From Candidatus Falkowbacteria bacterium RIFOXYD12_FULL_34_57 (GTDB lineage Bacteria; Patescibacteriota; Patescibacteriia; Patescibacteriales; UBA12075), in contig MFGN01000034.1 in the NCBI GenBank assembly GCA_001780285.1, positions 10,462-74,461 on the forward strand: 64,000 bases of DNA, read 5' to 3'. The notes under the pieces were generated by a model. That model was not told the origin of the DNA, did not search any database, and saw only the letters and a program-made list of their open reading frames with translations. Of this stretch, positions 1 to 64,000 are shown one piece after another; position 1 is the stretch's first letter, and each line of letters begins with the position of its first letter. A program made the translations under genes and the position numbers.

Positions 1-1689
1 CATTTCTTCGCAGTTAACCAATAATCCTCTTTGAATTGCCCCATTTACCAATCTTTCTACTTCCTGTTTTTGCTCATCCGTCATTTTTTCGCCATAAGAA
101 AAATCAAACCTGAGTCTCTTGGCTGTAATATTGCTGCCTCTCTGATGCACATCTTCTCCCAGCACTTTTCTGAGTGCAGCAAGCATTAGATGTGCCACGG
201 TGTGCAGCTTAGTGGTCTCTTCCGAGGAATCAACGAGTCCGCCCTTGAATTTGCCTGCGCTAGCCGTGCGGGAAAGGTCCTGATGCTTCTGCATTTCTTT
301 GTTAAATTTTTCTTTATCAACATACATACCTTTTTTTTCCAACTCTTCTTGTATCATTTCCAGGGGAAAACCATAAGTTTGAAATAAATTAAACGCATGC
401 GATGCATCAACTTCACACATAATTGAAGGGGTTTCCATATCATCCACCTCCCCCATTGATTCCCAATTTATTTTTTCAAATTCTTTCAATCCCAATTTTA
501 ATGTTTTTCTGAATTTTTCTTCTTCCTTTTTCATTTCTTCTATAATCATAAGCTGCTTTTCTCTTAAATCGGTATAATAATCCGCGTATTCATCTATTAC
601 AATTCTGGCAATATCATTTGTAAAATTATAATCAACCCCCAGGTCATAGGCAAAACGAACAGCTCTGCGAATCAAGCGGCGGGTAAAATATCCTTGATCT
701 TTATTTGATGGAAGAGCGCCGTCGCCTATCAGGAACACAGCTCCGCGCAAATGATCCATAATTACCCGAAAAGCTTTGGTTTCGCCTTCATCTTCCCCAT
801 ATTTCTTACCACTCACCTTCTCTATTCCCTCTCTGAGGCTGGCAAATACATCTCCTAAAAAAATATCCGGATTATCGTTTACGGCGACGGCGAGCCTCTC
901 TAGTCCACCACCAAAGTCAATATTTTTATTAGCAAGCTCCATAAAGCCGTCCTTGATTTTTTTATACTGCATAAAAACATTGTTCCCGATTTCTAAAAAC
1001 CGTCCACAGTCGCAAGCCGGATGACATTTTCTGCCGCGCCACTGCGATTTTTCATGCAGACCTAAATGCGCGCCAAAGTCCCAAAACATTTCCGAATCAG
1101 GCCCCCCGGGCTCCCCTTCCGGCATATTTTCAGGAGTTCCAACACGAGACCACCAATTTTCTTTTTCGTTATAATAAAATATCCGATCTCCTTCTTCCAT
1201 GCCAAATTCTGCCACATTTTCTTTAGCTTTAGCCTCAATACCTACACCTTTAAATTTCTCCTGCCACATATTCACTGCTTCGTCATCTTTGGGGATGTTG
1301 TACTTTTCATTTCCCTGATAAACAGAAACATAAATACGCCCGGGATCAAGGCCTAGCTCTTTAGTTAAAAACTCAAACACCCAGTTAATTTGTTCCTTTT
1401 TAAAATAATCACCCAGACTCCAATTGCCAAGCATCTCAAAAAAAGTAGTATGACGGTTATCACCCACATCATCAATATCCATGGCCCGGAAACACTTCTG
1501 GGAATCAGCGATCCGCACCCCTTCTGGATGTTTTTCTCCCAAGAGGTACGGCACCATCGGCTGCATGCCGGATCCGGTAAAAAGAGTTGAGGGATCATTT
1601 TCCGGCAATAATGAAGCGCTGGGCACGATAGCGTGTCCCTGTTTCTTAAAAAATTCTAAATATTTAGCTCTAATTTGATTGGCGGTCAT
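1..1689 (-). CDS. alaS: Alanine--tRNA ligase, N-terminal ~563 codons (gene continues beyond the left edge)
   Basis: Absent from the ORF track because it is open-ended. My reverse-strand translation from the ATG (complement of 1687-1689) reads MTANQIRAKYLEFFKKQGHAIVPSASLLPENDPSTLFTGSGMQPMVPYLLGEKHP...RHTTFFEMLGNWSLGDYFK...NIDFGGGLERLAV, a class II AlaRS catalytic core. Confidence 0.9.
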   Translation of the reverse strand, partial: MTANQIRAKYLEFFKKQGHAIVPSASLLPENDPSTLFTGSGMQPMVPYLLGEKHPEGVRIADSQKCFRAMDIDDVGDNRHTTFFEMLGNWSLGDYFKKEQINWVFEFLTKELGLDPGRIYVSVYQGNEKYNIPKDDEAVNMWQEKFKGVGIEAKAKENVAEFGMEEGDRIFYYNEKENWWSRVGTPENMPEGEPGGPDSEMFWDFGAHLGLHEKSQWRGRKCHPACDCGRFLEIGNNVFMQYKKIKDGFMELANKNIDFGGGLERLAVAVNDNPDIFLGDVFASLREGIEKVSGKKYGEDEGETKAFRVIMDHLRGAVFLIGDGALPSNKDQGYFTRRLIRRAVRFAYDLGVDYNFTNDIARIVIDEYADYYTDLREKQLMIIEEMKKEEEKFRKTLKLGLKEFEKINWESMGEVDDMETPSIMCEVDASHAFNLFQTYGFPLEMIQEELEKKGMYVDKEKFNKEMQKHQDLSRTASAGKFKGGLVDSSEETTKLHTVAHLMLAALRKVLGEDVHQRGSNITAKRLRFDFSYGEKMTDEQKQEVERLVNGAIQRGLLVNCEEM

Positions 1690-1943
1690 ATTTTTAAATG
1701 AAAAACTAAAAACTAAAAACTAAGGAATCGCTTATGCGACATTTTTATATATCTTTTATTTAATATCTATTAATATAACTGAAAAGTTAATTTTTATCAA
1801 GAGATAAATTATAAAATAACAAGACTACAAACAAATTAAAAGAAACAAATTTAAAATTACAAACTGTTTAATTGTTTTAATTTTAAATTTGATTATTGTT
1901 TGTATCTTGTATCCTTGTGTCTTGTGTCCCCAAAATCTATTTC

Positions 1944-1986
1944 AGAAAAAAAACGACCCCTTGTTGAACTTATGCTCAACAAGGGG
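1944..1986 (-). terminator. Intrinsic terminator ending the transcript of the GC-rich island
   Basis: An 11-bp stem (CCCCTTGTTGA at 1957-1967 pairing with TCAACAAGGGG at 1976-1986) is followed on the minus strand by a U8 run (plus-strand A8 at 1946-1953). Confidence 0.8.
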
Positions 1987-2353
1987 TATTTGTAAAATTT
2001 TATTTGGTCGGATCTCTTGCCATACGCGGGTGCCTCCCGTCAAAGAAGTCGGCCTGGCGACCGGAAATGGTGCCGCTTCTTTTTTGCATCAAATAAATTA
2101 ACTCGCACCGATCACCGTGTGCCTCCCATATGCCCGCTGATTGGGGCTTTGGCCGGGGGCGTTAGATCGATTCACGAGACCATAGCCTCCCTGAGAATTC
2201 ACATCCCTTTTTAAAACCTTCTCAAGGGTCAATTATATTTGTACCGCCCCTAATCGACCAGGGGCTAAAACTGAAGCTTTAACTCCATTCCGCCTCCATT
2301 GGCCTGTTTTTTGGAATCGCGCGCCTTTCAAGCGAGAAAGGCGCTCTGGCAGA
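1987..2353 (-). ncRNA. GC-rich untranslated tail / candidate structured RNA downstream of the 340-aa ORF (class unknown)
   Basis: No minus-strand ORF exceeds 29 codons. Hairpins lie at 2311-2334, 2237-2254 and 2035-2069. There are five GGAG(G) motifs, and the region is bounded by the terminator at 1944-1986. Confidence 0.3.
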
Positions 2354-3376
2354 TTATTGTAGTTTTACTCTGGCGAGTTTTTCCCTGAGATCAGGGTTGC
2401 CGCCGTTGCCGCCTCTTCTGTCTTCCCTTTTGCCGGAAGCCATTCTTCTCAGTCTATCCTGGGCATCGGCTTTTTTCTTGGCATCGGCTTCCGCATTCAG
2501 CTTGTCCAGATCTGCTTTCATTCCCAGATTTTCAATGGCATTGAAAAATGCTCTTGATCTGATACCGTGCTGATCATCACCTTCCCAGCCTTCGGGCTGA
2601 AAATCGCTGGCCATCTGAAATGGGTGGCGGAGACCGTTGTCGCGAATGTACTTTTCAGAGCTGGAAATCAGAGCGTCAAACCTTTTCTGCTCTGCCGCAA
2701 CATGTTCAGAACGAAGATAATCTATCGCCCACCAAAAATCCTGATCAGAAACTTCAGCCTCGGAATTGTTTTTGATTTCATTGATAATATCTTCCATACC
2801 AGATTTGTACTCCCCTTTTTTAAAGACGGCATGGAAGACATCCGGTGCCTTGTAAGCATAATCTTCGGCAAGAAGCAGGGCATTGAGTATTTTAACGCCC
2901 TGATCCCTTCTGGAGCCAAGACCGCCAAGCCATTCTTCAATGACACCGGCATCAATTCCGGACTTTTCCATTTCAAAAGCGTAAACAACCAGATACCGCA
3001 GATATCCATCTTCAATAGCCGGCTTCAAGGCATCAGCGCAGGCCAGATCCTTGAATTCATTCACAATAGAACCGAACACCTGTCCCATATTTTTACCGGC
3101 GCGGAAACGATCAAGGGCCAATTTTGACATATAGGAAAAATTTTTTCCATTGAGTCTATCATTCTGAGCCTTCTGTGCCCTGAGAACCGCCTGACGGGAA
3201 TAGTAAGAATTGCATTTTGAACATACAATATGCCCCTCTTTTTTTTCTCCGCCACAGCCCTTGATTGGACAGACTGTCAGTTGTTTGCCGGCCATCTGAT
3301 CTTTCATGATTGAAAAATCAACGAAAAATTTTTTCTGATCTGTTTTTTTTGTTTCTTTGGTTGCTGTTGTTGTCAT
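2354..3376 (-). CDS. Hypothetical protein with N-terminal zinc ribbon (CPIKGC...CSKC), GC-rich
   Basis: 340-aa ORF with SD AAAGGAG 8 nt before the ATG and its own consensus promoter. The C-terminus is basic (RRGGNGGN). I recognise no family. Confidence 0.8.
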   Translation of the reverse strand: MTTTATKETKKTDQKKFFVDFSIMKDQMAGKQLTVCPIKGCGGEKKEGHIVCSKCNSYYSRQAVLRAQKAQNDRLNGKNFSYMSKLALDRFRAGKNMGQVFGSIVNEFKDLACADALKPAIEDGYLRYLVVYAFEMEKSGIDAGVIEEWLGGLGSRRDQGVKILNALLLAEDYAYKAPDVFHAVFKKGEYKSGMEDIINEIKNNSEAEVSDQDFWWAIDYLRSEHVAAEQKRFDALISSSEKYIRDNGLRHPFQMASDFQPEGWEGDDQHGIRSRAFFNAIENLGMKADLDKLNAEADAKKKADAQDRLRRMASGKREDRRGGNGGNPDLREKLARVKLQ

Positions 3377-3514
3377 TTGACACGCTCCTTTTTGCCCAAT
3401 GGGCGATGTAATAAAGATTTGAAAAAATTGTTAAGGTTCTTCCTATCCTCTGTTAAGAGTTACAATTTAAAAAACAAATTTTAACCCTTATGAAGAATAA
3501 TAATTTATTATATC

Positions 3515-3543
3515 AATATAGCATATTTTTTAATATTTGTCAA
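3515..3543 (-). promoter_or_regulatory. Sigma70-type promoter of the 340-aa ORF
   Basis: The minus strand reads TTGACA (3538-3543), a 17-nt spacer ending in TGc, then TATATT (3515-3520). Confidence 0.65.
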
Positions 3544-3679
3544 GCTTTTTTCCCTTTTGATTATTTTGCTAATATTAAAAAATTAAAAGCTAATAACTAA
3601 AAAAGAAAAACTAAAAGTAGCAATTTAAAACTTAAAATATGAAATTAATAACTTTACTTTTAATTTTAAACTATTAACT

Positions 3680-3738
3680 TTTAATTTAAAAACCCCGGCG
3701 AACATTTTGCATTCTTGCATTATATTCGTCGGGGTTTT
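3680..3738 (-). terminator. Intrinsic terminator after the 430-aa ORF
   Basis: AAAACCCCGGCGAA (3688-3702) pairs with TTCGTCGGGGTTTT (3725-3738), and a U-rich run follows on the minus strand. Confidence 0.7.
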
Positions 3739-3753
3739 AGAAGCCGTTATGGC

Positions 3754-5046
3754 TTAGGCTTGTTTTGCAGCCAAAACTTCTTTCCGCCGAGCAACTCGGG
3801 CAGAAACACTCTTGCCGTTTTCATGCACTTCATAGTCGCTTCCCCTTTTTACGGCAAAAAGGTTATCAGCAACCCTGGAGACATCAACACCATGGGCATA
3901 AAGAGGTAGTAAAACCGCCTCTTTGCCCCCGTCAAAAACAAACCATGCTTTCTGAAAGGATTCCGGTGCATCGGTTTTGGTTTCAACCTTGGAGTCGGTG
4001 CTCTCGTCGGCAGTAATAATCCTGGCATCGGTTTTGGTTTCAGTTTTTGCTTCAACCAGTTCATAGCTGATGTCTTCAACGACCAGCTTGCCTTTCTGCT
4101 GGTAAATCTTTTTGACATCACCGTCAATAAGGACGAACATGTGGCTTCTGCCGCTTCGTCTGGCATCGGCGGCCAACATGCCGGCCTCATCTCTGTCAAC
4201 CGGAATTGCTCTCATAACCTTGTCAAAACCGACAAAGGTAAAATTTACTGCTTTGCGCCGGAAAATCTCGGCAACTCTGGATTTTTTGGCATTTTCCCTG
4301 AGCTTGGCCGCTTTCAGGGCTTCATCGTTTTCTTGCCTGATCTGCTCAGGGGTTTTTGCAGCCATTGTGGTCATTGTGGTCTTAGCTTCTCTCATTTTAT
4401 CCATGCGGTCGGCAACGGCTTTGACCAGCATCCGGAATCTTCCCGGAGCCAGGTAAGCGTCAGCGATACGTTTGGCAACCTCATGGGGTTTCAGATCCAG
4501 ATCACGGGAAGTCACTCCCTCTTTGGCCATTTTTTCATAACCGGCAAAAATTTCACTTCCAATCTCTCCCAGACGAACCTTAATGGCCGCCATGCAGGTT
4601 TTCCAGTTGATGCCAAGGGCATTAGACATGTCGCCGGCAACAGCTTTCAGATCTGCTTCTTCACCGTAATTTTCAACGATGAAAATCTGAGATGCGGTGC
4701 CGTGGGCATTGCAGAAATTCCTAGCGCTTTTTACGGCCGCAATAATCAGCGACCGTTTATAGGTGGGGAATTCATTGGCCAGACTAACTTCCGGCATCTT
4801 TTCTCCGTTTTTCAAAGCTTCCTGCACTCTATCGCGCAGAGCTTCCCATTCTTTGCCTTCCAGTTTTTCCACGACTCGCAGTTCTTCGGCGCGCATGCCG
4901 TCGAAAACTGCGACCATTTTTTCCGTGTAATAATCCCGGGTGGCCTTGGTGATCTTGGAACGACCATCAAGGTTGATCTGAGCAGCGATCTCTTTAAGGG
5001 TAGTTACATTCATGGCATCAAGTTCATGTTTGGTGTAAAGTTTCAT
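3754..5046 (-). CDS. Hypothetical protein, N-terminal SAP/HeH-like helix-hairpin, GC-rich
   Basis: 430-aa ORF. The N-terminus TTLKEIAAQINLDGRSKITKATRDYY resembles SAP/Rho-N type motifs, and a TKTDA motif recurs near the C-terminus (ETKTDA twice). It has SD GAAAGGA, its own promoter and its own terminator. Confidence 0.8.
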   Translation of the reverse strand: MKLYTKHELDAMNVTTLKEIAAQINLDGRSKITKATRDYYTEKMVAVFDGMRAEELRVVEKLEGKEWEALRDRVQEALKNGEKMPEVSLANEFPTYKRSLIIAAVKSARNFCNAHGTASQIFIVENYGEEADLKAVAGDMSNALGINWKTCMAAIKVRLGEIGSEIFAGYEKMAKEGVTSRDLDLKPHEVAKRIADAYLAPGRFRMLVKAVADRMDKMREAKTTMTTMAAKTPEQIRQENDEALKAAKLRENAKKSRVAEIFRRKAVNFTFVGFDKVMRAIPVDRDEAGMLAADARRSGRSHMFVLIDGDVKKIYQQKGKLVVEDISYELVEAKTETKTDARIITADESTDSKVETKTDAPESFQKAWFVFDGGKEAVLLPLYAHGVDVSRVADNLFAVKRGSDYEVHENGKSVSARVARRKEVLAAKQA

Positions 5047-5174
5047 GATAAAATTCCTTTCTTTTTTTTGATTAATATAAAATGTAAATGTTCATGTTCC
5101 TCATAAAAATTTATAAATTTATTTCTAAACTTCTATCAGGAAAAAATAAATAAAATATTTATTTTATTGTCTAC

Positions 5175-5203
5175 ATTGTATCATATTTTTCTATATTTGT
5201 CAA
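5175..5203 (-). promoter_or_regulatory. Sigma70-type promoter of the 430-aa ORF
   Basis: The minus strand reads TTGACA (5198-5203), a 17-nt spacer ending in TGa, then TACAAT (5175-5180). Confidence 0.65.
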
Positions 5204-5337
5204 GTATTTTAGTTTTTTTTATTAAATATTAGCCACATTAATTAAAAGTTTAATTAATTTACAAAAAAATATTGAGCTATAACTCAATATTTTACTATTT
5301 AACCTTATAGAATTTTAACTAGCATGCTTGCGACATA

Positions 5338-6930
5338 CTATCGCCTTTTCGGTGTCACCCAGAATCCCAAATACTTTCCAAACATCAAACGAGTTTGAGC
5401 CTCAAGTCCGGGAATGGCTCCAAAAACAATAATACTCACGGGCAGAATCAACCATTGCACAAGCATAGCTACGCTTTTCAAAAAACCGAATTTCTTAGGA
5501 CGCTTTGGCAGCAGCATGGTGGAGACAATCGCAGATAAAACCAAACCGGACATGGCAAGCATCATTAATTGTCTGGTAACTTGCGGCAGATTACTGGAAA
5601 GTACGGTGGAGTTGAAACGATCCCCCCCCAGTATCATCGGCATCCATCCGACCACAGCGATAATCAAGGCATTGGTCGCCCAGGAATGAAAACCATAAAT
5701 CTGCACCAAAATGCGATTAATCATTTTTTTTCTCGGCAAATACCCCCACCCCTTTATGGTATTAAAAATTAAATATGGCACATTTTCTACTCCCCATCCC
5801 CAGCGGCGCTGCTGTTTATACAAATTTATTGCTGTTTGTTTCATGGTTTCATCCATGCAGATATCCATGGAAACGGGATAATACATGGGCTCTACTCGAT
5901 AGTCGCCCCGATAATAACAAAAACAATGCCAGAATATCCGCGAATCCTCCGAAACCATATTCTTGGACCAAAAACCAATATCAGTTAGTGCTCGCCAGGT
6001 CATGGAGTGCGAGGAGTAAGTGGCGAGTTTTTCCTGTCTAATCTGCTGCATCATCTGCCAAAAAGAATTGGAGTTGGCTGCAACCCGCGCAAAAAACGGC
6101 GCCCGCCAAATATTGTTGTGGTAAATTGGTATGGGTTGAAAACTGGCTCGATATGGATTATCTACGGTTAAGAATCTGTATGTCAGGCAATAAAAATAAT
6201 CCGGGTAAATAACGGTATCAACATCAAAAACACTAACCAAAATTTTATCATAATCAATGTTTTCCTTGTCAATCAATTCTTTTTTTATAATTTGCGCCGC
6301 CCAAGCCTGATTCGATCCTTTTCCTTTTATCTCTCCCTGTATCCCGTCCGGATGCACGGTAACAATTAAATTCCTAAATTTATTTCTATATTTTTCCCTG
6401 GCTTCCACTACCCTTCTTTCAGCCTCCTCTCCCGCCCTTCCTTCAACTGCCAGCACAAGAATCATATTATCCCCGGGGTATGCAGAATTAACTATTGCTT
6501 CTACCGTAGTATTAATTACTTCTCTGCTTTCTTTGTATATCGGACAAACAATCAGATGAATAATATCATTCCATGATAATTTTTTAACAACCGCCTCATA
6601 ATCTTTAATCTGCGCTACTTCCACATCTGTTAAAGATAAACATTTTTCCCGCCAATTAATTTTTAAATTTTGTTTCAATTTTCGAAAAGATACAATTAAA
6701 TGAATTCCTAGATAAACCACCAAAAGCAGCCAGTACACATCAAAGGCAATAATAAAAAAAGCGGTAAAAACCGGCTGGAAATAAGATAAAAAAATTAACA
6801 CCAAAAGCGTTCCCCAGGACAAAAATCCCGGAAGAATTTCCAAAATTCTATATAATTTTCGATCTCCCCCCGAAAGCTCTGTCGCCTTCCCAATTTTTAG
6901 ATAATCCATAACAAATTTTTCCGTTACCAC
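5338..6930 (-). CDS. Membrane-embedded processive family-2 glycosyltransferase (cellulose/chitin-synthase-like)
   Basis: 530 aa with N- and C-terminal TM helices, DxD-like FDVDTV and the QxxRW motif (KQQRRWGWG). The start may instead be the internal ATG at 6909. Confidence 0.75.
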   Translation of the reverse strand: MVTEKFVMDYLKIGKATELSGGDRKLYRILEILPGFLSWGTLLVLIFLSYFQPVFTAFFIIAFDVYWLLLVVYLGIHLIVSFRKLKQNLKINWREKCLSLTDVEVAQIKDYEAVVKKLSWNDIIHLIVCPIYKESREVINTTVEAIVNSAYPGDNMILVLAVEGRAGEEAERRVVEAREKYRNKFRNLIVTVHPDGIQGEIKGKGSNQAWAAQIIKKELIDKENIDYDKILVSVFDVDTVIYPDYFYCLTYRFLTVDNPYRASFQPIPIYHNNIWRAPFFARVAANSNSFWQMMQQIRQEKLATYSSHSMTWRALTDIGFWSKNMVSEDSRIFWHCFCYYRGDYRVEPMYYPVSMDICMDETMKQTAINLYKQQRRWGWGVENVPYLIFNTIKGWGYLPRKKMINRILVQIYGFHSWATNALIIAVVGWMPMILGGDRFNSTVLSSNLPQVTRQLMMLAMSGLVLSAIVSTMLLPKRPKKFGFLKSVAMLVQWLILPVSIIVFGAIPGLEAQTRLMFGKYLGFWVTPKRR

Positions 6931-7124
6931 TGCAAAATTTGCAAGTGAAAAATTAAAAGTTTATTCCGCCCAAGACGGATCAGTTGTTTATTATTTTAAA
7001 TGTTAACTGAAAAGTTAAAATTTGGGCAAGAAAAGGATAATATTAATTATTTTTTTTCTTTGAGATTCCTATTCGCGTTGTCATTAGTTTCGAAAAAAAT
7101 AATTAATATTATCCTTTGTGCTAT

Positions 7125-9194
7125 TTACATATTTATTTCTTCATTTTCATCCAAAGAAACCGCTTTTTCTTCCAAATCGTTAAATTTCTGAATATCTTTA
7201 CTTATTTCTTCTTTTGGAATTATTTCATTGTTCGGCTTGGAGAAATTCTGCACATCTTTTTTGGGCTGATAAAATTTTGTCGGTTCTCTGTTGATAGCCT
7301 CCTGAAGCGATATCTCCGGTACTTTATCTTCTTCATCTTGTCCTTCCGGTTCGTTCTTTTCGTCGTTAAGATTTTTTATATCGGGCAGATAATTTTTACG
7401 AACCAATTGACCGGAAAATCCTTCTTTTTTAGTTATAAAACTTGTTGGTCTTTTTATATTAAAATTATTTTTATTTTTTTCTTCTATGACGGGGTTAAGA
7501 TGGCTGGTTTGTTTGGAATAAAATTTCCTGGTGGCATCTTCTGCTCTTTTAAATTTCGACAGCCCGACATCATGATTTTCTTTGCCGTTTTGGCGCCCAA
7601 CCTGCCCATACTGCCTGCCTGCCGCGCCAAAAGAATCCTGTCGAAATGATCTAGTTGGTAAATTAGCTGATTGATTATCCGCTTCCTTTAATTTTTGCAT
7701 TTCTTCTTCTTTCATCTTTTTTCTCACCTCCATCTCCACCCTGCGCTCATCTTTTGATTTTGACAAACAATTCTTGCAAAACACGGGCCTCACGCCGTCC
7801 GGCTCAAACGATGTCTTGGTCTCTTTGCCGCAACTGGAACAATTGGTGGAATATTTATAAAGATCATCATCTTTTTTCTTGCCGGAAGAACTATCATCTT
7901 CTTTTGACTCTTGTTCATTTTCGTGCCATCTGGCAATTTTTTCTTCTACCACTTCCCGAGAACTGGAATACCTCTCCCTTCCAACCTTGATCACTTTTTC
8001 TAAATTTCCTGTTTTTTCATCTTCACGCAACGGAGCAAGTCCACGGGCCGAAAAAGGCTCTGAAGCAATCCCGTCAATCATTAATTTTAAGTATATTTCA
8101 TATTTTGGTAAATTTACAATATCTTCTTCAGTGAAAATAGGAACGAACTCAGGGGCCAGTGCTTCTGCATCTGCCGCTCCCACGCGAAACACCACCAAGG
8201 TGCCCACATTTCCAAAAATAGCATTCCGCACCTCTTCTATTAATTGCTCAATATATTGATGCGCCAATATCAAATTCAGGTGATATTTTCGAGCTTCGGA
8301 CAAAATGCTTGCAAAGCTCTCTGTGGCAAAATTTTGAAATTCATCAACATATAAATAAAAATCTTCACGCTTATCTTCGGGCATATCAACCCTGCTCATA
8401 GCGGCCAACTGTATCTTGGTAATCATCATTGCGCCTAAAAGCTCGGAGTTATCTTCTCCGATGCGTCCTTTGCTTAAATTTAAAATCAAAATCATCTTTT
8501 TGTCCATAACTTTTCGGACATCAATAGAAGATTTCACCTGTCCGACAATATTGCGGATCAGGGAACTGGATAAAAACTGCCCCACCTTATTCTGAATAGG
8601 CGCTATCGCTTCTGAGGCAAACTTATCATTGTAGCCGGCAAACTCATTCACCCAAAAAGCTTTTACCACCGGATCTTTAATATTGTCGGTTACTTTCTTA
8701 CGAAAAGCTTTGTCAGAAAGCATGCGGATAATAGCCAAAAGAGTAGAACCCGGATAATCCAAAACGGCCAAAATAGCGTTTCTTAAAATATATTCAAGGC
8801 GAGGCCCCCAGGAATCAGCCCATAACTTTTTAAATACCGCCAGAAGACCGGATGCCACCAGATGCCTGAGGTGCGGCTCTACATGTTCAACCACATTAAA
8901 GGCGGTAGGATACTCCATGTCTCCGGGATTAAAATAAACTACATCATTTATTCTTTCTGTTGGTATAAATTGGATTACCTTTTCCGCCAAATCTCCGTGC
9001 GGATCCACCACAGCGACCCCTTTTCCGGCGCGAATATCCTCAACAATCATATTTTCCAAAATAGTTGATTTTCCCATGCCGGTTTTTCCAATCAAATACA
9101 TATGGCGGCGGCGGTCGTCTCTTTTTATGCCAAATTTTATAAATTTATTGCGAAAAGTGGTTTCAGCAAAAACTGTTATATCATTTTTAAACAT
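7125..9194 (-). CDS. VirD4/TraD-like (type IV coupling protein family) P-loop ATPase with C-terminal zinc ribbon and ~250-aa low-complexity tail
   Basis: Walker A is GKTGMGKST and Walker B is FYLYVDEFQNF. HQYIEQL and VVFRVG blocks are typical of TraD/TrwB-like ATPases. The zinc ribbon CSSCGK...RPVFCKNC is followed by a K/E/N-rich tail. Confidence 0.7.
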   Translation of the reverse strand: MFKNDITVFAETTFRNKFIKFGIKRDDRRRHMYLIGKTGMGKSTILENMIVEDIRAGKGVAVVDPHGDLAEKVIQFIPTERINDVVYFNPGDMEYPTAFNVVEHVEPHLRHLVASGLLAVFKKLWADSWGPRLEYILRNAILAVLDYPGSTLLAIIRMLSDKAFRKKVTDNIKDPVVKAFWVNEFAGYNDKFASEAIAPIQNKVGQFLSSSLIRNIVGQVKSSIDVRKVMDKKMILILNLSKGRIGEDNSELLGAMMITKIQLAAMSRVDMPEDKREDFYLYVDEFQNFATESFASILSEARKYHLNLILAHQYIEQLIEEVRNAIFGNVGTLVVFRVGAADAEALAPEFVPIFTEEDIVNLPKYEIYLKLMIDGIASEPFSARGLAPLREDEKTGNLEKVIKVGRERYSSSREVVEEKIARWHENEQESKEDDSSSGKKKDDDLYKYSTNCSSCGKETKTSFEPDGVRPVFCKNCLSKSKDERRVEMEVRKKMKEEEMQKLKEADNQSANLPTRSFRQDSFGAAGRQYGQVGRQNGKENHDVGLSKFKRAEDATRKFYSKQTSHLNPVIEEKNKNNFNIKRPTSFITKKEGFSGQLVRKNYLPDIKNLNDEKNEPEGQDEEDKVPEISLQEAINREPTKFYQPKKDVQNFSKPNNEIIPKEEISKDIQKFNDLEEKAVSLDENEEINM

Positions 9195-9198
9195 TTTT

Positions 9199-9325
9199 TA
9201 AGCTAAAAGCTAATAACTAAAATATGGAAACAACGGTTAAAAACCAAAAATAATTTATTTAAAAATCATGTTTTCAGTTTTAAGTTGTTACTTTTAGTTT
9301 TTCGCTCTTAGTTCTTAGTTTTTTA
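9199..9325. repeat. AT-rich imperfect palindrome between the membrane partner and the ATPase gene
   Basis: The left arm AAGCTAAAAGCTAATAACTAAAAT is roughly complementary to the right arm AGTTTTAAGTTGTTACTTTTAGTTTTT. The word AAAAGCTAATAACTAAAA also occurs at 3587-3607 and, rearranged, at 24229-24255. Confidence 0.6.
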
Positions 9326-10927
9326 TTATCCAAATGGCAGGTTAGCGGGAGGAGCCCCTCTCCTGTCTGCATTTTTTTTAGTGATATCGCTAATATCTTT
9401 TGGAGTTTGTATAGCGCCAATATCCTCTCTAAGGTGGTCAATTTGCGCCGAGCTATCTATGGCGCCGCCAAGATCTTCGGTAAATATTTCATCTTTTGCC
9501 TCTTTTTTACTTGCAAGCATTCTTAATCTGCTCTCTTTGGTTTGCCGCGCAGCATCTTTGTCTTTTTCAAACAACTCGGTTCTTCTGTCCGATTTTATTT
9601 GAGTAAACAACTCCTCACTAACCATATCCTCTCCCACGGGAAGCGACATCGGCGGCTCAGATTTCTTTCCCGGAGTCTTTTGAATCAAAGGCGCTTTTAC
9701 TACTGCTTCAATGGGGAAATGCCACAAAGTTGCCAGTTCCTCAACATTTAATATGCCTGTTTTTCCACCCTTTGTGCTATCCCTGTTTTTATAATTGCTC
9801 ATCAGCTTTATTCTTTTGCTATTCTTCCGGCTTTCGGTAAAAAAATAAGATGCTGAAACAGCTGTGTATTTATCGGGCTTCAGGTTGTTCAAATCCAAAT
9901 CAGCGAACTGTTTTATAAATCCCACAAAACCGGAAGCAACTTTTGGCTTTTTAAACAAATCTTTTTTGGCAATATATATAAATCTGGTTTTGAACTCCAA
10001 TCCTATTTTAGCAATTTTATTTTGAATAGCTTCTATTTGCTTCTTTTCCTTCGGCTTCAGATTAAACATCTTAAAAGTATTATCTTCTTTTTTCGCATCC
10101 TCTTTTCCCCCAAGGCGAATAATAATCTCGCTTAATTCCCATAAAAGGTTGGTAATCATCTTGGTAACATTGCTCACTATATCGTTTGATCCCTTATTTT
10201 CTCCCAAGAGCTTGCTTATTTCCGTGTCTCCGACTTTTGGCCAATTAAATCCGTGAGGGGTTACAATTATCTGAAACCAGGCCTGTTCACCCGGAACCAA
10301 ACTGCTATAAAGATCCATGAGAGACGCCATGGGATCGTTAAAATATTCTTCCGGTTCCCCCATCTGATGCATAAATTCTTCATACATTTTTATGGGATAA
10401 GCGGAGCTTTTTGCCAAACAAAATTCACTGCCCCACATCTCGTATTCATCATCAGGAAAACGGCCAGGCATATCCTTGGTATAATCATTCACTTCCGTAA
10501 TTTCCGCATCAGGATACTGGGAATAAACGGCAGATTCTACCAAATTACGAAAAATCTCCGGGGTATGAATCAGGAACTGTGTATATCCGTCTATACTTAC
10601 AATTTCCAAACTAAAAGAAAGCTGCGAGTATCCTTCCCAGTATTTTTCAATTAAATCCGGTTCACTGTGGGCGCCGGCTAAATATGTAAAAATATTTTCT
10701 ACGGCGCGAGGCGACTGTGTGTTGCCCTTGGGAATGTCAATGGCTAAAAGCGTGAATCCCTTATCAGCCGCCCACTTACCCTGAATATAATTCATCCAAA
10801 TCTCTTTAAATCCCCAAAGAAAAACCACAACAATAGGAATCCAGCCAAAAAGAATCAAAAACCTTAAAAGCATTTGATCCGGCGGCAAAGCCATGAATTT
10901 ATAAATAGGGGTCAAATCAATCTCCAT
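9326..10927 (-). CDS. Membrane-anchored hypothetical protein, upstream partner of the VirD4-like ATPase
   Basis: 533 aa with one N-terminal hydrophobic segment (LLRFLILFGWIPIVVVFLWGF), a large soluble domain and an acidic/basic tail. It is co-oriented with the ATPase and lies 131 nt upstream of it. Confidence 0.7.
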   Translation of the reverse strand: MEIDLTPIYKFMALPPDQMLLRFLILFGWIPIVVVFLWGFKEIWMNYIQGKWAADKGFTLLAIDIPKGNTQSPRAVENIFTYLAGAHSEPDLIEKYWEGYSQLSFSLEIVSIDGYTQFLIHTPEIFRNLVESAVYSQYPDAEITEVNDYTKDMPGRFPDDEYEMWGSEFCLAKSSAYPIKMYEEFMHQMGEPEEYFNDPMASLMDLYSSLVPGEQAWFQIIVTPHGFNWPKVGDTEISKLLGENKGSNDIVSNVTKMITNLLWELSEIIIRLGGKEDAKKEDNTFKMFNLKPKEKKQIEAIQNKIAKIGLEFKTRFIYIAKKDLFKKPKVASGFVGFIKQFADLDLNNLKPDKYTAVSASYFFTESRKNSKRIKLMSNYKNRDSTKGGKTGILNVEELATLWHFPIEAVVKAPLIQKTPGKKSEPPMSLPVGEDMVSEELFTQIKSDRRTELFEKDKDAARQTKESRLRMLASKKEAKDEIFTEDLGGAIDSSAQIDHLREDIGAIQTPKDISDITKKNADRRGAPPANLPFG

Positions 10928-11261
10928 AATTAACTTAAATTTTCAACTTTTCAAATCACATAGGACTTACGCGTTTGCCTAAAAAGACACCCAATGTCCA
11001 ATATTTTTAAAATAAGTATTAACATTTAAAGCCTAATTGAGGGTTAAATTCTGTACACAGGACATTGGGTATCTGTAAAAATGTAAAATTCTATCAAACG
11101 CGCAAATTCTATCATAATAAAAAATAATTAAGATTTAATCCGCCTCGGGTGGATATAGACTTTAAAAACTTTTACCAGTTATTATTATACCACATTTACC
11201 CCGCAAACCACAAATAAAAAAACAGGTCCAATAGCCTGTTTTTTTATGATTATATTAATTT

Positions 11262-12497
11262 TTATACGTTTACCAAGGTGTATCTTCCTCCGGCTCTGTC
11301 AAATTTGTCTTTATTCATCAGAGCTAGGATAATTGTTGCTTTTTTAACCATTCTTTTTTCCAAGACTCTTTCTATGATTTCTTCCCTGGATAATGGTTTT
11401 TCGGCTTCTTCCAAAACTTCTTCAATCACATCAATTACATTTCCCTTTTTATAGCCCCAATCTTTAAGGCCGTATAATCCTCTTCCGACAAGCACATATT
11501 TACTATCAAGAATTAATTCATTGTGCACTGTGGCGGCATTAGCAATCTTGTTATCAAATTTTACTTCATTGATATGCTTTGCGATGTCCACAAAATACAG
11601 CGGTTTATTATGATTCTTCAGTATTAAGAAAATTTTATCATTGATTGTTTTGGGCTTTATTTCGCGCCAATTATCTACGCCCCAGTGCCCGAATTTATTC
11701 TGTTCTATTCTTTTTGCGGCTTTTAATACCGAATATATAATTTTATTCTGATTAATCAATTCTTTATTTTCTTCAAAAAAATCAAAATTCAAAATATTGG
11801 AAATATCCAGAGTGTGTTCAAAGTCAAATTTTTCTTTGTGCTTGCTATATGTCTCCATGCCGGAGGCAGCCTTTATGAGCTCTTCGGTGGTATGAATTCT
11901 CTTGTTTTCCTTTATTTTTGAAAATATTTCATCAACCAATTCTTCCAAATGGCTTATTTCGTGAAACTTTAATTTATAAAAACTCTTAAAGTGCTTATGG
12001 TTGTTTTCTTCTTCAAACTCATTGTGTAATAATTTGGTAATCAAAAAGTTTAAATAATTCTTATGGATATTTTCACTCTTTTCTTCCGAACGAAAACTAT
12101 TTAATGAAAAACCAACTAAAATCTCTAATAAATATTCTTTCTCCATCATGCCGCCATGCTCTTCCAGCAGCAATCTAATCACATTCTTCAGACCATTTAC
12201 ATACTCTTCCAAATTTTTAAGTTGTTGAAGCTTCTTGACACTATTTGTTTCTATCTGCCTGATTCTTTCCCTGGTAAGATTATGGTCATTTCCAATACTC
12301 TCCAAAGTTTCTTTAGATTCACCATGAAGACCATGTCTCTTGATAAGCACATCCCGCTCTCTGTCAACAAGCTCACCAAATAAATTGTTGATAATCTCAA
12401 CCGCATTTAAATTAGCCACTTCTTCGGCTTTTTTGTTGTTGATGATTTGATCTAAAATTGATGTAGTACTCATATTATTTATTTGAGTGTCAAGCAT
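11262..12497 (-). CDS. DNA-binding protein with sigma-70 region-4-like HTH and a C-terminal winged-helix (HARE-HTH-like) domain
   Basis: ETLESIGNDHNLTRERIRQIETNSVKKLQ matches the region 4.2 signature. The C-terminal segment PLYFVDIAKHINEV...YVLVGRGLYGLKDW is winged-helix-like. Confidence 0.6.
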   Translation of the reverse strand: MLDTQINNMSTTSILDQIINNKKAEEVANLNAVEIINNLFGELVDRERDVLIKRHGLHGESKETLESIGNDHNLTRERIRQIETNSVKKLQQLKNLEEYVNGLKNVIRLLLEEHGGMMEKEYLLEILVGFSLNSFRSEEKSENIHKNYLNFLITKLLHNEFEEENNHKHFKSFYKLKFHEISHLEELVDEIFSKIKENKRIHTTEELIKAASGMETYSKHKEKFDFEHTLDISNILNFDFFEENKELINQNKIIYSVLKAAKRIEQNKFGHWGVDNWREIKPKTINDKIFLILKNHNKPLYFVDIAKHINEVKFDNKIANAATVHNELILDSKYVLVGRGLYGLKDWGYKKGNVIDVIEEVLEEAEKPLSREEIIERVLEKRMVKKATIILALMNKDKFDRAGGRYTLVNV

Positions 12498-12716
12498 GAA
12501 TCAACTCTCTTAATAAAATTATTTATATGTTCCATTATCATAGCATGAATTTTATTTTTAGTCAAGTGTTTTTTATTATAACATATTTTAAATATCAATA
12601 AAAGAAAAAATGTACTAATATTAAACAAAAAAATTCTTTTGTCAAAAAAAGAATTTTATGGTCTGCTCTTATTAATTTTCTAAAAATTTTTTTATTTTTC
12701 TAAAAATTTTTTCTTT

Positions 12717-13658
12717 CTAAAATCCTAAATACTCAATTTCCTCCTGCAGCTGCACCCCGAATCTGTCCCTGACTTGCTGTTTTATAAAGCTAATCATCAT
12801 CACCACCTCCTCTGCGCGCGCCTTGCCCGTGTTCACGATAAAATTGGCATGCTCCAAACTGATTTTTGTTCCGCCGATTTTCTTTCCCTGGAGGTCAAGC
12901 CGGCTGATAATCCACCCGGCGCCAACCTTGCCGCCTTTTATGAGGCCCTCGCGTTCTGCCGCATCGGAGAGATATCTGTTTCCCTTTTGCAGATCTGAAA
13001 ACAGAACATTTTTAAATATACATCCGGCGCTTGGCAGTTTTGGCTGAGTGCTGTTGCGATGCCCCAGGTACTGAGAAACTGTTTTATTGATTTCCTCTAT
13101 CTCTCCTTTTTTCATTCTGAGTGTAGCGCTCCAAATAAGCAAATTCCGATCTTTCTTAAAAATGCTTTCCCTGTAAGAAAACTTGCAATCATTACCGCTC
13201 AATATATAGCTTCTTTTTTTTTTAATATTAAACACCTCCACAGTTTCTACACAATCCGCCAATTGTCCGCCAAATGCTCCGGCATTGCCGCGGATAGCCC
13301 CGCCCAGGCTTCCCGGAATGCCGATTGCCCATTCCAATCCGGACAGGCCGCCTCCTATCGCCCGCCTGACAATCTGCGGCAGATCCGTTCCTGCTCCGGC
13401 TTCAATCCGTTCTCCGCGGATTTCCAGGCCCTTATTTTCCATTTTGACAACTATTCCGCCAAAACCATCATCGCTTATCAGGACGTTGCTTCCGCCGGAA
13501 AGTATCGCGTAATTAATCTTTTTTTTCCGAATCCACTCAAAAACCTCCGCCAATTCTTCCTTGGTGCGGATTTTCACAAAATACTTGGCCTGGCCGCCGA
13601 TTCTAAAAGTAGTCATCGGCGCCAGCGAAATATTTTCTTGTATTTTAGGCTCTATCAT
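12717..13658 (-). CDS. murB: UDP-N-acetylenolpyruvoylglucosamine reductase
   Basis: Motifs LAPMTTFRIGGQAKYF and ILSGGSNVLISD; 313 aa. Confidence 0.9.
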   Translation of the reverse strand: MIEPKIQENISLAPMTTFRIGGQAKYFVKIRTKEELAEVFEWIRKKKINYAILSGGSNVLISDDGFGGIVVKMENKGLEIRGERIEAGAGTDLPQIVRRAIGGGLSGLEWAIGIPGSLGGAIRGNAGAFGGQLADCVETVEVFNIKKKRSYILSGNDCKFSYRESIFKKDRNLLIWSATLRMKKGEIEEINKTVSQYLGHRNSTQPKLPSAGCIFKNVLFSDLQKGNRYLSDAAEREGLIKGGKVGAGWIISRLDLQGKKIGGTKISLEHANFIVNTGKARAEEVVMMISFIKQQVRDRFGVQLQEEIEYLGF

Positions 13659-13764
13659 AGATATATCGTAAAAAAAGAAAAAGGATTAAATTCATTTCAA
13701 TAATATTTTTTCTCATTCACCCTTACTTTTATAAATAATAAAAATAATTAAATAATGGGGAACT

Positions 13765-14802
13765 CTAAGGGCGAAACACTGCCCTAAACCTGTTGCTATC
13801 AGTGACAAGAATTGAAAACACGAAAGAACAAGCGTTGACGCCGGCTACCCGGGCATATCTGTAGAAGTACTGATCCGAAAACCATTCATAGCTTCCACTA
13901 TCAGACAAATCCAAGCACTCATCGGTCCGTCCGACCATTTGCCCGTAATCACCTAAAGTCGTATCAGATGAGCATCCGGTCTCATAATCAGACCCGCCGT
14001 CCTTATAGCCGCAAAAACCGTAAAAATCTTGACTGGTTGGCAGTCTGGTCCCTTTCCAGTTCTTGAGAACCTCAGGCGTTATCGGCCCTTCATAACAAGC
14101 CTCATTACTCGTGCAAGTAGCATCCGGCGCCGTATAGCCCCCCTGGTCCGGCAAATCCTTGCGGCCGTCATAGCAGTCTGCCTGGCACAGGGCGCAGTCG
14201 CCGTCATTCCAGGTATTGTCCGCCAACCCGCCCGAATTAATACCGGAATAACTGGCCACGGTTCCGTTCGGAAAATACCCGGAACAGGTATAGGCGGCGA
14301 TATAACTATTATCTATATCAGAAGCATTATCATCTCCGTTCCAGCACAAAACTCCGGAACTGACCGCCGCAGTCTGGACGCAGATGCCGTCCTCTGGGTC
14401 TATATAGTCGCCGTTGCCGTTGCCGTCTTCGAACCATTCCCAGCCGGAAGCCGCATCGCAGGCCTCGCGCGTCAGCGCTACAGAAGCATTTCCGGAAGAA
14501 CTTGCCACCCAGCCCCGCCCGGGCCAATCCTGGATCTGGTACATTTTGTCATTAATATATTCCAAACGCTCGATAATGCTGCCGGTCGAACTGGCGGCTA
14601 CGGATGATGAGTCAAAATCATTATCAGTGTTGTTCGCGCCCAATATATTCTGCGCGAAATCCTGGTCCGAGGCGCTCGGCGCGGCTGTCGGCTCGGTAAA
14701 AGCCGCAAAAATATGAATAGTCGCGCCGGCTATCACGCTTAAGATAAAAATTGTTATAGAGAGCCAAAGCAAATTGGCAAGCCTCATTTTAATGGTTTGC
14801 AT
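13765..14802 (-). CDS. Secreted or membrane-anchored cysteine-rich protein, strongly GC-rich
   Basis: 345 aa with the N-terminal anchor LANLLWLSITIFILSVIAGA, more than 14 Cys and a D/G/S/A-rich composition. The C-terminal YEWFSDQY...RFRAVFRP only weakly recalls FGE-sulfatase/DUF1566-type ends. A sample line at 14401 has 35/60 G+C. Confidence 0.7.
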   Translation of the reverse strand: MQTIKMRLANLLWLSITIFILSVIAGATIHIFAAFTEPTAAPSASDQDFAQNILGANNTDNDFDSSSVAASSTGSIIERLEYINDKMYQIQDWPGRGWVASSSGNASVALTREACDAASGWEWFEDGNGNGDYIDPEDGICVQTAAVSSGVLCWNGDDNASDIDNSYIAAYTCSGYFPNGTVASYSGINSGGLADNTWNDGDCALCQADCYDGRKDLPDQGGYTAPDATCTSNEACYEGPITPEVLKNWKGTRLPTSQDFYGFCGYKDGGSDYETGCSSDTTLGDYGQMVGRTDECLDLSDSGSYEWFSDQYFYRYARVAGVNACSFVFSILVTDSNRFRAVFRP

Positions 14803-14899
14803 ATAGATAGTGAATTTTTAATTTGTAATTTTACGCCCAAGGCGGACCAGCTTTGAGCTGGCAATTTTTAATGACTAAATTTTTAAATTAAACTTTGCG

Positions 14900-16075
14900 C
14901 TAGAACAAAGCTGTTAAAAATTTTTCAACACTTATTACTCGAATATCATTTTGCACAAAATCTATACCAGTCGAAGCGACAACCTGATAAACAAAAGGGA
15001 TGTTCATTTTTTCTTTGAAATATTTTAAATGTTTTGTCGCTTTTTTGTTAGACGTTTTTACTTCTACCGCAAACCACGGTTTTTTATTTACTGTTATCAA
15101 AAAATCAACTTCCCTACCCTCAATATCACGCAAAAACTTTAATTCAACATCAAAACCTTCGCTGTCATGAAGAATATGAGAAAATTTTAAAAGATGACTC
15201 GCAACAATATTTTCCAACCGAGATCCTTCATTTTTTACTTGCGACCAATCCCACAAAAACATTTTTGGCTCCCTTCGAAGTGATTTTATCGTGCTTGCGG
15301 CATGTGGATATATTCTATAATGATAATAAAATCTTTCCAAAATATCCATCCAATGAGCCACTGTTTTATGAGTGACCTGTAAATCTTCACGAAGAGAATT
15401 CAAAGACAAAAGAGATCCCACTTTTTCAGGTAAAATAGTAGCTAAAATTTCCAAGGCCGATAAATCTCGAACAAGTTCAACGTCTCTGATATCCTCTTTG
15501 ATCAAACGACTTTGTCTTTCATTATGAAAACGACGCAGAGTTCTTTTGTTTTCTTTTAAAAATGGCTCCGGAAAACCGCCATAAACAAACAAATCGTCAA
15601 AAGTTTTTCTTAAATTTTTGGCGTCAACAAAAACTAAATCGTTTTTAACTTGAATTTTATTATCAATCTCCAAAACTTCTGCCAAAGAAAAAGGATGTAA
15701 TCGGTAATAGTGATATCTCCCCATCAGCGAATCTCCACCATGACGATACAAATCAAGCCTAGCTGAACCTGTTACCAAGATATCATATTTCTTTTTATTT
15801 TTATCCCATTCTCCTTTTACATAATTTTTCCATTTGGCATATTTATGAATTTCATCAAAAACAATAAGTTTGGCATCAGGCTCAAACTGCGAATTTATAA
15901 TTCTTTTTTTATCCTGAAGATTATCCCAATTCAAATAACTGTATTTCTTATATTGCTCTTCGCCGATTTGTTGTGCCAGAGTTGTCTTCCCCACTTGCCG
16001 TGGTCCATCAAGAAAAACCATCTTTTCCTTCAAATCATCATTAATATATTTAAATAAATTCCTTTTTTTAATCAT
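14900..16075 (-). CDS. AAA-family ATPase (AAA_14 + DUF4143-like architecture)
   Basis: Walker A is GPRQVGKTT and Walker B is LIVFDEIH; 391 aa. The promoter TTGACA-16-TATAAT lies just upstream, at about 16100-16135. Confidence 0.75.
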   Translation of the reverse strand: MIKKRNLFKYINDDLKEKMVFLDGPRQVGKTTLAQQIGEEQYKKYSYLNWDNLQDKKRIINSQFEPDAKLIVFDEIHKYAKWKNYVKGEWDKNKKKYDILVTGSARLDLYRHGGDSLMGRYHYYRLHPFSLAEVLEIDNKIQVKNDLVFVDAKNLRKTFDDLFVYGGFPEPFLKENKRTLRRFHNERQSRLIKEDIRDVELVRDLSALEILATILPEKVGSLLSLNSLREDLQVTHKTVAHWMDILERFYYHYRIYPHAASTIKSLRREPKMFLWDWSQVKNEGSRLENIVASHLLKFSHILHDSEGFDVELKFLRDIEGREVDFLITVNKKPWFAVEVKTSNKKATKHLKYFKEKMNIPFVYQVVASTGIDFVQNDIRVISVEKFLTALF

Positions 16076-16319
16076 TTTACTTAATTTTAGTACTTTTTAT
16101 TACAAGATTATTATACCATAGTAGAATATTATGTCAATATTATTATATTATAAAATAATTTATTTATTGTTTCCCCGTCTATTCACTTCGGGCGGAAACG
16201 GTGGTAGTAAAAGATTCCGTAATTATCACTCTTGCCGCCACCATAAAAACTTCAGTCGCAGCACATGGCCCAATCCCCATTTACACAGCGCTCCGCTTTA
16301 GGATGACGTGGTATATAAT

Positions 16320-17720
16320 CTATTTTATCAAATTTTGCCCTATTTTGTAAGCCTCGCCTGCTCCCATCAGAATCAGCACATCGCCCGATTTCAATTTTTC
16401 CCGCACATATGCCTCGCATTCTGCCAGTGTGGGAATATAGCTTGCGTTTTTCTGTCCTGCCTTTATAATTTTTTCAATCAAATCCCGACTATGCACATCG
16501 CCCTGCGCCTCGCGGGCCGAGCCGTAAATATCCAAGACAATCAACTCATCGGTATCGCCGAAACTTTCGGCAAAATCATTGAGCAGCGCTTTAGTGCGCG
16601 TAAAAGAATGCGGATGAAATACAGTAATTATTTTTTTATGCGGATACAGCTCTCTGGCGCCGGAAAGCGAAGCCCTTACTTCTGTCGGATGATGCGCATA
16701 ATCGTCAATAATGGCGGCGCCCCGGTATTTGCCCATCACCTGCATGCGCCTCTCCGCCCCAGTAAACTCTTCCAGATACTCCCTGATTTTAAATAAATCT
16801 ATTTCCAGCTCAATACACATCGCGATTACCCCCAAAGCATTGGAAATATTATGCCTACCCGATAGACAAATGGAGAATTCTCCCAGATCATCACCGTTAA
16901 TACTGACGCTGAATATCTGCCGACCGCCGGCTTGTTTAATCTTATGTGCTACATAATCAGCAGCATCATCTATGGCATAAGTAACTACCCGAGCCCTGGA
17001 ATTTACCTTGGCAATCCTGCAAATGACCGGATCGTTAAAATTACAAATTAAAATTCCTTTTTTTGGCATTTTACTTATAAAATCTATAAAGGCCTGATTA
17101 TAATCATCGGCTGTCCTGAAAAAATCAGGATGATCATATTCAATGTTATTAAGCAATACTGCTTTTGGTCGGTAATATTTTAATTTATTTTGATACTCAT
17201 CAGCTTCTATCACAAAATAATTAGATTTACCAATTAATGTTCCTCCCCCCAATTGCGGAATCTTAGCGCCCACAATCAAGTTCGGGTCACATCCGGCTTC
17301 CCGCATTACAAAAGCAAGCCAAGAAGAAGTTGTAGTCTTGCCATGAGTTCCGCAAACGGCAATGCCGTATTTATCATTAAACACACGAGCTAATCCTTCC
17401 GGATAAGCAATAGTTTTAATTTTACTTTTGAGGGCAAAGTCAAGTTCTTTGTTCGCTTCCGGCTTGAAGGCCGTGGAATAAATAATCAAATCTGTATCTT
17501 TGGCGATATTATCCGGACTGAATTTATGCGAAACTTTGATATTGTCTTTTTGCAGTTCATTGTAATAATAATGATCTCCTTCATCGGATCCGCTGACTTC
17601 ATAACCCATTTGTTTATACATCCGCGCCAAAGCCGAAGTCCCTGCGCCCTCTATCCCGATGATATGGATTTTTTTTCCGCCGAAAGCGGATCCGCCTTCG
17701 GCGGAAATTTTATCTAACAT
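16320..17720 (-). CDS. murC: UDP-N-acetylmuramate--L-alanine ligase
   Basis: Motifs IHIIGIEGAGTSALA and CGTHGKTTTSSW; 466 aa. Confidence 0.9.
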   Translation of the reverse strand: MLDKISAEGGSAFGGKKIHIIGIEGAGTSALARMYKQMGYEVSGSDEGDHYYYNELQKDNIKVSHKFSPDNIAKDTDLIIYSTAFKPEANKELDFALKSKIKTIAYPEGLARVFNDKYGIAVCGTHGKTTTSSWLAFVMREAGCDPNLIVGAKIPQLGGGTLIGKSNYFVIEADEYQNKLKYYRPKAVLLNNIEYDHPDFFRTADDYNQAFIDFISKMPKKGILICNFNDPVICRIAKVNSRARVVTYAIDDAADYVAHKIKQAGGRQIFSVSINGDDLGEFSICLSGRHNISNALGVIAMCIELEIDLFKIREYLEEFTGAERRMQVMGKYRGAAIIDDYAHHPTEVRASLSGARELYPHKKIITVFHPHSFTRTKALLNDFAESFGDTDELIVLDIYGSAREAQGDVHSRDLIEKIIKAGQKNASYIPTLAECEAYVREKLKSGDVLILMGAGEAYKIGQNLIK

Positions 17721-17748
17721 ATAATTAACTTTTGGGGGAATTTTATTC

Positions 17749-19053
17749 TTAATTCTTGATTCTAAAAAGCTCTCCCTCTTTTATAATCATTTCCTCGTCC
17801 ATATTCGCAACTTCCCGCTTGCACATTACCATCTTGCCGTTAACCATCACATTCTCTACATCCTGCGCTTCAACACAATATACCAAGTGGGAAAACGGAT
17901 TGTAAATTGGCGTAAGGTGCGGCTTATCCAGGTTGATAGTAATAATGTCCGCTTTCTTTCCTGCCTCAAGCGAACCCAAGTGATTTTCCTTTCCCAAAAC
18001 ACGCGCCGCGTCAATTGTTGCCATTTTTACAATTTCGTAAGCATTCAGTATTTCCGGATTTAACCCGGTTATCTTGTGGAGCATGGAGCACATCTTCATT
18101 TCGGAAAACAGGTCCAGAGTATTATTACTGGCTGCGCCGTCCGTTCCCAGCCCGACCGTAATTCCATGCTCGCGCGTCATTTCAATAATCGGCGAGATGC
18201 CGGAAGCCAGCTTCATATTACTGATCGGATTATGACTTATCTTTACATTTTTTTCTTTTAAAATATCAAAATCACCTTTCTTAAGCCACACGCTGTGGAT
18301 AGCCACAGTTCTTTCGGACAACAAATTCAAATCATTTAGATATTCTATCGGCGTCTTTTCGTATTTTTCCAGCGCATCACTTAATTCTTTCTCGGTTTCA
18401 CTGATATGAATATGGACAAGGGTATTATTGGCAAGCGCCAGTTCATTAATTTTTTCCAAATTTTCCCGAGAACAGGCATAGATGGAATGGGGCGCAAAAG
18501 CTACATCAATCAGTTCGCTCTTCTTGAATTCTTCTATTTGATCCAATGTCTTTTGTATGGCTTCTTGCGGATTTTTAGCGCTCGGTGCAGGAAAATCCAA
18601 AATCACCTCTCCCAGTATCGCCCTCTGTCCGGCCCTCTCTGCCACCCCTCCCAGCACCTCTTCAAAAAAATACATATCATTGAAACAGGTGATTCCGGAT
18701 TTAAGCATTTCTAGTACTGCGAGTTCTCCCGATCTTTTGATAAATTTCGCGTTCACATGCCTCCTCTCTGCCGGCCAAATATTGTTTTCCAGCCACTCAA
18801 TCAGGGGCAAATCATCTGCCAGCCCCCGAAAATAAGCCATAGCCGCATGTGTATGAGTATTGATAAGTCCGGGCATTACTATGCTATTACCGGCATCTAT
18901 CACTTTTTTAACTTTGTATTTCTTCTCCAAGGCGCAAGCCTCACCCACGGCCAAAATATCCGTGCCGGATACGGCTACAGCGCCATTTTCTATCCACTTA
19001 TTATCGATCACTGGCAGAATATATCTACCTTTTATAATATAATCGCAATTCAT
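17749..19053 (-). CDS. Amidohydrolase, 5-methylthioadenosine/S-adenosylhomocysteine deaminase-like
   Basis: GLINTHTHAAMAYFRGLADDLPLIEWLENNIWPAE carries the HxH metal motif; 434 aa. Confidence 0.75.
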   Translation of the reverse strand: MNCDYIIKGRYILPVIDNKWIENGAVAVSGTDILAVGEACALEKKYKVKKVIDAGNSIVMPGLINTHTHAAMAYFRGLADDLPLIEWLENNIWPAERRHVNAKFIKRSGELAVLEMLKSGITCFNDMYFFEEVLGGVAERAGQRAILGEVILDFPAPSAKNPQEAIQKTLDQIEEFKKSELIDVAFAPHSIYACSRENLEKINELALANNTLVHIHISETEKELSDALEKYEKTPIEYLNDLNLLSERTVAIHSVWLKKGDFDILKEKNVKISHNPISNMKLASGISPIIEMTREHGITVGLGTDGAASNNTLDLFSEMKMCSMLHKITGLNPEILNAYEIVKMATIDAARVLGKENHLGSLEAGKKADIITINLDKPHLTPIYNPFSHLVYCVEAQDVENVMVNGKMVMCKREVANMDEEMIIKEGELFRIKN

Positions 19054-19076
19054 ATTCTTTTGGAACTCGCAACTTG

Positions 19077-20210
19077 TTATGAGTTATGAGTTATGAGTTT
19101 ATTTATAATTTTTACCATTTCCGCACTCGCATTCTGCTTGATAATTTTACCAATATTTTCCCGAAGTTTCTGCTGTTTATGCTTATTTTCCATTAAATTT
19201 TTTATACTTTGAATAAATTTATTAGAATCAAGATATTTTTGATTCAAAACAATGGCCGCTTCATTGTCCATAAACATCCTGGCATTATCTTCCTGATGGG
19301 TGCGGGGCATCGGAATCAGGATACAAACCTTTTTCAAAAATGACAATTCGGTCAAAGCGCCCATGCCGCATCTGGATACTACAATATCCGCCGCGTTATA
19401 AGCATCCATCATCTGGGTAGTATTCAAAAACTCAAACTTGCGATAATCCTCCCTGTGCAGGTCATACTTCCACTCCAGCGGAGATTCCGCCTCTCTACCC
19501 TTTCCGGTGGCATGAAGAATCTGAAAATTTTTCGTAAGCTCTTGCAACGATGTGACCACAAGCATATTCAAAAAAACAGATCCGGTTCCCCCTCCGGTAA
19601 TAAAAATTACCGGCTTATTATCTTTTAAATTAAACTTTTTCAAACTTTCTTGGCGCGTTCTGCTTTTTTGTAAATTAATAAATTCCCTGCGGACAGGATT
19701 ACCAATCCAAACAGGCTTCTTGCAAAAATCTTCTAACGATTTTTTAAAAACGGTAGTAATCACCTTGGCGCACCTGCACATCAGCTTGTTTGCAAGCCCC
19801 GGACGCGCGTCCTGCTGATGGATGATTATTGGAATTCTCCTGGCCCGGGCCGCCCAAACAAAGGGCACGCTGACAAAACCGCCGGCGCTAATCACTAAAT
19901 CAGGGTTGCATTTTTTTATTATTAATAAAGAATCAAAAAAACCCAAAATAACAAAAAACGGATCTATAAAATTTTTCCAGGAAAAATAACGGCGAAACTT
20001 GCCGCTGTTAATGGAAAAAAAATCAATTCCTTCTCTTCTTACCATCTCCTGTTCTATGCCGTTTTTGGTGCCGACCCAATAAAAATTATAATCCCCGCCC
20101 GCAAGTTCATCAAAAATAGCAAGCAAAGGACTCACTGAACCGCCCGTCCCTCCGCCGGTTAAAATAATGTTTTTTTTATTCTTGATATTTATACTTTTTT
20201 GTGTTACCAT
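19077..20210 (-). CDS. murG: Undecaprenyldiphospho-muramoylpentapeptide beta-N-acetylglucosaminyltransferase
   Basis: Motifs ILTGGGTGGSVSPLLAI and ITGGGTGS. I place the start at the ATG (complement of 20208-20210). The 36-codon extension in the ORF track (to 20318) looks non-coding. Confidence 0.85.
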   Translation of the reverse strand: MVTQKSINIKNKKNIILTGGGTGGSVSPLLAIFDELAGGDYNFYWVGTKNGIEQEMVRREGIDFFSINSGKFRRYFSWKNFIDPFFVILGFFDSLLIIKKCNPDLVISAGGFVSVPFVWAARARRIPIIIHQQDARPGLANKLMCRCAKVITTVFKKSLEDFCKKPVWIGNPVRREFINLQKSRTRQESLKKFNLKDNKPVIFITGGGTGSVFLNMLVVTSLQELTKNFQILHATGKGREAESPLEWKYDLHREDYRKFEFLNTTQMMDAYNAADIVVSRCGMGALTELSFLKKVCILIPMPRTHQEDNARMFMDNEAAIVLNQKYLDSNKFIQSIKNLMENKHKQQKLRENIGKIIKQNASAEMVKIINKLITHNS

Positions 20211-20627
20211 ATATGCAATAATTATAATAATCTTTAAACTTTTGTTTAAACTTTTATTTTTAAGGGGGGTACATGCCCAAATCCAACAAGAAAAAAAATA
20301 TCGGCAATTGCCCCACAAAAAAAATTAGAAAATCTTTTTGTAAAAATAAATATTGGCAAAATAAAATTTATTTTGTATTGCATTACCCCTGCCACAACCA
20401 TTGCGACCTTTGTCCGGCATGCTTTTTTGATCAATATATAAAATAATTTTAAATCTCATAAAAAAAGAGATAAATCATGTCCAATAAAAACTTCACCTTC
20501 CAAAACCGGCGTCCGTTGCCAAAACGGGCGTTTTTTTATTTCCACAAATCCCCCCCCTTTTCTATTCCCCCCTTCAAAGGGGGAATAGACTGGTTAAATG
20601 TTAAATATCTATTGTTAAATATTGATA

Positions 20628-21785
20628 TTATCTTCTCCCCGTTTTCTCTCCTTTTGTCTGCCGACTAATATTCACCAAAATTCCGCAGGCGGTTAGCGCC
20701 GCTAAAATTGCCGATCCGCCATAACTCACCAAGGGCAGCGGCACTCCGGTCATGGGCATGGCATTAATGATGCCGCCGATATTAATTAGGGCTTGCATCA
20801 CTATCCAGCTGGATATCCCAATGGCCAAAATACGCCCAAAATCATCAGGCGCATTTTTTGCAATTTTGTATCCGCAATAAAATAAATATAAAAATAATAT
20901 AATAAATATTACGCTCACCACAAATCCGGTTTCTTCCGCAATAATTGCAAAAATAGAGTCTCCCGACACCTCCGGTAAATACATATATTTTTGGCGGCTG
21001 GCACCCAAACCCCTGCCCAGTACTCCGCCGGAACCAACAGCAATTAAGGATTGGTTAATTTGATAACAGGCATCGGCGGCATCAAAAGATGGGTCTATCA
21101 TGCATTTAAACCTATTAAGCTGATACGGCTTGAATTGTACCATTACCCCGAAACTTAACACGCCAAAAAGCAATATTAATAAAATGTGTTTTATTTTTCC
21201 CCCGCCCACAAAATATACTATTAAAGAAGTAATAGCAATAATAGACAGGGTTCCCATGTCGGGCTGTTTAAGCATTAAAAAGGCGATCGCGCCCAAAACA
21301 ACAATAAAGGGTCCAATCCCCTTCTCTATTTCCCCCAAATCTTTTTTGCGCGCCTCAAGCCAAGCCGCCAAATACAATAAAAAGGACAATTTCACGAATT
21401 CAGACGGCTGAACCGAATAACCAAAAACATTAATCCAGCTTCGCGCCTTCCCGTAATGCGCGCTAAGCCCCGGTATAAAAACAAGGAGTAGCAAGACAAT
21501 GGAAAAAAATAAAAAACCAAAAGCATATTCTTTCCAGATATGGTAATCAATCCGTGAAAATATCGCAAAAGCGATTAAGCCCAAAGCTAAACCGAATAGT
21601 TGGTGTTTGAAATAATAGTATGGATCGCCGAATTTATCATAAGCAATTACTGATGAAGCGCTGGAAAGACTAATAAGACCAAAGGTTAAAATAGTAAAAA
21701 TAACAACAATTAACTTTTTATCAGGTTCATGAAACCCTCGATAACTATTAAGTAAATTTTTAATTTTTCTTTTAAGATTAGACAT
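20628..21785 (-). CDS. ftsW: SEDS-family peptidoglycan polymerase FtsW/RodA
   Basis: 385 aa, about 10 TM helices, YLPEVSGDSIFAIIAEETGF motif, located in the dcw cluster. Confidence 0.85.
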   Translation of the reverse strand: MSNLKRKIKNLLNSYRGFHEPDKKLIVVIFTILTFGLISLSSASSVIAYDKFGDPYYYFKHQLFGLALGLIAFAIFSRIDYHIWKEYAFGFLFFSIVLLLLVFIPGLSAHYGKARSWINVFGYSVQPSEFVKLSFLLYLAAWLEARKKDLGEIEKGIGPFIVVLGAIAFLMLKQPDMGTLSIIAITSLIVYFVGGGKIKHILLILLFGVLSFGVMVQFKPYQLNRFKCMIDPSFDAADACYQINQSLIAVGSGGVLGRGLGASRQKYMYLPEVSGDSIFAIIAEETGFVVSVIFIILFLYLFYCGYKIAKNAPDDFGRILAIGISSWIVMQALINIGGIINAMPMTGVPLPLVSYGGSAILAALTACGILVNISRQTKGEKTGRR

Positions 21786-21794
21786 GAATATTTA

Positions 21795-21901
21795 GTCAAA
21801 AGTTTAGAAAGTCCATAAAGTCAAAAGCTTGGAATCGCTACGCGATATTTTATTTAATATCGCGTAGCGATTCCAGACTTTATAGACTTTCGACTTTTGA
21901 C
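21795..21901. repeat. Long palindromic intergenic element, family 1 core (GGAATCGCTACGCGATATT and its exact complement)
   Basis: The left arm GTCAAAAGTTTAGAAAGTCCATAAAGTC...GGAATCGCTACGCGATATT pairs with AATATCGCGTAGCGATTCC...GACTTTCGACTTTTGAC. It fills the ftsW-mraY spacer. Confidence 0.8.
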
Positions 21902-21907
21902 TTTCAA

Positions 21908-22960
21908 CTATAGTGTATGATCCAATAAAAACAATATAATGCCAATGGCGGCGGTAATTCCGGCTACAATCCAAAAGCGCATAACAATTTTTGCCTCTGG
22001 CCAGCCGCGCGCCTCAAAATGATGGTGAATCGGCGCTGATAAAAATACTTTTTTGCCGCCGCGAAACCTCTTTGATAAAAGCTGAATAATAACAGATGCT
22101 GCTTCTAATACGAACAAGAATCCGATAATTGGCAAAAGCAGAGCATAATTAGTGAGCATAGCAATAATTCCAAGTGTTACACCAAGACTCATCGCGCCGG
22201 TATCACCCATATAGAAACGGGCGGGTATAACATTGAACCATAGAAATGCAATTAGAGCGCCGATAATCACTCCGCAAAACACAGCCAAATCATATCTGCC
22301 CATCATAAAAGCTATAACCCCGTAAGCTCCGTAAGAAACCAGCAATGTTCCACCGGCCAGACCGTCAAGGCCGTCAATCTCATTTACGGAAAAAGCGGTT
22401 CCCACAATCACAAGAATAAAAAACGGAATATACCACCACCCTATTTCAAAATTTCCCAAAAATGGAATGTGCAGAACCGTCCAATCCAGTTTGAAGTAAA
22501 ACCAAAACGCACCAACACCCGCAATAACCGTATAAATAAGTATGCGATGAATCATATTGAGTCCGCCGCCGCCAAACACACCCTTTTTTCGGACATCAAG
22601 CCAATCATCAAGTAATCCCACCAGGGCTGTCGCCACCAATGCCCCAAGTGGCAAGAGAGTTTGGCTTCGAGATAAAAAATTTAAATTTTTAAATATATCT
22701 ATTGGAAAAAATTTTGCTAAATAAAAAAAGAATGCTGCGAACATGAGAACCGTACCCCAAACAAGCACTCCGCCCATAGTAGGCGTGCCGGTCTTGTGCA
22801 AATGCATCTTAGAAAAAAGGGGCGTGGTTCCGCTATTTCTAATGTTTTTACCTAATTTATATTTATATAAAAAATGAGTAAGCAGGGGCGTCCAGGAAAA
22901 TGTAAACAAAAAAGCGAATGTCGCAAAAAAGAGGACTTTTATAACATAAAAATCTTGCAT
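21908..22960 (-). CDS. mraY: Phospho-N-acetylmuramoyl-pentapeptide transferase
   Basis: Motifs NEIDGLDGLAGG, GDTGAMSLG and PIHHHFE; 350 aa. Confidence 0.9.
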   Translation of the reverse strand: MQDFYVIKVLFFATFAFLFTFSWTPLLTHFLYKYKLGKNIRNSGTTPLFSKMHLHKTGTPTMGGVLVWGTVLMFAAFFFYLAKFFPIDIFKNLNFLSRSQTLLPLGALVATALVGLLDDWLDVRKKGVFGGGGLNMIHRILIYTVIAGVGAFWFYFKLDWTVLHIPFLGNFEIGWWYIPFFILVIVGTAFSVNEIDGLDGLAGGTLLVSYGAYGVIAFMMGRYDLAVFCGVIIGALIAFLWFNVIPARFYMGDTGAMSLGVTLGIIAMLTNYALLLPIIGFLFVLEAASVIIQLLSKRFRGGKKVFLSAPIHHHFEARGWPEAKIVMRFWIVAGITAAIGIILFLLDHTL

Positions 22961-22965
22961 AAAAA

Positions 22966-23073
22966 TTTATAGTCGAAAATCAAAAGTTGAAAGTCGAAAG
23001 TTTGGCACTATACCTACTATGGGAGGGGCTCCAGAATTTTAACTTTATAGACTTTACAAACTTTTGACCATAG
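22966..23073. repeat. AT-rich palindromic intergenic element (AAAGTY-word arms, divergent core)
   Basis: The arms are TTTATAGTCGAAAATCAAAAGTTGAAAGTCGAAAGTTT and TTTTAACTTTATAGACTTTACAAACTTTTGACCATAG. The central loop is GGCACTATACCTACTATGGGAGGGGCTCC. Confidence 0.6.
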
Positions 23074-23074
23074 T

Positions 23075-23503
23075 CTATCTAAAGTTAATTAAATAAACAG
23101 AAACAATTGATATCAATAAAATAAGGTTGCAAACCAAGCTTGTGGTAAACAAAATATAAGATATAAATTTTCTGTCTTTGTATATAATAATATTGAAATA
23201 TAATAAAAAATTTATTAAAATAATAAAAAAACCCAACAAGGGAATAATGTATATTTTATCTATATCTCCATAAAAATCAATTCCAGAATCAACGCTATAA
23301 TGAAGAGCAATCTGCTGAGATCCAATTTCTCCGTGAATATACCTTGCCGCCATCCAAGTTAAAAAATTTAAAACAATCAAAATGCCCACATAAATCTTTA
23401 CATGCAAATCAAGGAATATTTTAAAAAAATACTTTTTAAATTCAGGCCACTTTATATATAAATTATCAATAAAATCAGACCATATTTTCATATAAAAAAT
23501 CAA
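23075..23503 (-). CDS. Small integral membrane protein, hypothetical
   Basis: 142-aa ORF with 3-4 hydrophobic helices. The start is uncertain (TTG at 23503 or ATG at 23491). Confidence 0.5.
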   Translation of the reverse strand: MIFYMKIWSDFIDNLYIKWPEFKKYFFKIFLDLHVKIYVGILIVLNFLTWMAARYIHGEIGSQQIALHYSVDSGIDFYGDIDKIYIIPLLGFFIILINFLLYFNIIIYKDRKFISYILFTTSLVCNLILLISIVSVYLINFR

Positions 23504-23627
23504 ATTATTACTTTAGTATATTAACATAAATATCCAAAAAATAAAACTTGACAAAATTATAAAAAGATGTTATCATTTTAATGCATTCTTTAAAAAATAA
23601 ATTTTTAACACTAACAGGAGACTTAAA

Positions 23628-23894
23628 TTGAAAAAATTTAAAAAATTTTTAGAAACAATATTTGATTTCGGGATGTACCTAAATGTCCTTATCATACTTC
23701 CCCAACCAATAACCATTATCGCAAACCAAAACGCAAACAATGTCTCCATCTGGATGTGGCTTGCATGCTTCATCTTTCAAGCATTTATAAGCTTACATGG
23801 CAAAATCAATCTCAAATCCAAATCCATGTTTATTGGCATGGGAATCAGTGCTATTTTTTCGCTGTTAACAATGATACTGTGTCTTGTATATTAA
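23628..23894 (+). CDS. SemiSWEET/PQ-loop-like small membrane transporter
   Basis: 88 aa with three predicted TM helices and a PQ motif in helix 1 (LIILPQPITII). The promoter TTGACA-17-TATCAT lies at about 23549-23577. Confidence 0.5.
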   Translation: MKKFKKFLETIFDFGMYLNVLIILPQPITIIANQNANNVSIWMWLACFIFQAFISLHGKINLKSKSMFIGMGISAIFSLLTMILCLVY

Positions 23895-24017
23895 TTATTT
23901 ATCTCCTTAAAAAATTCACCCCAACTTGCGCAATGCAAGGCGGGGTGTTTTTATTTACTATTGAAAAATTTTCAAAATGTTATATGATATTATTATACGA
24001 AGTATAATAATATCCAA

Positions 24018-24125
24018 TCAAAAGTTAAAAGTTCTTAAAGTTAAAAGCCTGGAATCGCTTCGCGATATATTAAATGCCACGAAGTGGCATCAATGACTTT
24101 CAACTTTCGACTTTTAACTTTAAAC
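24018..24125. repeat. Palindromic intergenic element, family 1 core plus a second small hairpin
   Basis: The arms are TCAAAAGTTAAAAGTTCTTAAAGTTAAAAGCC and GACTTTCAACTTTCGACTTTTAACTTTAAAC. The cores are GGAATCGCTTCGCGATAT (24051-24068) and TGCCACGAAGTGGCA. Confidence 0.75.
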
Positions 24126-24146
24126 TAGTCATTGCTTCACAATGAC

Positions 24147-24219
24147 GCCCCTTTAGCTCAATTGGTAGAGCAACGGTATCGTAAACCGTAGGTTGTCAGT
24201 TCAATTCTGATGAGGGGCT
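24147..24219 (+). tRNA. tRNA-Thr (anticodon CGU)
   Basis: Cloverleaf read by hand: acceptor GCCCCTT/GAGGGGC, D arm GCTC-AATTGGTA-GAGC, anticodon arm ACGGT-ATCGTAA-ACCGT, T arm GTCAG-TTCAATT-CTGAT. No CCA is encoded. Confidence 0.9.
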
Positions 24220-24230
24220 CACAAAAACCT

Positions 24231-24280
24231 AAAACTAATAACTAAGCTAAAAGCACATGAAAAAGTTATTAGTTTTTTAT
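24231..24280 (+). terminator. AT-rich intrinsic terminator after tRNA-Thr
   Basis: A perfect 13-bp stem (AAAACTAATAACT at 24231-24243 pairing with AGTTATTAGTTTT at 24264-24276) is followed by TTAT. Confidence 0.6.
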
Positions 24281-24313
24281 TTACTAATATTAAAAAATTT
24301 AATCGCTTTTGTC

Positions 24314-24342
24314 TTGACAAAATCATAAAAATATGATATATT
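24314..24342 (+). promoter_or_regulatory. Sigma70-type promoter of the GGDEF gene
   Basis: TTGACA (24314-24319), a 17-nt spacer ending in TGa, then TATATT (24337-24342). It shares the 16-mer AAAAATATGATATATT with the promoter at 48764. Confidence 0.65.
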
Positions 24343-24392
24343 TCAAATAATTCTTAAAAATAACAATTTAATAAAATCCCGGAGGCTTTAAA

Positions 24393-25025
24393 ATGATTAA
24401 TATACTGTGTATTATTGGTATATTTACCGCCACATTCTTTGGTGGATTATCCTTGATTCTCGTTTCCCTTCTTAAAAATGAGAAGGATAGATGTAAAAAA
24501 CTCAAAAGAGAAAACAGAGAACTTGAAAAGCTCTCTATTACCGATCCTCTAACCGGCGCTTTTACCAGACGCCTCTTGGAAACTATTTTCCCATCAGAAT
24601 TAAGCCGGGCAAAAAGAACCGGAATGCCGCTTGTACCGCTTATGGTGGACATAGATCGTTTCAAAACAATTAATGACACCTATGGGCATCAGGCCGGTGA
24701 CAAGGTCCTGCGGGAACTTGTAAAAAGAATAAAATCTATTTTAAGAGAACCGGACAAAATCTGCCGCTATGGCGGAGAAGAGTTTCTAATAATCCTGCCG
24801 GATTGTCTCTCGGGAAAAATCGTAGCGGAAAGAATCCGCCAAAAAATTGAAAAAGAATACTTTGATATCGGTAAAGAAAAAATACCAGTAACAATAAGTG
24901 TCGGATACACAACATTTAACACAAGGGAAGATAAAAGAAATATAGAAGAAATAATAGAGGATGCGGACAACGCCCTCTATAAAGCGAAACATACGGGCAG
25001 AAACAAAGTTGTCTGCTTAGACTAA
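24393..25025 (+). CDS. Membrane-anchored diguanylate cyclase (GGDEF domain) with no sensory domain
   Basis: 210 aa: one N-terminal TM helix, a short coiled coil, the active site RYGGEEF and an intact I-site REPD five residues upstream. SD GGAGG. Confidence 0.85.
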   Translation: MINILCIIGIFTATFFGGLSLILVSLLKNEKDRCKKLKRENRELEKLSITDPLTGAFTRRLLETIFPSELSRAKRTGMPLVPLMVDIDRFKTINDTYGHQAGDKVLRELVKRIKSILREPDKICRYGGEEFLIILPDCLSGKIVAERIRQKIEKEYFDIGKEKIPVTISVGYTTFNTREDKRNIEEIIEDADNALYKAKHTGRNKVVCLD

Positions 25026-25127
25026 AACTACCCCCGGTCAACAAACCGGGGGATTTTTTTATAAAAAAACACACCCCAAATGATGCATCAAAGTCACAAG
25101 CTGAACTTGTGAATTATAAATTAAAAA

Positions 25128-26552
25128 TTATTTTTTATAAACCTTTATCCCCCCTTTTCCATCCTCCACCGCATATCCTCGTTTTTCTATTTCATCTCGA
25201 ATTCTATCCGACTCTGCCCAGTTTTTATCTTGACGTGCTTTATTGCGGTGCACAATCATTATTTTTATATCTTCCGGCAATGCTATTCCCTTGGCCTGCT
25301 CTACCATATCTTCTAATCTTAATCCCAATACCCGATCAAAATCCAAAACAGTAGCTATTTTTTCTTCATTCTTTAATTTTGATTTTAATAAATTCTGCAC
25401 TACCGCCAAAGACTGAGGCATATTCAAATCGTCATTAATTGCTTCTATAAATTTATCTTTATATTTTTGATCAATCTTTCCTTTTGTGCCGTCAATATTT
25501 ACTACCTGGCTGACAAGATGCCGAAATCCTTCTCTGGTATTTAAAATACTCTCCTCGTCATATTCCATCGGCTTGCGATAATGGGTTTGTAAACAAGCAA
25601 AACGATAGACCAATGGATCAATATCTCTTTTTAAAAAAGCATTTTCCAAGGTCAAAAAATTCTCATCGCTTTTAGCCATTTTCTTGCCGCCGGCAATATT
25701 TAAAAATTCTCCATGTATCCAATAATTAAAAAATTTTTTGCCGGTAGCGGCTTCTGACTGCGCTATTTCATTGGTATGATGCACATTGATATGATCTATC
25801 CCTCCGCAATGAATATCCAGTTTTTCGCCAAGCTCCGCCATGCTCATCGCCGAACACTCCAGGTGCCACCCGGGAAAACCAACCCCCCAAGGACTTCTCC
25901 ACTCCATTTGGCGCCGCGCAAAATCCTGACTGGAATCAAAGGGGCGCCCATCCCGATAAGAAAATTTCCAAAGCGCAAAATCCGTAAAATTCTTCTTTTC
26001 TTCATTCTTTTCCACCCGAGCTCCTTCCTGCAACTCTTCCAACCTCAAGTGACTGAGCTTGTTATAATCTTTAAATTTCGCAGTATCAAAATAAATACCA
26101 TCACTGGTTTTGTATATATAGCTTTTTTCTTCTAGGGTTTCTATAAGTGTTATTTGTTCCTTAATATAATCTGTTGCCTTGGTGTATTTGTTTGGTGGCA
26201 ATATATTTAAATTTCCCAAATCTTTTTGAAACGCTTTGGTATAAAATTCCGCTATCTCCCAAGCAGTCTTTCCTTCTCTCCTAGCCCCTTTCTCAAATTT
26301 ATCTTCACCCATATCCATATCTCCCACTAAATGTCCCACATCAGTAATGTTCATGATATGTTTAACGGAATATCCATTATAAAACAAAACTCTCTTTAAT
26401 ATATCTGTAAAAATATAAGTGCGAAGATTGCCGATATGCGCATAATCATAAACTGTCGGCCCACAAGTATATAGCCCGATTTCTTTTTTATCAATTGGCT
26501 TAAATTCTTCTTTTTCTCGAGTAAGCGTGTTGTATAAAAATATTTTATTCAT
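25128..26552 (-). CDS. cysS: Cysteine--tRNA ligase
   Basis: Motifs LYTCGPTVYDYAHIGNLRTY (HIGN) and KMAKSD (KMSKS); 474 aa. Confidence 0.9.
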   Translation of the reverse strand: MNKIFLYNTLTREKEEFKPIDKKEIGLYTCGPTVYDYAHIGNLRTYIFTDILKRVLFYNGYSVKHIMNITDVGHLVGDMDMGEDKFEKGARREGKTAWEIAEFYTKAFQKDLGNLNILPPNKYTKATDYIKEQITLIETLEEKSYIYKTSDGIYFDTAKFKDYNKLSHLRLEELQEGARVEKNEEKKNFTDFALWKFSYRDGRPFDSSQDFARRQMEWRSPWGVGFPGWHLECSAMSMAELGEKLDIHCGGIDHINVHHTNEIAQSEAATGKKFFNYWIHGEFLNIAGGKKMAKSDENFLTLENAFLKRDIDPLVYRFACLQTHYRKPMEYDEESILNTREGFRHLVSQVVNIDGTKGKIDQKYKDKFIEAINDDLNMPQSLAVVQNLLKSKLKNEEKIATVLDFDRVLGLRLEDMVEQAKGIALPEDIKIMIVHRNKARQDKNWAESDRIRDEIEKRGYAVEDGKGGIKVYKK

Positions 26553-26648
26553 ATAAATCTGTTACTTGTTACCTGAATTAATTGTACAAAAATATCCCGC
26601 TTTTAGCAAATTTAAAAAGCTGTCATTGTAACAGCTTTCTTTTTTGAT

Positions 26649-26927
26649 TTAAAGAGAGATATTTTTTAATTCGGATTGAAGATTAATCCTATATTCTTTC
26701 TCTTTTTTTTCTTGTATTTCAAGATATTGAACCAGTTTTTGAAAACACTCAATTAAATTTTTCTGATTTTCAACAACCAACTCTTTTTCTTTTTCATTTT
26801 TTTCTTTCTTCAATCTCCACTCTGGCAACCCAGTATTCACTTCTGCCATTTCTTTTTGGATTTCTTTTTTACTTTTTCTTCTTATTTTGGTGTTTGGTTT
26901 TATCCGCAGTGCTATTTTTACGGCCAT
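26649..26927 (-). CDS. Small lysine/glutamate-rich hypothetical protein
   Basis: I place the start at the ATG (complement of 26925-26927), which is preceded by GGAGG with a 7-nt spacer (92 aa). Promoter: TTGACA (27037-27042)-17-TATAAA (27014-19). A terminator hairpin lies at about 26610-26640. Confidence 0.6.
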   Translation of the reverse strand: MAVKIALRIKPNTKIRRKSKKEIQKEMAEVNTGLPEWRLKKEKNEKEKELVVENQKNLIECFQKLVQYLEIQEKKEKEYRINLQSELKNISL

Positions 26928-27049
26928 GATTCGACCTCCGAGATGTACCACTTCAAATTATAGGTTAATATTATGATATATTTTAAAAATTCCCTAAAAA
27001 GAATTATGTTATATTTATATCACACTTTATAACTTTTGTCAAGCGCAAA

Positions 27050-27079
27050 CAAAAAACAAGGGGTAATTACTACCCCTTG
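27050..27079 (-). terminator. Intrinsic terminator of the SPFH operon
   Basis: CAAGGGGTA (27057-27065) pairs with TACCCCTTG (27071-27079), followed by a U6 run on the minus strand. Confidence 0.7.
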
Positions 27080-27098
27080 CGTTTTATTTGTATTATTG

Positions 27099-28343
27099 TT
27101 ATTTCTTTAGCCAACCATCAATGATCGGCTCCTCAATTTTTATTTCCTTTACTGTCGTTTCAATTGTTTCCGGTTTTTTTATCTCTTGTTTCAGAGAAAC
27201 CTTTAACGGATCCTTTGTCTCAGGAATCACTTCAGTCTCTTGTTTAAACGGGGTTTTTCCCGCCAAACTCATTTTTCCCATATCTCGGTAAAAGGCGTTC
27301 ATATCATACATTTTTATATCACCGTTTCCGCCCGAATTTTCAGGCATCACGAAAAATTTTGCACCACTCTTTTCCCAAGCATCCAAAACCTCCAATTCAG
27401 TAACAACAGCACCGTTTTCTCCGCTTAGAGCTAATGCACGACCGGCATCCAGGGCGACAATAGCTTCTGTTTCCGCCTTGATTGCCAAAGCTTGATTAAG
27501 AAGCTCAACATATTTTGCGTTTCCCTTGTAAACTCTTTCCTGTTTTATACCCTTAGCTCTTTCTATCTGTTCACTAGCCTCACCTCTGGCAACCTGAAAT
27601 TCTGTTTTCCAGTGAGATTCCTGGGTTTTAATCTGGTTAGCAATCCCCAGGGTAGTTTCGTCGGCTTTTTTGGTTTGATCAATAACATCTTGGAACACTT
27701 GCCTGAAAATATGGTTTTGAAGTTTAATACTTGTAATATTTATGCCGAATTCTCTTAAAATCAGGTCGGCAAGCTCCACGGCCTTATCGGCCTGCGCTGA
27801 TCTCTTGTCGCTATCCGGAACTTCTTTAAAATCCAATTTCGAAAATGCAGAAAATATTTTACTGCGAGACCAGTGTTTTACAGCAAGTTTTAAACCATTA
27901 TTTTTTATTTGCTCAGGACCCATATACTCAAGCGCCTTAACAATTCCCTGCGGGGTTAAACGCCAAGTAAGGGTAGGGGCTATTAAAAAACGATTACCAT
28001 GAATGTCACGACAATCTACAGCATCATTTTCATCTTTATAATCGCCCTCGCCGCGGATGGTAAACGATAAAATCTCATCAGTAATACTAATTTTTTCCAG
28101 AGTGCTCCAATATCGATTATATATAACCATCATACCAGGATCTTGTAATTCGCCGAAGCCTCCACCAAATTTTTTCCACTTAACTCTTTTGCTCTCAAAA
28201 GAAAAATACGGAATATTAATTTGTGCGAGATATGAAACGGTTACCCCCCATTCAGTATCCTTGAGGGTTTCCGTCTTAATCCCGGTAAGTGGCACTATTA
28301 TCAAAATCAACAAAATTGTCAAACCCAGTTTAGTCTTGTTCAT
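27099..28343 (-). CDS. SPFH/Band-7 family protein (HflC-like), N-terminal anchor
   Basis: 414 aa with signal/anchor LGLTILLILIIVPLTG, a central SPFH-like region and an Ala/Glu-rich coiled coil (QIERAKGIKQERVYKGNAKYVELLNQALAIKAETEAIVALDAGRA). It shares nt 28343 with the upstream gene. Confidence 0.6.
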   Translation of the reverse strand: MNKTKLGLTILLILIIVPLTGIKTETLKDTEWGVTVSYLAQINIPYFSFESKRVKWKKFGGGFGELQDPGMMVIYNRYWSTLEKISITDEILSFTIRGEGDYKDENDAVDCRDIHGNRFLIAPTLTWRLTPQGIVKALEYMGPEQIKNNGLKLAVKHWSRSKIFSAFSKLDFKEVPDSDKRSAQADKAVELADLILREFGINITSIKLQNHIFRQVFQDVIDQTKKADETTLGIANQIKTQESHWKTEFQVARGEASEQIERAKGIKQERVYKGNAKYVELLNQALAIKAETEAIVALDAGRALALSGENGAVVTELEVLDAWEKSGAKFFVMPENSGGNGDIKMYDMNAFYRDMGKMSLAGKTPFKQETEVIPETKDPLKVSLKQEIKKPETIETTVKEIKIEEPIIDGWLKK

Positions 28344-29722
28344 TACTTCACCTCCTTCGTAATCATCTCGATTGGATTGCCATTAATTATTCCGCTGGAC
28401 ATAATATTGCTCATTACCTGAGCTTTCCTTATTTTTATCAATCTCTCTCCGCCAACACCCTCTACCGCTTTTTCTCTTTGCTGTGTCTGCGAGGCGATAG
28501 CATTATTAACTGCCGTAAGACCCAAAGAGCTTTTCTGAGTAAAATACAGATTTGCCTCGGCTTCAATGGCGTTAGCCTCCGACAAACCGCGCTGTTTTTC
28601 AGCTCCAACCCTTGCCAAACCTTCAGCATCAACCCTTCTAAGTTCCGCTTCTTTGGTCATCTGAGCCAGTCTAGCTGTTTTTAATTCTTCCTCTACAACC
28701 TGAAGATTTTTCTCAAAAATTTTCTGTTCAATATTTTTGTCTTCAAAATAAAATGTCTCCAAGAGACAATCCAATATCTCTATTCCATCCGGAGCCCATA
28801 TTTCTCTAAGCTTCTCTAATAATTTTTGATTCTTCTGGTGAAGATAATTATTTTCAGGATTTTTCGGATCCGGAAGATAAAATCCATCCTGACTAAGTCC
28901 GCCAAAGAATTTTATAGCCTCTGTTTCAATGATATTGTTAACATTTTTGCTTATTCTATCGGTTTTTAGGCCTGTTCTTAAGTTTAGCTGGTATGGACCG
29001 CCGTGGATAAGTTTGCCATCTTTATTGTACTTTGGCTCCTTATACGGCTTATAGGGAACAACCAGTCTAACTTGAACATAGGTATTGCTCTTGTTGGGCA
29101 TTCTAAGCCCGGTATTAGGAACTACTTCGTCAAAATATTCCCCCAAAACAACTTTGACCTCTGGGATAAATTCAGCGTATCGAATGCTACAATCCATGGG
29201 CACAATGCTCTGTAACCACGGAATTCTAAATACCCTCCCTGGTCCGGATACCGCAACATCGGAAATACCAAAGAGTATATTTTTCCGCACAGCACCCTCA
29301 TTTGGTCCAAGCGGTACGGTAAATCCCAAAAAATATACAAAATACAAAACTCCAATAATGTTCAGCGTCCAAATAATGCGCCCAAAGAGCCCCATTTTTT
29401 TCTTTTCTTCCGGTTCGGGTTCTGTATTCTGAAAATCTCCACCTTCTTCCAACTGTCCCTCTTCTGTTTTTTCTTTTGAATCAAGAACGGCGGGTAGTGC
29501 CATTACCGAAGATTCGGCATTGCTGTTTTCTACGTCTTCACTTACCGCATCCCCCGCTACACCCTCTACCCTTTTTGCTTTTTTCTTAAAAAGCACTTTG
29601 ATTAAATTTACGGGCACCATCAAAATGAAACCCACAAATCTTAATGCCCAATGCCCCTTCTTTAGTCCCCCTGCCGTTGTTTGAACAACACCATCTGCGT
29701 CTTTCTTTTTGTTCCAAAACAT
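28343..29722 (-). CDS. SPFH/Band-7 family protein (HflK-like) with two TM segments and an acidic linker
   Basis: 459 aa with the C-terminal coiled coil TKEAELRRVDAEGLARVGAEKQRGLSEANAIEAEAN, typical of HflK/prohibitin-like proteins. SD GGAGG. Confidence 0.6.
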   Translation of the reverse strand: MFWNKKKDADGVVQTTAGGLKKGHWALRFVGFILMVPVNLIKVLFKKKAKRVEGVAGDAVSEDVENSNAESSVMALPAVLDSKEKTEEGQLEEGGDFQNTEPEPEEKKKMGLFGRIIWTLNIIGVLYFVYFLGFTVPLGPNEGAVRKNILFGISDVAVSGPGRVFRIPWLQSIVPMDCSIRYAEFIPEVKVVLGEYFDEVVPNTGLRMPNKSNTYVQVRLVVPYKPYKEPKYNKDGKLIHGGPYQLNLRTGLKTDRISKNVNNIIETEAIKFFGGLSQDGFYLPDPKNPENNYLHQKNQKLLEKLREIWAPDGIEILDCLLETFYFEDKNIEQKIFEKNLQVVEEELKTARLAQMTKEAELRRVDAEGLARVGAEKQRGLSEANAIEAEANLYFTQKSSLGLTAVNNAIASQTQQREKAVEGVGGERLIKIRKAQVMSNIMSSGIINGNPIEMITKEVK

Positions 29723-29915
29723 AGTCTTTCCTCCAAATTAAAGGTTAAGGTTACGCGCAAAAAACTTTTAAATTCCCCCATTTAAACATTTAAGTTGTTA
29801 ATGATCTTTTATGTAAAACACAATAAATCGTTATAACCAACTCAAAAAATAACCATGGTTATCCCCTGAAAAATCGCTTATAAAAATATTATTATTTGTA
29901 AATTACTAACCCCTC

Positions 29916-29944
29916 TTTATATCATAAATTTGACAAATTGTCAA
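29916..29944 (-). promoter_or_regulatory. Sigma70-type promoter of the SPFH operon
   Basis: The minus strand reads TTGACA (29939-29944), a 17-nt spacer ending in TGa, then TATAAA (29916-29921). Confidence 0.6.
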
Positions 29945-30081
29945 GAAAATTTAACACAAATACAGCATAAGCTTAGTGAGCAGAAAATATTTACTAATAT
30001 TTGGTAATATTTTAAACTATAAAAAGACCGCCACGGAGCGGTCTTAAATAATTAAATAATAAATTTTGCGTCCCAAAAAAA

Positions 30082-30642
30082 TTAATTTCCGGTTTTAATT
30101 TCTGCTATATAAATAATTTTTTTATTCAGAACATCATATATTTCCATCATGGGCACTTCTCCATAGCCTTTTTCGCTCATATACTCATTAATACGTGGAT
30201 ACACGCGAAAAACTCCGGCCATAATCGACACCCTATTCTTAAAAGGAAATTCTACTACCAAAGAATTTTTTTTATCTATCTTTTTAAGTTGATATTGCTT
30301 GTTTTGTAATTCATGAATCCTCTCCACACTACCATCCTCCAGAATGCATCCTGTGTCACTCCTCAATTTATCCTTTACTACTTTTTGAGGATCGTCATAA
30401 TAAATACCAAATCCTTTATATGTCCGTATCTCTTCTTCTAGCAATAATTTTTGATAAATCTTTTCCTGAATTTTTCCGGTATCTTGGTATGGTCCTTCAT
30501 AACCTTCATAAACAACATAATACGGCCCCATTTCTCTTTCGGTAATCTCAATCTTATAAAAAAAACCAACATACCATGCAAATAATAAAACCAATAGGCC
30601 AAAAATAATAAACCAAATAATAAATTTCTTGGAATTTGACAT
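30082..30642 (-). CDS. Membrane-anchored GyrI-like/SOUL-like small-molecule-binding domain protein
   Basis: 186 aa with an N-terminal TM helix followed by a roughly 150-aa domain. The pattern (GPYYVVYEGYEGPY...GFGIYYDDP...MEIY) resembles GyrI-like effector-binding folds. The assignment is tentative. Confidence 0.45.
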   Translation of the reverse strand: MSNSKKFIIWFIIFGLLVLLFAWYVGFFYKIEITEREMGPYYVVYEGYEGPYQDTGKIQEKIYQKLLLEEEIRTYKGFGIYYDDPQKVVKDKLRSDTGCILEDGSVERIHELQNKQYQLKKIDKKNSLVVEFPFKNRVSIMAGVFRVYPRINEYMSEKGYGEVPMMEIYDVLNKKIIYIAEIKTGN

Positions 30643-30717
30643 AAATTTTATTATATTAATAATAATTATTATCCCAAGGACGCAAAATACAACTGGAAAT
30701 GAAGAGAGCGGGTGGGC

Positions 30718-32031
30718 TTATCTATTCTCCCACTCATCAGTCTGCCTGACCAGCAGTTCTTCCGCCTTTAAGGGGTCTCTCATTATTTCTTTGACAACCT
30801 TTTCCATCCTAACTCCCTGCGAGCCCTTTATTAATAACAAATCCCCCTCCCTCATGCGCTCTTGCGCAAATCTTCCGGCCTGAACCGCATCAGGAAAATG
30901 AAAAATATTATCTCTCTTCATTCCAGCCCCTTCTGCTCCCCGCGCTATATCACGAGACCGCTCTCCTACGGTTATCAATTTATCAATTTTTGATTCAAAA
31001 ATATGTTTCCCCACCATTCTATGACCTTCCTCGCAAAAAATGCCCAACTCCAGCATATCACCCAAAATAGCAAATCTCCTTGCGTCCTCTCTTATGGGAA
31101 TGGCGGATAAAACATCCAAGGCCAACAAAGAAGATTCCGGAGATGAATTATAAGTATCATCAATAAGCAGCGTATTTTTAATGCCGGGCAAAACCCTCAT
31201 TCTCCCCTTGGGCTGTTCCATAGTCTTTAAACCCTCGGCAACATCAATTAAATTCATTTCATAAACAATCCCCAGAGAAGCACCGGCCAAAGCCGCATAA
31301 ACAGAGGCTTTACTGATAACTTCCGGCAAAAAAACAGGAACAAAAGAACCCTGATATGAAAGTTTAAAATTAATACCGGATAAAAACTCTTCTCTTCCTG
31401 CGCCATCCGCGTTCTTCTTGCTATAATGGAAAATAACTTCGCGCGCGCGCACTGCTGCATTTTCACCGAATCCATAACTAAGTATCCGCGCCCTGCTTCT
31501 ATCTCCTGTTTTTTTAACTTTTTCGTCATCATAATTAAGCACCGCAAAGCCATTCTTGGGCAAACTCTCTATCAATTTTCCCTTTTCTTTTTCTATTTTT
31601 TCCACTGAACCAAAAAATTTCAAATGAGAGTGTCCGATAATTGTCACTACACCCACCTTGCACGGCGCAATGGACAATAAATATGACATATCGCCCGCCC
31701 GGTCAATTCCCATTTCCAAAACCAATATCTTTGGATAGTATTTATTGCGGAAAAATATCAACTTGGCAGCCTTTAAAAAAATAATCATCCAACCAATGGC
31801 AGATCTGCCAGCGGATTTGGCGCCAATAATGGTGAGCGGTAAACCGATTTCGTTATTATAATTTTTTATATTCTTGCGGACATTAAACCGCGTTGACAAG
31901 ACAGCATAAATGGCGTTTTTCGCGCTGGTTTTACCCACGCTGCCGGTAATTCCGATAATATCCGGCTTGTATTTTACCAAGATAATCTTCGCTAAAATTT
32001 TTAATTTGAATTGTAATAATTTTTTTAACAT
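30718..32031 (-). CDS. murF: UDP-N-acetylmuramoyl-tripeptide--D-alanyl-D-alanine ligase
   Basis: Motif IGITGSVGKTSAKN, Mur ligase central and C-terminal domains, 437 aa. Confidence 0.85.
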   Translation of the reverse strand: MLKKLLQFKLKILAKIILVKYKPDIIGITGSVGKTSAKNAIYAVLSTRFNVRKNIKNYNNEIGLPLTIIGAKSAGRSAIGWMIIFLKAAKLIFFRNKYYPKILVLEMGIDRAGDMSYLLSIAPCKVGVVTIIGHSHLKFFGSVEKIEKEKGKLIESLPKNGFAVLNYDDEKVKKTGDRSRARILSYGFGENAAVRAREVIFHYSKKNADGAGREEFLSGINFKLSYQGSFVPVFLPEVISKASVYAALAGASLGIVYEMNLIDVAEGLKTMEQPKGRMRVLPGIKNTLLIDDTYNSSPESSLLALDVLSAIPIREDARRFAILGDMLELGIFCEEGHRMVGKHIFESKIDKLITVGERSRDIARGAEGAGMKRDNIFHFPDAVQAGRFAQERMREGDLLLIKGSQGVRMEKVVKEIMRDPLKAEELLVRQTDEWENR

Positions 32032-32084
32032 GTAACAAGTAACAGATAACAGGCAACAAGTAAACCTATTTTCTATTAATTAAT

Positions 32085-32423
32085 TTATTTATATAGCATT
32101 GCCCCAATTTCATCGGACAATTCCACTAATAATTTATAATTATTTTGATTTATATACTTCTCAATTAATGAAAAGTGTAATAAATATTTAGATTCTTTTA
32201 ATGAACCATAAGAAATTTTTAAAAAATTATTATATACTTTACAATCATCACCATTTCTACGGGCAAAACCTTCTACATAATTCAAAACAACAGACAATGT
32301 CAACCTCCTTATTTGTGAAGTAATTCCATAAATTTCATTTTTGGGAAATTTTTTAGTAACCCTATAAAAATCATGTGCATATTTATCCATTTTAATTTTC
32401 AAATTTTCACAATAATTACTCAT
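32085..32423 (-). CDS. Four-helix-bundle protein (23S rRNA intervening-sequence protein / Avd-like family)
   Basis: 112 aa. AHDFYRVTKKFPKNEIYGITSQIRRLTLSVVLNYVEGFAR...SLKESKYLLHFS matches the family signature as I remember it. The gene is flanked by a 12-bp inverted repeat. Confidence 0.75.
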   Translation of the reverse strand: MSNYCENLKIKMDKYAHDFYRVTKKFPKNEIYGITSQIRRLTLSVVLNYVEGFARRNGDDCKVYNNFLKISYGSLKESKYLLHFSLIEKYINQNNYKLLVELSDEIGAMLYK

Positions 32424-32465
32424 AATTATTAATGTTGCTTGTTACTTATTATTTATTACCCGAAA

Positions 32466-34370
32466 TCACCTCTCCTTTGGCACTTGATAATAATTTAATA
32501 TAAACTCGGCCAACCTACTAAACAGGGGCGCGGCGGAAGATGCGGAAAATCGGACATTTCTTGGATTATCCAATTTTACAAGCATTACAAATTTGGGGTC
32601 ATCAACTGGAGCAAATCCCACAAAAGTATGAATTGTCTCGTCTCCGTATCCGCTTCTATCACGACTTGCAACCTGCGCAGTACCGGTTTTACCTGCAACA
32701 TAATACCCTTCCACGGCTGCCATTTTAGCATGTCCCCCGTCAACCACATTAACCATCATCCCGGAAGTAAGCAGTGCTGTTTTTTCAGATACCACCCTTC
32801 TAATTTGCCGCGGCTCGGTAATCTGTTCCCCCTCGGAAGATACAATTTTACCAACTATATATGGTTTCATTAATATTCCGCCATTAGCAATGGCCGCAAA
32901 AGCAGTGATAACTTGAAGAGGGGTAACGGTAATTCCCTGTCCAAATGAGGCGGTGGCCACCTCTACTGGACGAATAACTTTTCTGGTTAATCCCCTAATA
33001 TCACCGGCGTATTCAGTCTCTAGTTCTATGCCGGTCTTTTCGCCAAAACCAAAATTTTTAACATACTGAGCAAATTTTTCTTCCCCCGTTTTTCGCATTA
33101 CAAATATTGATCCGGTATTTAGTGATGCCTCCAAAACTGTTACCATGTCCACTATGCCATGCGGGCCATAAGTGTCAAAATCAGAATTTTTAATAGGCTT
33201 ATTCCAACCCTCAACCATAATAAAGCCTTTATCCTCATAAACAGTTTCCGGCGCTATAGCTCCACTATCAATACCGGCCGCTATGGTCATTATCTTAAAA
33301 ATAGATCCCGGTTCATATTGATCAAATATGGCCGGATTGTTATATAACCGTACATCTTCCACTTTATTATAATTATTAGAATCATAGCTCGGCCAAGAAC
33401 ACATTGCGATTATCGCTCCGGTTTTTGGCTCCATGACAATGACTGTTCCGCTATCAGCTCCGTACTCAGGAACGGCCTTGGAAAGTTTTTCGCATATCAC
33501 AAACTGAATAGAACGATTAATTGTCAAAACCAAATCTTGTCCATTAATTGGCTTATGGAACTCCCGATCGTTTATAATAATAAGCCCCCCCTGGGCTGCT
33601 CTTTCTGTTTTTATTGAACCCATTGTTCCGGAAAGCTCTTCATTAAAAAATCCTTCAAGTCCATACATTCCCGCGTCTCTGTTTCCCACAAAGCCAAAAA
33701 CATGAGAGCCGAGGCGGATATCCGGATAATACCGATAGGTTTCCATTGTGTAATATACCCCCTCTAATTTCAACTCTAAAAGCTGATCTAATTTCTCTTT
33801 GGTAATCTTATTTCTAATTGGCTCATATGGGTCGTTTGGTTTTGATAATTTTTCTATATATTCTTTTATAATTTGTTCCTTCCTTTCTTTTGCCTCTATC
33901 TCTTTTTTTATTTTTCGAAATTCTTCTTTTTGTTTGTCGATTATATTTCCCTCTTCATCATACATATCACGAAAATATTCATCTTCTTCCAATGTTTCCT
34001 CGATTTCCCGAAGCACTTCTTCGTGATCAAAAAATTCATATAATTTTTCTGCTACTTCTTGCGGGTTATGAATATCTTCAGGAACCGCAAAAATTGAAGC
34101 AAATTCCTTGTTGGTTGCTACCGGATAAAGATTTTTTCCAAAAATATATGGGTCATTCTGTACGAATATTTTTCCTCTCTCCGGATTTAACTTGCTAAAA
34201 ACCTGATGTTGGTCCATTGCAAGCGCTACATATAAATCATATTTTAATATTTGTAATTCGTATAGTTTAAATAAAACAAAACCCACTAATAAAAAAATAA
34301 TCGCCATAACAAACTGCAGACGATTGACATTAATTTTTTTATTATTTTTTTTGTTTCTTCGAAAATTCAT
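32466..34370 (-). CDS. ftsI: Penicillin-binding protein, class B transpeptidase
   Basis: N-terminal TM helix plus the motifs SxxK (GSIFK), SxN (SLN) and KTG (KTGTA); 634 aa; located in the dcw cluster. Confidence 0.85.
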   Translation of the reverse strand: MNFRRNKKNNKKINVNRLQFVMAIIFLLVGFVLFKLYELQILKYDLYVALAMDQHQVFSKLNPERGKIFVQNDPYIFGKNLYPVATNKEFASIFAVPEDIHNPQEVAEKLYEFFDHEEVLREIEETLEEDEYFRDMYDEEGNIIDKQKEEFRKIKKEIEAKERKEQIIKEYIEKLSKPNDPYEPIRNKITKEKLDQLLELKLEGVYYTMETYRYYPDIRLGSHVFGFVGNRDAGMYGLEGFFNEELSGTMGSIKTERAAQGGLIIINDREFHKPINGQDLVLTINRSIQFVICEKLSKAVPEYGADSGTVIVMEPKTGAIIAMCSWPSYDSNNYNKVEDVRLYNNPAIFDQYEPGSIFKIMTIAAGIDSGAIAPETVYEDKGFIMVEGWNKPIKNSDFDTYGPHGIVDMVTVLEASLNTGSIFVMRKTGEEKFAQYVKNFGFGEKTGIELETEYAGDIRGLTRKVIRPVEVATASFGQGITVTPLQVITAFAAIANGGILMKPYIVGKIVSSEGEQITEPRQIRRVVSEKTALLTSGMMVNVVDGGHAKMAAVEGYYVAGKTGTAQVASRDRSGYGDETIHTFVGFAPVDDPKFVMLVKLDNPRNVRFSASSAAPLFSRLAEFILNYYQVPKER

Positions 34371-34490
34371 AATTTAAGTCTATTCCATCATCACAATCCG
34401 CCAAATGGCGGAAAAGTAATCTTGTTGCAAACAAGGTCTAAAGATTACCATATCATCGTTATCCCCCCTTCTTTTTTTGTGGCGACAATT

Positions 34491-34811
34491 CTACTTTCTA
34501 GCCACCGTTTCCGGGCTAATCAGAATATAATCCACTTTTTCAACTTTAACCATTTTCAGTTCTTCTGCTTTTTTGGTGATATTATCATAAGATTCTAGTT
34601 CCATTATTTTTAATTTTATCTCCTTGTTTTGCTTGTTGATTTCCGCAACTTCCAATTTTAGCTTCTGCAGGACAAAGCCCTTAATAGAAAGATCATTAGC
34701 ACTAACCACAAAATAAATTCCGCAGACCAAAATCATGGCCATGATGAATTTATTCAAAATTCCATGGGCCAACAAAAATTTACTTTTTATGTTTTTTTGT
34801 TTTTGTGTCAT
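34491..34811 (-). CDS. ftsL: FtsL-like cell-division protein (single TM helix plus coiled coil)
   Basis: 106 aa. Both the topology and the position between rsmH and ftsI fit FtsL. Confidence 0.55.
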   Translation of the reverse strand: MTQKQKNIKSKFLLAHGILNKFIMAMILVCGIYFVVSANDLSIKGFVLQKLKLEVAEINKQNKEIKLKIMELESYDNITKKAEELKMVKVEKVDYILISPETVARK

Positions 34812-34821
34812 TGTTTTTATT

Positions 34822-35763
34822 TTATATCTTCTCTGCCACCCTCATCTTGGCGCTTCTGGCTCGATTATTTTTTTTTATCTCCTCCTCCGTCGGTGTAATA
34901 ATTTTTTTTGTAATAATCCTTAATTCTGCTTTATGCGCGCACCTGCAAATAGGGGCTTCCGAGGGACAAATACAATCTTTGGTCTTTTCTTTAAAAAAAT
35001 GCTTTACAATTCTATCCTCCAAGCTATGATAAGACACTACCACTATTCGCCCGTTACTGCGAAGCAGGTCTGGGCTATTCTCCAGCACCATTCTTAAATT
35101 CTCCAATTCCTTATTTGTCTCTATTCTCAAGGCTTGAAAAGTTCTGGTGGCAAAATGTATTTTTCCCTGTTTATATTGAAATGGAACCGCTGATTCAATT
35201 ATTTTTAACAATTCTCCTGTTGTTTTTATTGATTTATTTTTTCGAACCCCTACTATGGCACGGCTTATCTGACGGGCAAACCTTTCCTCGCCATAATTTT
35301 TTATAATATTTTCTAAATTCTTTTCATTATAATTATTTACAATTTCCAAAGTAGAACATTCACTCTTTTCACCGAAAGACATATTGAGGGGGGTGTCAAA
35401 TTGAAAAGACATTCCCCTATTACGATCACCAAGCTGAGCCGATGATAAGCCTAAATCCATAACAATGCCGTCAAACTTTATTTCTCCGCAATTATTTTTT
35501 ACGATATCAGACAAGTTTCTAAAATTATCCTTTATTATTTTTATATTTTTTAGTTTTTTTTCCTTTATTTTAATGCGTGCATTTTCTATAGCCATATCAT
35601 CTGCATCAATAGCCAAGACCATACCTCCCTCTCCAACCATTTTAGCAATAGCAAAAGTATAACCACCTCCACCCAGAGTGCAATCCACAAAATTTTTACC
35701 CGGTCCCGGTTTAAGATATTCCAGTGCTTCCGTAAGCATTACTGGAATGTGTTCATATTTCAT
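34822..35763 (-). CDS. rsmH: 16S rRNA (cytosine1402-N4)-methyltransferase
   Basis: Motifs HIPVMLTEALEYL, DCTLGGGGYT and DLGLSSAQL; 313 aa. Confidence 0.9.
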   Translation of the reverse strand: MKYEHIPVMLTEALEYLKPGPGKNFVDCTLGGGGYTFAIAKMVGEGGMVLAIDADDMAIENARIKIKEKKLKNIKIIKDNFRNLSDIVKNNCGEIKFDGIVMDLGLSSAQLGDRNRGMSFQFDTPLNMSFGEKSECSTLEIVNNYNEKNLENIIKNYGEERFARQISRAIVGVRKNKSIKTTGELLKIIESAVPFQYKQGKIHFATRTFQALRIETNKELENLRMVLENSPDLLRSNGRIVVVSYHSLEDRIVKHFFKEKTKDCICPSEAPICRCAHKAELRIITKKIITPTEEEIKKNNRARSAKMRVAEKI

Positions 35764-35988
35764 AATACTACCGCCCTTGTCCGCGCTGATATAATCATTG
35801 ATAAATCATTGTTGTCCACTAGGGGCGCCTTGATGATTCTTACCCTGACACTCCTATTTTTACAGTCCGAAACTAACTGGCATTTTATTTTTTTTGTCAT
35901 ATTTTATTTTTATTTTTACCTATCCGCCTTATTTTGGCGGTTTTTTATTTTACAATTCAAAAATATAAAATTGTAATTCTTTGTTTTA

Positions 35989-36420
35989 TTATACCCCAAG
36001 ATCTCCAAGTGTTTCCGCAATTTCAGAACTTTCTTTTTCAGCCCCCGCCTTATATTTATTCCAAATTTCTTCATTCCAGATTTCCAGGCGATCATAGAGT
36101 CCGGCTATCACTGATTTTTTCTCAAGAGAAGCAAATTCTATTAAATAATCAGGGAGATTAATTCTTCCCTGATTATCAAAATCAACATCCATAGCACCGG
36201 CCAGCATTAATCTGGAAAATGCCCTTGCTTTTGATTGGCTAATAGGCAAATTAGCAAATTTCTCGGCTATTTTTTCCCATTGTTTTTTAGAATACAAAAA
36301 GAGACAGTTGTCGAGCCCCCTGGTGACAACCGCTCCCCCCTTTAACGCGGAGCGAAATTTGGCAGGAACTGCCAATCTCCCCTTGTCGTCAAGATTATGT
36401 TTGTATTCGCCGATAAACAT
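35989..36420 (-). CDS. mraZ: Transcriptional regulator MraZ
   Basis: Two DxxxR repeats (DDKGRLAVPAKFR and DNQGRINLPDYL); 143 aa. Confidence 0.9.
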   Translation of the reverse strand: MFIGEYKHNLDDKGRLAVPAKFRSALKGGAVVTRGLDNCLFLYSKKQWEKIAEKFANLPISQSKARAFSRLMLAGAMDVDFDNQGRINLPDYLIEFASLEKKSVIAGLYDRLEIWNEEIWNKYKAGAEKESSEIAETLGDLGV

Positions 36421-36797
36421 TAAGTTTGGCTTAAAATTAAAAATGTAAAAATCAAAAATAATTTTTGATATTACAATTTATTATTATGAACACATTAAAC
36501 AGATACCCTAATAAGCATCTGTTTTTTTATAGTCTCTATCGCCCACTAAGGCTCAAGAGGAGGCTGATCAAATGTTTTTTTCAATGATCAGACCCCTTCT
36601 TCGCCTTAATTTTTTGTTTTAGCATCCCCATGCTTTTTGATAAAATTTTTGTTTTTGTTAATTGGCGTTAAATGTCTAAGCCAATTGTTTTGTTTTTATT
36701 TAAATTTTTGTTTTCACAGAACGATTTAAAAGATGTCTCTTTTGGGGTGGATTTTTTATTATCTCCACTATTCCCCACCCTTCACCATCATACTTTA

Positions 36798-36826
36798 ATT
36801 ATACACCACTTTTACCCAATTGTCAA
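36798..36826 (-). promoter_or_regulatory. Consensus sigma70 promoter upstream of mraZ (about 370-nt leader)
   Basis: The minus strand reads TTGACA (36821-36826), a 17-nt spacer ending in TGt, then TATAAT (36798-36803). GTGG-containing repeats lie directly downstream (36763-36788). Confidence 0.7.
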
Positions 36827-36941
36827 TTTACAAAAACTACCACCAAATTACCTAATGTCAGTAAAAATAAAAACAAAAAGTCATACTTGTTGATAAGTAT
36901 GACTTATAAAAAATCACTTAATTTTTACGAGTTGTCAACAG

Positions 36942-37349
36942 TTAATCCACAACGGATCTTTTTGAAATTAAAATATTGGGCACTCCTCCATATTCAGGCT
37001 TTACTATGCTGAATTCTTTTCCCACCCCCCCCTTTTTTTTCACATTATTCTTATCTACCGCATAAACAGGAATCCCCAGAGCATATCCCATTGCATTGGC
37101 GGTTATCACCCCGATTCTAAGTGAGGTAAAACTAGCGCCGTAATTTACTACATTAACCCCCTTAATACCTTTTAAGCTAAACTTTAGACCCTTTAAGAGA
37201 TTATCTATCTCAGGCAATAACTTTTCACAATGTTGAAAACCGGCATCTATAGTGCTAGAACCGATTTCCTTATTTTTATCTAAAATAGCGACAAATATCC
37301 GAGATTTATCGCTAGTGTCAATATGTAAAATCATAAAAATTTTACTCAC
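36942..37349 (-). CDS. tsaB: TsaB/YeaZ-like protein (short form)
   Basis: 135 aa. ILHIDTSDKSRIFVAIL...GASFTSLRIGVITANAMGYALGIPVYAV matches the N-terminal domain of TsaB. A terminator hairpin lies at about 36878-36908. Confidence 0.6.
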   Translation of the reverse strand: MSKIFMILHIDTSDKSRIFVAILDKNKEIGSSTIDAGFQHCEKLLPEIDNLLKGLKFSLKGIKGVNVVNYGASFTSLRIGVITANAMGYALGIPVYAVDKNNVKKKGGVGKEFSIVKPEYGGVPNILISKRSVVD

Positions 37350-37428
37350 AGTTATTGCGAGTGGAGCGAAGTAATTCCGTTAACAACGAAATTGCTTCGC
37401 CCACTTCATTCACTCGCAATAACAAAAC

Positions 37429-38121
37429 CTAAATCAAACCCAACTCATTGATTACTATAATTTTTCGACGCTCTAAAATATCATACAAAAAAACATCGGT
37501 AATGTCTTTTCTATACTTAAACTCTTTCACCTCCATTACTGTATAATTTATTTCTCTGCCCATCTCTTCCTCTAGGTCATTTATTAATCTTATTAATTTC
37601 TCCTTGTTAAAACGGCCAACTAAGAATAAATCAACGCTGGCTTCTGCATCATTTACAAAAAATCCACTCAAAATCATAACCTTTGGCTTTCCTGTTTTTT
37701 GCACCTTTTCTATAAAATCTTCTTCATACAGAATCTGCGCCTTTAATATCAAGCTCTTAATTTCCTCAAATAAAATAAACCCGGGATTTACTTGATAATA
37801 TTTCTTCTCTTGTCCGCTCGCCCTGGCTTCAATCTTGGCCCGCTTGGTTTTTTTCTTTTTTGTCAATTCATCCGAAACAATTGGATCAAGCGCCTTTTCT
37901 TTATTTTCATCTTCTGCGTCTATCGTCATTAATAAACCAAATTTTTCCAGATTTTCAAGTTCTCTTCTTGTAGAATTTAGTTGAAGCTTTAGATCTCTGC
38001 TAATTTCCCTAATATAAAACTTTTTATCCGGGTGGATTAAAAATAATTTAAGAATTTTCACCCTGGCATTTGAACCAAATAGTTTTCCTAACATAATAGT
38101 GTTATAATGACAAATACACAA
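37429..38121 (-). CDS. Winged-helix (ArsR-like) transcriptional regulator with C-terminal domain
   Basis: LFGSNARVKILKLFLIHPDKKFYIREISRDLKLQLNSTRRELENLEKFGLL. The true start is probably the ATG at 38094. Confidence 0.6.
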   Translation of the reverse strand: MCICHYNTIMLGKLFGSNARVKILKLFLIHPDKKFYIREISRDLKLQLNSTRRELENLEKFGLLMTIDAEDENKEKALDPIVSDELTKKKKTKRAKIEARASGQEKKYYQVNPGFILFEEIKSLILKAQILYEEDFIEKVQKTGKPKVMILSGFFVNDAEASVDLFLVGRFNKEKLIRLINDLEEEMGREINYTVMEVKEFKYRKDITDVFLYDILERRKIIVINELGLI

Positions 38122-38183
38122 ATCTAGTTGAATTTATACTCCTTTTTATAGTATAATAACTTATAGAAATAAAGTCAAAAAAC

Positions 38184-40439
38184 ATGAATCATAAATTAGC
38201 CCAATTGTCGCTTTCCACTTCAAATAAAGCCGGTTCTACCGGTGATATTTTTGTTGCGCAACCAGACTCTACCAAAGAATCATTGGCTGGAAAATTATTT
38301 ATAATCGTCGAAATCAATTCCACTAAAATTGAAGGTTTAAAAATAATTAATTTTTTAATTGATAATATTAACCACAACTATTATCAAAACGAAAAAATAA
38401 TACTCAGGGAAAGAATATCAACACTTACCGTAGAGCATATTTTTGAGGCAGCTCTTGCCAAAATAAATAAAAATTTCTCTGAATATACACGAAACGAAAA
38501 AACAGATATAAAACTAAAGGATATTAATATTACTGTGGGAATTATTCATGAAAACGAAATTTACTTTACCAACAATGGAAAAAATAAAATATTTCTTATC
38601 TATAAATCCAAGGTACAAGAAACAAACGAAAAAGAATACCAAATATCAGAAATCGGCAAACAAAATGAAAATGATAAGAATCAATCTGCTTCACAAAAAT
38701 TATTCAGCAATGTCATTAGCGGGAAAATACCCCCAAATGGATTTTTTCTTTTTACCAATGAAGCCCTTCCTGAATATATCGGAAGTAATCAGTTAATAAA
38801 AATCATTACCACCCTCCCTCCCCAAGGAGCGGCCGAACAAATCAAACAAACCCTATTAAAAATAAACTCCTATGTTTCTTTTTCGGCAATTATTATACAA
38901 AGCATGCTGGGCAAAAAAACGGAAAGTCCTGTTTTGCCAAAAACAGAATCGGCGCAAAAATCAATAAATACCCTAAACAGAACCGAGGAACAGACAGAAA
39001 ACCTGCTAACACCATCGGGGGTAATAAATATTGGAAAATGGCTAAAGTTTCCACTGCAATTATTCAACAGGGTCCCCAAAAATCAAAATGTAATTATTAA
39101 AGATAAAATTTTTTCTAAAAAAAGAACATTTACAAAAACCAAGAAAGTTATAAACGCCATAAAAAATTTTTTTATTTATACTTTTGGGTTTTTAATATTC
39201 TTAACTAAAAATATTACCAACAAAGAAAAATTATCCGGAATAATCAAAAATTTTAACCAAAACGGCGGGCGGATAAAGTTGTGGATTATAAATTTAATAT
39301 ATGGCATTGTGGGGTTAAACAAAAAAAGTAAAATATTCTTAATCCTCTCTTTGATATTTTTGATTTTATTTATATTTAATCTTTCCCGTATAAAAATCGG
39401 CCAAAACAAACAAGAAGAAAAAGAAAAATACAACCAATTAACCTCTCTCATTGAACAAAAGCAAAATCAAGCCGAAGCCAACCTTCTTTATAACAATGAG
39501 GGTGGGGCTAAAAAATTATTTGATGAAATAGACAGGCTAATTAATGAGTTTCCAAACGAAACAGAAGAACAGCAAAAAAAACACAATGAATTTAGAGAAA
39601 AATTTGATTCACAAATGGAAAAAATAAGAAAAATAACCAAAATTGAAAATCCGGAAATAGTAGCTAACCTCAAAAACCTAACCAGTGCCGCCAATCCTAA
39701 AAATATCATATTAACAAAAGGTTTGAATAAAATATTCTCCGGAGATTCTGTGCAAAAATCTGTATATATGCTGGATATTGCCAGTAAAATTATTACAACC
39801 ATTACCAATTTAGAATATCCGATTGAAACACTTGAAACCGCCGCTATCTATGATAATGATATTTACTATCTAAACAACAGCAATATTGTAAAATTAGACA
39901 CTGAAAAGGAACAACTTAAAACCATGGATATTGCACTTTCGGGCAAAAAAACAGTCGCCATGAGCACCTACAACAACCGGCTATATTGTTTGAGTCCGGA
40001 AAACAACCAAATTTATAGATACAAAAATAACGGCTCTGTGTTTAATGAACAATATGCTTGGATTTTGGAAAAAACGGACCTAAATAGCGCCGTAGACCTG
40101 TCAATTGACGGATATATATATGTACTCAAGAATAACGGTGAAATAATTAAATTATTAAAAGGGCAAATAAGCGCCACCTTGAATGCTAATTCTATTGTTG
40201 ACCCTCCAATGGAAAATGTAACCAAACTATTCGTCTCCCCCGAACTGAAATATATTTATGTTTTAGAACCCATAAACAGGAGATTGATCCTCTTTGATAA
40301 AACAGGGAAATTCCTGATGCAATATTTACTTCCTAACGCATCGGATTTAAAGGATTTTGCGGTAGATGAAAAAAATAAAATCATTTATTTCTTAGATAAC
40401 GCCTCAATATATAAAATAGGGGCAACACATTTTGAATAA
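38184..40439 (+). CDS. Large membrane protein with C-terminal beta-propeller-like repeats, hypothetical
   Basis: 751 aa with central TM helices (FFIYTFGFLIFL, IFLILSLIFLILFIF). About five C-terminal repeats have the pattern hYhL..N..IhKh (IYYLNNSNIVKLD, LYCLSPENNQIYRY, IYVLKNNGEIIKL, IYVLEPINRRLILF, IIYFLDNASIYKI). Confidence 0.7.
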   Translation: MNHKLAQLSLSTSNKAGSTGDIFVAQPDSTKESLAGKLFIIVEINSTKIEGLKIINFLIDNINHNYYQNEKIILRERISTLTVEHIFEAALAKINKNFSEYTRNEKTDIKLKDINITVGIIHENEIYFTNNGKNKIFLIYKSKVQETNEKEYQISEIGKQNENDKNQSASQKLFSNVISGKIPPNGFFLFTNEALPEYIGSNQLIKIITTLPPQGAAEQIKQTLLKINSYVSFSAIIIQSMLGKKTESPVLPKTESAQKSINTLNRTEEQTENLLTPSGVINIGKWLKFPLQLFNRVPKNQNVIIKDKIFSKKRTFTKTKKVINAIKNFFIYTFGFLIFLTKNITNKEKLSGIIKNFNQNGGRIKLWIINLIYGIVGLNKKSKIFLILSLIFLILFIFNLSRIKIGQNKQEEKEKYNQLTSLIEQKQNQAEANLLYNNEGGAKKLFDEIDRLINEFPNETEEQQKKHNEFREKFDSQMEKIRKITKIENPEIVANLKNLTSAANPKNIILTKGLNKIFSGDSVQKSVYMLDIASKIITTITNLEYPIETLETAAIYDNDIYYLNNSNIVKLDTEKEQLKTMDIALSGKKTVAMSTYNNRLYCLSPENNQIYRYKNNGSVFNEQYAWILEKTDLNSAVDLSIDGYIYVLKNNGEIIKLLKGQISATLNANSIVDPPMENVTKLFVSPELKYIYVLEPINRRLILFDKTGKFLMQYLLPNASDLKDFAVDEKNKIIYFLDNASIYKIGATHFE

Positions 40440-40524
40440 AGAAGGCTGCCAAAAAATAAATCCTATACAATAAAAAAGAATTACACAGTTTAATGTAATT
40501 CTTTTTTATATGTTGGAAAATGTA

Positions 40525-40959
40525 TTATTTCAAAGTAACCTTTGCTCCTGCTTCTTCTAATTGTTTTTTAATTGCTTCAGCCTCTTCTTTTTTTACGCCC
40601 TCTTTTACTATTTTTGGAGCAGCGTCTACTAAATCTTTGGCATCCTTAAGTCCCATGTCGGTAATAGCTCGAACGGCCTTGATTACCTGGATTTTATTAG
40701 CACCGGCTTCGGTAATTTCGATATCAAATTCGGTTTTCTCTTCTGCTGCCTCTCCTGCTGCTGCTGGAGCTCCTCCTGCCATCATCATGGTTGGGGCTGC
40801 TGCGGATACGCCGAATTTTTTCTCTAAAATTTTTACCAACTCAGCTAAATCCAAAACTGACATTTTTTCAATTTCCTCTACGAGGGATTTGAATTTTGCC
40901 GGAACCTCTACGGTTTTTTCTTCAGTAGTTTCCTCTACTGTTGTTTTTTCTTCTGTCAT
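40525..40959 (-). CDS. rplL: 50S ribosomal protein L7/L12
   Basis: Motifs [22 protein letters not shown] and [23 protein letters not shown], ending in [10 protein letters not shown]. Confidence 0.95.
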
Positions 40960-41049
40960 ATAATTTTATAAATTTTAATTATTTTTAAATTAATTTATTA
41001 ATTTTTTACTTTAAATTTTGTGGATTTTTGACTTGTGCACAAACCCTAT

Positions 41050-41577
41050 TTAGGCTTTTTTCTCCTCTATGGCCTTAAGTACATTTACCAGCCCCCTAAT
41101 ATTTCCGGCTAAAACATTTACAAATCCGGATATTGGGGCATTGAGCGATCCCACCACCTTGGCATACAATTCTTGCTTGCTTGGTAATTTTGCTAAAGCT
41201 AAAACCTCTTCCTTGGAAAGAAATTTACCCTCCAGTATCCCCCCTAAAAAGCTCACTTTCTCTTCTCGACCCTTAATAAAACCGTTCACTATCTTTGCGG
41301 GAGCAACTTCGTCTTCATAACCGAAAACAGCGGCCACCCTTCCGTCCATATCCTTAATGTTCAAATTTTTAATTTTTTCATTTTTAAAAGCTATATCCAT
41401 TAATGTTTTCTTGGCTACCATGTATTCGCTATTTTCCTCTTTCAGTTTATTTCTTAATTCTTCATTTTCTTTTACGCCCAATTTATCAAATTGCGTAAAG
41501 ACGATTGATTTAGATTTCTCAATTTTTGCGGCCAGATCCCTAAGGATTTCACCTTTTTGTAATTTAGTTTTTGGCAT
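41050..41577 (-). CDS. rplJ: 50S ribosomal protein L10
   Basis: 175 aa, directly upstream of rplL, with an L10-type N-terminus (KGEILRDLAAKIEKSKSIVFTQFDKLGVKE). Confidence 0.9.
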   Translation of the reverse strand: MPKTKLQKGEILRDLAAKIEKSKSIVFTQFDKLGVKENEELRNKLKEENSEYMVAKKTLMDIAFKNEKIKNLNIKDMDGRVAAVFGYEDEVAPAKIVNGFIKGREEKVSFLGGILEGKFLSKEEVLALAKLPSKQELYAKVVGSLNAPISGFVNVLAGNIRGLVNVLKAIEEKKA

Positions 41578-41796
41578 ACTATTTTATATTTAATCTTTTA
41601 TAATAATTCGCATGTGCCCCATCCGCCAGAGCAGCGGGGATTTCCAGATAGGAAACAAAAAATCTGCGAAAAATCGCAGATACAGTAAATACATGTAAAA
41701 TGTATAAATTTGTCTAGGCAGGTCTTAATTATATGCCCGCTGTCTGCGACTTTTATTAAGTTGTTTACAGTATATCATAATAAAAAAAAATGTCAA
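41578..41796 (-). promoter_or_regulatory. rplJ promoter plus L10-leader-like 5' UTR with attenuator hairpin
   Basis: The minus strand reads TTGACA (41791-41796)-16-TATACT (41769-41774). The leader contains GTCGCAGACAGCGGGC... and a hairpin ATCTGCGA/TCGCAGAT (41662-41681) followed by a U6 run. Assignment to the L10 leader class rests on context and architecture only. Confidence 0.5.
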
Positions 41797-41871
41797 GCAT
41801 TTGACAGATTTAATAATTCATGATAATCTTTTTCAATATTTTATACACGAACATTAATAAAGGAGATAAAA

Positions 41872-42150
41872 ATGATTCTCAATATTTTAGAAAAAATATT
41901 AATATTCTTTAATTACATTTTTTTCTCAATTATCTGGTTACTACATAAAATAGCTAAAATAATTGAATTTATTGTCTGTATAGTACTTTTCTTGGCGATT
42001 TGGGAAAGTATCGGCATGTTAACCCAACCCTATCAGGGAATAATATTAAATATATTAATATTCGGTTCTGCTTTTTCTTTTATAAGTCTTTTTTCTTTAA
42101 TGATCTGGAAAAAAGAAAAATTCAATAAAATAATTCATAAATTCTTTTAA
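41872..42150 (+). CDS. Small membrane protein, hypothetical
   Basis: 92 aa with three hydrophobic helices. SD AAAGGAG; promoter TTGACA-17-TAATCT at about 41801-41829. Confidence 0.55.
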   Translation: MILNILEKILIFFNYIFFSIIWLLHKIAKIIEFIVCIVLFLAIWESIGMLTQPYQGIILNILIFGSAFSFISLFSLMIWKKEKFNKIIHKFF

Positions 42151-42192
42151 AAAGCATAAACAAATAAAATTCCATCAAAATAATGGAATTTT

Positions 42193-44004
42193 TTATTTTA
42201 ATTTTATTATTTTATACAAGGTAAAATCTTCTGTTATTTTCTGCACTTTTTCAATACCAAGTCCCGCCTCTCCAAGTCTGCGGGCATTCAAATAATCAAT
42301 ATCTTTTTGCGGTAAAGTAAAATTATAATAATAAACCGGCAAAAATTCCGCTAAATTCGCATACTGGGCTATCATATTTTTATCATTAAAAAGGCCGACA
42401 ATCACCTTTCGCTCCGGAAAAAACATTTTATCATGATAAAATGTAATAATTGCCGAATTATGTTCTGTTAAACTCAAAACCTTTTCAATGCTACCGCGCA
42501 CATCTTTATGTCTCATCCCCAAATACAAAAGTCCATCTTCTGATTTAATGAGTACAAATTGTAAATACATCAAACAAACCACCCCCACAATAACAATTCT
42601 TAGTGCATAAATATAAAATGTTTTTTTTGGCCCCCTTGTTTGAACACCGCTAAAACGCTTTATGGCGGCCGCAACGACTCGAACAAGAGACATGGAAAAC
42701 CGCATAATTAAAAAGCTTGTAAATGGGATAGCACTAAAATAAACGGGAAGCCAATATCGCGCATAAGAATTGCCGATCGTATAACTATTCGGATCTGGAT
42801 TATCATGAAAAATCCAACTGCCATAATACAAAACTAAAATAGCGGAAATACAAGCCGTAAAAATTACATATGTTATATATCTCATTTTCCATTTTTTCTT
42901 TTTGGTGAAAAACAAAATAAACCCCACACAAGCCCCCCAAAACAAATATGGAAACATTCTAACAAAATAACGATTCAGCATTTCAAGACTCTGGCGCGGA
43001 CTAAATCCAAAATAAAATATATTATCCTTGATAATGTTAAACAAGTCTTTATAATAAACAAAATCCCCCCTGCTGCTGCTTTTTATAATATCCGAACCGG
43101 CATTGGAAATATTTACTATTGATTTATTCATCTCTGAATATCCCCCAAAAAAATAAGAACCATACAAGTCCTGATTGAATCTTATTGCCGGAAGTATTGC
43201 AAAAAACAAAAATAAAATAAAAAATAAAATACGCACTATATCTATCCTGCGAATATTAAAAATAAATAAAATAAATATTCCGGGTGCAAGCCATAAAATT
43301 TCAGAAGTGCGAGTAATAATTGTTAAACCAAAAAATAAACCCGCCAAACATGAGCATAGCCAGTATGGCCAAATGATTTTAAGGAATGATTTGATCTTTA
43401 AATTTTTTTTATTTATCTTCCCGCTCGCCGCCACCATAAAATACAGGGAAATAATTAAAAGAGAAACAAAGAGTACATTATGAAACATGCTTCGCGCCGC
43501 ATAATAAACAAAAGGCGGAAAAGTGGCCATTAAAAATGCGGAAATCAGAGCATTTCGAGCGCCAAATATTTTCTTGATTAAAAGATAAAAAAATATTATT
43601 CCCAGGGCGCCAAAAAACGGGGTTAAAAAAGGAATGGTGTTGCAGCCTATAATTTTAGCAACTCCACCAAAAATTAAAATAATACCCAAAAAACTTACCG
43701 GTTTTAGTATTTCGCCATCGGCTCGAAAACTACGCGGATGCATAATGCTCTCTGTATATAAATTATATTTTTCCGTAATGGTTAATTTGCTTGATTGCGC
43801 ATAGAGCTTGGTAAAAATATAATTTGCAGTTTCATCTGGTGATGTCCATTTTATAAAACCATCGCTTTGCGCCAAAAAATAAAAACTGCTGGTTCCCAGA
43901 AAAAAAACAAATGCCAACAGGCAAACAATAAAAAAACACTTATTTTTTTGAATAAATTTAAATAATTTTTTATTCTTGAATAATAATCTGCCCAATAAAA
44001 TCAT
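42193..44004 (-). CDS. GT-C fold glycosyltransferase (ArnT/PMT_2-like)
   Basis: 603 aa, more than 10 TM helices, a DE motif in the first loop (WTSPDETANYIF) and a C-terminal soluble domain. Confidence 0.65.
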   Translation of the reverse strand: MILLGRLLFKNKKLFKFIQKNKCFFIVCLLAFVFFLGTSSFYFLAQSDGFIKWTSPDETANYIFTKLYAQSSKLTITEKYNLYTESIMHPRSFRADGEILKPVSFLGIILIFGGVAKIIGCNTIPFLTPFFGALGIIFFYLLIKKIFGARNALISAFLMATFPPFVYYAARSMFHNVLFVSLLIISLYFMVAASGKINKKNLKIKSFLKIIWPYWLCSCLAGLFFGLTIITRTSEILWLAPGIFILFIFNIRRIDIVRILFFILFLFFAILPAIRFNQDLYGSYFFGGYSEMNKSIVNISNAGSDIIKSSSRGDFVYYKDLFNIIKDNIFYFGFSPRQSLEMLNRYFVRMFPYLFWGACVGFILFFTKKKKWKMRYITYVIFTACISAILVLYYGSWIFHDNPDPNSYTIGNSYARYWLPVYFSAIPFTSFLIMRFSMSLVRVVAAAIKRFSGVQTRGPKKTFYIYALRIVIVGVVCLMYLQFVLIKSEDGLLYLGMRHKDVRGSIEKVLSLTEHNSAIITFYHDKMFFPERKVIVGLFNDKNMIAQYANLAEFLPVYYYNFTLPQKDIDYLNARRLGEAGLGIEKVQKITEDFTLYKIIKLK

Positions 44005-44052
44005 AATTTATAGAAAAATTAAAGATATTGCATCCTTGTTTCTTACACCTTT

Positions 44053-45198
44053 TTAAAAATTTTGAAAGATTTTTAAATATTCTCTAAATGTCTTATCCCA
44101 GGAAAACCGGCTTATAATATCCAATCCCCTATCAATCAATTTTTTTTGTAAATCCACATCTTTTAATACAGCTTCCATGGCTAAGGCTATTTCATTAATA
44201 TTATAAGGATTCACAAGCACCGCCCCGTCACGCACTACTTCCGTCAAGCTAGAAGAATTGCTGGTAATAACCGGAGTGCCGCAAGCCAGAGCTTCTAATG
44301 GCGGAAAGCCAAAGCCTTCATAAAAAGACGGAAACACAAATAGGGACGCTAGATTATACAGACACACTTTATCACATTCTGAAACATAATCCAAAAACTG
44401 AATCCTGTTTTTATTTTTTGCTTTTTCAAAGGTTCTAAATATTTTTTCATATCTCCATCCTTTTCCCCCGGCAATTACCAATGAATAATTTAAATCTTTT
44501 AACAGATCAAAAGCCTCAATCAAACCTTCAATATTTTTACGCGGTTCCAAATTACCAAGATACAAAATAAACTTATCGGGCAATTTATACTTTTCCTTTA
44601 TGGCCTTTAATTTATCTCGTTCATTAATAACTCTAAACTTCTTATCAACACCGGAATAAATCACTTTTACCATCTTTTCATCAATATTGCAAAATTCCAC
44701 AATATCCCGTTTTGTATTTTCACTCACAGCAACAATCACATCAAACTCTTTTAGTGTTTTTTTAATATTTAAAAACCAATGCCAAATATTTTTTCTAACA
44801 GAAAAAAATTCTTTATATCGAACAAAAGACAGGTCGTGAATGGTTATTATTTTTTTACATTTTTCAGAAAAAGACGCAAAATTTAAATGAGGCATAAAAA
44901 AAAGATCAACATCTAACAATTGATCAAGCTTGGGCTGCCCCGCTCCCTTTTGCATAATATAATTGAATACTTTATTTGGGTATCCCGTGTTTACCACCTC
45001 AACATTTTCATATTTAAATTCAGGAAGCCTGCCGCTAATATTCTCAAATGAATTATAATATAATTTATAAGTATTTTTCTTGTCTAATTTCAAAATCCCC
45101 CGAACCAAATTTAAGGCGTATAGTGATACTCCGCTATACTGACAATCCATAAGTGATCTAATATCTATTCCAATCTTCATAATTTCCACATTTGTCAT
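44053..45198 (-). CDS. Glycosyltransferase family 4 (GT-B)
   Basis: EGFGFPPLEALACGTPVITSNSSSLTEV carries the E-x7-E motif. The start is probably MKIGIDIR at 45180. It overlaps the upstream gene. Confidence 0.8.
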   Translation of the reverse strand: MTNVEIMKIGIDIRSLMDCQYSGVSLYALNLVRGILKLDKKNTYKLYYNSFENISGRLPEFKYENVEVVNTGYPNKVFNYIMQKGAGQPKLDQLLDVDLFFMPHLNFASFSEKCKKIITIHDLSFVRYKEFFSVRKNIWHWFLNIKKTLKEFDVIVAVSENTKRDIVEFCNIDEKMVKVIYSGVDKKFRVINERDKLKAIKEKYKLPDKFILYLGNLEPRKNIEGLIEAFDLLKDLNYSLVIAGGKGWRYEKIFRTFEKAKNKNRIQFLDYVSECDKVCLYNLASLFVFPSFYEGFGFPPLEALACGTPVITSNSSSLTEVVRDGAVLVNPYNINEIALAMEAVLKDVDLQKKLIDRGLDIISRFSWDKTFREYLKIFQNF

Positions 45199-46294
45199 TA
45201 AATTTTTTATATTCCTCCTCTATGGTTTCTTTGATTTGTTTTATAAAATTTTCTTCTGAGAATTTTTTAGCATGCTGCCTGATTTTTTGCGAATCAAAAC
45301 TTATGCCATTCAAACGCTTAATTGCCTCATTTAAATCATTTTTATTTGATTTTTTAAAAAAAACTCCAGTCTCTCCGTCAACAATGCTTTCAAGAGATCC
45401 GCCCTCACCCAATGCAATCACGGGCCTGCCGGATGCCATAGCCTCTACTGGGGTGATGCCAAAATCTTCCAATTGCGGGTTAATAAATGCTCTGCACTTA
45501 CTATATAATTCACTTTTTTCTTTATCTGTTACCCTTCCCAAAAATTCAATATTTTTTGCCTCTCCAGCAATCGCTTGCAGCCTCTCTCTGTCGATGCCGT
45601 CGCCAAAAATCTTAAGCGGAAGGCCGTTTTCCAAGAATGCTTCTATCATTATGTCTATTTTTTTATACGGCACTAATCTGCACCCCGCCAAATAATAATC
45701 TTCTTGCTTTTCACTAACATAAAAATCATTCATGTTCACAGAGGGATATATAATCTTAGCATCGCGTTTATAATATTTTTTAAGTCTTCTAAGCGATGTT
45801 TTAGAATTAGTTAAATAATAATCAACCCTATCCGCCGCCAACTTATCCCATATCCGTACATAATTCAAGGCAAGTGATATCACTTTTTTAAAATATTTAT
45901 TGTATTTTAAATCATTTATATATTGATGCGTATCGCTCCATAGATATCTGGTCGGGGTGTGGCAATAACATATATGCAGAGTATTGGGGGATGTAATCAC
46001 GCCCTTAGCAAAAGAACTCGTAGAAGATAAAACCACATCAAATTCTCTCAAATCAAAAAATTCAATGGCCATAGGCATAACAGGCATAAACCATCTATAA
46101 TGACTTATTCCCCCAGGGATTTTTTGAATAATAGATGGTCTAATGCTGCGACCGGGAAAATTCTTGTCTGTTTTATTTTTTTCATAAGTCAGGGTAAAGA
46201 TGGGCGCCTTGGGAAAAATTCTAGAAAAAACCTCCAAAACCTTCTCTGCTCCCCCCTCTTGACATAAATGATCATGAATCAAAGCAACTTTCAT
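45158..46294 (-). CDS. Glycosyltransferase family 4 (GT-B)
   Basis: EDFGITPVEAMASGRPVIALGEGGSLESI; 378 aa. Confidence 0.8.
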   Translation of the reverse strand: MKVALIHDHLCQEGGAEKVLEVFSRIFPKAPIFTLTYEKNKTDKNFPGRSIRPSIIQKIPGGISHYRWFMPVMPMAIEFFDLREFDVVLSSTSSFAKGVITSPNTLHICYCHTPTRYLWSDTHQYINDLKYNKYFKKVISLALNYVRIWDKLAADRVDYYLTNSKTSLRRLKKYYKRDAKIIYPSVNMNDFYVSEKQEDYYLAGCRLVPYKKIDIMIEAFLENGLPLKIFGDGIDRERLQAIAGEAKNIEFLGRVTDKEKSELYSKCRAFINPQLEDFGITPVEAMASGRPVIALGEGGSLESIVDGETGVFFKKSNKNDLNEAIKRLNGISFDSQKIRQHAKKFSEENFIKQIKETIEEEYKKFNDKCGNYEDWNRY

Positions 46295-46403
46295 AATTTA
46301 ATATTAAATATTAAGCAAAAAATATACCTTCGACTTTTCAGTTAAATAATTAAAATAACAAATAACTGATCCGCCTGGGGCGGAATAGACTTTTAACTTT
46401 ATC

Positions 46404-47840
46404 CTATTCCACCTTTCTCTTCTTTAAAACAGCTAATGGCGTTCTAAGTAATATTGTTAAATCAAGTATCAACGACCAATTTTCTATGTAATATGTATCA
46501 AGCTTAACTTCTTCTTCAAATGTTAAATCGCTTCTTCCAGAAATCTGCGCCAACCCCGTAATACCTGGTTTGATAGTTAAAACTTTTTTATGATGACTTT
46601 CATATTTAGCAGTCTCCAATGTCATATGCGGACGAGGACCGACAAGGCTAATATCTCCCTTTAAAACATTAAATAATTGGGGTAGCTCATCAATGCTCCA
46701 CCTGCGGATAAATCTGCCGAATCTAGTAATACGCGGATCATCTTTTATCTTGTGTAGTGGGTCATCCTTTCTGGTATTAGCGCTTTTGTCAGCCGATAAT
46801 TGCTCCAACATCTTATTTCCCTCTCTGGTGGCGCTTGGTCCTTCCCCGTCGCACAAATGCGCACTCATTGAACGAAACTTATAAAATAAAAATCTTTTAT
46901 TGTGTTGTCCAGATCGATAATCCAAATAAAAAATAGACCCTCTTGAATCTAATTTTATTATTATGGCCGTAATCAGCAAAATCGGGATCAAAACGATAAT
47001 CAAAACTACAGAACTTACAATATCAAAGAATCTTTTTATAATCCTTCCCCATCCATCCAAGGGTGTTTTTTTTACCTCAACTATGGGAATTCCTATTATT
47101 TGCAACACCTCTGTCTTTAATACCTTGGTGTCTAGTAAATCTGCCGCGTACTTGAATGTTAAATGATTTTCATCGGCAAAATCAAAAAGGCGAAGATTTT
47201 CAGCCCTGCTTAAATTGGGGTCGCTCTGAATCACTTCATCCGCCTCCTTATTTTTCAAAAACTCACCAAGTTCATTCGCTGAATCAATGCCGAAATCTCT
47301 AAATCTTTTAACAACTTCATATCCGGCGTTTTTATTGTAGGAAAATTCATGGATCAGGGCGTCTGCCGTCCTACTATCTCCCACTAGAACTATTTTATGC
47401 ACGCCGATACCCATTTTAAATAAACTCCTTTGTACCACCCTTACTATTCCCCTAGCTAAATTAATATAAATAATAGCAAGCACCCATCCGGCCAAAACAA
47501 TAAAGCGGGAATCAAATAGTTCTCGGCTAATAAATATCCAAACTACAATAAGCATGAATCCGGCGGAACAAGCTAAGCTAACGCGATATATTTCGCTGAC
47601 AAATTTTCTTGCCCCCCTGATATTATAAAGTCCGGCAAAAGCAAAGATAATAATCCACAAAAGGGCAATGAGCAACAGCGCCTTCGTGTAACCCGCAAAC
47701 CGCAAATCAAAAGTAACCGGTCGAAGCTTTTGAAAAAAATCAGCATAACGGATAGAATATGCTGTAATTCCGGCTAAGATAATCATTAAATAATCTACCG
47801 GCAATAATAAAAATGAAAAAAATAACTCACTGCGTTTCAT
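46404..47840 (-). CDS. Polyprenyl-phosphate sugar-1-phosphate transferase (WbaP/bacterial sugar transferase family)
   Basis: N-terminal TM helices and a C-terminal KRFFDIVSSVVLI...FYKFRSM...DELPQLFNVLKGDISLVGPRP. I place the start at the ATG (complement of 47838-47840). Confidence 0.8.
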   Translation of the reverse strand: MKRSELFFSFLLLPVDYLMIILAGITAYSIRYADFFQKLRPVTFDLRFAGYTKALLLIALLWIIIFAFAGLYNIRGARKFVSEIYRVSLACSAGFMLIVVWIFISRELFDSRFIVLAGWVLAIIYINLARGIVRVVQRSLFKMGIGVHKIVLVGDSRTADALIHEFSYNKNAGYEVVKRFRDFGIDSANELGEFLKNKEADEVIQSDPNLSRAENLRLFDFADENHLTFKYAADLLDTKVLKTEVLQIIGIPIVEVKKTPLDGWGRIIKRFFDIVSSVVLIIVLIPILLITAIIIKLDSRGSIFYLDYRSGQHNKRFLFYKFRSMSAHLCDGEGPSATREGNKMLEQLSADKSANTRKDDPLHKIKDDPRITRFGRFIRRWSIDELPQLFNVLKGDISLVGPRPHMTLETAKYESHHKKVLTIKPGITGLAQISGRSDLTFEEEVKLDTYYIENWSLILDLTILLRTPLAVLKKRKVE

Positions 47841-47854
47841 GATGTGTGTGCACA

Positions 47855-47997
47855 CTAGTTAAAAGTTGAAAGTTTATAAAGTCTAAAGTCTGTAATCGCT
47901 ACGCGATATTTTAATCAATTGCCGCGCTGTGCCCGCCGAATTGAAGAGAAGCGGCATCCACAACTTTCGACTTTTAACTTTATAAACTTTACACTAG
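47855..47997. repeat. Palindromic intergenic element, family 1 core plus a second hairpin; its right arm doubles as the left inverted repeat of rnpB
   Basis: The arms are CTAGTTAAAAGTTGAAAGTTTATAAAGTCTAAAGTC and CAACTTTCGACTTTTAACTTTATAAACTTTACACTAG. The core is TGTAATCGCTACGCGATATT (47891-47910), followed by TGCCGC...GCGGCA. Confidence 0.7.
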
Positions 47998-48020
47998 ACA
48001 TAGCTTCGCTATGTCCTTTA

Positions 48021-48411
48021 ATATCAAGGCAAGCTATAAGCCGGATTCTGTATCCCTTGCGGAACGATAGTTATTTATCTTGGCTTGGTGTTGCCGCCAA
48101 GCTCATGCGAACCACTTTTCATCACCCCTTGAAAGAGATGGTTTGTTCTTGCTCCAGGCAGGGTTTACCACGAACTGTTGTCGCCAACAGCCGAGAATTG
48201 TAGCCTTTCATCTCGAGAACGAAAAACCTCAATTCACTTTTCACCTTTGGCCAGCACAATGCACTGGTTAGTATAGTCTCTGCGGCACTTTCCCTAAGAT
48301 TGCTCTTGGTGGGCGTTACCCACTACCACTTTGTTAATAAAAATTAACAGGAGTCCGGACTTTCCTCTTCTAATCTAAAAATTAAAAGCAACTATCCGCT
48401 TACCTTGATAT
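48021..48411 (-). ncRNA. rnpB: RNase P RNA (bacterial type)
   Basis: The minus strand contains the universally conserved GAGGAAAGTCCGGACTCC. P1 forms between ATATCAAGGTAAGC (5' end) and GCTTGCCTTGATAT (3' end), with the 3' motif ACAGAATCCGGCTTAT. The ends are approximate to within a few nt. Confidence 0.9.
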
Positions 48412-48434
48412 TAATAGACGTAAATTAATTATAT

Positions 48435-48576
48435 CTAGTGTAAAGTTTATAAAGTCGAAAGTCATCCGCTCGAGGCGGATCAGCCAAAAAATTAATTAGA
48501 TATTAGACGGCTGAAAAGTTTGGAAAAATTTCTTTTTTTATCTCATAAACTTTCAACTTTATAAACTTTCAAATTT
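48435..48576. repeat. Palindromic intergenic element, family 2 core; its left arm doubles as the right inverted repeat of rnpB
   Basis: The arms are CTAGTGTAAAGTTTATAAAGTCGAAAGTC and CATAAACTTTCAACTTTATAAACTTTCAAATTT. The core is GTCATCCGCTCGAGGCGGATCAGCC (48461-48485). Confidence 0.7.
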
Positions 48577-48763
48577 TTACTGGCCGATAGGGCTATAATA
48601 ACATAATCCCATCTTAAAAGTCAATTAAATTTCATAAACAAAGAATAAGATAGAATTAACATAAAAATATTTTTTTGTCAATAATTTTTTAAAAAATAAA
48701 AAAATAAAAAAATTTACTAAATTTTTTATTTTAAATTAGCTAAAAAATTAACAAGCAAAAGAC

Positions 48764-48792
48764 TTGACAAGTTTTTAAAAATATGATATATT
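48764..48792 (+). promoter_or_regulatory. Consensus promoter with no downstream ORF
   Basis: TTGACA (48764-48769), a 17-nt spacer ending in TGa, then TATATT (48787-48792). Confidence 0.6.
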
Positions 48793-48798
48793 AATATA

Positions 48799-49092
48799 AT
48801 ATCATATAGCGGGGGCGATGGGTCGATTATTCGGCTCACTCGCCCCCGAATAAAAAAACTCAAGATCTTCTCCTCTTTAGAATAGATAAACAAAGTCTAA
48901 ACAACAAACAGAAGATTTTACATATCAAATTAATTTGCTTTAGAAGCAACTAAAAAAGCTATTCCAATTTCCCTAGGAGTAGCTTTTTGGTTCTAGCCCG
49001 CCGACAGTCAAGAATTCTAAGTCGAACTAAAGAATGATTCAAAAAATATTCAAAATAAAAAAGACAGCTTGTTTCAAACTGTCTTTTTTATT
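48799..49092 (+). ncRNA. Candidate ~295-nt non-coding RNA (class unknown)
   Basis: The unit is bounded by the 48764 promoter and a bidirectional terminator (AGACAG 49062-49067 / CTGTCT 49079-49084, then a T run). It begins with a 37-nt GC-rich hairpin GGGGGCGA...TCGCCCCC (48811-48847) and contains no credible ORF. Confidence 0.35.
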
Positions 49093-49154
49093 ATTTTATT
49101 TGCTCTTTCTTATCGGATAAACCACATCGGCACATCCTCTTCCTTATTGATTAT

Positions 49155-50378
49155 TTACCCTTGATTTTTCCGCCATAAAAACCGTCTTATGGCTTTCCAG
49201 GATTCCCTGGGACCGGTGGTAATTTTAGATTGGTCCCCTGTTTGAAGGGCTTCCAGCCATTCTTGTACAAGAGCTTTATCTCCCCCTCCGTGAAAATCAG
49301 ACCCATCCGGATTTATATTGATTCTAAATACTTCTTCCCCCAAAAAATCCGTGAGAATAATTTCATTGGTGTTCATGTTTCCGCGAAGAACCATTTCACT
49401 TCCCTGAATAATAATTTCCCGACCGCCGATATTGAATCCGCTCATGGTAAAACCGGCTGTTACGCCGCCTTCATATTCCAGATTTACAACCTGATGATCA
49501 ACTACATTGTTATCACATTCATAAACACATCGCCCATAGGGTCCGGTTTCTATAGCCTTTATCAAATTATCTTCGTTAATATCATTGGTGAGAATGGTTA
49601 AAGGCCAACGCCGCCACCCCCTATCAAAGTGATCGCGCATATAAATCTTCAATGCCGAATAAACACACTTCGGCTCATGTGCGCAATTAATACATCTTTT
49701 AGCTTCTCCGGCCTTTTTTGGTTTTCTTTCCCTGTGAAAATGCAACAAAGAACCGAAAGAATGCACTTTTTTGCATTTCTTGCCAACCAAAAAACGCAAT
49801 ATATCAATATCATGGCAGGATTTAGCCAGAAGCATTGAAGATGTTTTATTCGTATTATTCCAGTTCCCGCGGACATAAGAATGTGCCATATGCCAATAAC
49901 CGACATTTTCAAAATGCTGGATATGAATCAGGTCGCCAATAATCTTTTTTTCATGAATCAGTTCATGCAATTTTTTAAAAAACTTCGTATACCGCAGCAC
50001 ATGGCAAACGGTGAGCATCACATTATTTTTTTCTGCTGCTTCTACGATCTTTTTACATTCTTCCAGTGTCGGAGCCATGGGCTTTTCCAAAAGAATATGA
50101 TATCCTAGATCAGCACAGGCAATTGCCGGCTCGGTATGCATATTGTCCTGCGTAGCAATAACCACTGCATCCACATTTCTTTTTTTCTTTATAAAATCTT
50201 TCCAGTCTTTAAAAATCATATCCTTCTCAATATTCGGAAACAGCTGTAAAACTTTCTTAATCCGATCTTTATTTGGATCAACCACGCCGACAACTATCTC
50301 ATCCTGACCACAAACCAATATCTCTTCCGCGTATCCCAACCCTCTACTTCCAATGCCGATAATCACTATTTTTTTCAT
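49155..50378 (-). CDS. Gfo/Idh/MocA-family NAD(P)-dependent oxidoreductase
   Basis: N-terminal Rossmann fold MKKIVIIGIGSRGLGY and an EKP motif (LLEKPMA); 407 aa. Confidence 0.75.
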   Translation of the reverse strand: MKKIVIIGIGSRGLGYAEEILVCGQDEIVVGVVDPNKDRIKKVLQLFPNIEKDMIFKDWKDFIKKKRNVDAVVIATQDNMHTEPAIACADLGYHILLEKPMAPTLEECKKIVEAAEKNNVMLTVCHVLRYTKFFKKLHELIHEKKIIGDLIHIQHFENVGYWHMAHSYVRGNWNNTNKTSSMLLAKSCHDIDILRFLVGKKCKKVHSFGSLLHFHRERKPKKAGEAKRCINCAHEPKCVYSALKIYMRDHFDRGWRRWPLTILTNDINEDNLIKAIETGPYGRCVYECDNNVVDHQVVNLEYEGGVTAGFTMSGFNIGGREIIIQGSEMVLRGNMNTNEIILTDFLGEEVFRININPDGSDFHGGGDKALVQEWLEALQTGDQSKITTGPRESWKAIRRFLWRKNQG

Positions 50379-50391
50379 TAAATCCCTCCTT

Positions 50392-51294
50392 TTATAAATT
50401 AAATATCAAAACTATTCCGATTAAAATCAATACTGCCGAAAACCATTGCTGTTTGCTCAGTTTTTCCTTTAAAAAAAATTTCCCATACAGCGTAGAAACC
50501 AGTGGGTTGGATGAAAAAATAGCGGCTACAATACTTACTTCTCCCATACCAATCCCTAAATTAAAAAACAAACTGGCAATACCGCCGCTTAAGCCCACCA
50601 AAATCAAACATTTCAAATCTCTTTTATTCGGCAAACAAAAAGATTCTTTTATTATTTTCATATTAATGGCGCCGCAAATCATAATTCCTGATTCAATAAT
50701 CAGGGAGGTGAGAACAGGTCCCAATATAGTGACGGGTATTTTAATAACACAATAACTAAAACCCCAAAGTACGCAACTGACAAGCGCATACCCAATACCG
50801 CTGGATACCAAGAAATCTTTTAGGCTCAATTCTGATAAACCACCGCTATTCATAATAATCCCCAAAACTATCAAGGAAATCGGAATTAGTTTGGCGATCG
50901 TGATAGATTCTCCGAAAAACAATACTGAAAATAAAGCTGAAAACATTACTGCGGATCCAGCTATCGGGGTAACTACCCCCAATTTGCCAACCATTAGTGC
51001 TTTGGCAAAAGTAAGCACTGGAACATAAGAAACAATTGCTATTAAAGAGGCAATAAATATATATTTAGGTCCTATCTGTGTTGATAATAAGTTACCAAAA
51101 AAACAAGCCCTGCCCACCGGTAAACAGGAATACAAAAATACCAAAGCCATCAAAATTGTAATAAAAAAATTACGATAAAAAATAACTTTAGCCGGATTTA
51201 TCTTCTTTGCAATATTACCCACAAATACGCTATTTAGACCAATGCTAAACATAGCAATCAATCCAAATATAATGCTTAGCACATGATTATCCAT
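50392..51294 (-). CDS. EamA/DMT-family transporter
   Basis: 300 aa, about 10 TM helices arranged as two EamA-like halves, 13 nt upstream of the oxidoreductase gene. Confidence 0.7.
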   Translation of the reverse strand: MDNHVLSIIFGLIAMFSIGLNSVFVGNIAKKINPAKVIFYRNFFITILMALVFLYSCLPVGRACFFGNLLSTQIGPKYIFIASLIAIVSYVPVLTFAKALMVGKLGVVTPIAGSAVMFSALFSVLFFGESITIAKLIPISLIVLGIIMNSGGLSELSLKDFLVSSGIGYALVSCVLWGFSYCVIKIPVTILGPVLTSLIIESGIMICGAINMKIIKESFCLPNKRDLKCLILVGLSGGIASLFFNLGIGMGEVSIVAAIFSSNPLVSTLYGKFFLKEKLSKQQWFSAVLILIGIVLIFNL

Positions 51295-51416
51295 CGCATT
51301 TTCTCCAATATTAAATATTATTATTTTTAAAGATCAATTCAAAAAACATTACCATAAAAAAAGTATTATGTCAATAAAAAAAGAGCTGATTTTTCAACTC
51401 TTTTGGCTCTTTGTTT

Positions 51417-51812
51417 TTAGTTTTTTTTCTTTGATAAAATCTGAAATCCGTATTTTTCAATTTTTGGAGATATTCTTAGGGACAAAAAAATTCTTCCTTC
51501 CCGCAACACTTCCAGTTCTTTTTGAAAAAAATCCTTCATTGATTCCAATGTATCGCCACGATACTCAAAACCCTGCAGAAAAATAATATGGCCTTCATAA
51601 AAATGAAATTTTAATTGCAGGGTATAAAAAATTCCTTTTTGAATATTTACGTCTTCTGTGAGCATTAAATCGGCCTTTAATACTCTCTCTATCAGACCAA
51701 GCCTGACTAAAACCCCAATCATTCTGGGCTGCTCATGAATAGATACGCCGTTTATCTCTTTGATGTTGGAAACATCAATAATCACTTCTTCTTTTAAAAT
51801 AACATGACACAT
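51417..51812 (-). CDS. Hypothetical protein
   Basis: 131-aa ORF with the promoter TTGACT-17-TATTTT upstream. I recognise no family. Confidence 0.55.
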   Translation of the reverse strand: MCHVILKEEVIIDVSNIKEINGVSIHEQPRMIGVLVRLGLIERVLKADLMLTEDVNIQKGIFYTLQLKFHFYEGHIIFLQGFEYRGDTLESMKDFFQKELEVLREGRIFLSLRISPKIEKYGFQILSKKKN

Positions 51813-51921
51813 AAATCCCCCTGCTGTTATTTGTTTTTTCTCTAAAAGATAATAAAAAAATAGCAGATCTGTGCTATTTAGTCAAGCTGATTACATGCCC
51901 CCGAGATTATGTGCCGCGCAA

Positions 51922-52497
51922 TTAAATAAAAGGATTTTCCATATCGAAAACTATTTTGGGAATATTATTATTCACCTTATCAATATTCATATTGTATTTT
52001 TCACTGTACCACATATCCGTAGAACCGAAGGCTGCCGTGCTATAATCAAAACCAATCCTTTCCGAAACCATTTTAATTTCATTTTCAGATTTTCCTTCCA
52101 CCTCCACAAACGGCTCTAAAAACGGCCATTCATCAATAGTTATTTCTGTGCCGTCCAGTTTCCACAATTCTCTTTTCTTCTCTTGATAAGATACCTGCTC
52201 ACAGCCGATGCCTATTAAAAACTTCTGAGCTTCTTCAAAATTATCAATTTTCAAATTTATCTCTTTTTGATCGTGCAACTTATCTCCGCTAACCACCTTA
52301 AAACTCATAGTAATCCTATCCCCCTCATCCCGCACCCTTACCCATCCACCAAAAACTTCATGCCCCTTGGGCATATTAAAAATCAAACTTTTTTGTAAAT
52401 ACTCGGGTTGTACAAACTGCGCCCCAACATTTCTTAATCTCTCTCGAACCTCATCCTTGTTTATATTTTTATATGTAGCTTCATATTCAATATCCAT
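51922..52497 (-). CDS. CYTH-domain protein (class IV adenylate cyclase / triphosphate tunnel metalloenzyme family)
   Basis: 191 aa. The N-terminal acidic strand DIEYEATY is an ExExK-like variant. Size and the alternating beta-strand pattern fit CYTH. Confidence 0.6.
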   Translation of the reverse strand: MDIEYEATYKNINKDEVRERLRNVGAQFVQPEYLQKSLIFNMPKGHEVFGGWVRVRDEGDRITMSFKVVSGDKLHDQKEINLKIDNFEEAQKFLIGIGCEQVSYQEKKRELWKLDGTEITIDEWPFLEPFVEVEGKSENEIKMVSERIGFDYSTAAFGSTDMWYSEKYNMNIDKVNNNIPKIVFDMENPFI

Positions 52498-52743
52498 ATT
52501 TTATCTCTTTAATATAATTATAATTTATATCTTAATACACATTAACACACTTGTCGAGCTTGGTCCCTAACAGAATTTGAAGAGGTAGAAGCCCCACCCC
52601 CTCAGCAAGTAACCCCTTAAAAATATATCCTGTTTTACTAAGAGTAAACATCCTCTGCTTTGAACACCTTTGGTCATACCCAGGTTCCATCCTTGGCAAT
52701 CAAACAACCAAAAACACCCTCTATACGAGGGTGATTTTGCTTG

Positions 52744-52816
52744 TCCGCCCAACAGGATTTGAACCTGTGACCTTCTGCTTAAAAGGCAGCTGCTCTACCG
52801 ACTGAGCTATGGGCGG
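52744..52816 (-). tRNA. tRNA-Lys (anticodon UUU)
   Basis: The minus strand reads CCGCCCA-TA-GCTC-AGTCGGTA-GAGC-A-GCTGC-CTTTTAA-GCAGA-AGGTC-ACAGG-TTCAAAT-CCTGT-TGGGCGG-A. The first pair reads C1:G72. A terminator CACCCTCGTATAGAGGGTG plus a U run follows. Confidence 0.85.
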
Positions 52817-53008
52817 CTTAAAAATTTTATAAAAAAAACAAACTGCTTCTTGTTTGCAGAAAACTCTAAATTATAATATCATAAATATTTATTTTTGGCA
52901 AGAGCAAAAAAATCCTTTAAAATTGGGTTCGAATATGTATAAACAGTGGACAAGTTGTGAGGAAAAACAACTTGATAAAATTATTGCTGTCCTGTAATAT
53001 TTTAGTAT

Positions 53009-54400
53009 ATGAATACAACACAAATAAACGAAAAATTGCCGCCACAAAACATAGAAGCTGAACAATCTTTATTGTGCTGTCTTTTGATTGACAAAGATGC
53101 TATTATCAAAATTGCCGATATGGTTTCTGAAAATGATTTTTATAAAAGTGCGCATAAAATAATTTATGAAACCATGAAGGATCTTTATGCGCGTCATGAA
53201 CCAATTGATATTTTAAGTCTTTCAAATAGATTAGAAGAAAAAAGCAAGCTGGAAAGCGTGGGGGGCAGAACATATTTAGCTCATTTATCCAATTTCACAG
53301 CTACCTCGGCACATGTAGAACACTATGGAAACATCATTCAAAAAAAAGCAACCTTGCGAAGATTAATTGCGGCTTCCAGTGAAATTATGTCCCTTGGATA
53401 CCAAGAGGATGGAGATATTGATAAAATGCTCGATAGTGCCGAAAAAAAACTATTCGGTGTTTCTCAGCAATATCTAAAAAATGACTTTTCCCCTGTAGAC
53501 AGCCTGTTGAATGATGCTTTTGAGCGTATTGATGACCTGCACAAACAGGGTGGAAAACTTCGAGGAATACCAACTGGTTTTGCAGACATGGATAATCTGC
53601 TGTCCGGATTTCAAAAATCAGATTTGATAATTTTAGCCGCCCGTCCCAGTGTGGGAAAAACAACCTTTGCCCTAGATATTGCCAGACAAGCCGCATTAAG
53701 GGGAAAAATATCCGTAGGAATCTTTTCTTTGGAAATGAGTAAGGAACAACTAATTGATCGCCTCCTGTGTTCTCAGGCAAATGTAAATTTGTTTCGTATG
53801 CGCGGCGGAAAATTATCCGATAAAGAGGATAATAATGAATTTGCCAAAATAGGAGAAGCTATGGGGCAGTTGTCAGAGGCGCAAATATTTATTGATGATT
53901 CTCCGAATTGTTCTGTTATGGAAATCAGATCGAAGGCTCGCCGCCTGCAAATGGAAAAGGGGTTGGATATGCTTTTAGTGGATTACCTACAGCTCATGGA
54001 GGGTCGTGGACAATATAAAGATAATCGTGTTCAAGAAGTGTCCGAAATCAGCCGTGGACTCAAGGGAATCGCCAGAGAATTAAATATTCCGGTTATAGCC
54101 CTTTCCCAGCTTTCCCGCGCCGTGGAACAATCCAAACCATCTATTCCAAAACTATCCCACCTTCGAGATTCTGGATCCATTGAGCAGGATGCTGATATTG
54201 TAATGTTTATTTATAGAAAAGCCGCTGACCGCAACTATAATAAAGAAGAACTGCCAATAGACGAAAAACACAAAGCGGAAATATATATAGCCAAGCACAG
54301 AAACGGACCGACCGGATCTGTAAATCTGTACTTTGACGAAAACTCGGTCAGCTTTAAAAATTTTGACCAGATATCTGAAGAAAATGCTTATAACTTCTAA
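53009..54400 (+). CDS. dnaB: Replicative DNA helicase
   Basis: PPQNIEAEQSLLCCLL at the N-terminus and Walker A ARPSVGKTTFAL; 463 aa. Promoter TTGATA-17-TAATAT upstream. Confidence 0.9.
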   Translation: MNTTQINEKLPPQNIEAEQSLLCCLLIDKDAIIKIADMVSENDFYKSAHKIIYETMKDLYARHEPIDILSLSNRLEEKSKLESVGGRTYLAHLSNFTATSAHVEHYGNIIQKKATLRRLIAASSEIMSLGYQEDGDIDKMLDSAEKKLFGVSQQYLKNDFSPVDSLLNDAFERIDDLHKQGGKLRGIPTGFADMDNLLSGFQKSDLIILAARPSVGKTTFALDIARQAALRGKISVGIFSLEMSKEQLIDRLLCSQANVNLFRMRGGKLSDKEDNNEFAKIGEAMGQLSEAQIFIDDSPNCSVMEIRSKARRLQMEKGLDMLLVDYLQLMEGRGQYKDNRVQEVSEISRGLKGIARELNIPVIALSQLSRAVEQSKPSIPKLSHLRDSGSIEQDADIVMFIYRKAADRNYNKEELPIDEKHKAEIYIAKHRNGPTGSVNLYFDENSVSFKNFDQISEENAYNF

Positions 54401-54492
54401 TCATTTTAATATTAAAACATTTTAACATGTTAACAAAAAAGTGAAAATTAAAATTTTGCATTTTAATTTTTGCATTTTGATTTCTTTATTTT

Positions 54493-54768
54493 ATGTTCAA
54501 TAAACTTAAACATTTAAAAGACTTGCGCAACACTGCCAAGCAAATGCAAAATGCGCTATCCGGAGAAAGTATAACAATTGAAAAAAACGGCGTTACGGTC
54601 ACCATGAACGGCAATATGGAGGTTACACAAATTATCATCAATGAAAATCTACGCAAAGAAAGTCTGGAAGATATAATCAAAACCTGCACAAATGATGCTA
54701 TCAAAAAAACCCAAAGAGTTATGGCGCAAAAAATGCAGGAAATGGGTGGTTTTCCGGGATTGGGATAA
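54493..54768 (+). CDS. ybaB: Nucleoid-associated protein YbaB/EbfC
   Basis: 91 aa with the LKHLKDLRNTAKQMQNAL...VTMNGNMEVTQIIINENL pattern. A terminator hairpin lies at about 54826-54860. Confidence 0.8.
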   Translation: MFNKLKHLKDLRNTAKQMQNALSGESITIEKNGVTVTMNGNMEVTQIIINENLRKESLEDIIKTCTNDAIKKTQRVMAQKMQEMGGFPGLG

Positions 54769-54874
54769 ATCTTTTTTCATCTAAAACTCGAAGTCCACAA
54801 TTTTCAAGCCAATTATTTAATTTAAAATCCCTTCGACTTGTGCCGAAGGGATTTTTTTGCTATTTTTGATGAGA

Positions 54875-55291
54875 TTATTCTTTTTTATTTGGTGGCGTGT
54901 CTTTTGGTTTGTTGTGAAAACCCTCCAAATACTTTACGGCCTGTGACCCGAAAAACACATAGGTGACCTGCTTAATGTTTGGGATTAATTCCCCCGGAAC
55001 CTCTATACCAACATATCTTCCGAGACTAAAAACTATACATCCCAAAATCCACCAGTAAATAACAAACCACTCCCCCATCCGTTGATCACGAATACCCCTG
55101 CCATAACGCCTGGCTCTCGTAAAAACTGCATAAGCAGTTACGATACAGAGATTTAACTCGGTCTCATTGGAGGTGACCCTACCAACTCCTGCCATTTCAA
55201 AAATAATCGATAAAACCATGTAAAAAAAGATAAAAACACACGCCGTAAATAACACCCTCTCTGTCTTCTCTCCTCTTTTGTCATCAACCAT
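54875..55291 (-). CDS. Small membrane protein, hypothetical
   Basis: 138 aa with 3-4 TM helices. Promoter TTGACA-17-TATAGT lies at about 55345-55385. Confidence 0.5.
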   Translation of the reverse strand: MVDDKRGEKTERVLFTACVFIFFYMVLSIIFEMAGVGRVTSNETELNLCIVTAYAVFTRARRYGRGIRDQRMGEWFVIYWWILGCIVFSLGRYVGIEVPGELIPNIKQVTYVFFGSQAVKYLEGFHNKPKDTPPNKKE

Positions 55292-55421
55292 GATATCTCT
55301 CCTTAATTTTAATATAATAAGAAAAAATTAATTTTAAGAAACTATTTATACTATAACATATTTTATTTATTTTGTCAAATTGGCTTGAAAAATAGTCCCC
55401 TATCCTGTATATTACAAATAT

Positions 55422-56018
55422 ATGAAATATCCTGAATCCATCCAAAATTTAATAGATTATTTTTCTAAATTACCAACTGTCGGGCCCAAAACAGCGGAAC
55501 GGTATGTTTTTTATTTATTAAGACAATCTGCGGAAGATTTACAAAAATTTGCCCAACTATTAGCAGAGTTAAAAGAAAAAACAACTTTATGCAAAACATG
55601 TTTTTCCATCTCCGATTCTAATCCGTGCCACATTTGCAGCAATCAAGAAAGAAATCAATCAATCATTTGTGTTGTTTCCACTCCACAAGATATGTCATCC
55701 CTGGAATCAACCAAAGAATTTACGGGACTTTACCATGTCTTGGGCGGAGTATTAAATGCTATTGAAGGAATAAAACCGGAACAATTAACAATTCAAAATT
55801 TATTAAATAGAATAAAAAATCAAAAAACCAAAGAAATAATACTTGCCCTAAGCCCCAACATAGAAGGAGAGACCACTTCCATGTATTTGACAAAACTGCT
55901 GAAACCTTATAAGGTAAAGATTACCCGACTAGCCAAAGGATTATCTACTGGGTCTAATCTGGAGTACGCGGATAAGTTGACACTTACTCATGCCTTAAAA
56001 TATAGAAACGAACTTTGA
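55422..56018 (+). CDS. recR: Recombination protein RecR
   Basis: LPTVGPKTAERYVFYLL (HhH), the zinc finger CKTCFSISDSNPCHIC and a Toprim region; 198 aa. Confidence 0.9.
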   Translation: MKYPESIQNLIDYFSKLPTVGPKTAERYVFYLLRQSAEDLQKFAQLLAELKEKTTLCKTCFSISDSNPCHICSNQERNQSIICVVSTPQDMSSLESTKEFTGLYHVLGGVLNAIEGIKPEQLTIQNLLNRIKNQKTKEIILALSPNIEGETTSMYLTKLLKPYKVKITRLAKGLSTGSNLEYADKLTLTHALKYRNEL

Positions 56019-56088
56019 AATAATTGATTAATTGTTTGATTAAATATAAGAACTTTAAAAATCCACAAAATGTAAAAGGAGAATTATA

Positions 56089-56685
56089 TTGGAAAAAAAA
56101 ATAGCAGTATTTGATTTAGATGATGTTATTGCGTCAACTATCGATGGAATTATGGAAATAATCCAGGAAGGTTTCGGTATCAAAATAGAAATGGCAGAAT
56201 TTCAAAATTTTCGATTTGAAAAAATACCAAAAATTTCCAAAAGATCAAAAGAACTGGAAAACATAATACGCACCCATGAATTTTTCATTGAAAGAAAAAT
56301 ATTGCCCGGGGCTCTGAATGGCCTTCAATTATTATCCCAAAAATACATCAATATTATCAGCACAGCCAGAAAAAGAAGGCTGAAAAAAACATCTCTTGAA
56401 TGGTGCAGACAAACAAACATTGATCCTTTCATTGCCAGATTATATTGCGGCAGACATAAACCATGGGTTATTATAAAAGAAAATGCCGAATTTTTTACTG
56501 ATGACAATATCAATGAACATAAAAAAATGTTTACCCTCAGTTGTAATCTGCAACAAATAATAGTAGACAAGCCATGGAATCAAAATTTTCAAGATAAACG
56601 GATTATCAGAAGCTGCGGCTGGACAAAAGAACATGCTTGGCGACCGGAAAAAAATTATCCTACAATTTTAGAAATCATGTTATAA
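56089..56685 (+). CDS. HAD-superfamily hydrolase, 5'(3')-deoxyribonucleotidase-like
   Basis: TTG start with SD AAAGGAG. The nucleophile motif FDLDDV is present; 198 aa. Confidence 0.55.
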   Translation: MEKKIAVFDLDDVIASTIDGIMEIIQEGFGIKIEMAEFQNFRFEKIPKISKRSKELENIIRTHEFFIERKILPGALNGLQLLSQKYINIISTARKRRLKKTSLEWCRQTNIDPFIARLYCGRHKPWVIIKENAEFFTDDNINEHKKMFTLSCNLQQIIVDKPWNQNFQDKRIIRSCGWTKEHAWRPEKNYPTILEIML

Positions 56686-56756
56686 ACAAAAAGCCTCGTA
56701 CGAAATTGTACGAGGCTTTTTTAAATTAAAGCGAAATTTAATTTAATTGGGGAAAC

Positions 56757-57074
56757 TTATGCAATACCAGAAATCTCTACTTTGGTAAATGCTTGCCTGT
56801 GTCCCTTGGTTCTTAGGTATCTGGTTTTATTTTTATATTTTACCACTAAAACTTTTTTATTTCTCCCCTGGTCTATAATCTTGCCTTCTACTTTAGCGCC
56901 CAATGATGGTTTGCCAATATTTATCTCTTTTCCGTCGGTGGTTGCTGTCATTAAAGTTTCAAACTTTATTTTTTTGTCTTTTTCACCCTCAATTTTTTCA
57001 ATCTTGATGGTTTGACCCTCTTTGACTTTGTATTGTTTTCCGCCTGTTTTGATAACTGCGATTTTGTCTGCCAT
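56757..57074 (-). CDS. rplU: 50S ribosomal protein L21
   Basis: AVIKTGGKQYKVKEGQTIKIEKI; 105 aa. Promoter TTGACT-16-TATAAT upstream. Confidence 0.9.
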   Translation of the reverse strand: MADKIAVIKTGGKQYKVKEGQTIKIEKIEGEKDKKIKFETLMTATTDGKEINIGKPSLGAKVEGKIIDQGRNKKVLVVKYKNKTRYLRTKGHRQAFTKVEISGIA

Positions 57075-57271
57075 ATAATTTAACTAGTATTTAGATTATT
57101 ATTAAGCTCTGTCTTAAGACAGAATAAAAATAATTGCTTTCGCAATATATCTGTTATTATACAGAATTATCAAAAAAAGTCAACAAGGACGCAAAACAAA
57201 GACTAAAAAGTAAAATCAATAAACAAAAATCATAGAAAAATATTTGTTTATAATGTTTTTGGTTTTTAGTT

Positions 57272-58474
57272 CTATTTGAGGTATTTCCTGTTCTTTAGCT
57301 CCTCCGGCAAATAATCTTGTTTTTCAGTATATCCATAATCCGGACTATATTTATATCCTCCTCCATATCCCAAATCACGCATTAAGTTGGTCGGAGCATT
57401 TCTGATATGCATTGGTACTGGCAAATTGCCGTATTTCTCAATATCAACCTTAATTTTATTATAAGCTGCATACAGTTCATTTGATTTTTTACATTTTGCC
57501 ATATAAACAACGGCTTGCGCTAAAATCACATTGCATTCCGGCATACCCAGAAAATGGCAAGCCTGATGCGCTGCTACCGCTTGTTCTAATGCGCGAGAAT
57601 TGGCAAGTCCAATATCTTCTGATGCAAATCTCACCAAGCGTCTGGCAATATAAAGAGGCTCTTCTCCACCCTCAAGCATGCGCGCCAGCCAATAGAGTGC
57701 TGCACTTGGGTCGGATCCGCGCATCGATTTGTGCAGGGCAGAGATAATATTATAATGCTCGTCCCCGTTTTTATCGTACATTAAATGTGATTTTTGAAAC
57801 GCTTCTTTAATTAATTCTGTGTTAATGTCAGTATTTACCTCGCTTGCATATTCTAGCGCGCTTAATGCGCTTCGCGCATCACCGTTGCTCATTTGGGCCA
57901 AAACAGAAATAGTTTCTTGAGATATTTTTAAATTCAAGTTTCCTAGTCCATTCTCTTTGTCTAAAAGGGCACGATTGATAATTTTAATAATACTGTCCTT
58001 ACTTAAACACTTCAACACAAAAACCCTACATCTTGAAAGAAGAGCGCTGCGCACCTCAAAACTGGGGTTCTCTGTGGTTGCACCAATTAATGTTACTATG
58101 CCCCTCTCAACATAGGGCAATAGCCCGTCTTGCTGTTTTTTATTCCATCTATGAATCTCATCAATAAAAAGAATTGTTTTTTTATTTATTTTAATGTTTT
58201 CCTTGGCCTTCAAAATAATATCGCGCAAATCCTTTAATCCGCTAGAGACGGCGCTAATTTCCTCGAATTGAGACTTGGTTTGCTCAGCAATAATACTGGC
58301 AAGTGTGGTTTTACCACTGCCCGGGGGTCCCCAAAAAATCATAGACGGCAATTTATCAACTTGAATTGCGTTTCTGAGCAACTTTCCTTTTCCAATAATT
58401 TCTTCTTGGCCATAAAAATCGTCTATTTTTTTGGGTCTAATGCGGGAAGCAAGCGGTAAATTAGCATTAATCAT
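57272..58474 (-). CDS. rarA: Replication-associated recombination protein A (MgsA/RarA)
   Basis: Motifs FWGPPGSGKTTLA, ILFIDEIHRWNK and the MgsA C-terminal domain (ALHKSMRGSDPSAALYWLARM); 400 aa. Confidence 0.9.
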   Translation of the reverse strand: MINANLPLASRIRPKKIDDFYGQEEIIGKGKLLRNAIQVDKLPSMIFWGPPGSGKTTLASIIAEQTKSQFEEISAVSSGLKDLRDIILKAKENIKINKKTILFIDEIHRWNKKQQDGLLPYVERGIVTLIGATTENPSFEVRSALLSRCRVFVLKCLSKDSIIKIINRALLDKENGLGNLNLKISQETISVLAQMSNGDARSALSALEYASEVNTDINTELIKEAFQKSHLMYDKNGDEHYNIISALHKSMRGSDPSAALYWLARMLEGGEEPLYIARRLVRFASEDIGLANSRALEQAVAAHQACHFLGMPECNVILAQAVVYMAKCKKSNELYAAYNKIKVDIEKYGNLPVPMHIRNAPTNLMRDLGYGGGYKYSPDYGYTEKQDYLPEELKNRKYLK

Positions 58475-58605
58475 ATTTGTATTTTAGTGTATTAACAATA
58501 TAACTATATTATAAACGAACAAAAACCGAAAGTCAATCATGAAAAAAAATCGTTAATTAAATTAAGATTAACGACTTTTGTGATTGTATTAAATATTTAT
58601 ATAAC

Positions 58606-60936
58606 TCAATCCTCTTTATAATTGAATATTGGACCAATTGCCATAATTTTCTTTTCTCCTTGTTTGTATATCAATGAGACAAACTGAACACCGTTTATGC
58701 TTTCTGTTATTTTCTTTCTTTCGGATTCAATAGTGAAACTTTTATCAGACCTCTCTTTTACAAAATACAATTTAGCAAAATCCACAATAAAATCCTTGTC
58801 ATTTGTATCAAGTTCTTGATTGGATAATTCTTTTATTATAATTCCTTTTATTTTTTTTAAAGTATCATTAAGTTCTTTTAGCTGGACAGAAATAATATTT
58901 GTCTTTTTAGTAATTTGCAAGGCAAAAAACATTTTTAAAAGCATTTCATTTTTGGCAATTAACTCATCAACTAGTTCCAAGTTGGGTTCAATAAAATTAT
59001 AAGAGTTGTCTACCGCATTAACACCAAAACTAGAAGCTGTTTTTTCTTCAAAATAATTAACAAGTTTATCTTGTTGAAGATGCAGGCTAACCCAAGAACC
59101 CAAAATGGTATTCATGTCTTTTTTGTTTTTCCATGACTGATTATTTATGAAAACCGGCTGTCCCAATCTATCATAAGATAAGATGGATTTTGCAATATCA
59201 AGCGTTGACCAATAAATATTATTATTCCATGTATACACATCAAAATCATTTGTTAAATTTCTTAATTTTTTTAATTCTTGATCATAGTTTTCATAGTTGG
59301 TGTTTAACAAGTAGTATTTATCTACGAGCCCAGAAACATCCGGATGAATCAGATTTATAACATCCATGCCAAAACCAACACAACGAAAAGTTGTTTGATA
59401 ATATTTTTTACTTGCGCAAGAAGTTATAAGTTTTTCATCTTTGATGAGAGAATTTACTATCTTTATTTCATCTCCGGTTAAAGATTTAAAAATATAGTCA
59501 TTTGGCCAATATGAATCTTGAAACATTTTCATGCCCAATTTTGGCCTTTCGTTTTTATTATTCCTGTCAAATCCTCCTTCTAATTTTGAGAAATAGAATT
59601 CAAAAATATTTTTTTGCAGCTTAGCCAAGTCTTCTTCTCTGTTTTTATTATTTGGTGAAAAAATTTCTTCAATGGAATAATCTTCGCCAAAAACACTTAT
59701 CAGAGATTCGTGATAATGTAGATAGGTTAAATCTTTACGGAGACCGGAAAAAAATGAAACAAATTTATAGATATTGGCCCATTTGCTTTTTATATCATTA
59801 TTATCAGAAACATCACTGGCGATAAAACTGGCCGCCACCATGTTTATTATCCAATCATCATGATCAATCAAACAATTCTCGCAATCATTATTTCGATAAT
59901 ATAACGGAAAAACAGAATTAAGCCATTTTAAGGTTAAATAAAAATTATTTAATTTAGCATTTTCCCTGTAGTCATTTGGCACCTTAAATTGGTCATAATT
60001 TCTAAAATATAAAAAAATTGGTGATTTATGCTCACCGTCAGATTTATAAATTAAATCAACTTCTTTATAAACATCGTTTTGCAAATAATCAGGCATTAAA
60101 AAACTAAAATTCTCCGCATCCTGCATACTAAACTTATTTTCATCAACCAAATTCGGCTTATCGTTTATTTGTGCACTCTTTGGCTTGAGCAAATTAAGCG
60201 CCACAGCATAATATGCCATCTCCATTCGAATTCCTTCTAGGATCGGATCGTTGGCGATACCAACATCGTTTTGTCTTTTTTTGTATCTAGTTAGGGCTAT
60301 ATCAAATAATTTCTTATTTATTTCCCACAAATTGTCATAAAAAACATTTTTCTCAATTTCCTTGAACACTTGATTCAAATTATTTTGATTATAGTAAATC
60401 AGAAAATCAGTTGTAAGCACAAGCGGTATTTCATTTTTTAATAATTCCTTGTATGCGCCATAAAAATCACTTGTACCAAACAACGGTTCTTTTATTATGG
60501 CAAAGCCATCCTTATTAAAATCCTCAATATATGGATCTAGATTTATTTTTCTGGAAACATCATGATAATTGGCTACATCCACTTTAACATTAATCGGTAA
60601 GCTATATGTACTTTTGTTGGGTTGGAAGTCGTTTTTTATCTTTTGATAAAAATGTCCAAATGTTAAATATTCTGCTTCTATATCCGTAGTGGTTCCAAAT
60701 TCTGAAAAATCACCATTATTATTTCCATTACCCTCTGGCAGTCTTCCTGTTTCTGTTGTACTGGCGGTATTTACTGGTGTTTTTAGGGGCGCCACTGGTT
60801 TGTTGAAAAATTTAATAATAAAAAAAGCGCCAACTATACAGATAGCTAATAGAATTAAAATTGATGAGGTGATAAATTTGTTTGGCTCCTGTTTGTCTAT
60901 CCCAGGCTCCTTTTTCCATTCTTGATCTATAAACAT
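58606..60936 (-). CDS. Large N-terminally anchored exported protein, hypothetical
   Basis: 776 aa with one TM helice (ILILLAICIVGAFFIIKF) and an N/K/Y-rich extracytoplasmic body. I cannot confirm a family (possibly DUF3160-like). Confidence 0.7.
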   Translation of the reverse strand: MFIDQEWKKEPGIDKQEPNKFITSSILILLAICIVGAFFIIKFFNKPVAPLKTPVNTASTTETGRLPEGNGNNNGDFSEFGTTTDIEAEYLTFGHFYQKIKNDFQPNKSTYSLPINVKVDVANYHDVSRKINLDPYIEDFNKDGFAIIKEPLFGTSDFYGAYKELLKNEIPLVLTTDFLIYYNQNNLNQVFKEIEKNVFYDNLWEINKKLFDIALTRYKKRQNDVGIANDPILEGIRMEMAYYAVALNLLKPKSAQINDKPNLVDENKFSMQDAENFSFLMPDYLQNDVYKEVDLIYKSDGEHKSPIFLYFRNYDQFKVPNDYRENAKLNNFYLTLKWLNSVFPLYYRNNDCENCLIDHDDWIINMVAASFIASDVSDNNDIKSKWANIYKFVSFFSGLRKDLTYLHYHESLISVFGEDYSIEEIFSPNNKNREEDLAKLQKNIFEFYFSKLEGGFDRNNKNERPKLGMKMFQDSYWPNDYIFKSLTGDEIKIVNSLIKDEKLITSCASKKYYQTTFRCVGFGMDVINLIHPDVSGLVDKYYLLNTNYENYDQELKKLRNLTNDFDVYTWNNNIYWSTLDIAKSILSYDRLGQPVFINNQSWKNKKDMNTILGSWVSLHLQQDKLVNYFEEKTASSFGVNAVDNSYNFIEPNLELVDELIAKNEMLLKMFFALQITKKTNIISVQLKELNDTLKKIKGIIIKELSNQELDTNDKDFIVDFAKLYFVKERSDKSFTIESERKKITESINGVQFVSLIYKQGEKKIMAIGPIFNYKED

Positions 60937-60944
60937 GGAAATTA

Positions 60945-61089
60945 GTTAAGGTTTATAAAATAAAAGTTAAAAGTCTGAAATCGCTTACGCGATAATATGA
61001 TAAAAATTTATAAACCTAAAAGTTAATTAAAATATTGTCGCAAAGCAACCCAATTACTTTTAACTTTATAAACTTTACGAATTTTCAAC
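60945..61089. repeat. Palindromic intergenic element, family 1 core
   Basis: The arms are GTTAAGGTTTATAAAATAAAAGTTAAAAGTC and ACTTTTAACTTTATAAACTTTACGAATTTTCAAC. The core is CTGAAATCGCTTACGCGATAAT (60975-60995). Confidence 0.7.
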
Positions 61090-61175
61090 TCATCTTTATT
61101 ATAACATTTTTTCAGATAAAAAACAAAAAATCGTTAATTTTTTAAATAACGATTTTTTATACTTAATACAACAAA

Positions 61176-62192
61176 CTATTTTAAATATTTGGCCTTGTTT
61201 CTTAAATGTTCATCGTATGTTTTACTAAAAATCGTCTCCCCTGTCGACGCACTTAGAAAATAATTATAATCTGTTTTATCGGGATAAATTGCAGCCGTAA
61301 TAGCGTTGAAGCCGGGATTTGCTATTGGTCCAGGGGGAAGTCCTGGGTTTTTATAAGTGTTATATGGTGAATCTATGTTAGTATCTTCTATGGTGTATTG
61401 CGGTTTATTTACCCCCAGAATATAAGCAAGGCTTGCACAAGACTCTAACGCCCTACCAGAATTAATTCGATTCCAAAAAACACCGGAAACCAACTTCATA
61501 TCCCCAAAACTACGCACCTCTTTTTCAATAATTGATGCCATGGTTATTATTTCGTAAATTGTTTTTCCTTGTTTTTTGATATCATCACGCATTTTGGGTG
61601 TTAATTTTTGATCTAAATTTTTAAGCATTTTTTGCACAATATCATTTGGGGTAGCGTCCTCATAAATTTTATAAGTATCAGGGAATAAATATCCCTCTAA
61701 CCCTGAATTTTTTGGCCTATCTGCTAAAAATTCATAATTTTTCCTATAATCTGGATTGTCTTTATTCACAACCTCCAAAAAATTACCACCCTGCAATACT
61801 CCTTCTTTTTCAAAATAGGAAACAATATCTTTTATATTCCACCCCTCTATAATTTTAATTGTTTTCTCTTTGCTTACTGCCCTGCCCCATGACAATATTT
61901 CAACTATATCCCTTGGATTCATGGTTTGATTTAAAACATACTCTCCTGCTTGTAATTTTGCTTCTAAATTATTGTTCCACAAATAAAACTTAAAATAAAA
62001 TTTAGACTTTATTAAATCTTTTTGATATAAGTTTTCAGCTATCTTATTGGCCCCCTCGCCCGTCTTCACCACAAAGACGATACCATCTTTGTTGTTGCCA
62101 GATATTGGACCACTAACTGCATTTAAATAAACTCCGAAAAACAATGCCGCGGGAAAAATTAATATTAATAATATTTTTAAAAATTTTTTCAT
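61176..62192 (-). CDS. mltG: Endolytic murein transglycosylase MltG (YceG-like)
   Basis: N-terminal anchor, ASIIEKEV...VFWNRI...SPYNTYKNPGLPPGPIANPG; 338 aa. Confidence 0.85.
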   Translation of the reverse strand: MKKFLKILLILIFPAALFFGVYLNAVSGPISGNNKDGIVFVVKTGEGANKIAENLYQKDLIKSKFYFKFYLWNNNLEAKLQAGEYVLNQTMNPRDIVEILSWGRAVSKEKTIKIIEGWNIKDIVSYFEKEGVLQGGNFLEVVNKDNPDYRKNYEFLADRPKNSGLEGYLFPDTYKIYEDATPNDIVQKMLKNLDQKLTPKMRDDIKKQGKTIYEIITMASIIEKEVRSFGDMKLVSGVFWNRINSGRALESCASLAYILGVNKPQYTIEDTNIDSPYNTYKNPGLPPGPIANPGFNAITAAIYPDKTDYNYFLSASTGETIFSKTYDEHLRNKAKYLK

Positions 62193-62271
62193 AATTTAGT
62201 TAAAAAATGCAATATCTATAAAGTTTAAAATAATAAAAAAGTACCTTAAAATGTTTAACTGGCTCACGGGA

Positions 62272-63348
62272 CTATAAATATTTATCCAACTTTTTAATTT
62301 TTAATTTATCTACAATTTTTTTTACATCTTGAGCTTTTTCCTTTGGACAAAGAAGTAGGGAATCCTCTGTCTCAATTACCACCATACCCCGAACCCCCAC
62401 CATGGTAATAAGCTTATCAGAATAATTATAAACTAAATTATCACTTCCTTCAATATTAAGCACCATCCCTTTGGTAATACTTCCTCTTTTACTCTTAGAC
62501 AAAATATCTTTAACTGTGCGCCAGTTACCAACATCAGCCCAACCGAAATCAGCAGGAATAACCAATAAATCTTTAGTTTTTTCTATAATTCCATAATCCA
62601 TGGAGATTGGCTCAATTTTTTTAAATTCTTTGGCAATATTTTTTTCTCCGCCTTCTTTTTCAATGTTTTTTTCAATATTTTTCAATATTTTATACATTTT
62701 TGGCAAATATTTTTTGTATAAATCCAGAAGTGTGTCGACTCGCCAAGCAAAACAACCAATATTCCATAAATACTCCCATTTTTGCAAATATTCTTGGGCA
62801 ATTTTTAAGCTAGGCTTCTCCTTGAAACAATCCACTTCAAAAACTTTAAATTTTCCAATCTCATCCTTTTGCTCCCCCATTTTAATATACCCATAACCGG
62901 TTTCTGGATATGTGGGATTTATACCAATTAAAACTCCCATTGTTGGTTTTTTGTTTATAGCCTTTTCCACTAATTTAATTGTTCTAATATAATCTTTTTC
63001 ATTCTTTATATAATGATCAGAATTAATGCTTATCATTATTTCTTTAGAATTTTTTTTATGAAGTGTTGCTGCGGCAAATCCAATGGCAGCAGCTGTGTCT
63101 TTTTTATCCGGTTCAATAATATAATTTTTAGACAAAAAACGAGGAAGTTGCTTAGATATTATATCAATCTGAGATCTATTGGTTGCAATATAAATATCAC
63201 TTTTCCGAAATCCACTAATTAGACGGTCATAAGTACTGACAAGTAGTGTTTTATCAGCAATGATGGGTTTAGTTTGTTTAGGTGTATTTTTTCGCGATAC
63301 AGGCCACAATCTGGTACCCGAACCGCCGGCAAGTATAACTAATTTCAT
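62272..63348 (-). CDS. Mannose-1-phosphate guanylyltransferase-like nucleotidyltransferase
   Basis: MKLVILAGGSGTRLWPVSRKNTPKQ; 358 aa. Confidence 0.8.
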   Translation of the reverse strand: MKLVILAGGSGTRLWPVSRKNTPKQTKPIIADKTLLVSTYDRLISGFRKSDIYIATNRSQIDIISKQLPRFLSKNYIIEPDKKDTAAAIGFAAATLHKKNSKEIMISINSDHYIKNEKDYIRTIKLVEKAINKKPTMGVLIGINPTYPETGYGYIKMGEQKDEIGKFKVFEVDCFKEKPSLKIAQEYLQKWEYLWNIGCFAWRVDTLLDLYKKYLPKMYKILKNIEKNIEKEGGEKNIAKEFKKIEPISMDYGIIEKTKDLLVIPADFGWADVGNWRTVKDILSKSKRGSITKGMVLNIEGSDNLVYNYSDKLITMVGVRGMVVIETEDSLLLCPKEKAQDVKKIVDKLKIKKLDKYL

Positions 63349-63509
63349 TGTAATTCACTTCGCGAACCCGTGCTGCTCCGCCAGCTGGCGGATACAGGAT
63401 ATGCGAATATTAATATTAAAATTATGATAATAAAAATAATTGTGGATAAGTCTAGGGTTGATTTTTTTTGTTATTTATGATATAATAAAAATGAAAACAA
63501 AAATAAAAA

Positions 63510-64000
63510 ATGAAAACAAAAATAAAGTTCTTCCAATTAAATACAAATTTTTTTTCATACTCTTTGTTGGCTGTGCTGATGGGGGTTTTTTTATTCCCTA
63601 ATATTGGCTACTTTTCAACAATTACGGAAGAAAATATTATAAACCTCACTAACCACGAAAGAATCCAAAACAACCTGCAAGCACTAAATACTAATCAATT
63701 ATTAACCAAGGCAGCCTATCAAAAAGGTCAAGATATACTAACTTCTCAAACTTTTGCCCATACTATTGGCGATAAAAAATTTTCAACATGGATTCAGGGT
63801 GCAGAATATGAATATTTATATTCAGGAGAAAATTTAGCAATTAATTTTATGACTAGCGAGGGGGCGATGCGCGCTTGGCTTAACTCTGAAACACACAAAA
63901 AAAATATATTAAATCCAAATTTTAAAGAGATTGGTGTAGCAATAATAGAAGGAAAATTTAACGGAGAAAACTCAATTATCATTGTACAAATATTCGGATC
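63510..64000 (+). CDS. CAP/SCP (YkwD-like) domain secreted protein, partial (runs off the right edge)
   Basis: Absent from the ORF track because it is open-ended. My translation reads MKTKIKFFQLNTNFFSYSLLAVLMGVFLFPNIGYF...NLTNHERIQNNLQAL...SGENLAINFMTSEGAMRAWLNSETHKKNILNPNFKEIGVA. Promoter TTGATT-17-TATAAT upstream. Confidence 0.75.
   Translation, partial: MKTKIKFFQLNTNFFSYSLLAVLMGVFLFPNIGYFSTITEENIINLTNHERIQNNLQALNTNQLLTKAAYQKGQDILTSQTFAHTIGDKKFSTWIQGAEYEYLYSGENLAINFMTSEGAMRAWLNSETHKKNILNPNFKEIGVAIIEGKFNGENSIIIVQIFG

Follow-up and report, generated by a model that had tools for sequence, protein, structure and literature searches.

The intervening sequences (IVS) of 23S rRNA have a stem of terminal inverted repeats that contains direct repeats of heptamers, and their loop may hold an S23p ORF (PMC4990558). 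In Coxiella this stem is 28 bp long, and the tandem heptameric repeats vary in copy number between strains. The rRNA genes of CPR bacteria carry many short insertions that lack ORFs and are not introns, plus IVP ORFs (PMC11270868). Among heptamer repeats, the GGGAATC repeats of Xanthomonas include some 70 convergent (inverted) pairs (PMC4692102), and Beggiatoaceae, cyanobacteria, and Bacteroidetes have direct repeats of TAACTGA that lie a few nucleotides before start codons (PMC4679880). We found no connection to IVP genes or rRNA IVS in either of the two heptamer-repeat papers.

The window (the whole 64,000-nucleotide stretch of Candidatus Falkowbacteria DNA analysed) contains six long AT-rich palindromes of 105–145 nt. 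An earlier note on this DNA had located all six correctly, and their RNA folds are far more stable than those of dinucleotide shuffles (z from -2.5 to -15.8; Table 1). Their arms are degenerate tandem arrays of 7–9-nt words (AAAGTY) with termini TAGT...ACTA. The arm word AAAGTTTATAAAGTC, allowing up to two mismatches, is found 11 times in the window against 0.73 expected. More than 15 period-7 arrays were found by TRF, with degenerate units and 9-mers mixed in, and the autocorrelation of intergenic DNA is maximal at lag 7 (0.336, versus 0.317 at lags 6 and 8). Tandem intergenic 7-nt units, the hallmark of heptamer simple-sequence repeats (STRR or LSSR), are thus present. Cyanobacterial STRR are reportedly intergenic heptamer repeats as well. 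Like these and the Xanthomonas and TAACTGA repeats, the window arms are intergenic tandem 7-nt words, often before start codons and variable in length, which occur in many phyla and have no known vector or function. They differ in that the words are AT-rich and degenerate (7–9 nt) and nearly always come in complementary pairs that enclose a GC core or an IVP gene.

Table 1. Word-arm elements and associated RNA genes in the window
Position	Strand	Feature	Context	Fold or other support
1701..1742	.	AAAAACT x3.3 word arm + degenerate family 1 core	abuts alaS start codon	TRF
1819..1918	.	ACAAG/CTTGT-type word-arm hairpin	alaS leader	44-nt arms, 73% complementary
3570..3690	.	AAAAACT/ACTTTTA word-arm hairpin		z -2.8; TRF
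6947..6983	+	half-element, AAAGT-type arm + family 2 core		
9195..9325	.	AAGCTAA/GTTTTA word-arm hairpin	intercistronic gap filler	z -4.45; TRF
11137..11175	-	half-element, family 2 core + single ACTTT arm		
21786..21907	.	AAAGT-family palindrome	mraY-ftsW gap filler	-66.8 kcal/mol, z -15.8
22966..23073	.	AAAGT-family palindrome	fills gap upstream hypothetical gene/mraY	z -2.45
24018..24125	.	AAAGT-family palindrome, family 1 core	tRNA-Thr 5' leader	z -4.6
24147-24220		tRNA-Thr		
24225..24295	.	short word-arm hairpin	immediately 3' of tRNA-Thr	
32028..32465	-	cargo-bearing cassette, TAACAAG-word inverted arms	between ftsI and Mur ligase gene (murE/murF-type)	
46366..46403	-	half-element; terminator-like family 2 hairpin	straight after sugar transferase stop codon	
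47855..47997	.	AAAGT-family palindrome, family 1 core	3' of minus-strand RNase P RNA	z -4.5
48021..48407	-	RNase P RNA (class A)	between two palindromes	Rfam RF00010, 209 bits
48435..48576	.	AAAGT-family palindrome, family 2 core	5' of minus-strand RNase P RNA	z -6.35
57195..57271	.	word-arm hairpin	from stop codon of mgsA-like gene	29-nt arms, 76% complementary
60945..61089	.	AAAGT-family palindrome, family 1 variant core	abuts DUF3160 gene start codon	z -3.7

The window elements share with the IVS of Coxiella, Leptospira, Salmonella, and others a long inverted-repeat stem, heptameric repeats, an optional S23p/PF05635 ORF, a length of ~430 nt with cargo, and a parasitic position on the host transcript (PMC4990558). 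The terminal inverted repeats form an extended stem here too, and one element, 32028-32465, has an S23p/PF05635 ORF in its loop; the six palindromes of the AAAGT family are without an ORF. Whereas IVS lie in rRNA, the window elements lie between protein genes and beside RNase P RNA or tRNA, and most lack an ORF; the window has no rRNA and hence no insertion at an rRNA helix tip, so that strictly none of them is an IVS. The earlier note knew of no named element class with such an architecture, but both 23S rRNA IVS and the inverted heptamer-repeat pairs of Xanthomonas match it. The best reading of the palindromes is as a variant of known IVS-type hairpin elements. Of the 47 intergenic stretches that measure 40 nt or more, about 14–16 hold, on our reading, a word-arm hairpin, which is of the AAAGT type in six; with about a third occupied, "nearly every operon junction" was an overstatement.

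The earlier note had taken two families of GC-rich cores as the defining feature. Family 1 does recur: ATCGC-NNN-GCGAT is present four times (21834, 21859, 24054, and 47895) against 0.02 expected in the window, with the consensus GGAATCGC-NNN-GCGATAT. Of the other copies listed, one (60975-60995) is a variant whose loop has 4 nt, and another (1724-1742) is degenerate (GCGAC); 2303-2315 has only GGAATCGC in common and was rejected. Family 1 is absent from the 198 other loci compared and is a true repeat confined to this genome. Its inverted copies at 21831-21850 and 21857-21876 make up the inner stem of 21786..21907. Nostoc small dispersed repeats are said to be genome-specific mini-hairpin cores of ~20–27 nt nested in heptamer arrays, and by that account resemble family 1 within its AAAGT arms, in a different phylum and with different sequences. 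The label "REP-like" fails, since REPs are imperfect palindromes of 20–40 nt with a terminal GTAG or CGTC tag (PMC3733652), and here GTAG is seen in no more than two family 1 copies, each time in the loop, and no terminal tag is present. No RAYT (IS200/IS605-like Y1 transposase) was found among the long ORFs of the window scanned against Pfam. Family 2 breaks up into four related copies (6961, 11137, 46366, and 48461), which share the pattern arm-GTCTAT-TCCGCC-NNN-GGCGGA-TCAG, and six heterogeneous generic GC hairpins. The stem ATCCGCC-NNN-GGCGGA is found at seven unrelated loci too, for instance beside a tRNA in a Lutibacter contig, and within the murC ORF (17676-17706). Full palindromes contain five of the 16 listed cores and one-armed half-elements three more; palindrome 22966..23073 contains neither core. 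The word-repeat arms are the conserved feature, and the GC cores are variable cargo.

Cargo of another kind is found in cassette 32028..32465, whose arms (32032-32065 and 32434-32460, the former with a TRF period-7 array at 32026-32063) enclose a 112-aa 23S_rRNA_IVP/four-helix-bundle gene (32085-32423). The protein matches PF05635 (E 2.7e-22), TIGR02436, and PDB 2GSC. The flank inverted-repeat score is 36, compared to a 95th percentile of 30.8 in a control set of 265 small ORFs. Of 18 homologous IVP genes examined elsewhere, 14 exceed the control 95th percentile. The counts are 11 of 13 in fetched loci and three of five for loci picked by protein similarity alone, the other two of which have word arrays on both sides with weak complementarity. 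The words of the flanking arms vary between loci. IVP cassettes are co-directional within operons, lying between gatC and gatA, between ftsI and a Mur ligase gene (murE/murF-type), and between mraY and ftsW.

Near-identical AAAGT arms were found elsewhere. In a Campbellbacteria locus they constitute a 111-nt insertion replacing a 6-nt loop at a helix tip of 23S rRNA; at other loci they fill the 23S-5S spacer, abut RNase P RNA, or flank tRNA genes. The same arms are present in many phyla, although these loci were retrieved by the arm pattern itself and the similarity between phyla is therefore partly by construction. Relatives differ at the orthologous mraY-ftsW junction: the spacer is absent, or is an empty hairpin made of other words, or is a hairpin with an IVP gene. 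The empty hairpin of one relative (L133) and the IVP-bearing hairpin of another (L170) draw on a single word family.

Polymorphism of this kind would also be expected of classical MITEs mobilized in trans by a transposase encoded elsewhere; one candidate is an enzyme of the IS630/Tc1 type, which duplicates TA at its target. The size of 105–145 bp and the inverted arms agree with the terminal inverted repeats and 100–150 bp of MITEs, copies within the genome are 77–85% identical over 52 nt, and the spread of the same arms across many phyla fits as well. The termini have a definite form (yTAGT...ACTAr), and most copies carry TA at each end, though TA is self-complementary and a TA duplication is thus indistinguishable from a palindrome end. 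We nevertheless consider this account unlikely. Word order and number are unequal between the arms of different copies, and many unrelated word families share one architecture at the same junctions, which a single transposase family does not explain. The cargo genes are IVP genes without exception, never transposases. The window is free of transposases, as had been claimed: among 52 long ORFs selected from its ORF list and scanned against Pfam there is neither a transposase nor a reverse transcriptase, and no transposase lies beside arms in the loci inspected. Correia/NEMIS and ERIC-type palindromic MITEs, like the window elements, are reportedly 100–150 bp long, with inverted arms, and fold into long hairpins when co-transcribed with adjacent genes, as is presumed here; those of Neisseria (Correia/NEMIS) are said to be cut by RNase III, with altered mRNA stability. 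They reportedly have one consensus and a target-site duplication, whereas the window arms are low-complexity arrays of many word families.

The edges of the elements are stop codons, start codons, the rRNA helix tip, and the edges of stable RNAs, and no DNA landmark. The mraY stop codon TAG (21908-21910) itself forms the arm terminus of 21786..21907, just beyond the coordinates given, and the other terminus lies 7 nt from the ftsW ATG. That boundaries match transcript features in this way argues against a function at the DNA level, as cruciforms or as protein-binding arrays comparable to the REPs and BIMEs that bind gyrase, IHF, or nucleoid proteins, and so does the missing REP tag. In keeping with such a function, the three asymmetric family 1 copies share a single chromosomal orientation irrespective of the local direction of transcription, and the sense and antisense strands fold with similar stability. 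Stem mismatches around IVP genes show no G-U excess on the sense strand (37 G-U versus 27 A-C), that is, wobble-type mismatches without strand asymmetry; together with the similar folds, this means that RNA-level selection is not demonstrated. We regard a DNA-level function as quite improbable.

Bidirectional intrinsic termination, proposed in the earlier note, would place a GC hairpin between an A-rich and a T-rich arm, and on either strand the arms are indeed A-rich 5' and T-rich 3'. Some short hairpins are weakly terminator-like (46384-46370(-) of family 2, and family 1 hairpins on the plus strand). The combination of GC stem and U-run is found only at 46384-46370(-): no U-run comes after the long stems, and neither the long palindromes nor the family 2 sites at 6961, 11137, 14831, and 16177 were flagged on the gene strand. 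Terminator-like sites are hardly enriched (27 versus 19.5 +/- 4.2). In addition, the palindromes exactly fill stop-to-start gaps in the conserved dcw operon, where the neighbouring genes are essential and co-oriented; downstream of the elements, strong promoter-like sites (at least 10/12 matches) are lacking. Sigma-70-like promoters are seen in other intergenic regions and not in the stretch from a palindrome to the dcw gene that follows it; a weak match (9/12) at 21945-21917 lies just upstream of 21786..21907. For the long palindromes, termination appears very improbable.

The arrays might instead act in translation, as has been proposed for the TAACTGA repeats, which likewise lie just upstream of start codons in other bacteria (PMC4679880). 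The 3' arms end 6–10 nt before the Shine-Dalgarno-less starts of ftsW, mraY, alaS, and the genes beginning at 60936 and 9194. As complementary pairs, though, the arrays would be double-stranded, the same elements are found at untranslated tRNA and RNase P RNA and within 23S rRNA, and the words at the same junction differ by lineage. A translational role thus seems rather doubtful.

We favour, on balance, the explanation that the palindromes are mostly cargo-less members of a widespread class of hairpins that sit in transcripts, are cut by RNase III, and turn over, with the classical 23S rRNA IVS as its rRNA-resident members. Each element would consist of arms of degenerate 7–9-nt word arrays around a centre of GC hairpins or a PF05635 four-helix-bundle gene. 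The elements appear to lie inside transcription units, namely in dcw stop-to-start gaps, in the tRNA-Thr leader, and on both sides of RNase P RNA, and transcription presumably runs through them; promoter-like sites lie upstream of 24018..24125 (23961-23988(+)) and just upstream of 48435..48576 (48624-48595(-)). Once transcribed, the arms would pair, starting from the GC core, into a double helix rich in AU and some 25–45 bp long. The analogy of rRNA IVS and of the stems in rRNA processing makes it probable that RNase III cuts this helix; the cut would separate adjacent cistrons, free stable RNAs or IVP mRNA, and leave the downstream gene a short leader without a Shine-Dalgarno sequence. RNase III itself was found neither among the 52 long ORFs scanned nor in the fetched loci, which is uninformative. 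Around RNase P RNA, the predicted fold of the whole region pairs the arms of 47855..47997 with those of 48435..48576, and the four arms give a two-tier enclosing stem by long-range pairing, with an inner flank duplex of 25 contiguous bp (-40.6 kcal/mol). Over evolutionary time, gain, loss, cargo loss, and word slippage would make the elements behave as selfish or semi-domesticated insertions, and we infer their mobility and mode of spread; the architecture, the folds, the association with IVP genes and with rRNA, RNase P RNA, and tRNA, and the polymorphism of sites are observations. The "RNA processing sites" and "non-autonomous mobile elements" of the earlier note are both viable, and together they come near this explanation.

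The palindromes connect rRNA intervening sequences, the small four-helix-bundle proteins of these, and bacterial heptamer repeats, all three of them poorly understood. Tentatively, PF05635 four-helix-bundle (Avd-like) genes and heptamer-word hairpin arms may together make up one widespread class of mobile cassettes that reside in transcripts and occur in Patescibacteria, Bacteroidota, and other phyla; rRNA IVS would be its rRNA-resident minority, and the cargo-less hairpins at operon junctions its copies that have decayed or are non-autonomous. In that case, a large share of the so far unexplained bacterial "heptamer repeat" DNA would be the footprint of PF05635 cassettes. Spread through excised RNA is pure speculation, suggested by the homology of the IVP protein to Avd, the protein that partners DGR reverse transcriptases.

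The ~7-nt tandem repeat nature of the arms was overlooked in the earlier note, as were further word families in the window (AAAAACT, AAGCTAA, TAACAAG, and TTGTATC). TRF reports period-7 and period-9 arrays in 22966..23073, at 22971 and 23041, and a period-7 array at 1900 in hairpin 1819..1918.

The arms of the intergenic palindromes in the window, rather than their GC-rich cores, define a class of elements. They consist of degenerate 7-9-nt words in tandem (GAAAGTY, AAAAGTY, TATAAAGTY), and twelve AAAGT arms can be aligned to a family consensus with the termini yTAGT...ACTAr. In the window TRF detects over 15 arrays of period 7, with AAAAACT, AAGCTAA, TAACAAG, TTGTATC and ATTTTGC among the words. 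Intergenic DNA has its autocorrelation peak at lag 7, not only here but also in 80 related loci and 118 loci carrying the arm pattern. Six long palindromes reported earlier were found at their positions, with RNA folds more stable than those of dinucleotide-preserving shuffles (see table). No Rfam family covers arms or cores at either gathering or E-value thresholds. The best reading of these palindromes is as cargo-less members of the hairpin class to which 23S rRNA intervening sequences (IVSs) belong, cargo being a gene for the four-helix-bundle protein S23p/IVP between the arms.

Features of the window and of comparison loci (L-numbers: loci fetched from other genomes, metagenomes or viral contigs)
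Feature	Position or locus	Strand	Detail
Palindrome	21786-21907		RNA fold z -15.8
Palindrome	22966-23073		RNA fold z -2.5
Palindrome	24018-24125		RNA fold z -4.6
Palindrome	47855-47997		RNA fold z -4.5
Palindrome	48435-48576		RNA fold z -6.4
Palindrome	60945-61089		RNA fold z -3.7
tRNA-Thr	24147-24220	+	
tRNA-Lys	52743-52816	-	
RNase P RNA	48021-48407	-	
IVP ORF	32085-32423		PF05635 "23S rRNA-intervening sequence protein", E 2.7e-22
mraY-ftsW junction, no spacer	L125, L137, L145, L150, L177		
mraY-ftsW junction, empty hairpin of other words	L133/134		AGTTTTA
	L149/152		TGAATAA
	L183		TTAGTNA
	L123		GCGTAAC
	others		
mraY-ftsW junction, hairpin with IVP gene inside	L170		
IVP cassette	L204		gatC, IVP, gatA
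IVP cassette	L206		polyprenyl synthase, IVP, gcpE
IVP cassette	L207		between pilin-like genes
IVP cassette	L170		mraY, IVP, ftsW

The window has a GC content of ~36% and carries almost all of its genes on the minus strand. Pfam annotation of 52 long ORFs picked from its ORF list identified a dcw cluster (mraZ, rsmH, ftsI, a murE/murF-type Mur ligase gene, mraY, ftsW, murG, a second, murC-type Mur ligase gene and murB), along with glycosyltransferases, dnaB and recR. Between ftsI and the murE/murF-type gene lies the IVP ORF, bracketed by inverted arms of TAACAAG words, so that a cargo-bearing element sits in the same operon as the nearest palindrome, 9 kb away. The ORF also matches TIGR02436 ("four helix bundle protein") and PDB 2GSC (Xanthomonas XCC0516), and weakly the DGR protein Avd, which has been reported to resemble PF05635 (PMC10053308).

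A jackhmmer search seeded with this ORF found 16 family members among all ORFs of 199 loci. For each gene the 5' flank was aligned locally with the reverse-complemented 3' flank, and the best alignment gave the score. Of the 13 IVP genes that could be scored, 11 lie above 30.8, the 95th percentile for 265 control small ORFs; the medians are 45 for IVP genes and 20 for controls. Among five IVP loci picked solely by protein similarity, three lie above this threshold, and the remaining two have word arrays on both sides with weak complementarity. Arm words vary from locus to locus (AAAGTT, GTAAGAC, TAAAACA, TTTAAAC, GCGTAAC, GAGAGTGGGAGA, TTATGAA), while the architecture is constant and the cassettes are co-directional within operons. 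This explains the genes annotated as "23S rRNA intervening sequence protein" within housekeeping operons.

Known IVSs share several of these traits. In Coxiella, terminal inverted repeats of the IVS form a 28-bp stem, and strains differ in the number of its tandem GACAGAT heptamers (PMC4990558). Many short, ORF-less, non-intron insertions have been reported at known IVS sites of CPR rRNA genes, with IVP ORFs in 16S as well as 23S insertions (PMC11270868). Heptamer repeats are described as over-represented and little studied, and Xanthomonas has ~70 convergent GGGAATC pairs, mostly transcribed (PMC4692102). TAACTGA repeats precede start codons by a few nucleotides in Beggiatoaceae, cyanobacteria and Bacteroidetes, where horizontal spread is suspected by a mechanism that is not known (PMC4679880). 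We found no paper joining heptamer-word arms to non-rRNA IVP genes or to cargo-less operon-junction hairpins, in an incomplete coverage of the literature, and an earlier description may exist. Questions about the origin and spread of rRNA IVSs date back to 1990; the present finding ties IVSs to S23p/IVP proteins and to the excess of intergenic heptamers in bacteria, and if the three reflect one element class, all of them can be put to the test.

Elements fit the gaps between cistrons exactly. The terminus of 21786-21907 is the mraY stop codon TAG (21908-21910), and the ftsW ATG follows 7 nt beyond its other end; 22966-23073 begins 1 nt past the stop codon of the gene upstream and leaves 9 nt to the mraY ATG. 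Neither ATG is separated from its element by a Shine-Dalgarno sequence. Of 47 intergenic stretches that measure 40 nt or more, ~14-16 by our reading contain a word-arm hairpin, so the claim of the earlier note that elements sit at nearly every operon junction is too strong. One-armed arrays also occur: a perfect tandem heptamer (GTTATGA, 3.4 copies, 19076-19099) stands without a partner exactly at the murG/amidohydrolase junction. Unrelated to heptamer words is an inverted repeat at 7032-7117, directly 3' of a TrwB/TraG-like ATPase gene; its 25-bp arms (AAAGGATAATATTAATTATTTTTTT) match perfectly and stand 36 nt apart.

Eighty metagenomic loci with MraY at 65-79% identity allow orthologous junctions to be compared. 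The mraY-ftsW junction exists in three states: no spacer, an empty hairpin of other words, and a hairpin enclosing an IVP gene. One word family, AGTTGTA, is common to the hairpins of L133, which is empty, and L170, which bears an IVP gene. Upstream of mraY most relatives have hairpins, with ATGCGAAT/TACAAAT-type words in place of AAAGT, and AAAGT arms appear at other sites of these relatives (18 in ~960 kb). Such turnover might also be expected if a transposase moved the elements as MITEs, and for IVSs, whose origin is called unclear, a transposition remnant is one published hypothesis (PMC4990558). Neither a transposase nor a reverse transcriptase is found among the 52 selected window ORFs; at the element ends TA, being palindromic, would look alike whether it is a target-site duplication or the end of the palindrome.

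Stable RNAs provide a further link to IVSs. In a Campbellbacteria genome (L008, CP011215.1) an AAAGT-arm hairpin forms a 111-nt insertion in place of a 6-nt 23S rRNA loop (Rfam LSU model ~282-288); the 23S-5S spacer of a Moranbacteria contig (L090) is taken up by an AAAGT palindrome, another stands directly at the RNase P RNA 3' end in a Berkelbacteria contig (L087), and arms adjoin tRNAs in L005 and L032. Around the RNase P RNA of the window, four arms are predicted to pair long-range in the minimum-free-energy fold (47850-48585, minus strand), 48442-48462 with 47970-47990 and 48549-48569 with 47869-47889, the inner flank duplex having 25 contiguous bp (-40.6 kcal/mol). The stems at which RNase III processes 16S and 23S rRNA have this geometry, as is well established (PMC6582327). 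The RNase P and tRNA-Thr units each have a promoter-like site just upstream (48624-48595, minus strand, and 23961-23988, plus strand, respectively), and the hairpins would therefore belong to primary transcripts.

By analogy, the elements are likely to be co-transcribed with their host unit, their arms forming a 25-45-bp helix, AU-rich and interrupted, that RNase III would cleave; cleavage could uncouple cistrons, trim stable-RNA precursors or free the IVP mRNA. The 52 selected ORFs include no RNase III, and its signature motif was not found in the fetched loci, an uninformative result at ~20 kb per genome. Two rivals would dispense with an RNA helix, the arms serving either as single-strand RNA-binding sites or as structures in DNA. 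As to selection at the RNA or DNA level, sense and antisense fold energies are inconsistent and confounded by GC skew, and G-U versus A-C mismatches in IVP-bracketing stems (37 versus 27) give no signal. If a single element class is at work, a sizeable part of the scarce non-coding DNA in tiny CPR genomes would consist of such elements, and RNase III intercistronic processing may be a major layer of CPR gene expression, also for genes without a Shine-Dalgarno sequence.

Two further stretches of the window may encode RNAs. At 48764-48860 (plus strand) a strong sigma-70-like promoter (TTGACA-17-TATATT, TG) precedes a ~50-nt GC hairpin (GCGGGGGCGA...TCGCCCCCG) and an A-run, and may yield a small RNA running antisense to the sequence upstream of RNase P. 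A GC-rich stretch of ~390 nt (1956-2350, minus strand), flanked by a hypothetical gene and alaS, contains two boxes that resemble each other, GGGAGGCACAC and GGGAGGCACCC, and has a strong intrinsic terminator at its end (1987-1956, minus strand; 14 bp, T8 run); word-arm hairpins separate it from the alaS start. The stretch matches no Rfam family at E <= 1 except for weak sRNA matches, and may be a divergent T-box-like alaS leader or an undescribed ncRNA.

The earlier note had made the cores the defining feature and placed most of them centrally in long palindromes; its observation is real and its emphasis misplaced. Only 5 of the 16 listed cores lie within full palindromes. Core family 1 has four exact copies of ATCGC-NNN-GCGAT (0.02 expected) and two looser variants, the supposed partial copy at 2303 being none; 198 other loci (1.8 Mb; relatives and other phyla) lack it, which makes it a repeat peculiar to this genome. 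Core family 2 holds together for four copies sharing arm-GTCTAT-TCCGCC-NNN-GGCGGA-TCAG; the rest are unrelated GC hairpins, and the stem also occurs in seven unrelated loci. As a mobile family it was dropped except for those four, the other copies being heterogeneous. That the elements act as terminators is another rival, and one family 2 hairpin (46384-46370, minus strand) does resemble a genuine terminator. Two overlapping TCCGCC-NNN-GGCGGA hairpins (17676-17706) fall within the first 15 codons of the murC-like ORF 16320-17720, whose real start codon may lie further downstream, which would make them intergenic. A 79-nt near-perfect, GC-richer hairpin (37350-37428, AGTTATTGCGAGTGGAGCGAAG...CTCGCAATAAC, -38.5 kcal/mol) separates a TsaD/TsaB-family ORF from the one that follows. 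It is resembled by TCATTGCGAG...CTCGCAATGA cores in L149 and L157, and gtcattctgagcgaagcgaagaatc cores adjoin AAAGT arms in L097, L034 and L012; together these look like a second widespread mini-palindrome family.

Two other readings of the arms were set aside. TTGAAA-N17-TATAAA occurs in 21786-21907 (minus strand), but as a general reading sigma-70 promoters are out, promoter scans being silent and word order variable. TIGR-Tas arrays (PMC12045711) were dismissed, as no window ORF matches a guide-RNA-associated protein family and the architecture is not spacer-like.

In a scan of 185,579 species genomes the arm pattern AAAGTTTATAAAGTYNAAAGTY occurs at no fewer than 118 loci, with chance matches put at a few to ~25 by a rough composition-based estimate. 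By record title, the matches listed are mostly Bacteroidota or Patescibacteria, with some Bdellovibrionales, Chlorobiota, uncultured Gammaproteobacteria and a Woesearchaeote; many of them have a complementary arm 40-100 nt downstream, and several arms adjoin genes starting MKIEKFEDILAWQ. With respect to a phage vector, only 4 viral contigs show the pattern. One viral contig (L201, IMGVR_UViG_3300029288_000519) has three tandem strict AAAGT arm patterns at its end (45-128). In a Bacteroidales contig (L083) a group II intron (3262-3576; Rfam D1-D4 domains) is accompanied by a very long AAAGT word array at the contig end.

Follow-up and report, generated by a model that had tools for sequence, protein, structure and literature searches.

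The rnpB locus and its bracketing repeats

A 64-kb stretch of DNA (hereafter the window) from an organism placed as a Candidatus Falkowbacteria-like CPR member carries on its minus strand a gene for RNase P RNA, rnpB, followed by a sugar-transferase gene (Table 1). The rnpB gene matches RF00010 over the full length of the model (positions 1 to 367; 209.1 bits, E value of 2.4e-66, gathering score of 100), and an earlier reading of the same DNA from its letters (the sequence-only reading), which had put the gene at 48021 to 48411 on the basis of its P1 helix, came close to the Rfam boundaries. CPR RNase P RNAs are known to be divergent (PMC8172020). The order of the two genes is widely kept: rnpB lies directly upstream of the sugar-transferase gene in ~78 of 80 species or loci, with a spacing down to 16 nt, and the upstream neighbor, a GFO/IDH/MocA gene, is syntenic in no relative. 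The orientation of rnpB relative to the transferase gene is the same in ~78 relatives, which rules out an assembly inversion between the inverted repeats described below.

Two elements, E5 and E4, flank rnpB. E5 is composed of an AAAGT array, GC hairpins (ATCCGC..GCGGAT and CAGCC..GGCTG), and an ACTTT array, and its own arms are 95% complementary over 21 nt; E4 has an inner hairpin, AATCGC-TAC-GCGAT, and own arms that are 85% complementary over 27 nt. Only rnpB passes when Rfam 15 models are run against positions 47800 to 49200; E4 and E5 have no match, the other matches lie outside both elements and far under their gathering scores, and a hairpin at 48811 to 48850 matches no known RNA family.

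The inner arms of the two elements form a bracket around rnpB. The sequence-only reading had described two 21-mers as exact reverse complements; sequence comparison bears this out, and the perfect match in fact spans 22 nt. Beyond these 22 nt, an indel or bulge of one 7-nt unit (TTTTAAC) is followed by a second perfect block of 12 nt. The sequence-only reading was likewise correct to note that both repeats double as arms of adjoining palindromic elements, E4 and E5 each having arms of their own. Complementarity of the rnpB flanks greatly exceeds chance for this locus (duplex z = -9.9 versus shuffled flanks), and the window holds no further match to the bracket 21-mers with 3 or fewer mismatches (0 expected in shuffles). 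A chance origin is ruled out by the shuffled flanks, the expectation for 21-mer matches, and the counts of the family's core 14-mer.

The space between bracket and gene is partly taken up by P1, which runs past the Rfam ends with AUAU/AUAU and 8 more pairs, including one A-A mismatch, to ~48419/48013. Between this extension and the bracket lie a loop of 16 nt (5' side) and a small hairpin (3' side); the hairpin lacks a U-run on the rnpB strand and opens in the global minimum-energy fold. Symmetrical spacers of 23 nt had been reported between the repeats and the gene, and the distance of ~23 nt holds, but the spacers are not neutral, since the P1 extension reaches into them. In relatives, P1 extends beyond the Rfam ends by a median of 12.5 bp, with covariation, versus only 8 bp kept here, and the 3' strand has been replaced.

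Table 1. Features of the rnpB locus and other copies of the repeat family in the window (strand "." where none applies)
Feature	Position	Strand	Remarks
Family copy E1	21793..21913	.	9 nt upstream of the ATG of minus-strand gene 20628-21785
Family copy E2	22970..23073	.	11 nt upstream of the ATG of minus-strand gene 21908-22960
Family copy E3	24015..24129	.	17 nt upstream of tRNA gene 24147-24219 (+)
Polyprenyl glycosylphosphotransferase gene (Bac_transf)	46404..47840	-	Pfam PF02397; downstream neighbor of rnpB
Element E4, ~145 nt	47855..47999	.	Between rnpB and the sugar-transferase start codon
Second bracket block, downstream side	47963..47974	-	12 nt; partner of 48451-48462; 7-nt unit indel on one strand
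Downstream bracket arm (E4R)	47977..47998	-	Inner arm of E4; AAAGT-type in RNA sense
Small hairpin GACAUAGC-GAA-GCUAUGUC	47997..48015	-	Between P1 extension and downstream arm
P1 extension, 3' strand	48013..48024	-	Pairs with 48408-48419
rnpB, bacterial type A RNase P RNA	48021..48407	-	RF00010, Rfam boundaries
P1 extension, 5' strand	48408..48419	-	AUAU + 8 nt; pairs with 48013-48024, one A-A mismatch
Element E5, ~150 nt	48433..48583	.	Between rnpB promoter and rnpB
Upstream bracket arm (E5L)	48434..48455	-	Inner, gene-proximal arm of E5; ACTTT-type in RNA sense
Second bracket block, upstream side	48451..48462	-	12 nt; 100% complementary to 47963-47974
Predicted sigma-70-type promoter TTGACT-18-(TGt)TATTAT	48595..48624	-	Orthologue of the clade's rnpB promoter
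Family copy E6	60943..61089	.	7 nt upstream of the ATG of minus-strand gene 58606-60936

A dispersed AAAGT/ACTTT repeat family

E4 and E5 are members of a repeat family with six copies (array pairs) of 104 to 151 nt in the window, every one of them 7 to 27 nt 5' of a gene or RNA gene. The core 14-mer of the family occurs 20 times in the window versus 3.1 expected. Each element is built from an array of AAAGT units, one or two small GC hairpins, and an array of ACTTT units, with units of 7 to 9 nt, and the ends follow the pattern TA/GT(Y)(R)AAAGT...ACTTT(Y)(R)AC/TA. ACTTT arrays end 10 to 19 nt before start codons without a Shine-Dalgarno sequence far more commonly than chance would allow, and they also precede the tRNA gene and rnpB. 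Unit arrays occur singly as well, and in many unrelated contigs; one array-bearing metagenome contig is assigned to Patescibacteria, and some others we take to be Bacteroidota from their GroEL and Obg sequences. In another genome, L108, nearly every gap of a cluster of ribosomal-protein genes and rpoA runs from a stop codon through an AAAGT array, a small hairpin, an ACTTT array, and ~13 nt to the next ATG. Nearly every ribosomal-protein gene there is bracketed by such arrays, whose units measure 9 nt on the 3' side and a mixture of 7 and 9 nt on the 5' side.

Inside this family, the complementarity of the bracket is not exceptional. E4R has exact blocks of 23 nt in common with E6R, 13 kb away, and of 22 nt with E3R, 24 kb away, and its 22-nt exact match with E5L is no longer than these. 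The notion of a processing architecture specific to rnpB is therefore not borne out: the bracket arms are ordinary arms of a repeat that precedes six genes in the window. By whole-element comparison, E4 is no closer to E5 than to E3 and E1. Identity between E4 and E5 sits mostly in the inner arms (34 of 34 positions, with one unit indel), the outer arms are 88% complementary, and the centers are unrelated. The unrelated centers and the equal nearness of E4 to E3 and E1 rule out that the two elements as a whole are recent inverted duplicates.

When all 36 arm pairs are compared in a duplex matrix, the best two are arms that face each other across a gene, namely, E5L/E4R (-40.2 kcal/mol) and E2L/E1R (-35.6 kcal/mol), and arms within one element are no more complementary than average or than arms of different elements. 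This ranking of facing arms is unexpected from independent insertions and counts against an origin of the bracket as a by-product of them; selection for pairing is one possible cause, gene conversion another. Across 26 paired elements, there is no sign that a hairpin on the sense strand is selected, as would be visible from a G-U bias: the sense strand gives the more stable fold in 11 elements, and the antisense strand does so in 15. An RNA hairpin under selection on the sense strand was rejected accordingly.

How does this family compare with known dispersed repeats? The REP/BIME and ERIC elements of enterobacteria are short to medium imperfect palindromes, present in many copies in intergenic spaces, including those within operons, and transcribed into mRNA. 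The family described here likewise consists of multicopy imperfect palindromes in intergenic spaces; in contrast, its sequence and unit-array build are unrelated, its distance of 10 to 19 nt from the downstream start codon is tight, and it has no G-U strand bias. Correia elements (CREE/nemis) of Neisseria are dispersed and intergenic, have inverted-repeat ends, and often adjoin genes and are cotranscribed with them (PMC2649163). The likeness here extends to length (~100 to 150 bp), inverted-repeat ends, proximity to genes, site polymorphism (seen at the E4 site in relative L082), and TA-flanked termini, which are found at 8 of 12 arm ends, where the TA may belong to the repeat itself and the relatives are too diverged to define an empty-site junction. 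Unlike Correia elements, the arms are arrays of 7- to 9-nt AAAGT/ACTTT units that are often not strictly complementary, and these arrays also occur singly and in unrelated contigs. As in MITEs and Correia-like elements generally, copies of ~100 to 150 bp with terminal inverted repeats are dispersed and vary in presence at orthologous sites (E4 and E5 are absent at the rnpB of relatives), but the two ends are not inverted copies of each other, either in the arms of E1 to E6 or in the L108 arrays. The CTAG ends and TA flanks would make a classic MITE with a putative TA duplication an attractive reading, which loses weight because the two arms do not mirror each other as inverted copies.

A further likeness concerns translation. 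The "epsilon" translational enhancer of phage T7 gene 10 reads UUAACUUUAA (PMC9590205). ACTTT arrays contain TTAACTTTA just upstream of start codons without a Shine-Dalgarno sequence, a resemblance in sequence; unlike in T7, the motif comes in 3 to 10 iterations, is in most cases matched by an inverted partner array, and stands before RNA genes too. Literature searches on CPR repeats, MITEs in Patescibacteria, and the motif string returned nothing relevant, and the AAAGT/ACTTT family seems to be undescribed and to be a more interesting lead than the bracket. Its distinctive build and placement may report on the organization of gene expression in the CPR, whose promoters, mRNA ends, and translation signals are, to our knowledge, almost unstudied.

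The rnpB transcription unit and its relatives

The promoter upstream of E5 fits the consensus at 10 of 12 positions and carries the TG extension, with a predicted start near 48588. On a matrix made from 46 relatives, its score is 21.8 bits; a score of 20 bits is reached at no more than 2 positions of the whole window. This clade promoter is kept in ~50 of 57 relatives at 20 to 42 nt from rnpB. The distance from promoter to rnpB is 183 nt here versus a mode of 31 nt in the relatives, and the gap between rnpB and the ATG of the transferase gene is 180 nt versus a median of 60 nt in 74 relatives. By sequence comparison, E5 is an insertion between the conserved promoter and rnpB, and E4 is one between rnpB and the transferase gene. 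To find a dispersed repeat separating an essential ribozyme gene from its strongly conserved promoter is unusual in the case of rnpB, and as a consequence of the E5 insertion this lineage must process or tolerate a leader of ~170 nt. The sequence-only reading had placed the only promoter-like sites of the minus strand upstream of the right-hand element, and the only site near rnpB that matches the clade promoter does lie there; the upstream bracket arm very probably lies inside the predicted rnpB transcript.

It is quite improbable, in our estimate, that rnpB is instead transcribed from a start between E5 and the gene or at the inner end of E5, whether from a promoter activity of the ACTTT array itself or from the TATAAT at 48433 to 48428, in which case the bracket would exist in DNA only. 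The position of ACTTT arrays 10 to 19 nt upstream of start codons, the tRNA gene, and rnpB would suit an outward-firing promoter, and the ends of Correia elements reportedly give rise to promoters (PMC2649163). GACTTT, the array unit, is similar to the -35 block of the clade, TTGACTTTTT, and the TATAAT is a perfect -10 motif that precedes the 5' end of the Rfam match by 20 nt and so falls within the -10 range of relatives; it has no -35 or TG partner, however, and lines up with the AT-rich sequence that forms the 5' strand of the P1 extension in relatives such as L083. A MAFFT alignment put the relatives' promoters onto the inner arm of E5, which we read as an artifact of avoiding a 150-nt gap. 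Against the internal start, the consensus scan found no minus-strand promoter in 48408 to 48470, and the best candidate between repeat and gene, ATGACT-17-TACACT, reaches 0.1 bits on the clade matrix versus 21.8 for the upstream promoter. Manual inspection gave no array register with proper -35/-10 spacing, so a sigma-70 promoter was rejected both in the arrays and at the TATAAT, and in L108 the clusters whose gaps hold the elements are of a kind usually organized as operons.

Prediction gives no terminator-like site for the minus strand downstream of rnpB, and the tails of relatives are not U-rich; an intrinsic terminator was rejected there on these grounds. The tight linkage of rnpB and the transferase gene implies read-through, and the two genes are probably cotranscribed. 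The conservation of this linkage suggests that the 5' end of the glycosyl-phosphotransferase mRNA would be made by maturation of RNase P RNA. Since E5 follows the promoter and E4 follows rnpB, a long precursor that contains both arms, as the sequence-only reading had proposed, is plausible.

Comparison of the rnpB flanks in related genomes had been named beforehand as the test that could refute a functional bracket, and the repeats are absent in the relatives. No distant bracket occurs among the 57 relatives with usable flanks (of ~78 that share the rnpB locus), and their longest flank complementarity is the P1 extension, 0 to 5 nt from the ends of rnpB. AAAGT/ACTTT arrays next to rnpB are absent in all relatives except L009. 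L082, the closest relative in which the 3' flank could be read and one with an 86% identical transferase, has an empty site 3' of rnpB; the closest genome with an element at the site equivalent to that of E4 is L081, in which the contig breaks inside the element after one end. With relatives that share this rnpB lacking the bracket, its reading as a conserved function fails.

Precursor folding and the origin of the bracket

Folded in silico, the predicted precursor prefers the long-range bracket, at -249.4 kcal/mol versus -225.2 kcal/mol for the sum of local folds, a gain of ~24 kcal/mol. The bracket helix has 22 perfect pairs, or 27 with G-U pairs, plus the 12-bp block, in agreement with the earlier proposal of a 21-bp helix that encloses the whole RNase P RNA. 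The alternative pairings it had foreseen are available as well, with local folds of -41.1 kcal/mol for E5 and -45.0 kcal/mol for E4. The thermodynamic preference for the long-range bracket and the concentration of E4/E5 identity in the inner arms both count against a by-product origin.

RNase III processing stems flank 16S and 23S rRNA in bacterial rRNA operons. Like these, the rnpB flanks can pair over ~20 bp or more, mostly without mismatch, and so enclose a whole stable RNA. The geometry of such stems, invoked by the sequence-only reading, stands insofar as the helix is long enough for RNase III; unlike rRNA stems, which are conserved and covary, it shows neither conservation nor covariation in related genomes, is absent in relatives, and is made of the generic arms of a dispersed repeat. 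We consider it unlikely that the arms were co-opted from the repeats and pair in a long minus-strand precursor as a functional RNase III-type stem that releases RNase P RNA. The long and nearly perfect helix, its energetic advantage, and the rank of the facing arms as the most complementary pair in the window would all suit such a stem, as would the conserved promoter upstream of E5, by which the 5' arm is probably transcribed, the lack of a predicted terminator before the tightly linked transferase gene, and a 150-nt leader insertion that needs some 5' processing anyway. Weighing against it are the absence of the bracket in every relative with usable flanks, L082 included, the ordinary family character of the arms, and the lack of a sense-strand G-U bias in paired elements (11 versus 15). 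Timing adds to this: E5 would be transcribed first, and its own 24-bp hairpin could form ~430 nt before the long-range partner exists, so local hairpins should be kinetically favored. An RNase III signature was found neither in the window nor in the other loci examined, which is uninformative for 64 kb of a genome, and literature on rnpB with RNase III and inverted repeats gave nothing relevant.

That the bracket helix is kept in the mature RNA, in place of the distal part of the long P1 lost in this lineage, is highly improbable. The relatives' covarying extension (median of 12.5 bp) is reduced here to 8 bp with a replaced 3' strand, and the bracket stacks outward from the shortened P1 in the minimum-energy fold. 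Yet a 16-nt loop and a hairpin separate bracket and P1, what is left of E5 and E4 would need to be either retained in the mature RNA or cut away from it, and the idea is pure inference, with nothing similar in any relative.

Most likely, the bracket is no dedicated processing signal; it probably arose as a by-product when members of one dispersed intergenic repeat family inserted twice into the rnpB transcription unit. Family elements stand immediately 5' of genes, E5 before rnpB and E4 before the sugar transferase, and because each stands 5' of its own gene, E5 turns its ACTTT arm and E4 its AAAGT arm toward rnpB, so that the two face each other across it. Their perfect complementarity would follow from the long near-consensus blocks that family arms have in common. 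Both insertions would lie directly beyond the end of a long ancestral P1, which exceeded the Rfam model by ~13 bp, and this position would account for the symmetrical spacing of ~23 nt. Transcription from the promoter would read through E5, rnpB, and E4 into the transferase gene, and the precursor would contain duplexes of ~20 to 27 bp, either as two local hairpins or as the more stable long-range bracket. The cell would need either to tolerate such duplexes or to remove them, for which RNase III and trimming are plausible means, and it is possible that RNase III makes use of the bracket. For RNase P, the result is mostly deflationary, with no evidence for a conserved rRNA-like stem around rnpB.

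A bolder generalization, to which we give little credence, is that AAAGT/ACTTT arrays act as a genome-wide "gene punctuation" in some CPR and possibly in other bacteria without Shine-Dalgarno sequences. Each transcription unit would then begin, at the 5' end, with an ACUUU array and finish, at the 3' end, with a complementary AAAGU array; by pairing across the gene or with a neighboring unit, these arrays would create either protective panhandles or cleavage sites for RNase III. One and the same kind of bracket would serve to mature mRNAs, tRNA, and RNase P RNA alike from long precursors, and rnpB would be the clearest instance of an undescribed general mechanism.

Repeats at rnpB have precedents. 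Tandem repeats lie 3' of E. coli rnpB, and STRR (short tandemly repeated repetitive) heptamers sit inside helix P12 of cyanobacterial rnpB; we know of no description of either as complementary arms that enclose the whole RNA. Among the relatives, L006, L010, and L008 have unrelated palindromic insertions in the rnpB leader or trailer, and L084 has repeat insertions inside rnpB. As in E. coli and cyanobacteria, these rnpB loci tolerate genome-wide repeats in their flanks or variable helices.

The inverted repeat at rnpB and its family in the window

The window encodes a full-length type A bacterial RNase P RNA (Rfam, 209 bits), and the sequence-only reading had placed this gene between two complementary 21-mers, proposed to form an RNase III-type processing stem like that of rRNAs. 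The two 21-mers are indeed exact reverse complements and are unique in the window at ≤3 mismatches (0 expected from shuffles). The perfect match is 22 nt long (47977-47998 versus 48434-48455); beyond an indel of a single 7-nt unit of the repeat, perfect complementarity resumes for 12 nt (47963-47974 versus 48451-48462). The duplex of the two 120-nt rnpB flanks has a z score of -9.9 compared to shuffled flanks. The arrangement is probably best explained by two copies of a dispersed, gene-5' repeat inserted just outside a long ancestral P1 helix: one copy would have entered the rnpB leader, and the other the spacer before a probably cotranscribed transferase gene. Complementarity is general among arms of the family and would account for that of the facing pair.

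The core AAAGTTTATAAAGT occurs 20 times in the window at ≤2 mismatches, versus 3.1 expected. Defining an element as a cluster of AAAGT units followed within ~100 nt by a cluster of ACTTT units yields six elements, E1 to E6 (left and right arms, L and R), whose units of 7 to 9 nt are set around small hairpins; an inner hairpin, AATCGC-TWC-GCGAT, is common to four of the six. All six lie directly 5' of a gene and are oriented as that gene: E1, E2, E4, and E6 are 7 to 15 nt upstream of the ATG of minus-strand genes, a tRNA gene lies 17 nt downstream of E3, and 27 nt separate E5 from the Rfam 5' end of rnpB. Since each element precedes its gene, the bracket consists of the gene-proximal arm of E5, before rnpB, and the distal arm of E4, before the next gene. 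Long exact matches between arms are ordinary within the family, E4R sharing 23 nt with E6R (13 kb off), 22 nt with E3R (24 kb off), and 22 nt with E5L. Over whole elements, the similarity of E4 to E5 is no higher than that of E4 to E3 or E1, and the centers of E4 and E5 are unrelated. There are no Rfam models for these elements, and a literature search found no published description of them. Their closest analogues are Correia/REP-type intergenic repeats, which are cotranscribed and cleavable by RNase III (PMC2649163), and the closest analogue of the geometry is the rRNA processing stem.

Coordinates of the repeat elements and of features at the rnpB locus
Feature	Position	Strand	Description
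E1	21793-21913		Array pair
E2	22970-23073		Array pair
E3	24015-24129		Array pair
E4	47855-47999		Array pair
E5	48433-48583		Array pair
E6	60943-61089		Array pair
Facing arms E1R/E2L	21874-21913 / 22970-23009		Enclose ORF 21908-22960
Facing arms E4R/E5L	47960-47999 / 48433-48472		Enclose rnpB
P1 extension strands	48408-48419 / 48013-48024	minus	Pairing beyond Rfam ends
rnpB	48021-48407	minus	RNase P RNA
Transferase gene	46404-47840	minus	Bac_transf sugar transferase (polyprenyl glycosylphosphotransferase)

The rnpB locus in related genomes

The transferase gene neighboring rnpB led to 80 related loci (species representatives with 47 to 73% amino acid identity, labeled Candidatus Falkowbacteria, Parcubacteria, or Patescibacteria). 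In ~78 of these 80 Falkowbacteria-like loci, nhmmer places rnpB immediately 5' of the transferase gene and in the same orientation. AAAGT/ACTTT arrays beside rnpB are absent from all of them except L009, whose rnpB-to-ATG spacer contains a short one. None of the 57 loci with usable flanks has flank complementarity of >14 nt; the longer complementary stretches lie 0 to 5 nt from the rnpB ends and therefore represent P1 extension. In the closest relatives available, from a Logan assembly (transferase 86 to 87% identical), L082 has an rnpB-to-ATG spacer of only 50 nt, AT-rich, which is an empty site, and in L081 the site equivalent to E4 is occupied by the end of an element (GACTTTTAACTAGTG), within which the contig breaks off. 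L083 and L084 (76 to 77% identical) are without such elements. The repeats are thus missing from related genomes with the same rnpB, which argues against a conserved bracket. Contigs of the closest relatives end within or beside the rnpB and element region (L081, 1-62; L082, 1; L083, 1), suggesting that repeats or strain variation break short-read assemblies there. Unrelated palindromic or unit-array insertions are found in the rnpB leader or the rnpB-transferase spacer of other species, such as a hairpin of ~25 bp in the L006 leader (~4480-4680), TTAACCA/CAATTGA unit arrays in L008 (~2800-2900), and an insertion in the rnpB flank of L010 (~700-780), so rnpB flanks repeatedly accept such elements. 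Many records with this type of locus are titled "uncultured Gammaproteobacteria" or "Nanoarchaeia archaeon" (L008, L010, L016, L057, and others), which are probably wrong bin labels.

P1 in the window continues past the Rfam ends with AUAU/AUAU and 8 further pairs, including one A-A mismatch, to ~48419/48013. Across the clade, P1 is ~12 to 15 bp longer than the Rfam model; the median extension is 12.5 bp in 48 relatives with well-defined ends, compared to 6 when the 3' side is shifted by 7 nt as a control, and covariation is obvious (e.g., TTTATATTCAGCCG/CGGCGGAATATAAA and TAAAACCTAG/GTAGGTTTTA). The window extension is a reduced version of this feature, with only 8 bp kept. Both repeats are positioned just outside the former end of the ancestral long P1, an adjacency that would account for their symmetrical spacing. 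The 23-nt spacers noted earlier are partly filled by the P1 extension, as P1 does not end at the Rfam ends. Divergence with extended helices is already known for RNase P RNAs of the candidate phyla radiation (CPR) (PMC8172020). The rnpB length ranges from ~374 to ~736 nt among the relatives, and L084 rnpB contains four tandem repeats of ~30 nt near P3 (GCGCGGCTCCACTTAACGTGGATGATTCGC...) and, further on, a 120-nt AT-rich palindromic insertion (L084 5150-5320 and 5420-5545 for the two features), all of which fits the helix extensions reported for CPR (PMC8172020).

A promoter of the form TTGACT-17-TAnnnT, ending 20 to 42 nt (mode, 31) 5' of rnpB, is present in ~50 of 57 relatives. Its window counterpart, TTGACT-18-TGtTATTAT (48624-48595), is 183 nt from rnpB, an excess that matches the E5 length. 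Under a position weight matrix from 46 relatives (consensus, TTGACTTTTT...TGnTAnnAT; training range, 10.5 to 31 bits), this site scores 21.8 bits, only two positions in the whole window reaching ≥20 bits, and within or past E5 no candidate exceeds the 0.1 bits of ATGACT-17-TACACT. In a MAFFT alignment, the inner arm of E5 is matched with the promoters of the relatives, which we read as long-gap avoidance aided by the likeness of GACTTT to TTGACTTTT. In the window, 180 nt separate rnpB from the ATG of the transferase gene, versus a median of 60 in 74 relatives (minimum, 16; interquartile range, 30 to 101). With the promoter displaced by about the length of E5 and the ATG spacing enlarged, both elements are insertions in the transcription unit of rnpB. 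On the minus strand, nothing resembling a terminator is predicted 3' of rnpB, and the relatives' rnpB tails show no U-richness. Because spacings go down to 16 to 30 nt, cotranscription of the transferase gene with rnpB would be the simplest reading, and this linkage suggests an mRNA 5' end formed by 3' maturation of RNase P RNA. The putative long precursor proposed earlier thus draws its support from comparison among relatives. Of the sigma-70-like sites in the region, the best is TTGACA-17-TATATT with TG (11/12), within 48764-48850 (+). It is followed after ~20 nt by a GC-rich hairpin, GCGGGGGCGA...TCGCCCCCG, and an A-run rather than a U-run; the surrounding gap is AT-rich and devoid of ORFs, and there is no significant Rfam match.

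Arrays in other genomes

Scanning metagenome contigs with AAAGTTTATAAAGTYNAAAGT returned at least 120 loci, whose matches are arrays of the AAAGT/ACTTT-type unit: some paired around a small hairpin, some single, and some in long tandem runs (single or tandem, e.g., L116, L180, L191, and L199). Among the matches listed, one array-carrying contig is assignable, to Patescibacteria; some others may be Bacteroidota, judging by the GroEL and Obg proteins that they encode. In the contig L108 (594 kb, 31% G+C), elements fill nearly all intergenic regions of the infA, rpmJ, rpsM, rpsK, rpsD, rpoA, rplQ, rplM, rpsI cluster, each laid out as stop codon, AAAGT array, A5-stem-loop-T5 hairpin, A6, ACTTT array, ~13 nt, and ATG. 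Each L108 gene is therefore "bracketed" by an ACTTT array before and an AAAGT array behind it, so the rnpB geometry is generic.

Among the matches listed and the window, the spacing between the last ACTTT and a following ATG (ORFs of ≥80 codons) has a sharp peak: it is 10 to 19 nt for 49 of 244 arrays, compared to 4 of 1,025 random positions (e.g., L090, L091, L102, L112, L172, L189, L192, and L201, in the range L085 to L204, and E1, E2, and E4). In the same set, a start follows within 40 nt for 38 of 154 single arrays in the ACTTT orientation versus 15 of 154 in the opposite one. The 40 nt 5' of these starts are almost G-free and contain no Shine-Dalgarno sequence. The ACTTT arrays contain the "epsilon" enhancer motif of T7 gene 10, TTAACTTTA (PMC9590205), a resemblance only.

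Arm complementarity and predicted folding

A simple hairpin or MITE is disfavored as the nature of the element: arm complementarity is no higher within an element than between elements, the two sides differ in unit length in L108, and a sense-strand G-U bias is absent. In the 6 × 6 matrix of duplex energies, the top two of 36 arm pairs are E5L/E4R (-40.2), around rnpB, and E2L/E1R (-35.6), around an ORF; the outer arms of these two pairs rank fifth and sixth, and within-element pairs do not exceed the average. With three gene-enclosing pairs among the 36, two of them would occupy the top two ranks by chance with a probability of ~0.005, a post hoc figure. These ranks speak for a bracket functional around rnpB, which we nevertheless consider unlikely, and for a broader role of AAAGT/ACTTT arrays as gene punctuation, which seems slightly less likely still. 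In L108, a facing-arm effect is not clearly shown. Possible causes of the excess are gene conversion involving inverted repeats that lie close together, selection favoring cross-gene pairing, and chance.

For the 748-nt minus-strand RNA (48592-47845), the predicted minimum free energy is -249.4 kcal/mol (z = -12.4). The predicted fold is nested: pairing of the outer arms E5R/E4L comes first, then 27 bp between the inner arms E5L/E4R, and inside these the extended P1 with the RNase P core. When E5 (-41.1), the middle segment (-139.1), and E4 (-45.0) are folded separately, the energies sum to -225.2 kcal/mol, so the bracket is thermodynamically favored in silico; kinetically, E5 could form its own 24-bp hairpin ~430 nt ahead of the synthesis of its long-range partner. 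A long precursor with a foldable enclosing helix of 22 to 27 bp is plausible, but a conserved, rnpB-specific, rRNA-like stem is unsupported. The interest for rnpB is moderate to low, and the better lead is the repeat family together with the rnpB-transferase linkage. A search of the 64-kb window and the retrieved loci turned up no RNase III signature. RNase III needs duplexes of at least 20 bp, and both the local and the bracket conformations are predicted to offer duplexes of that size.
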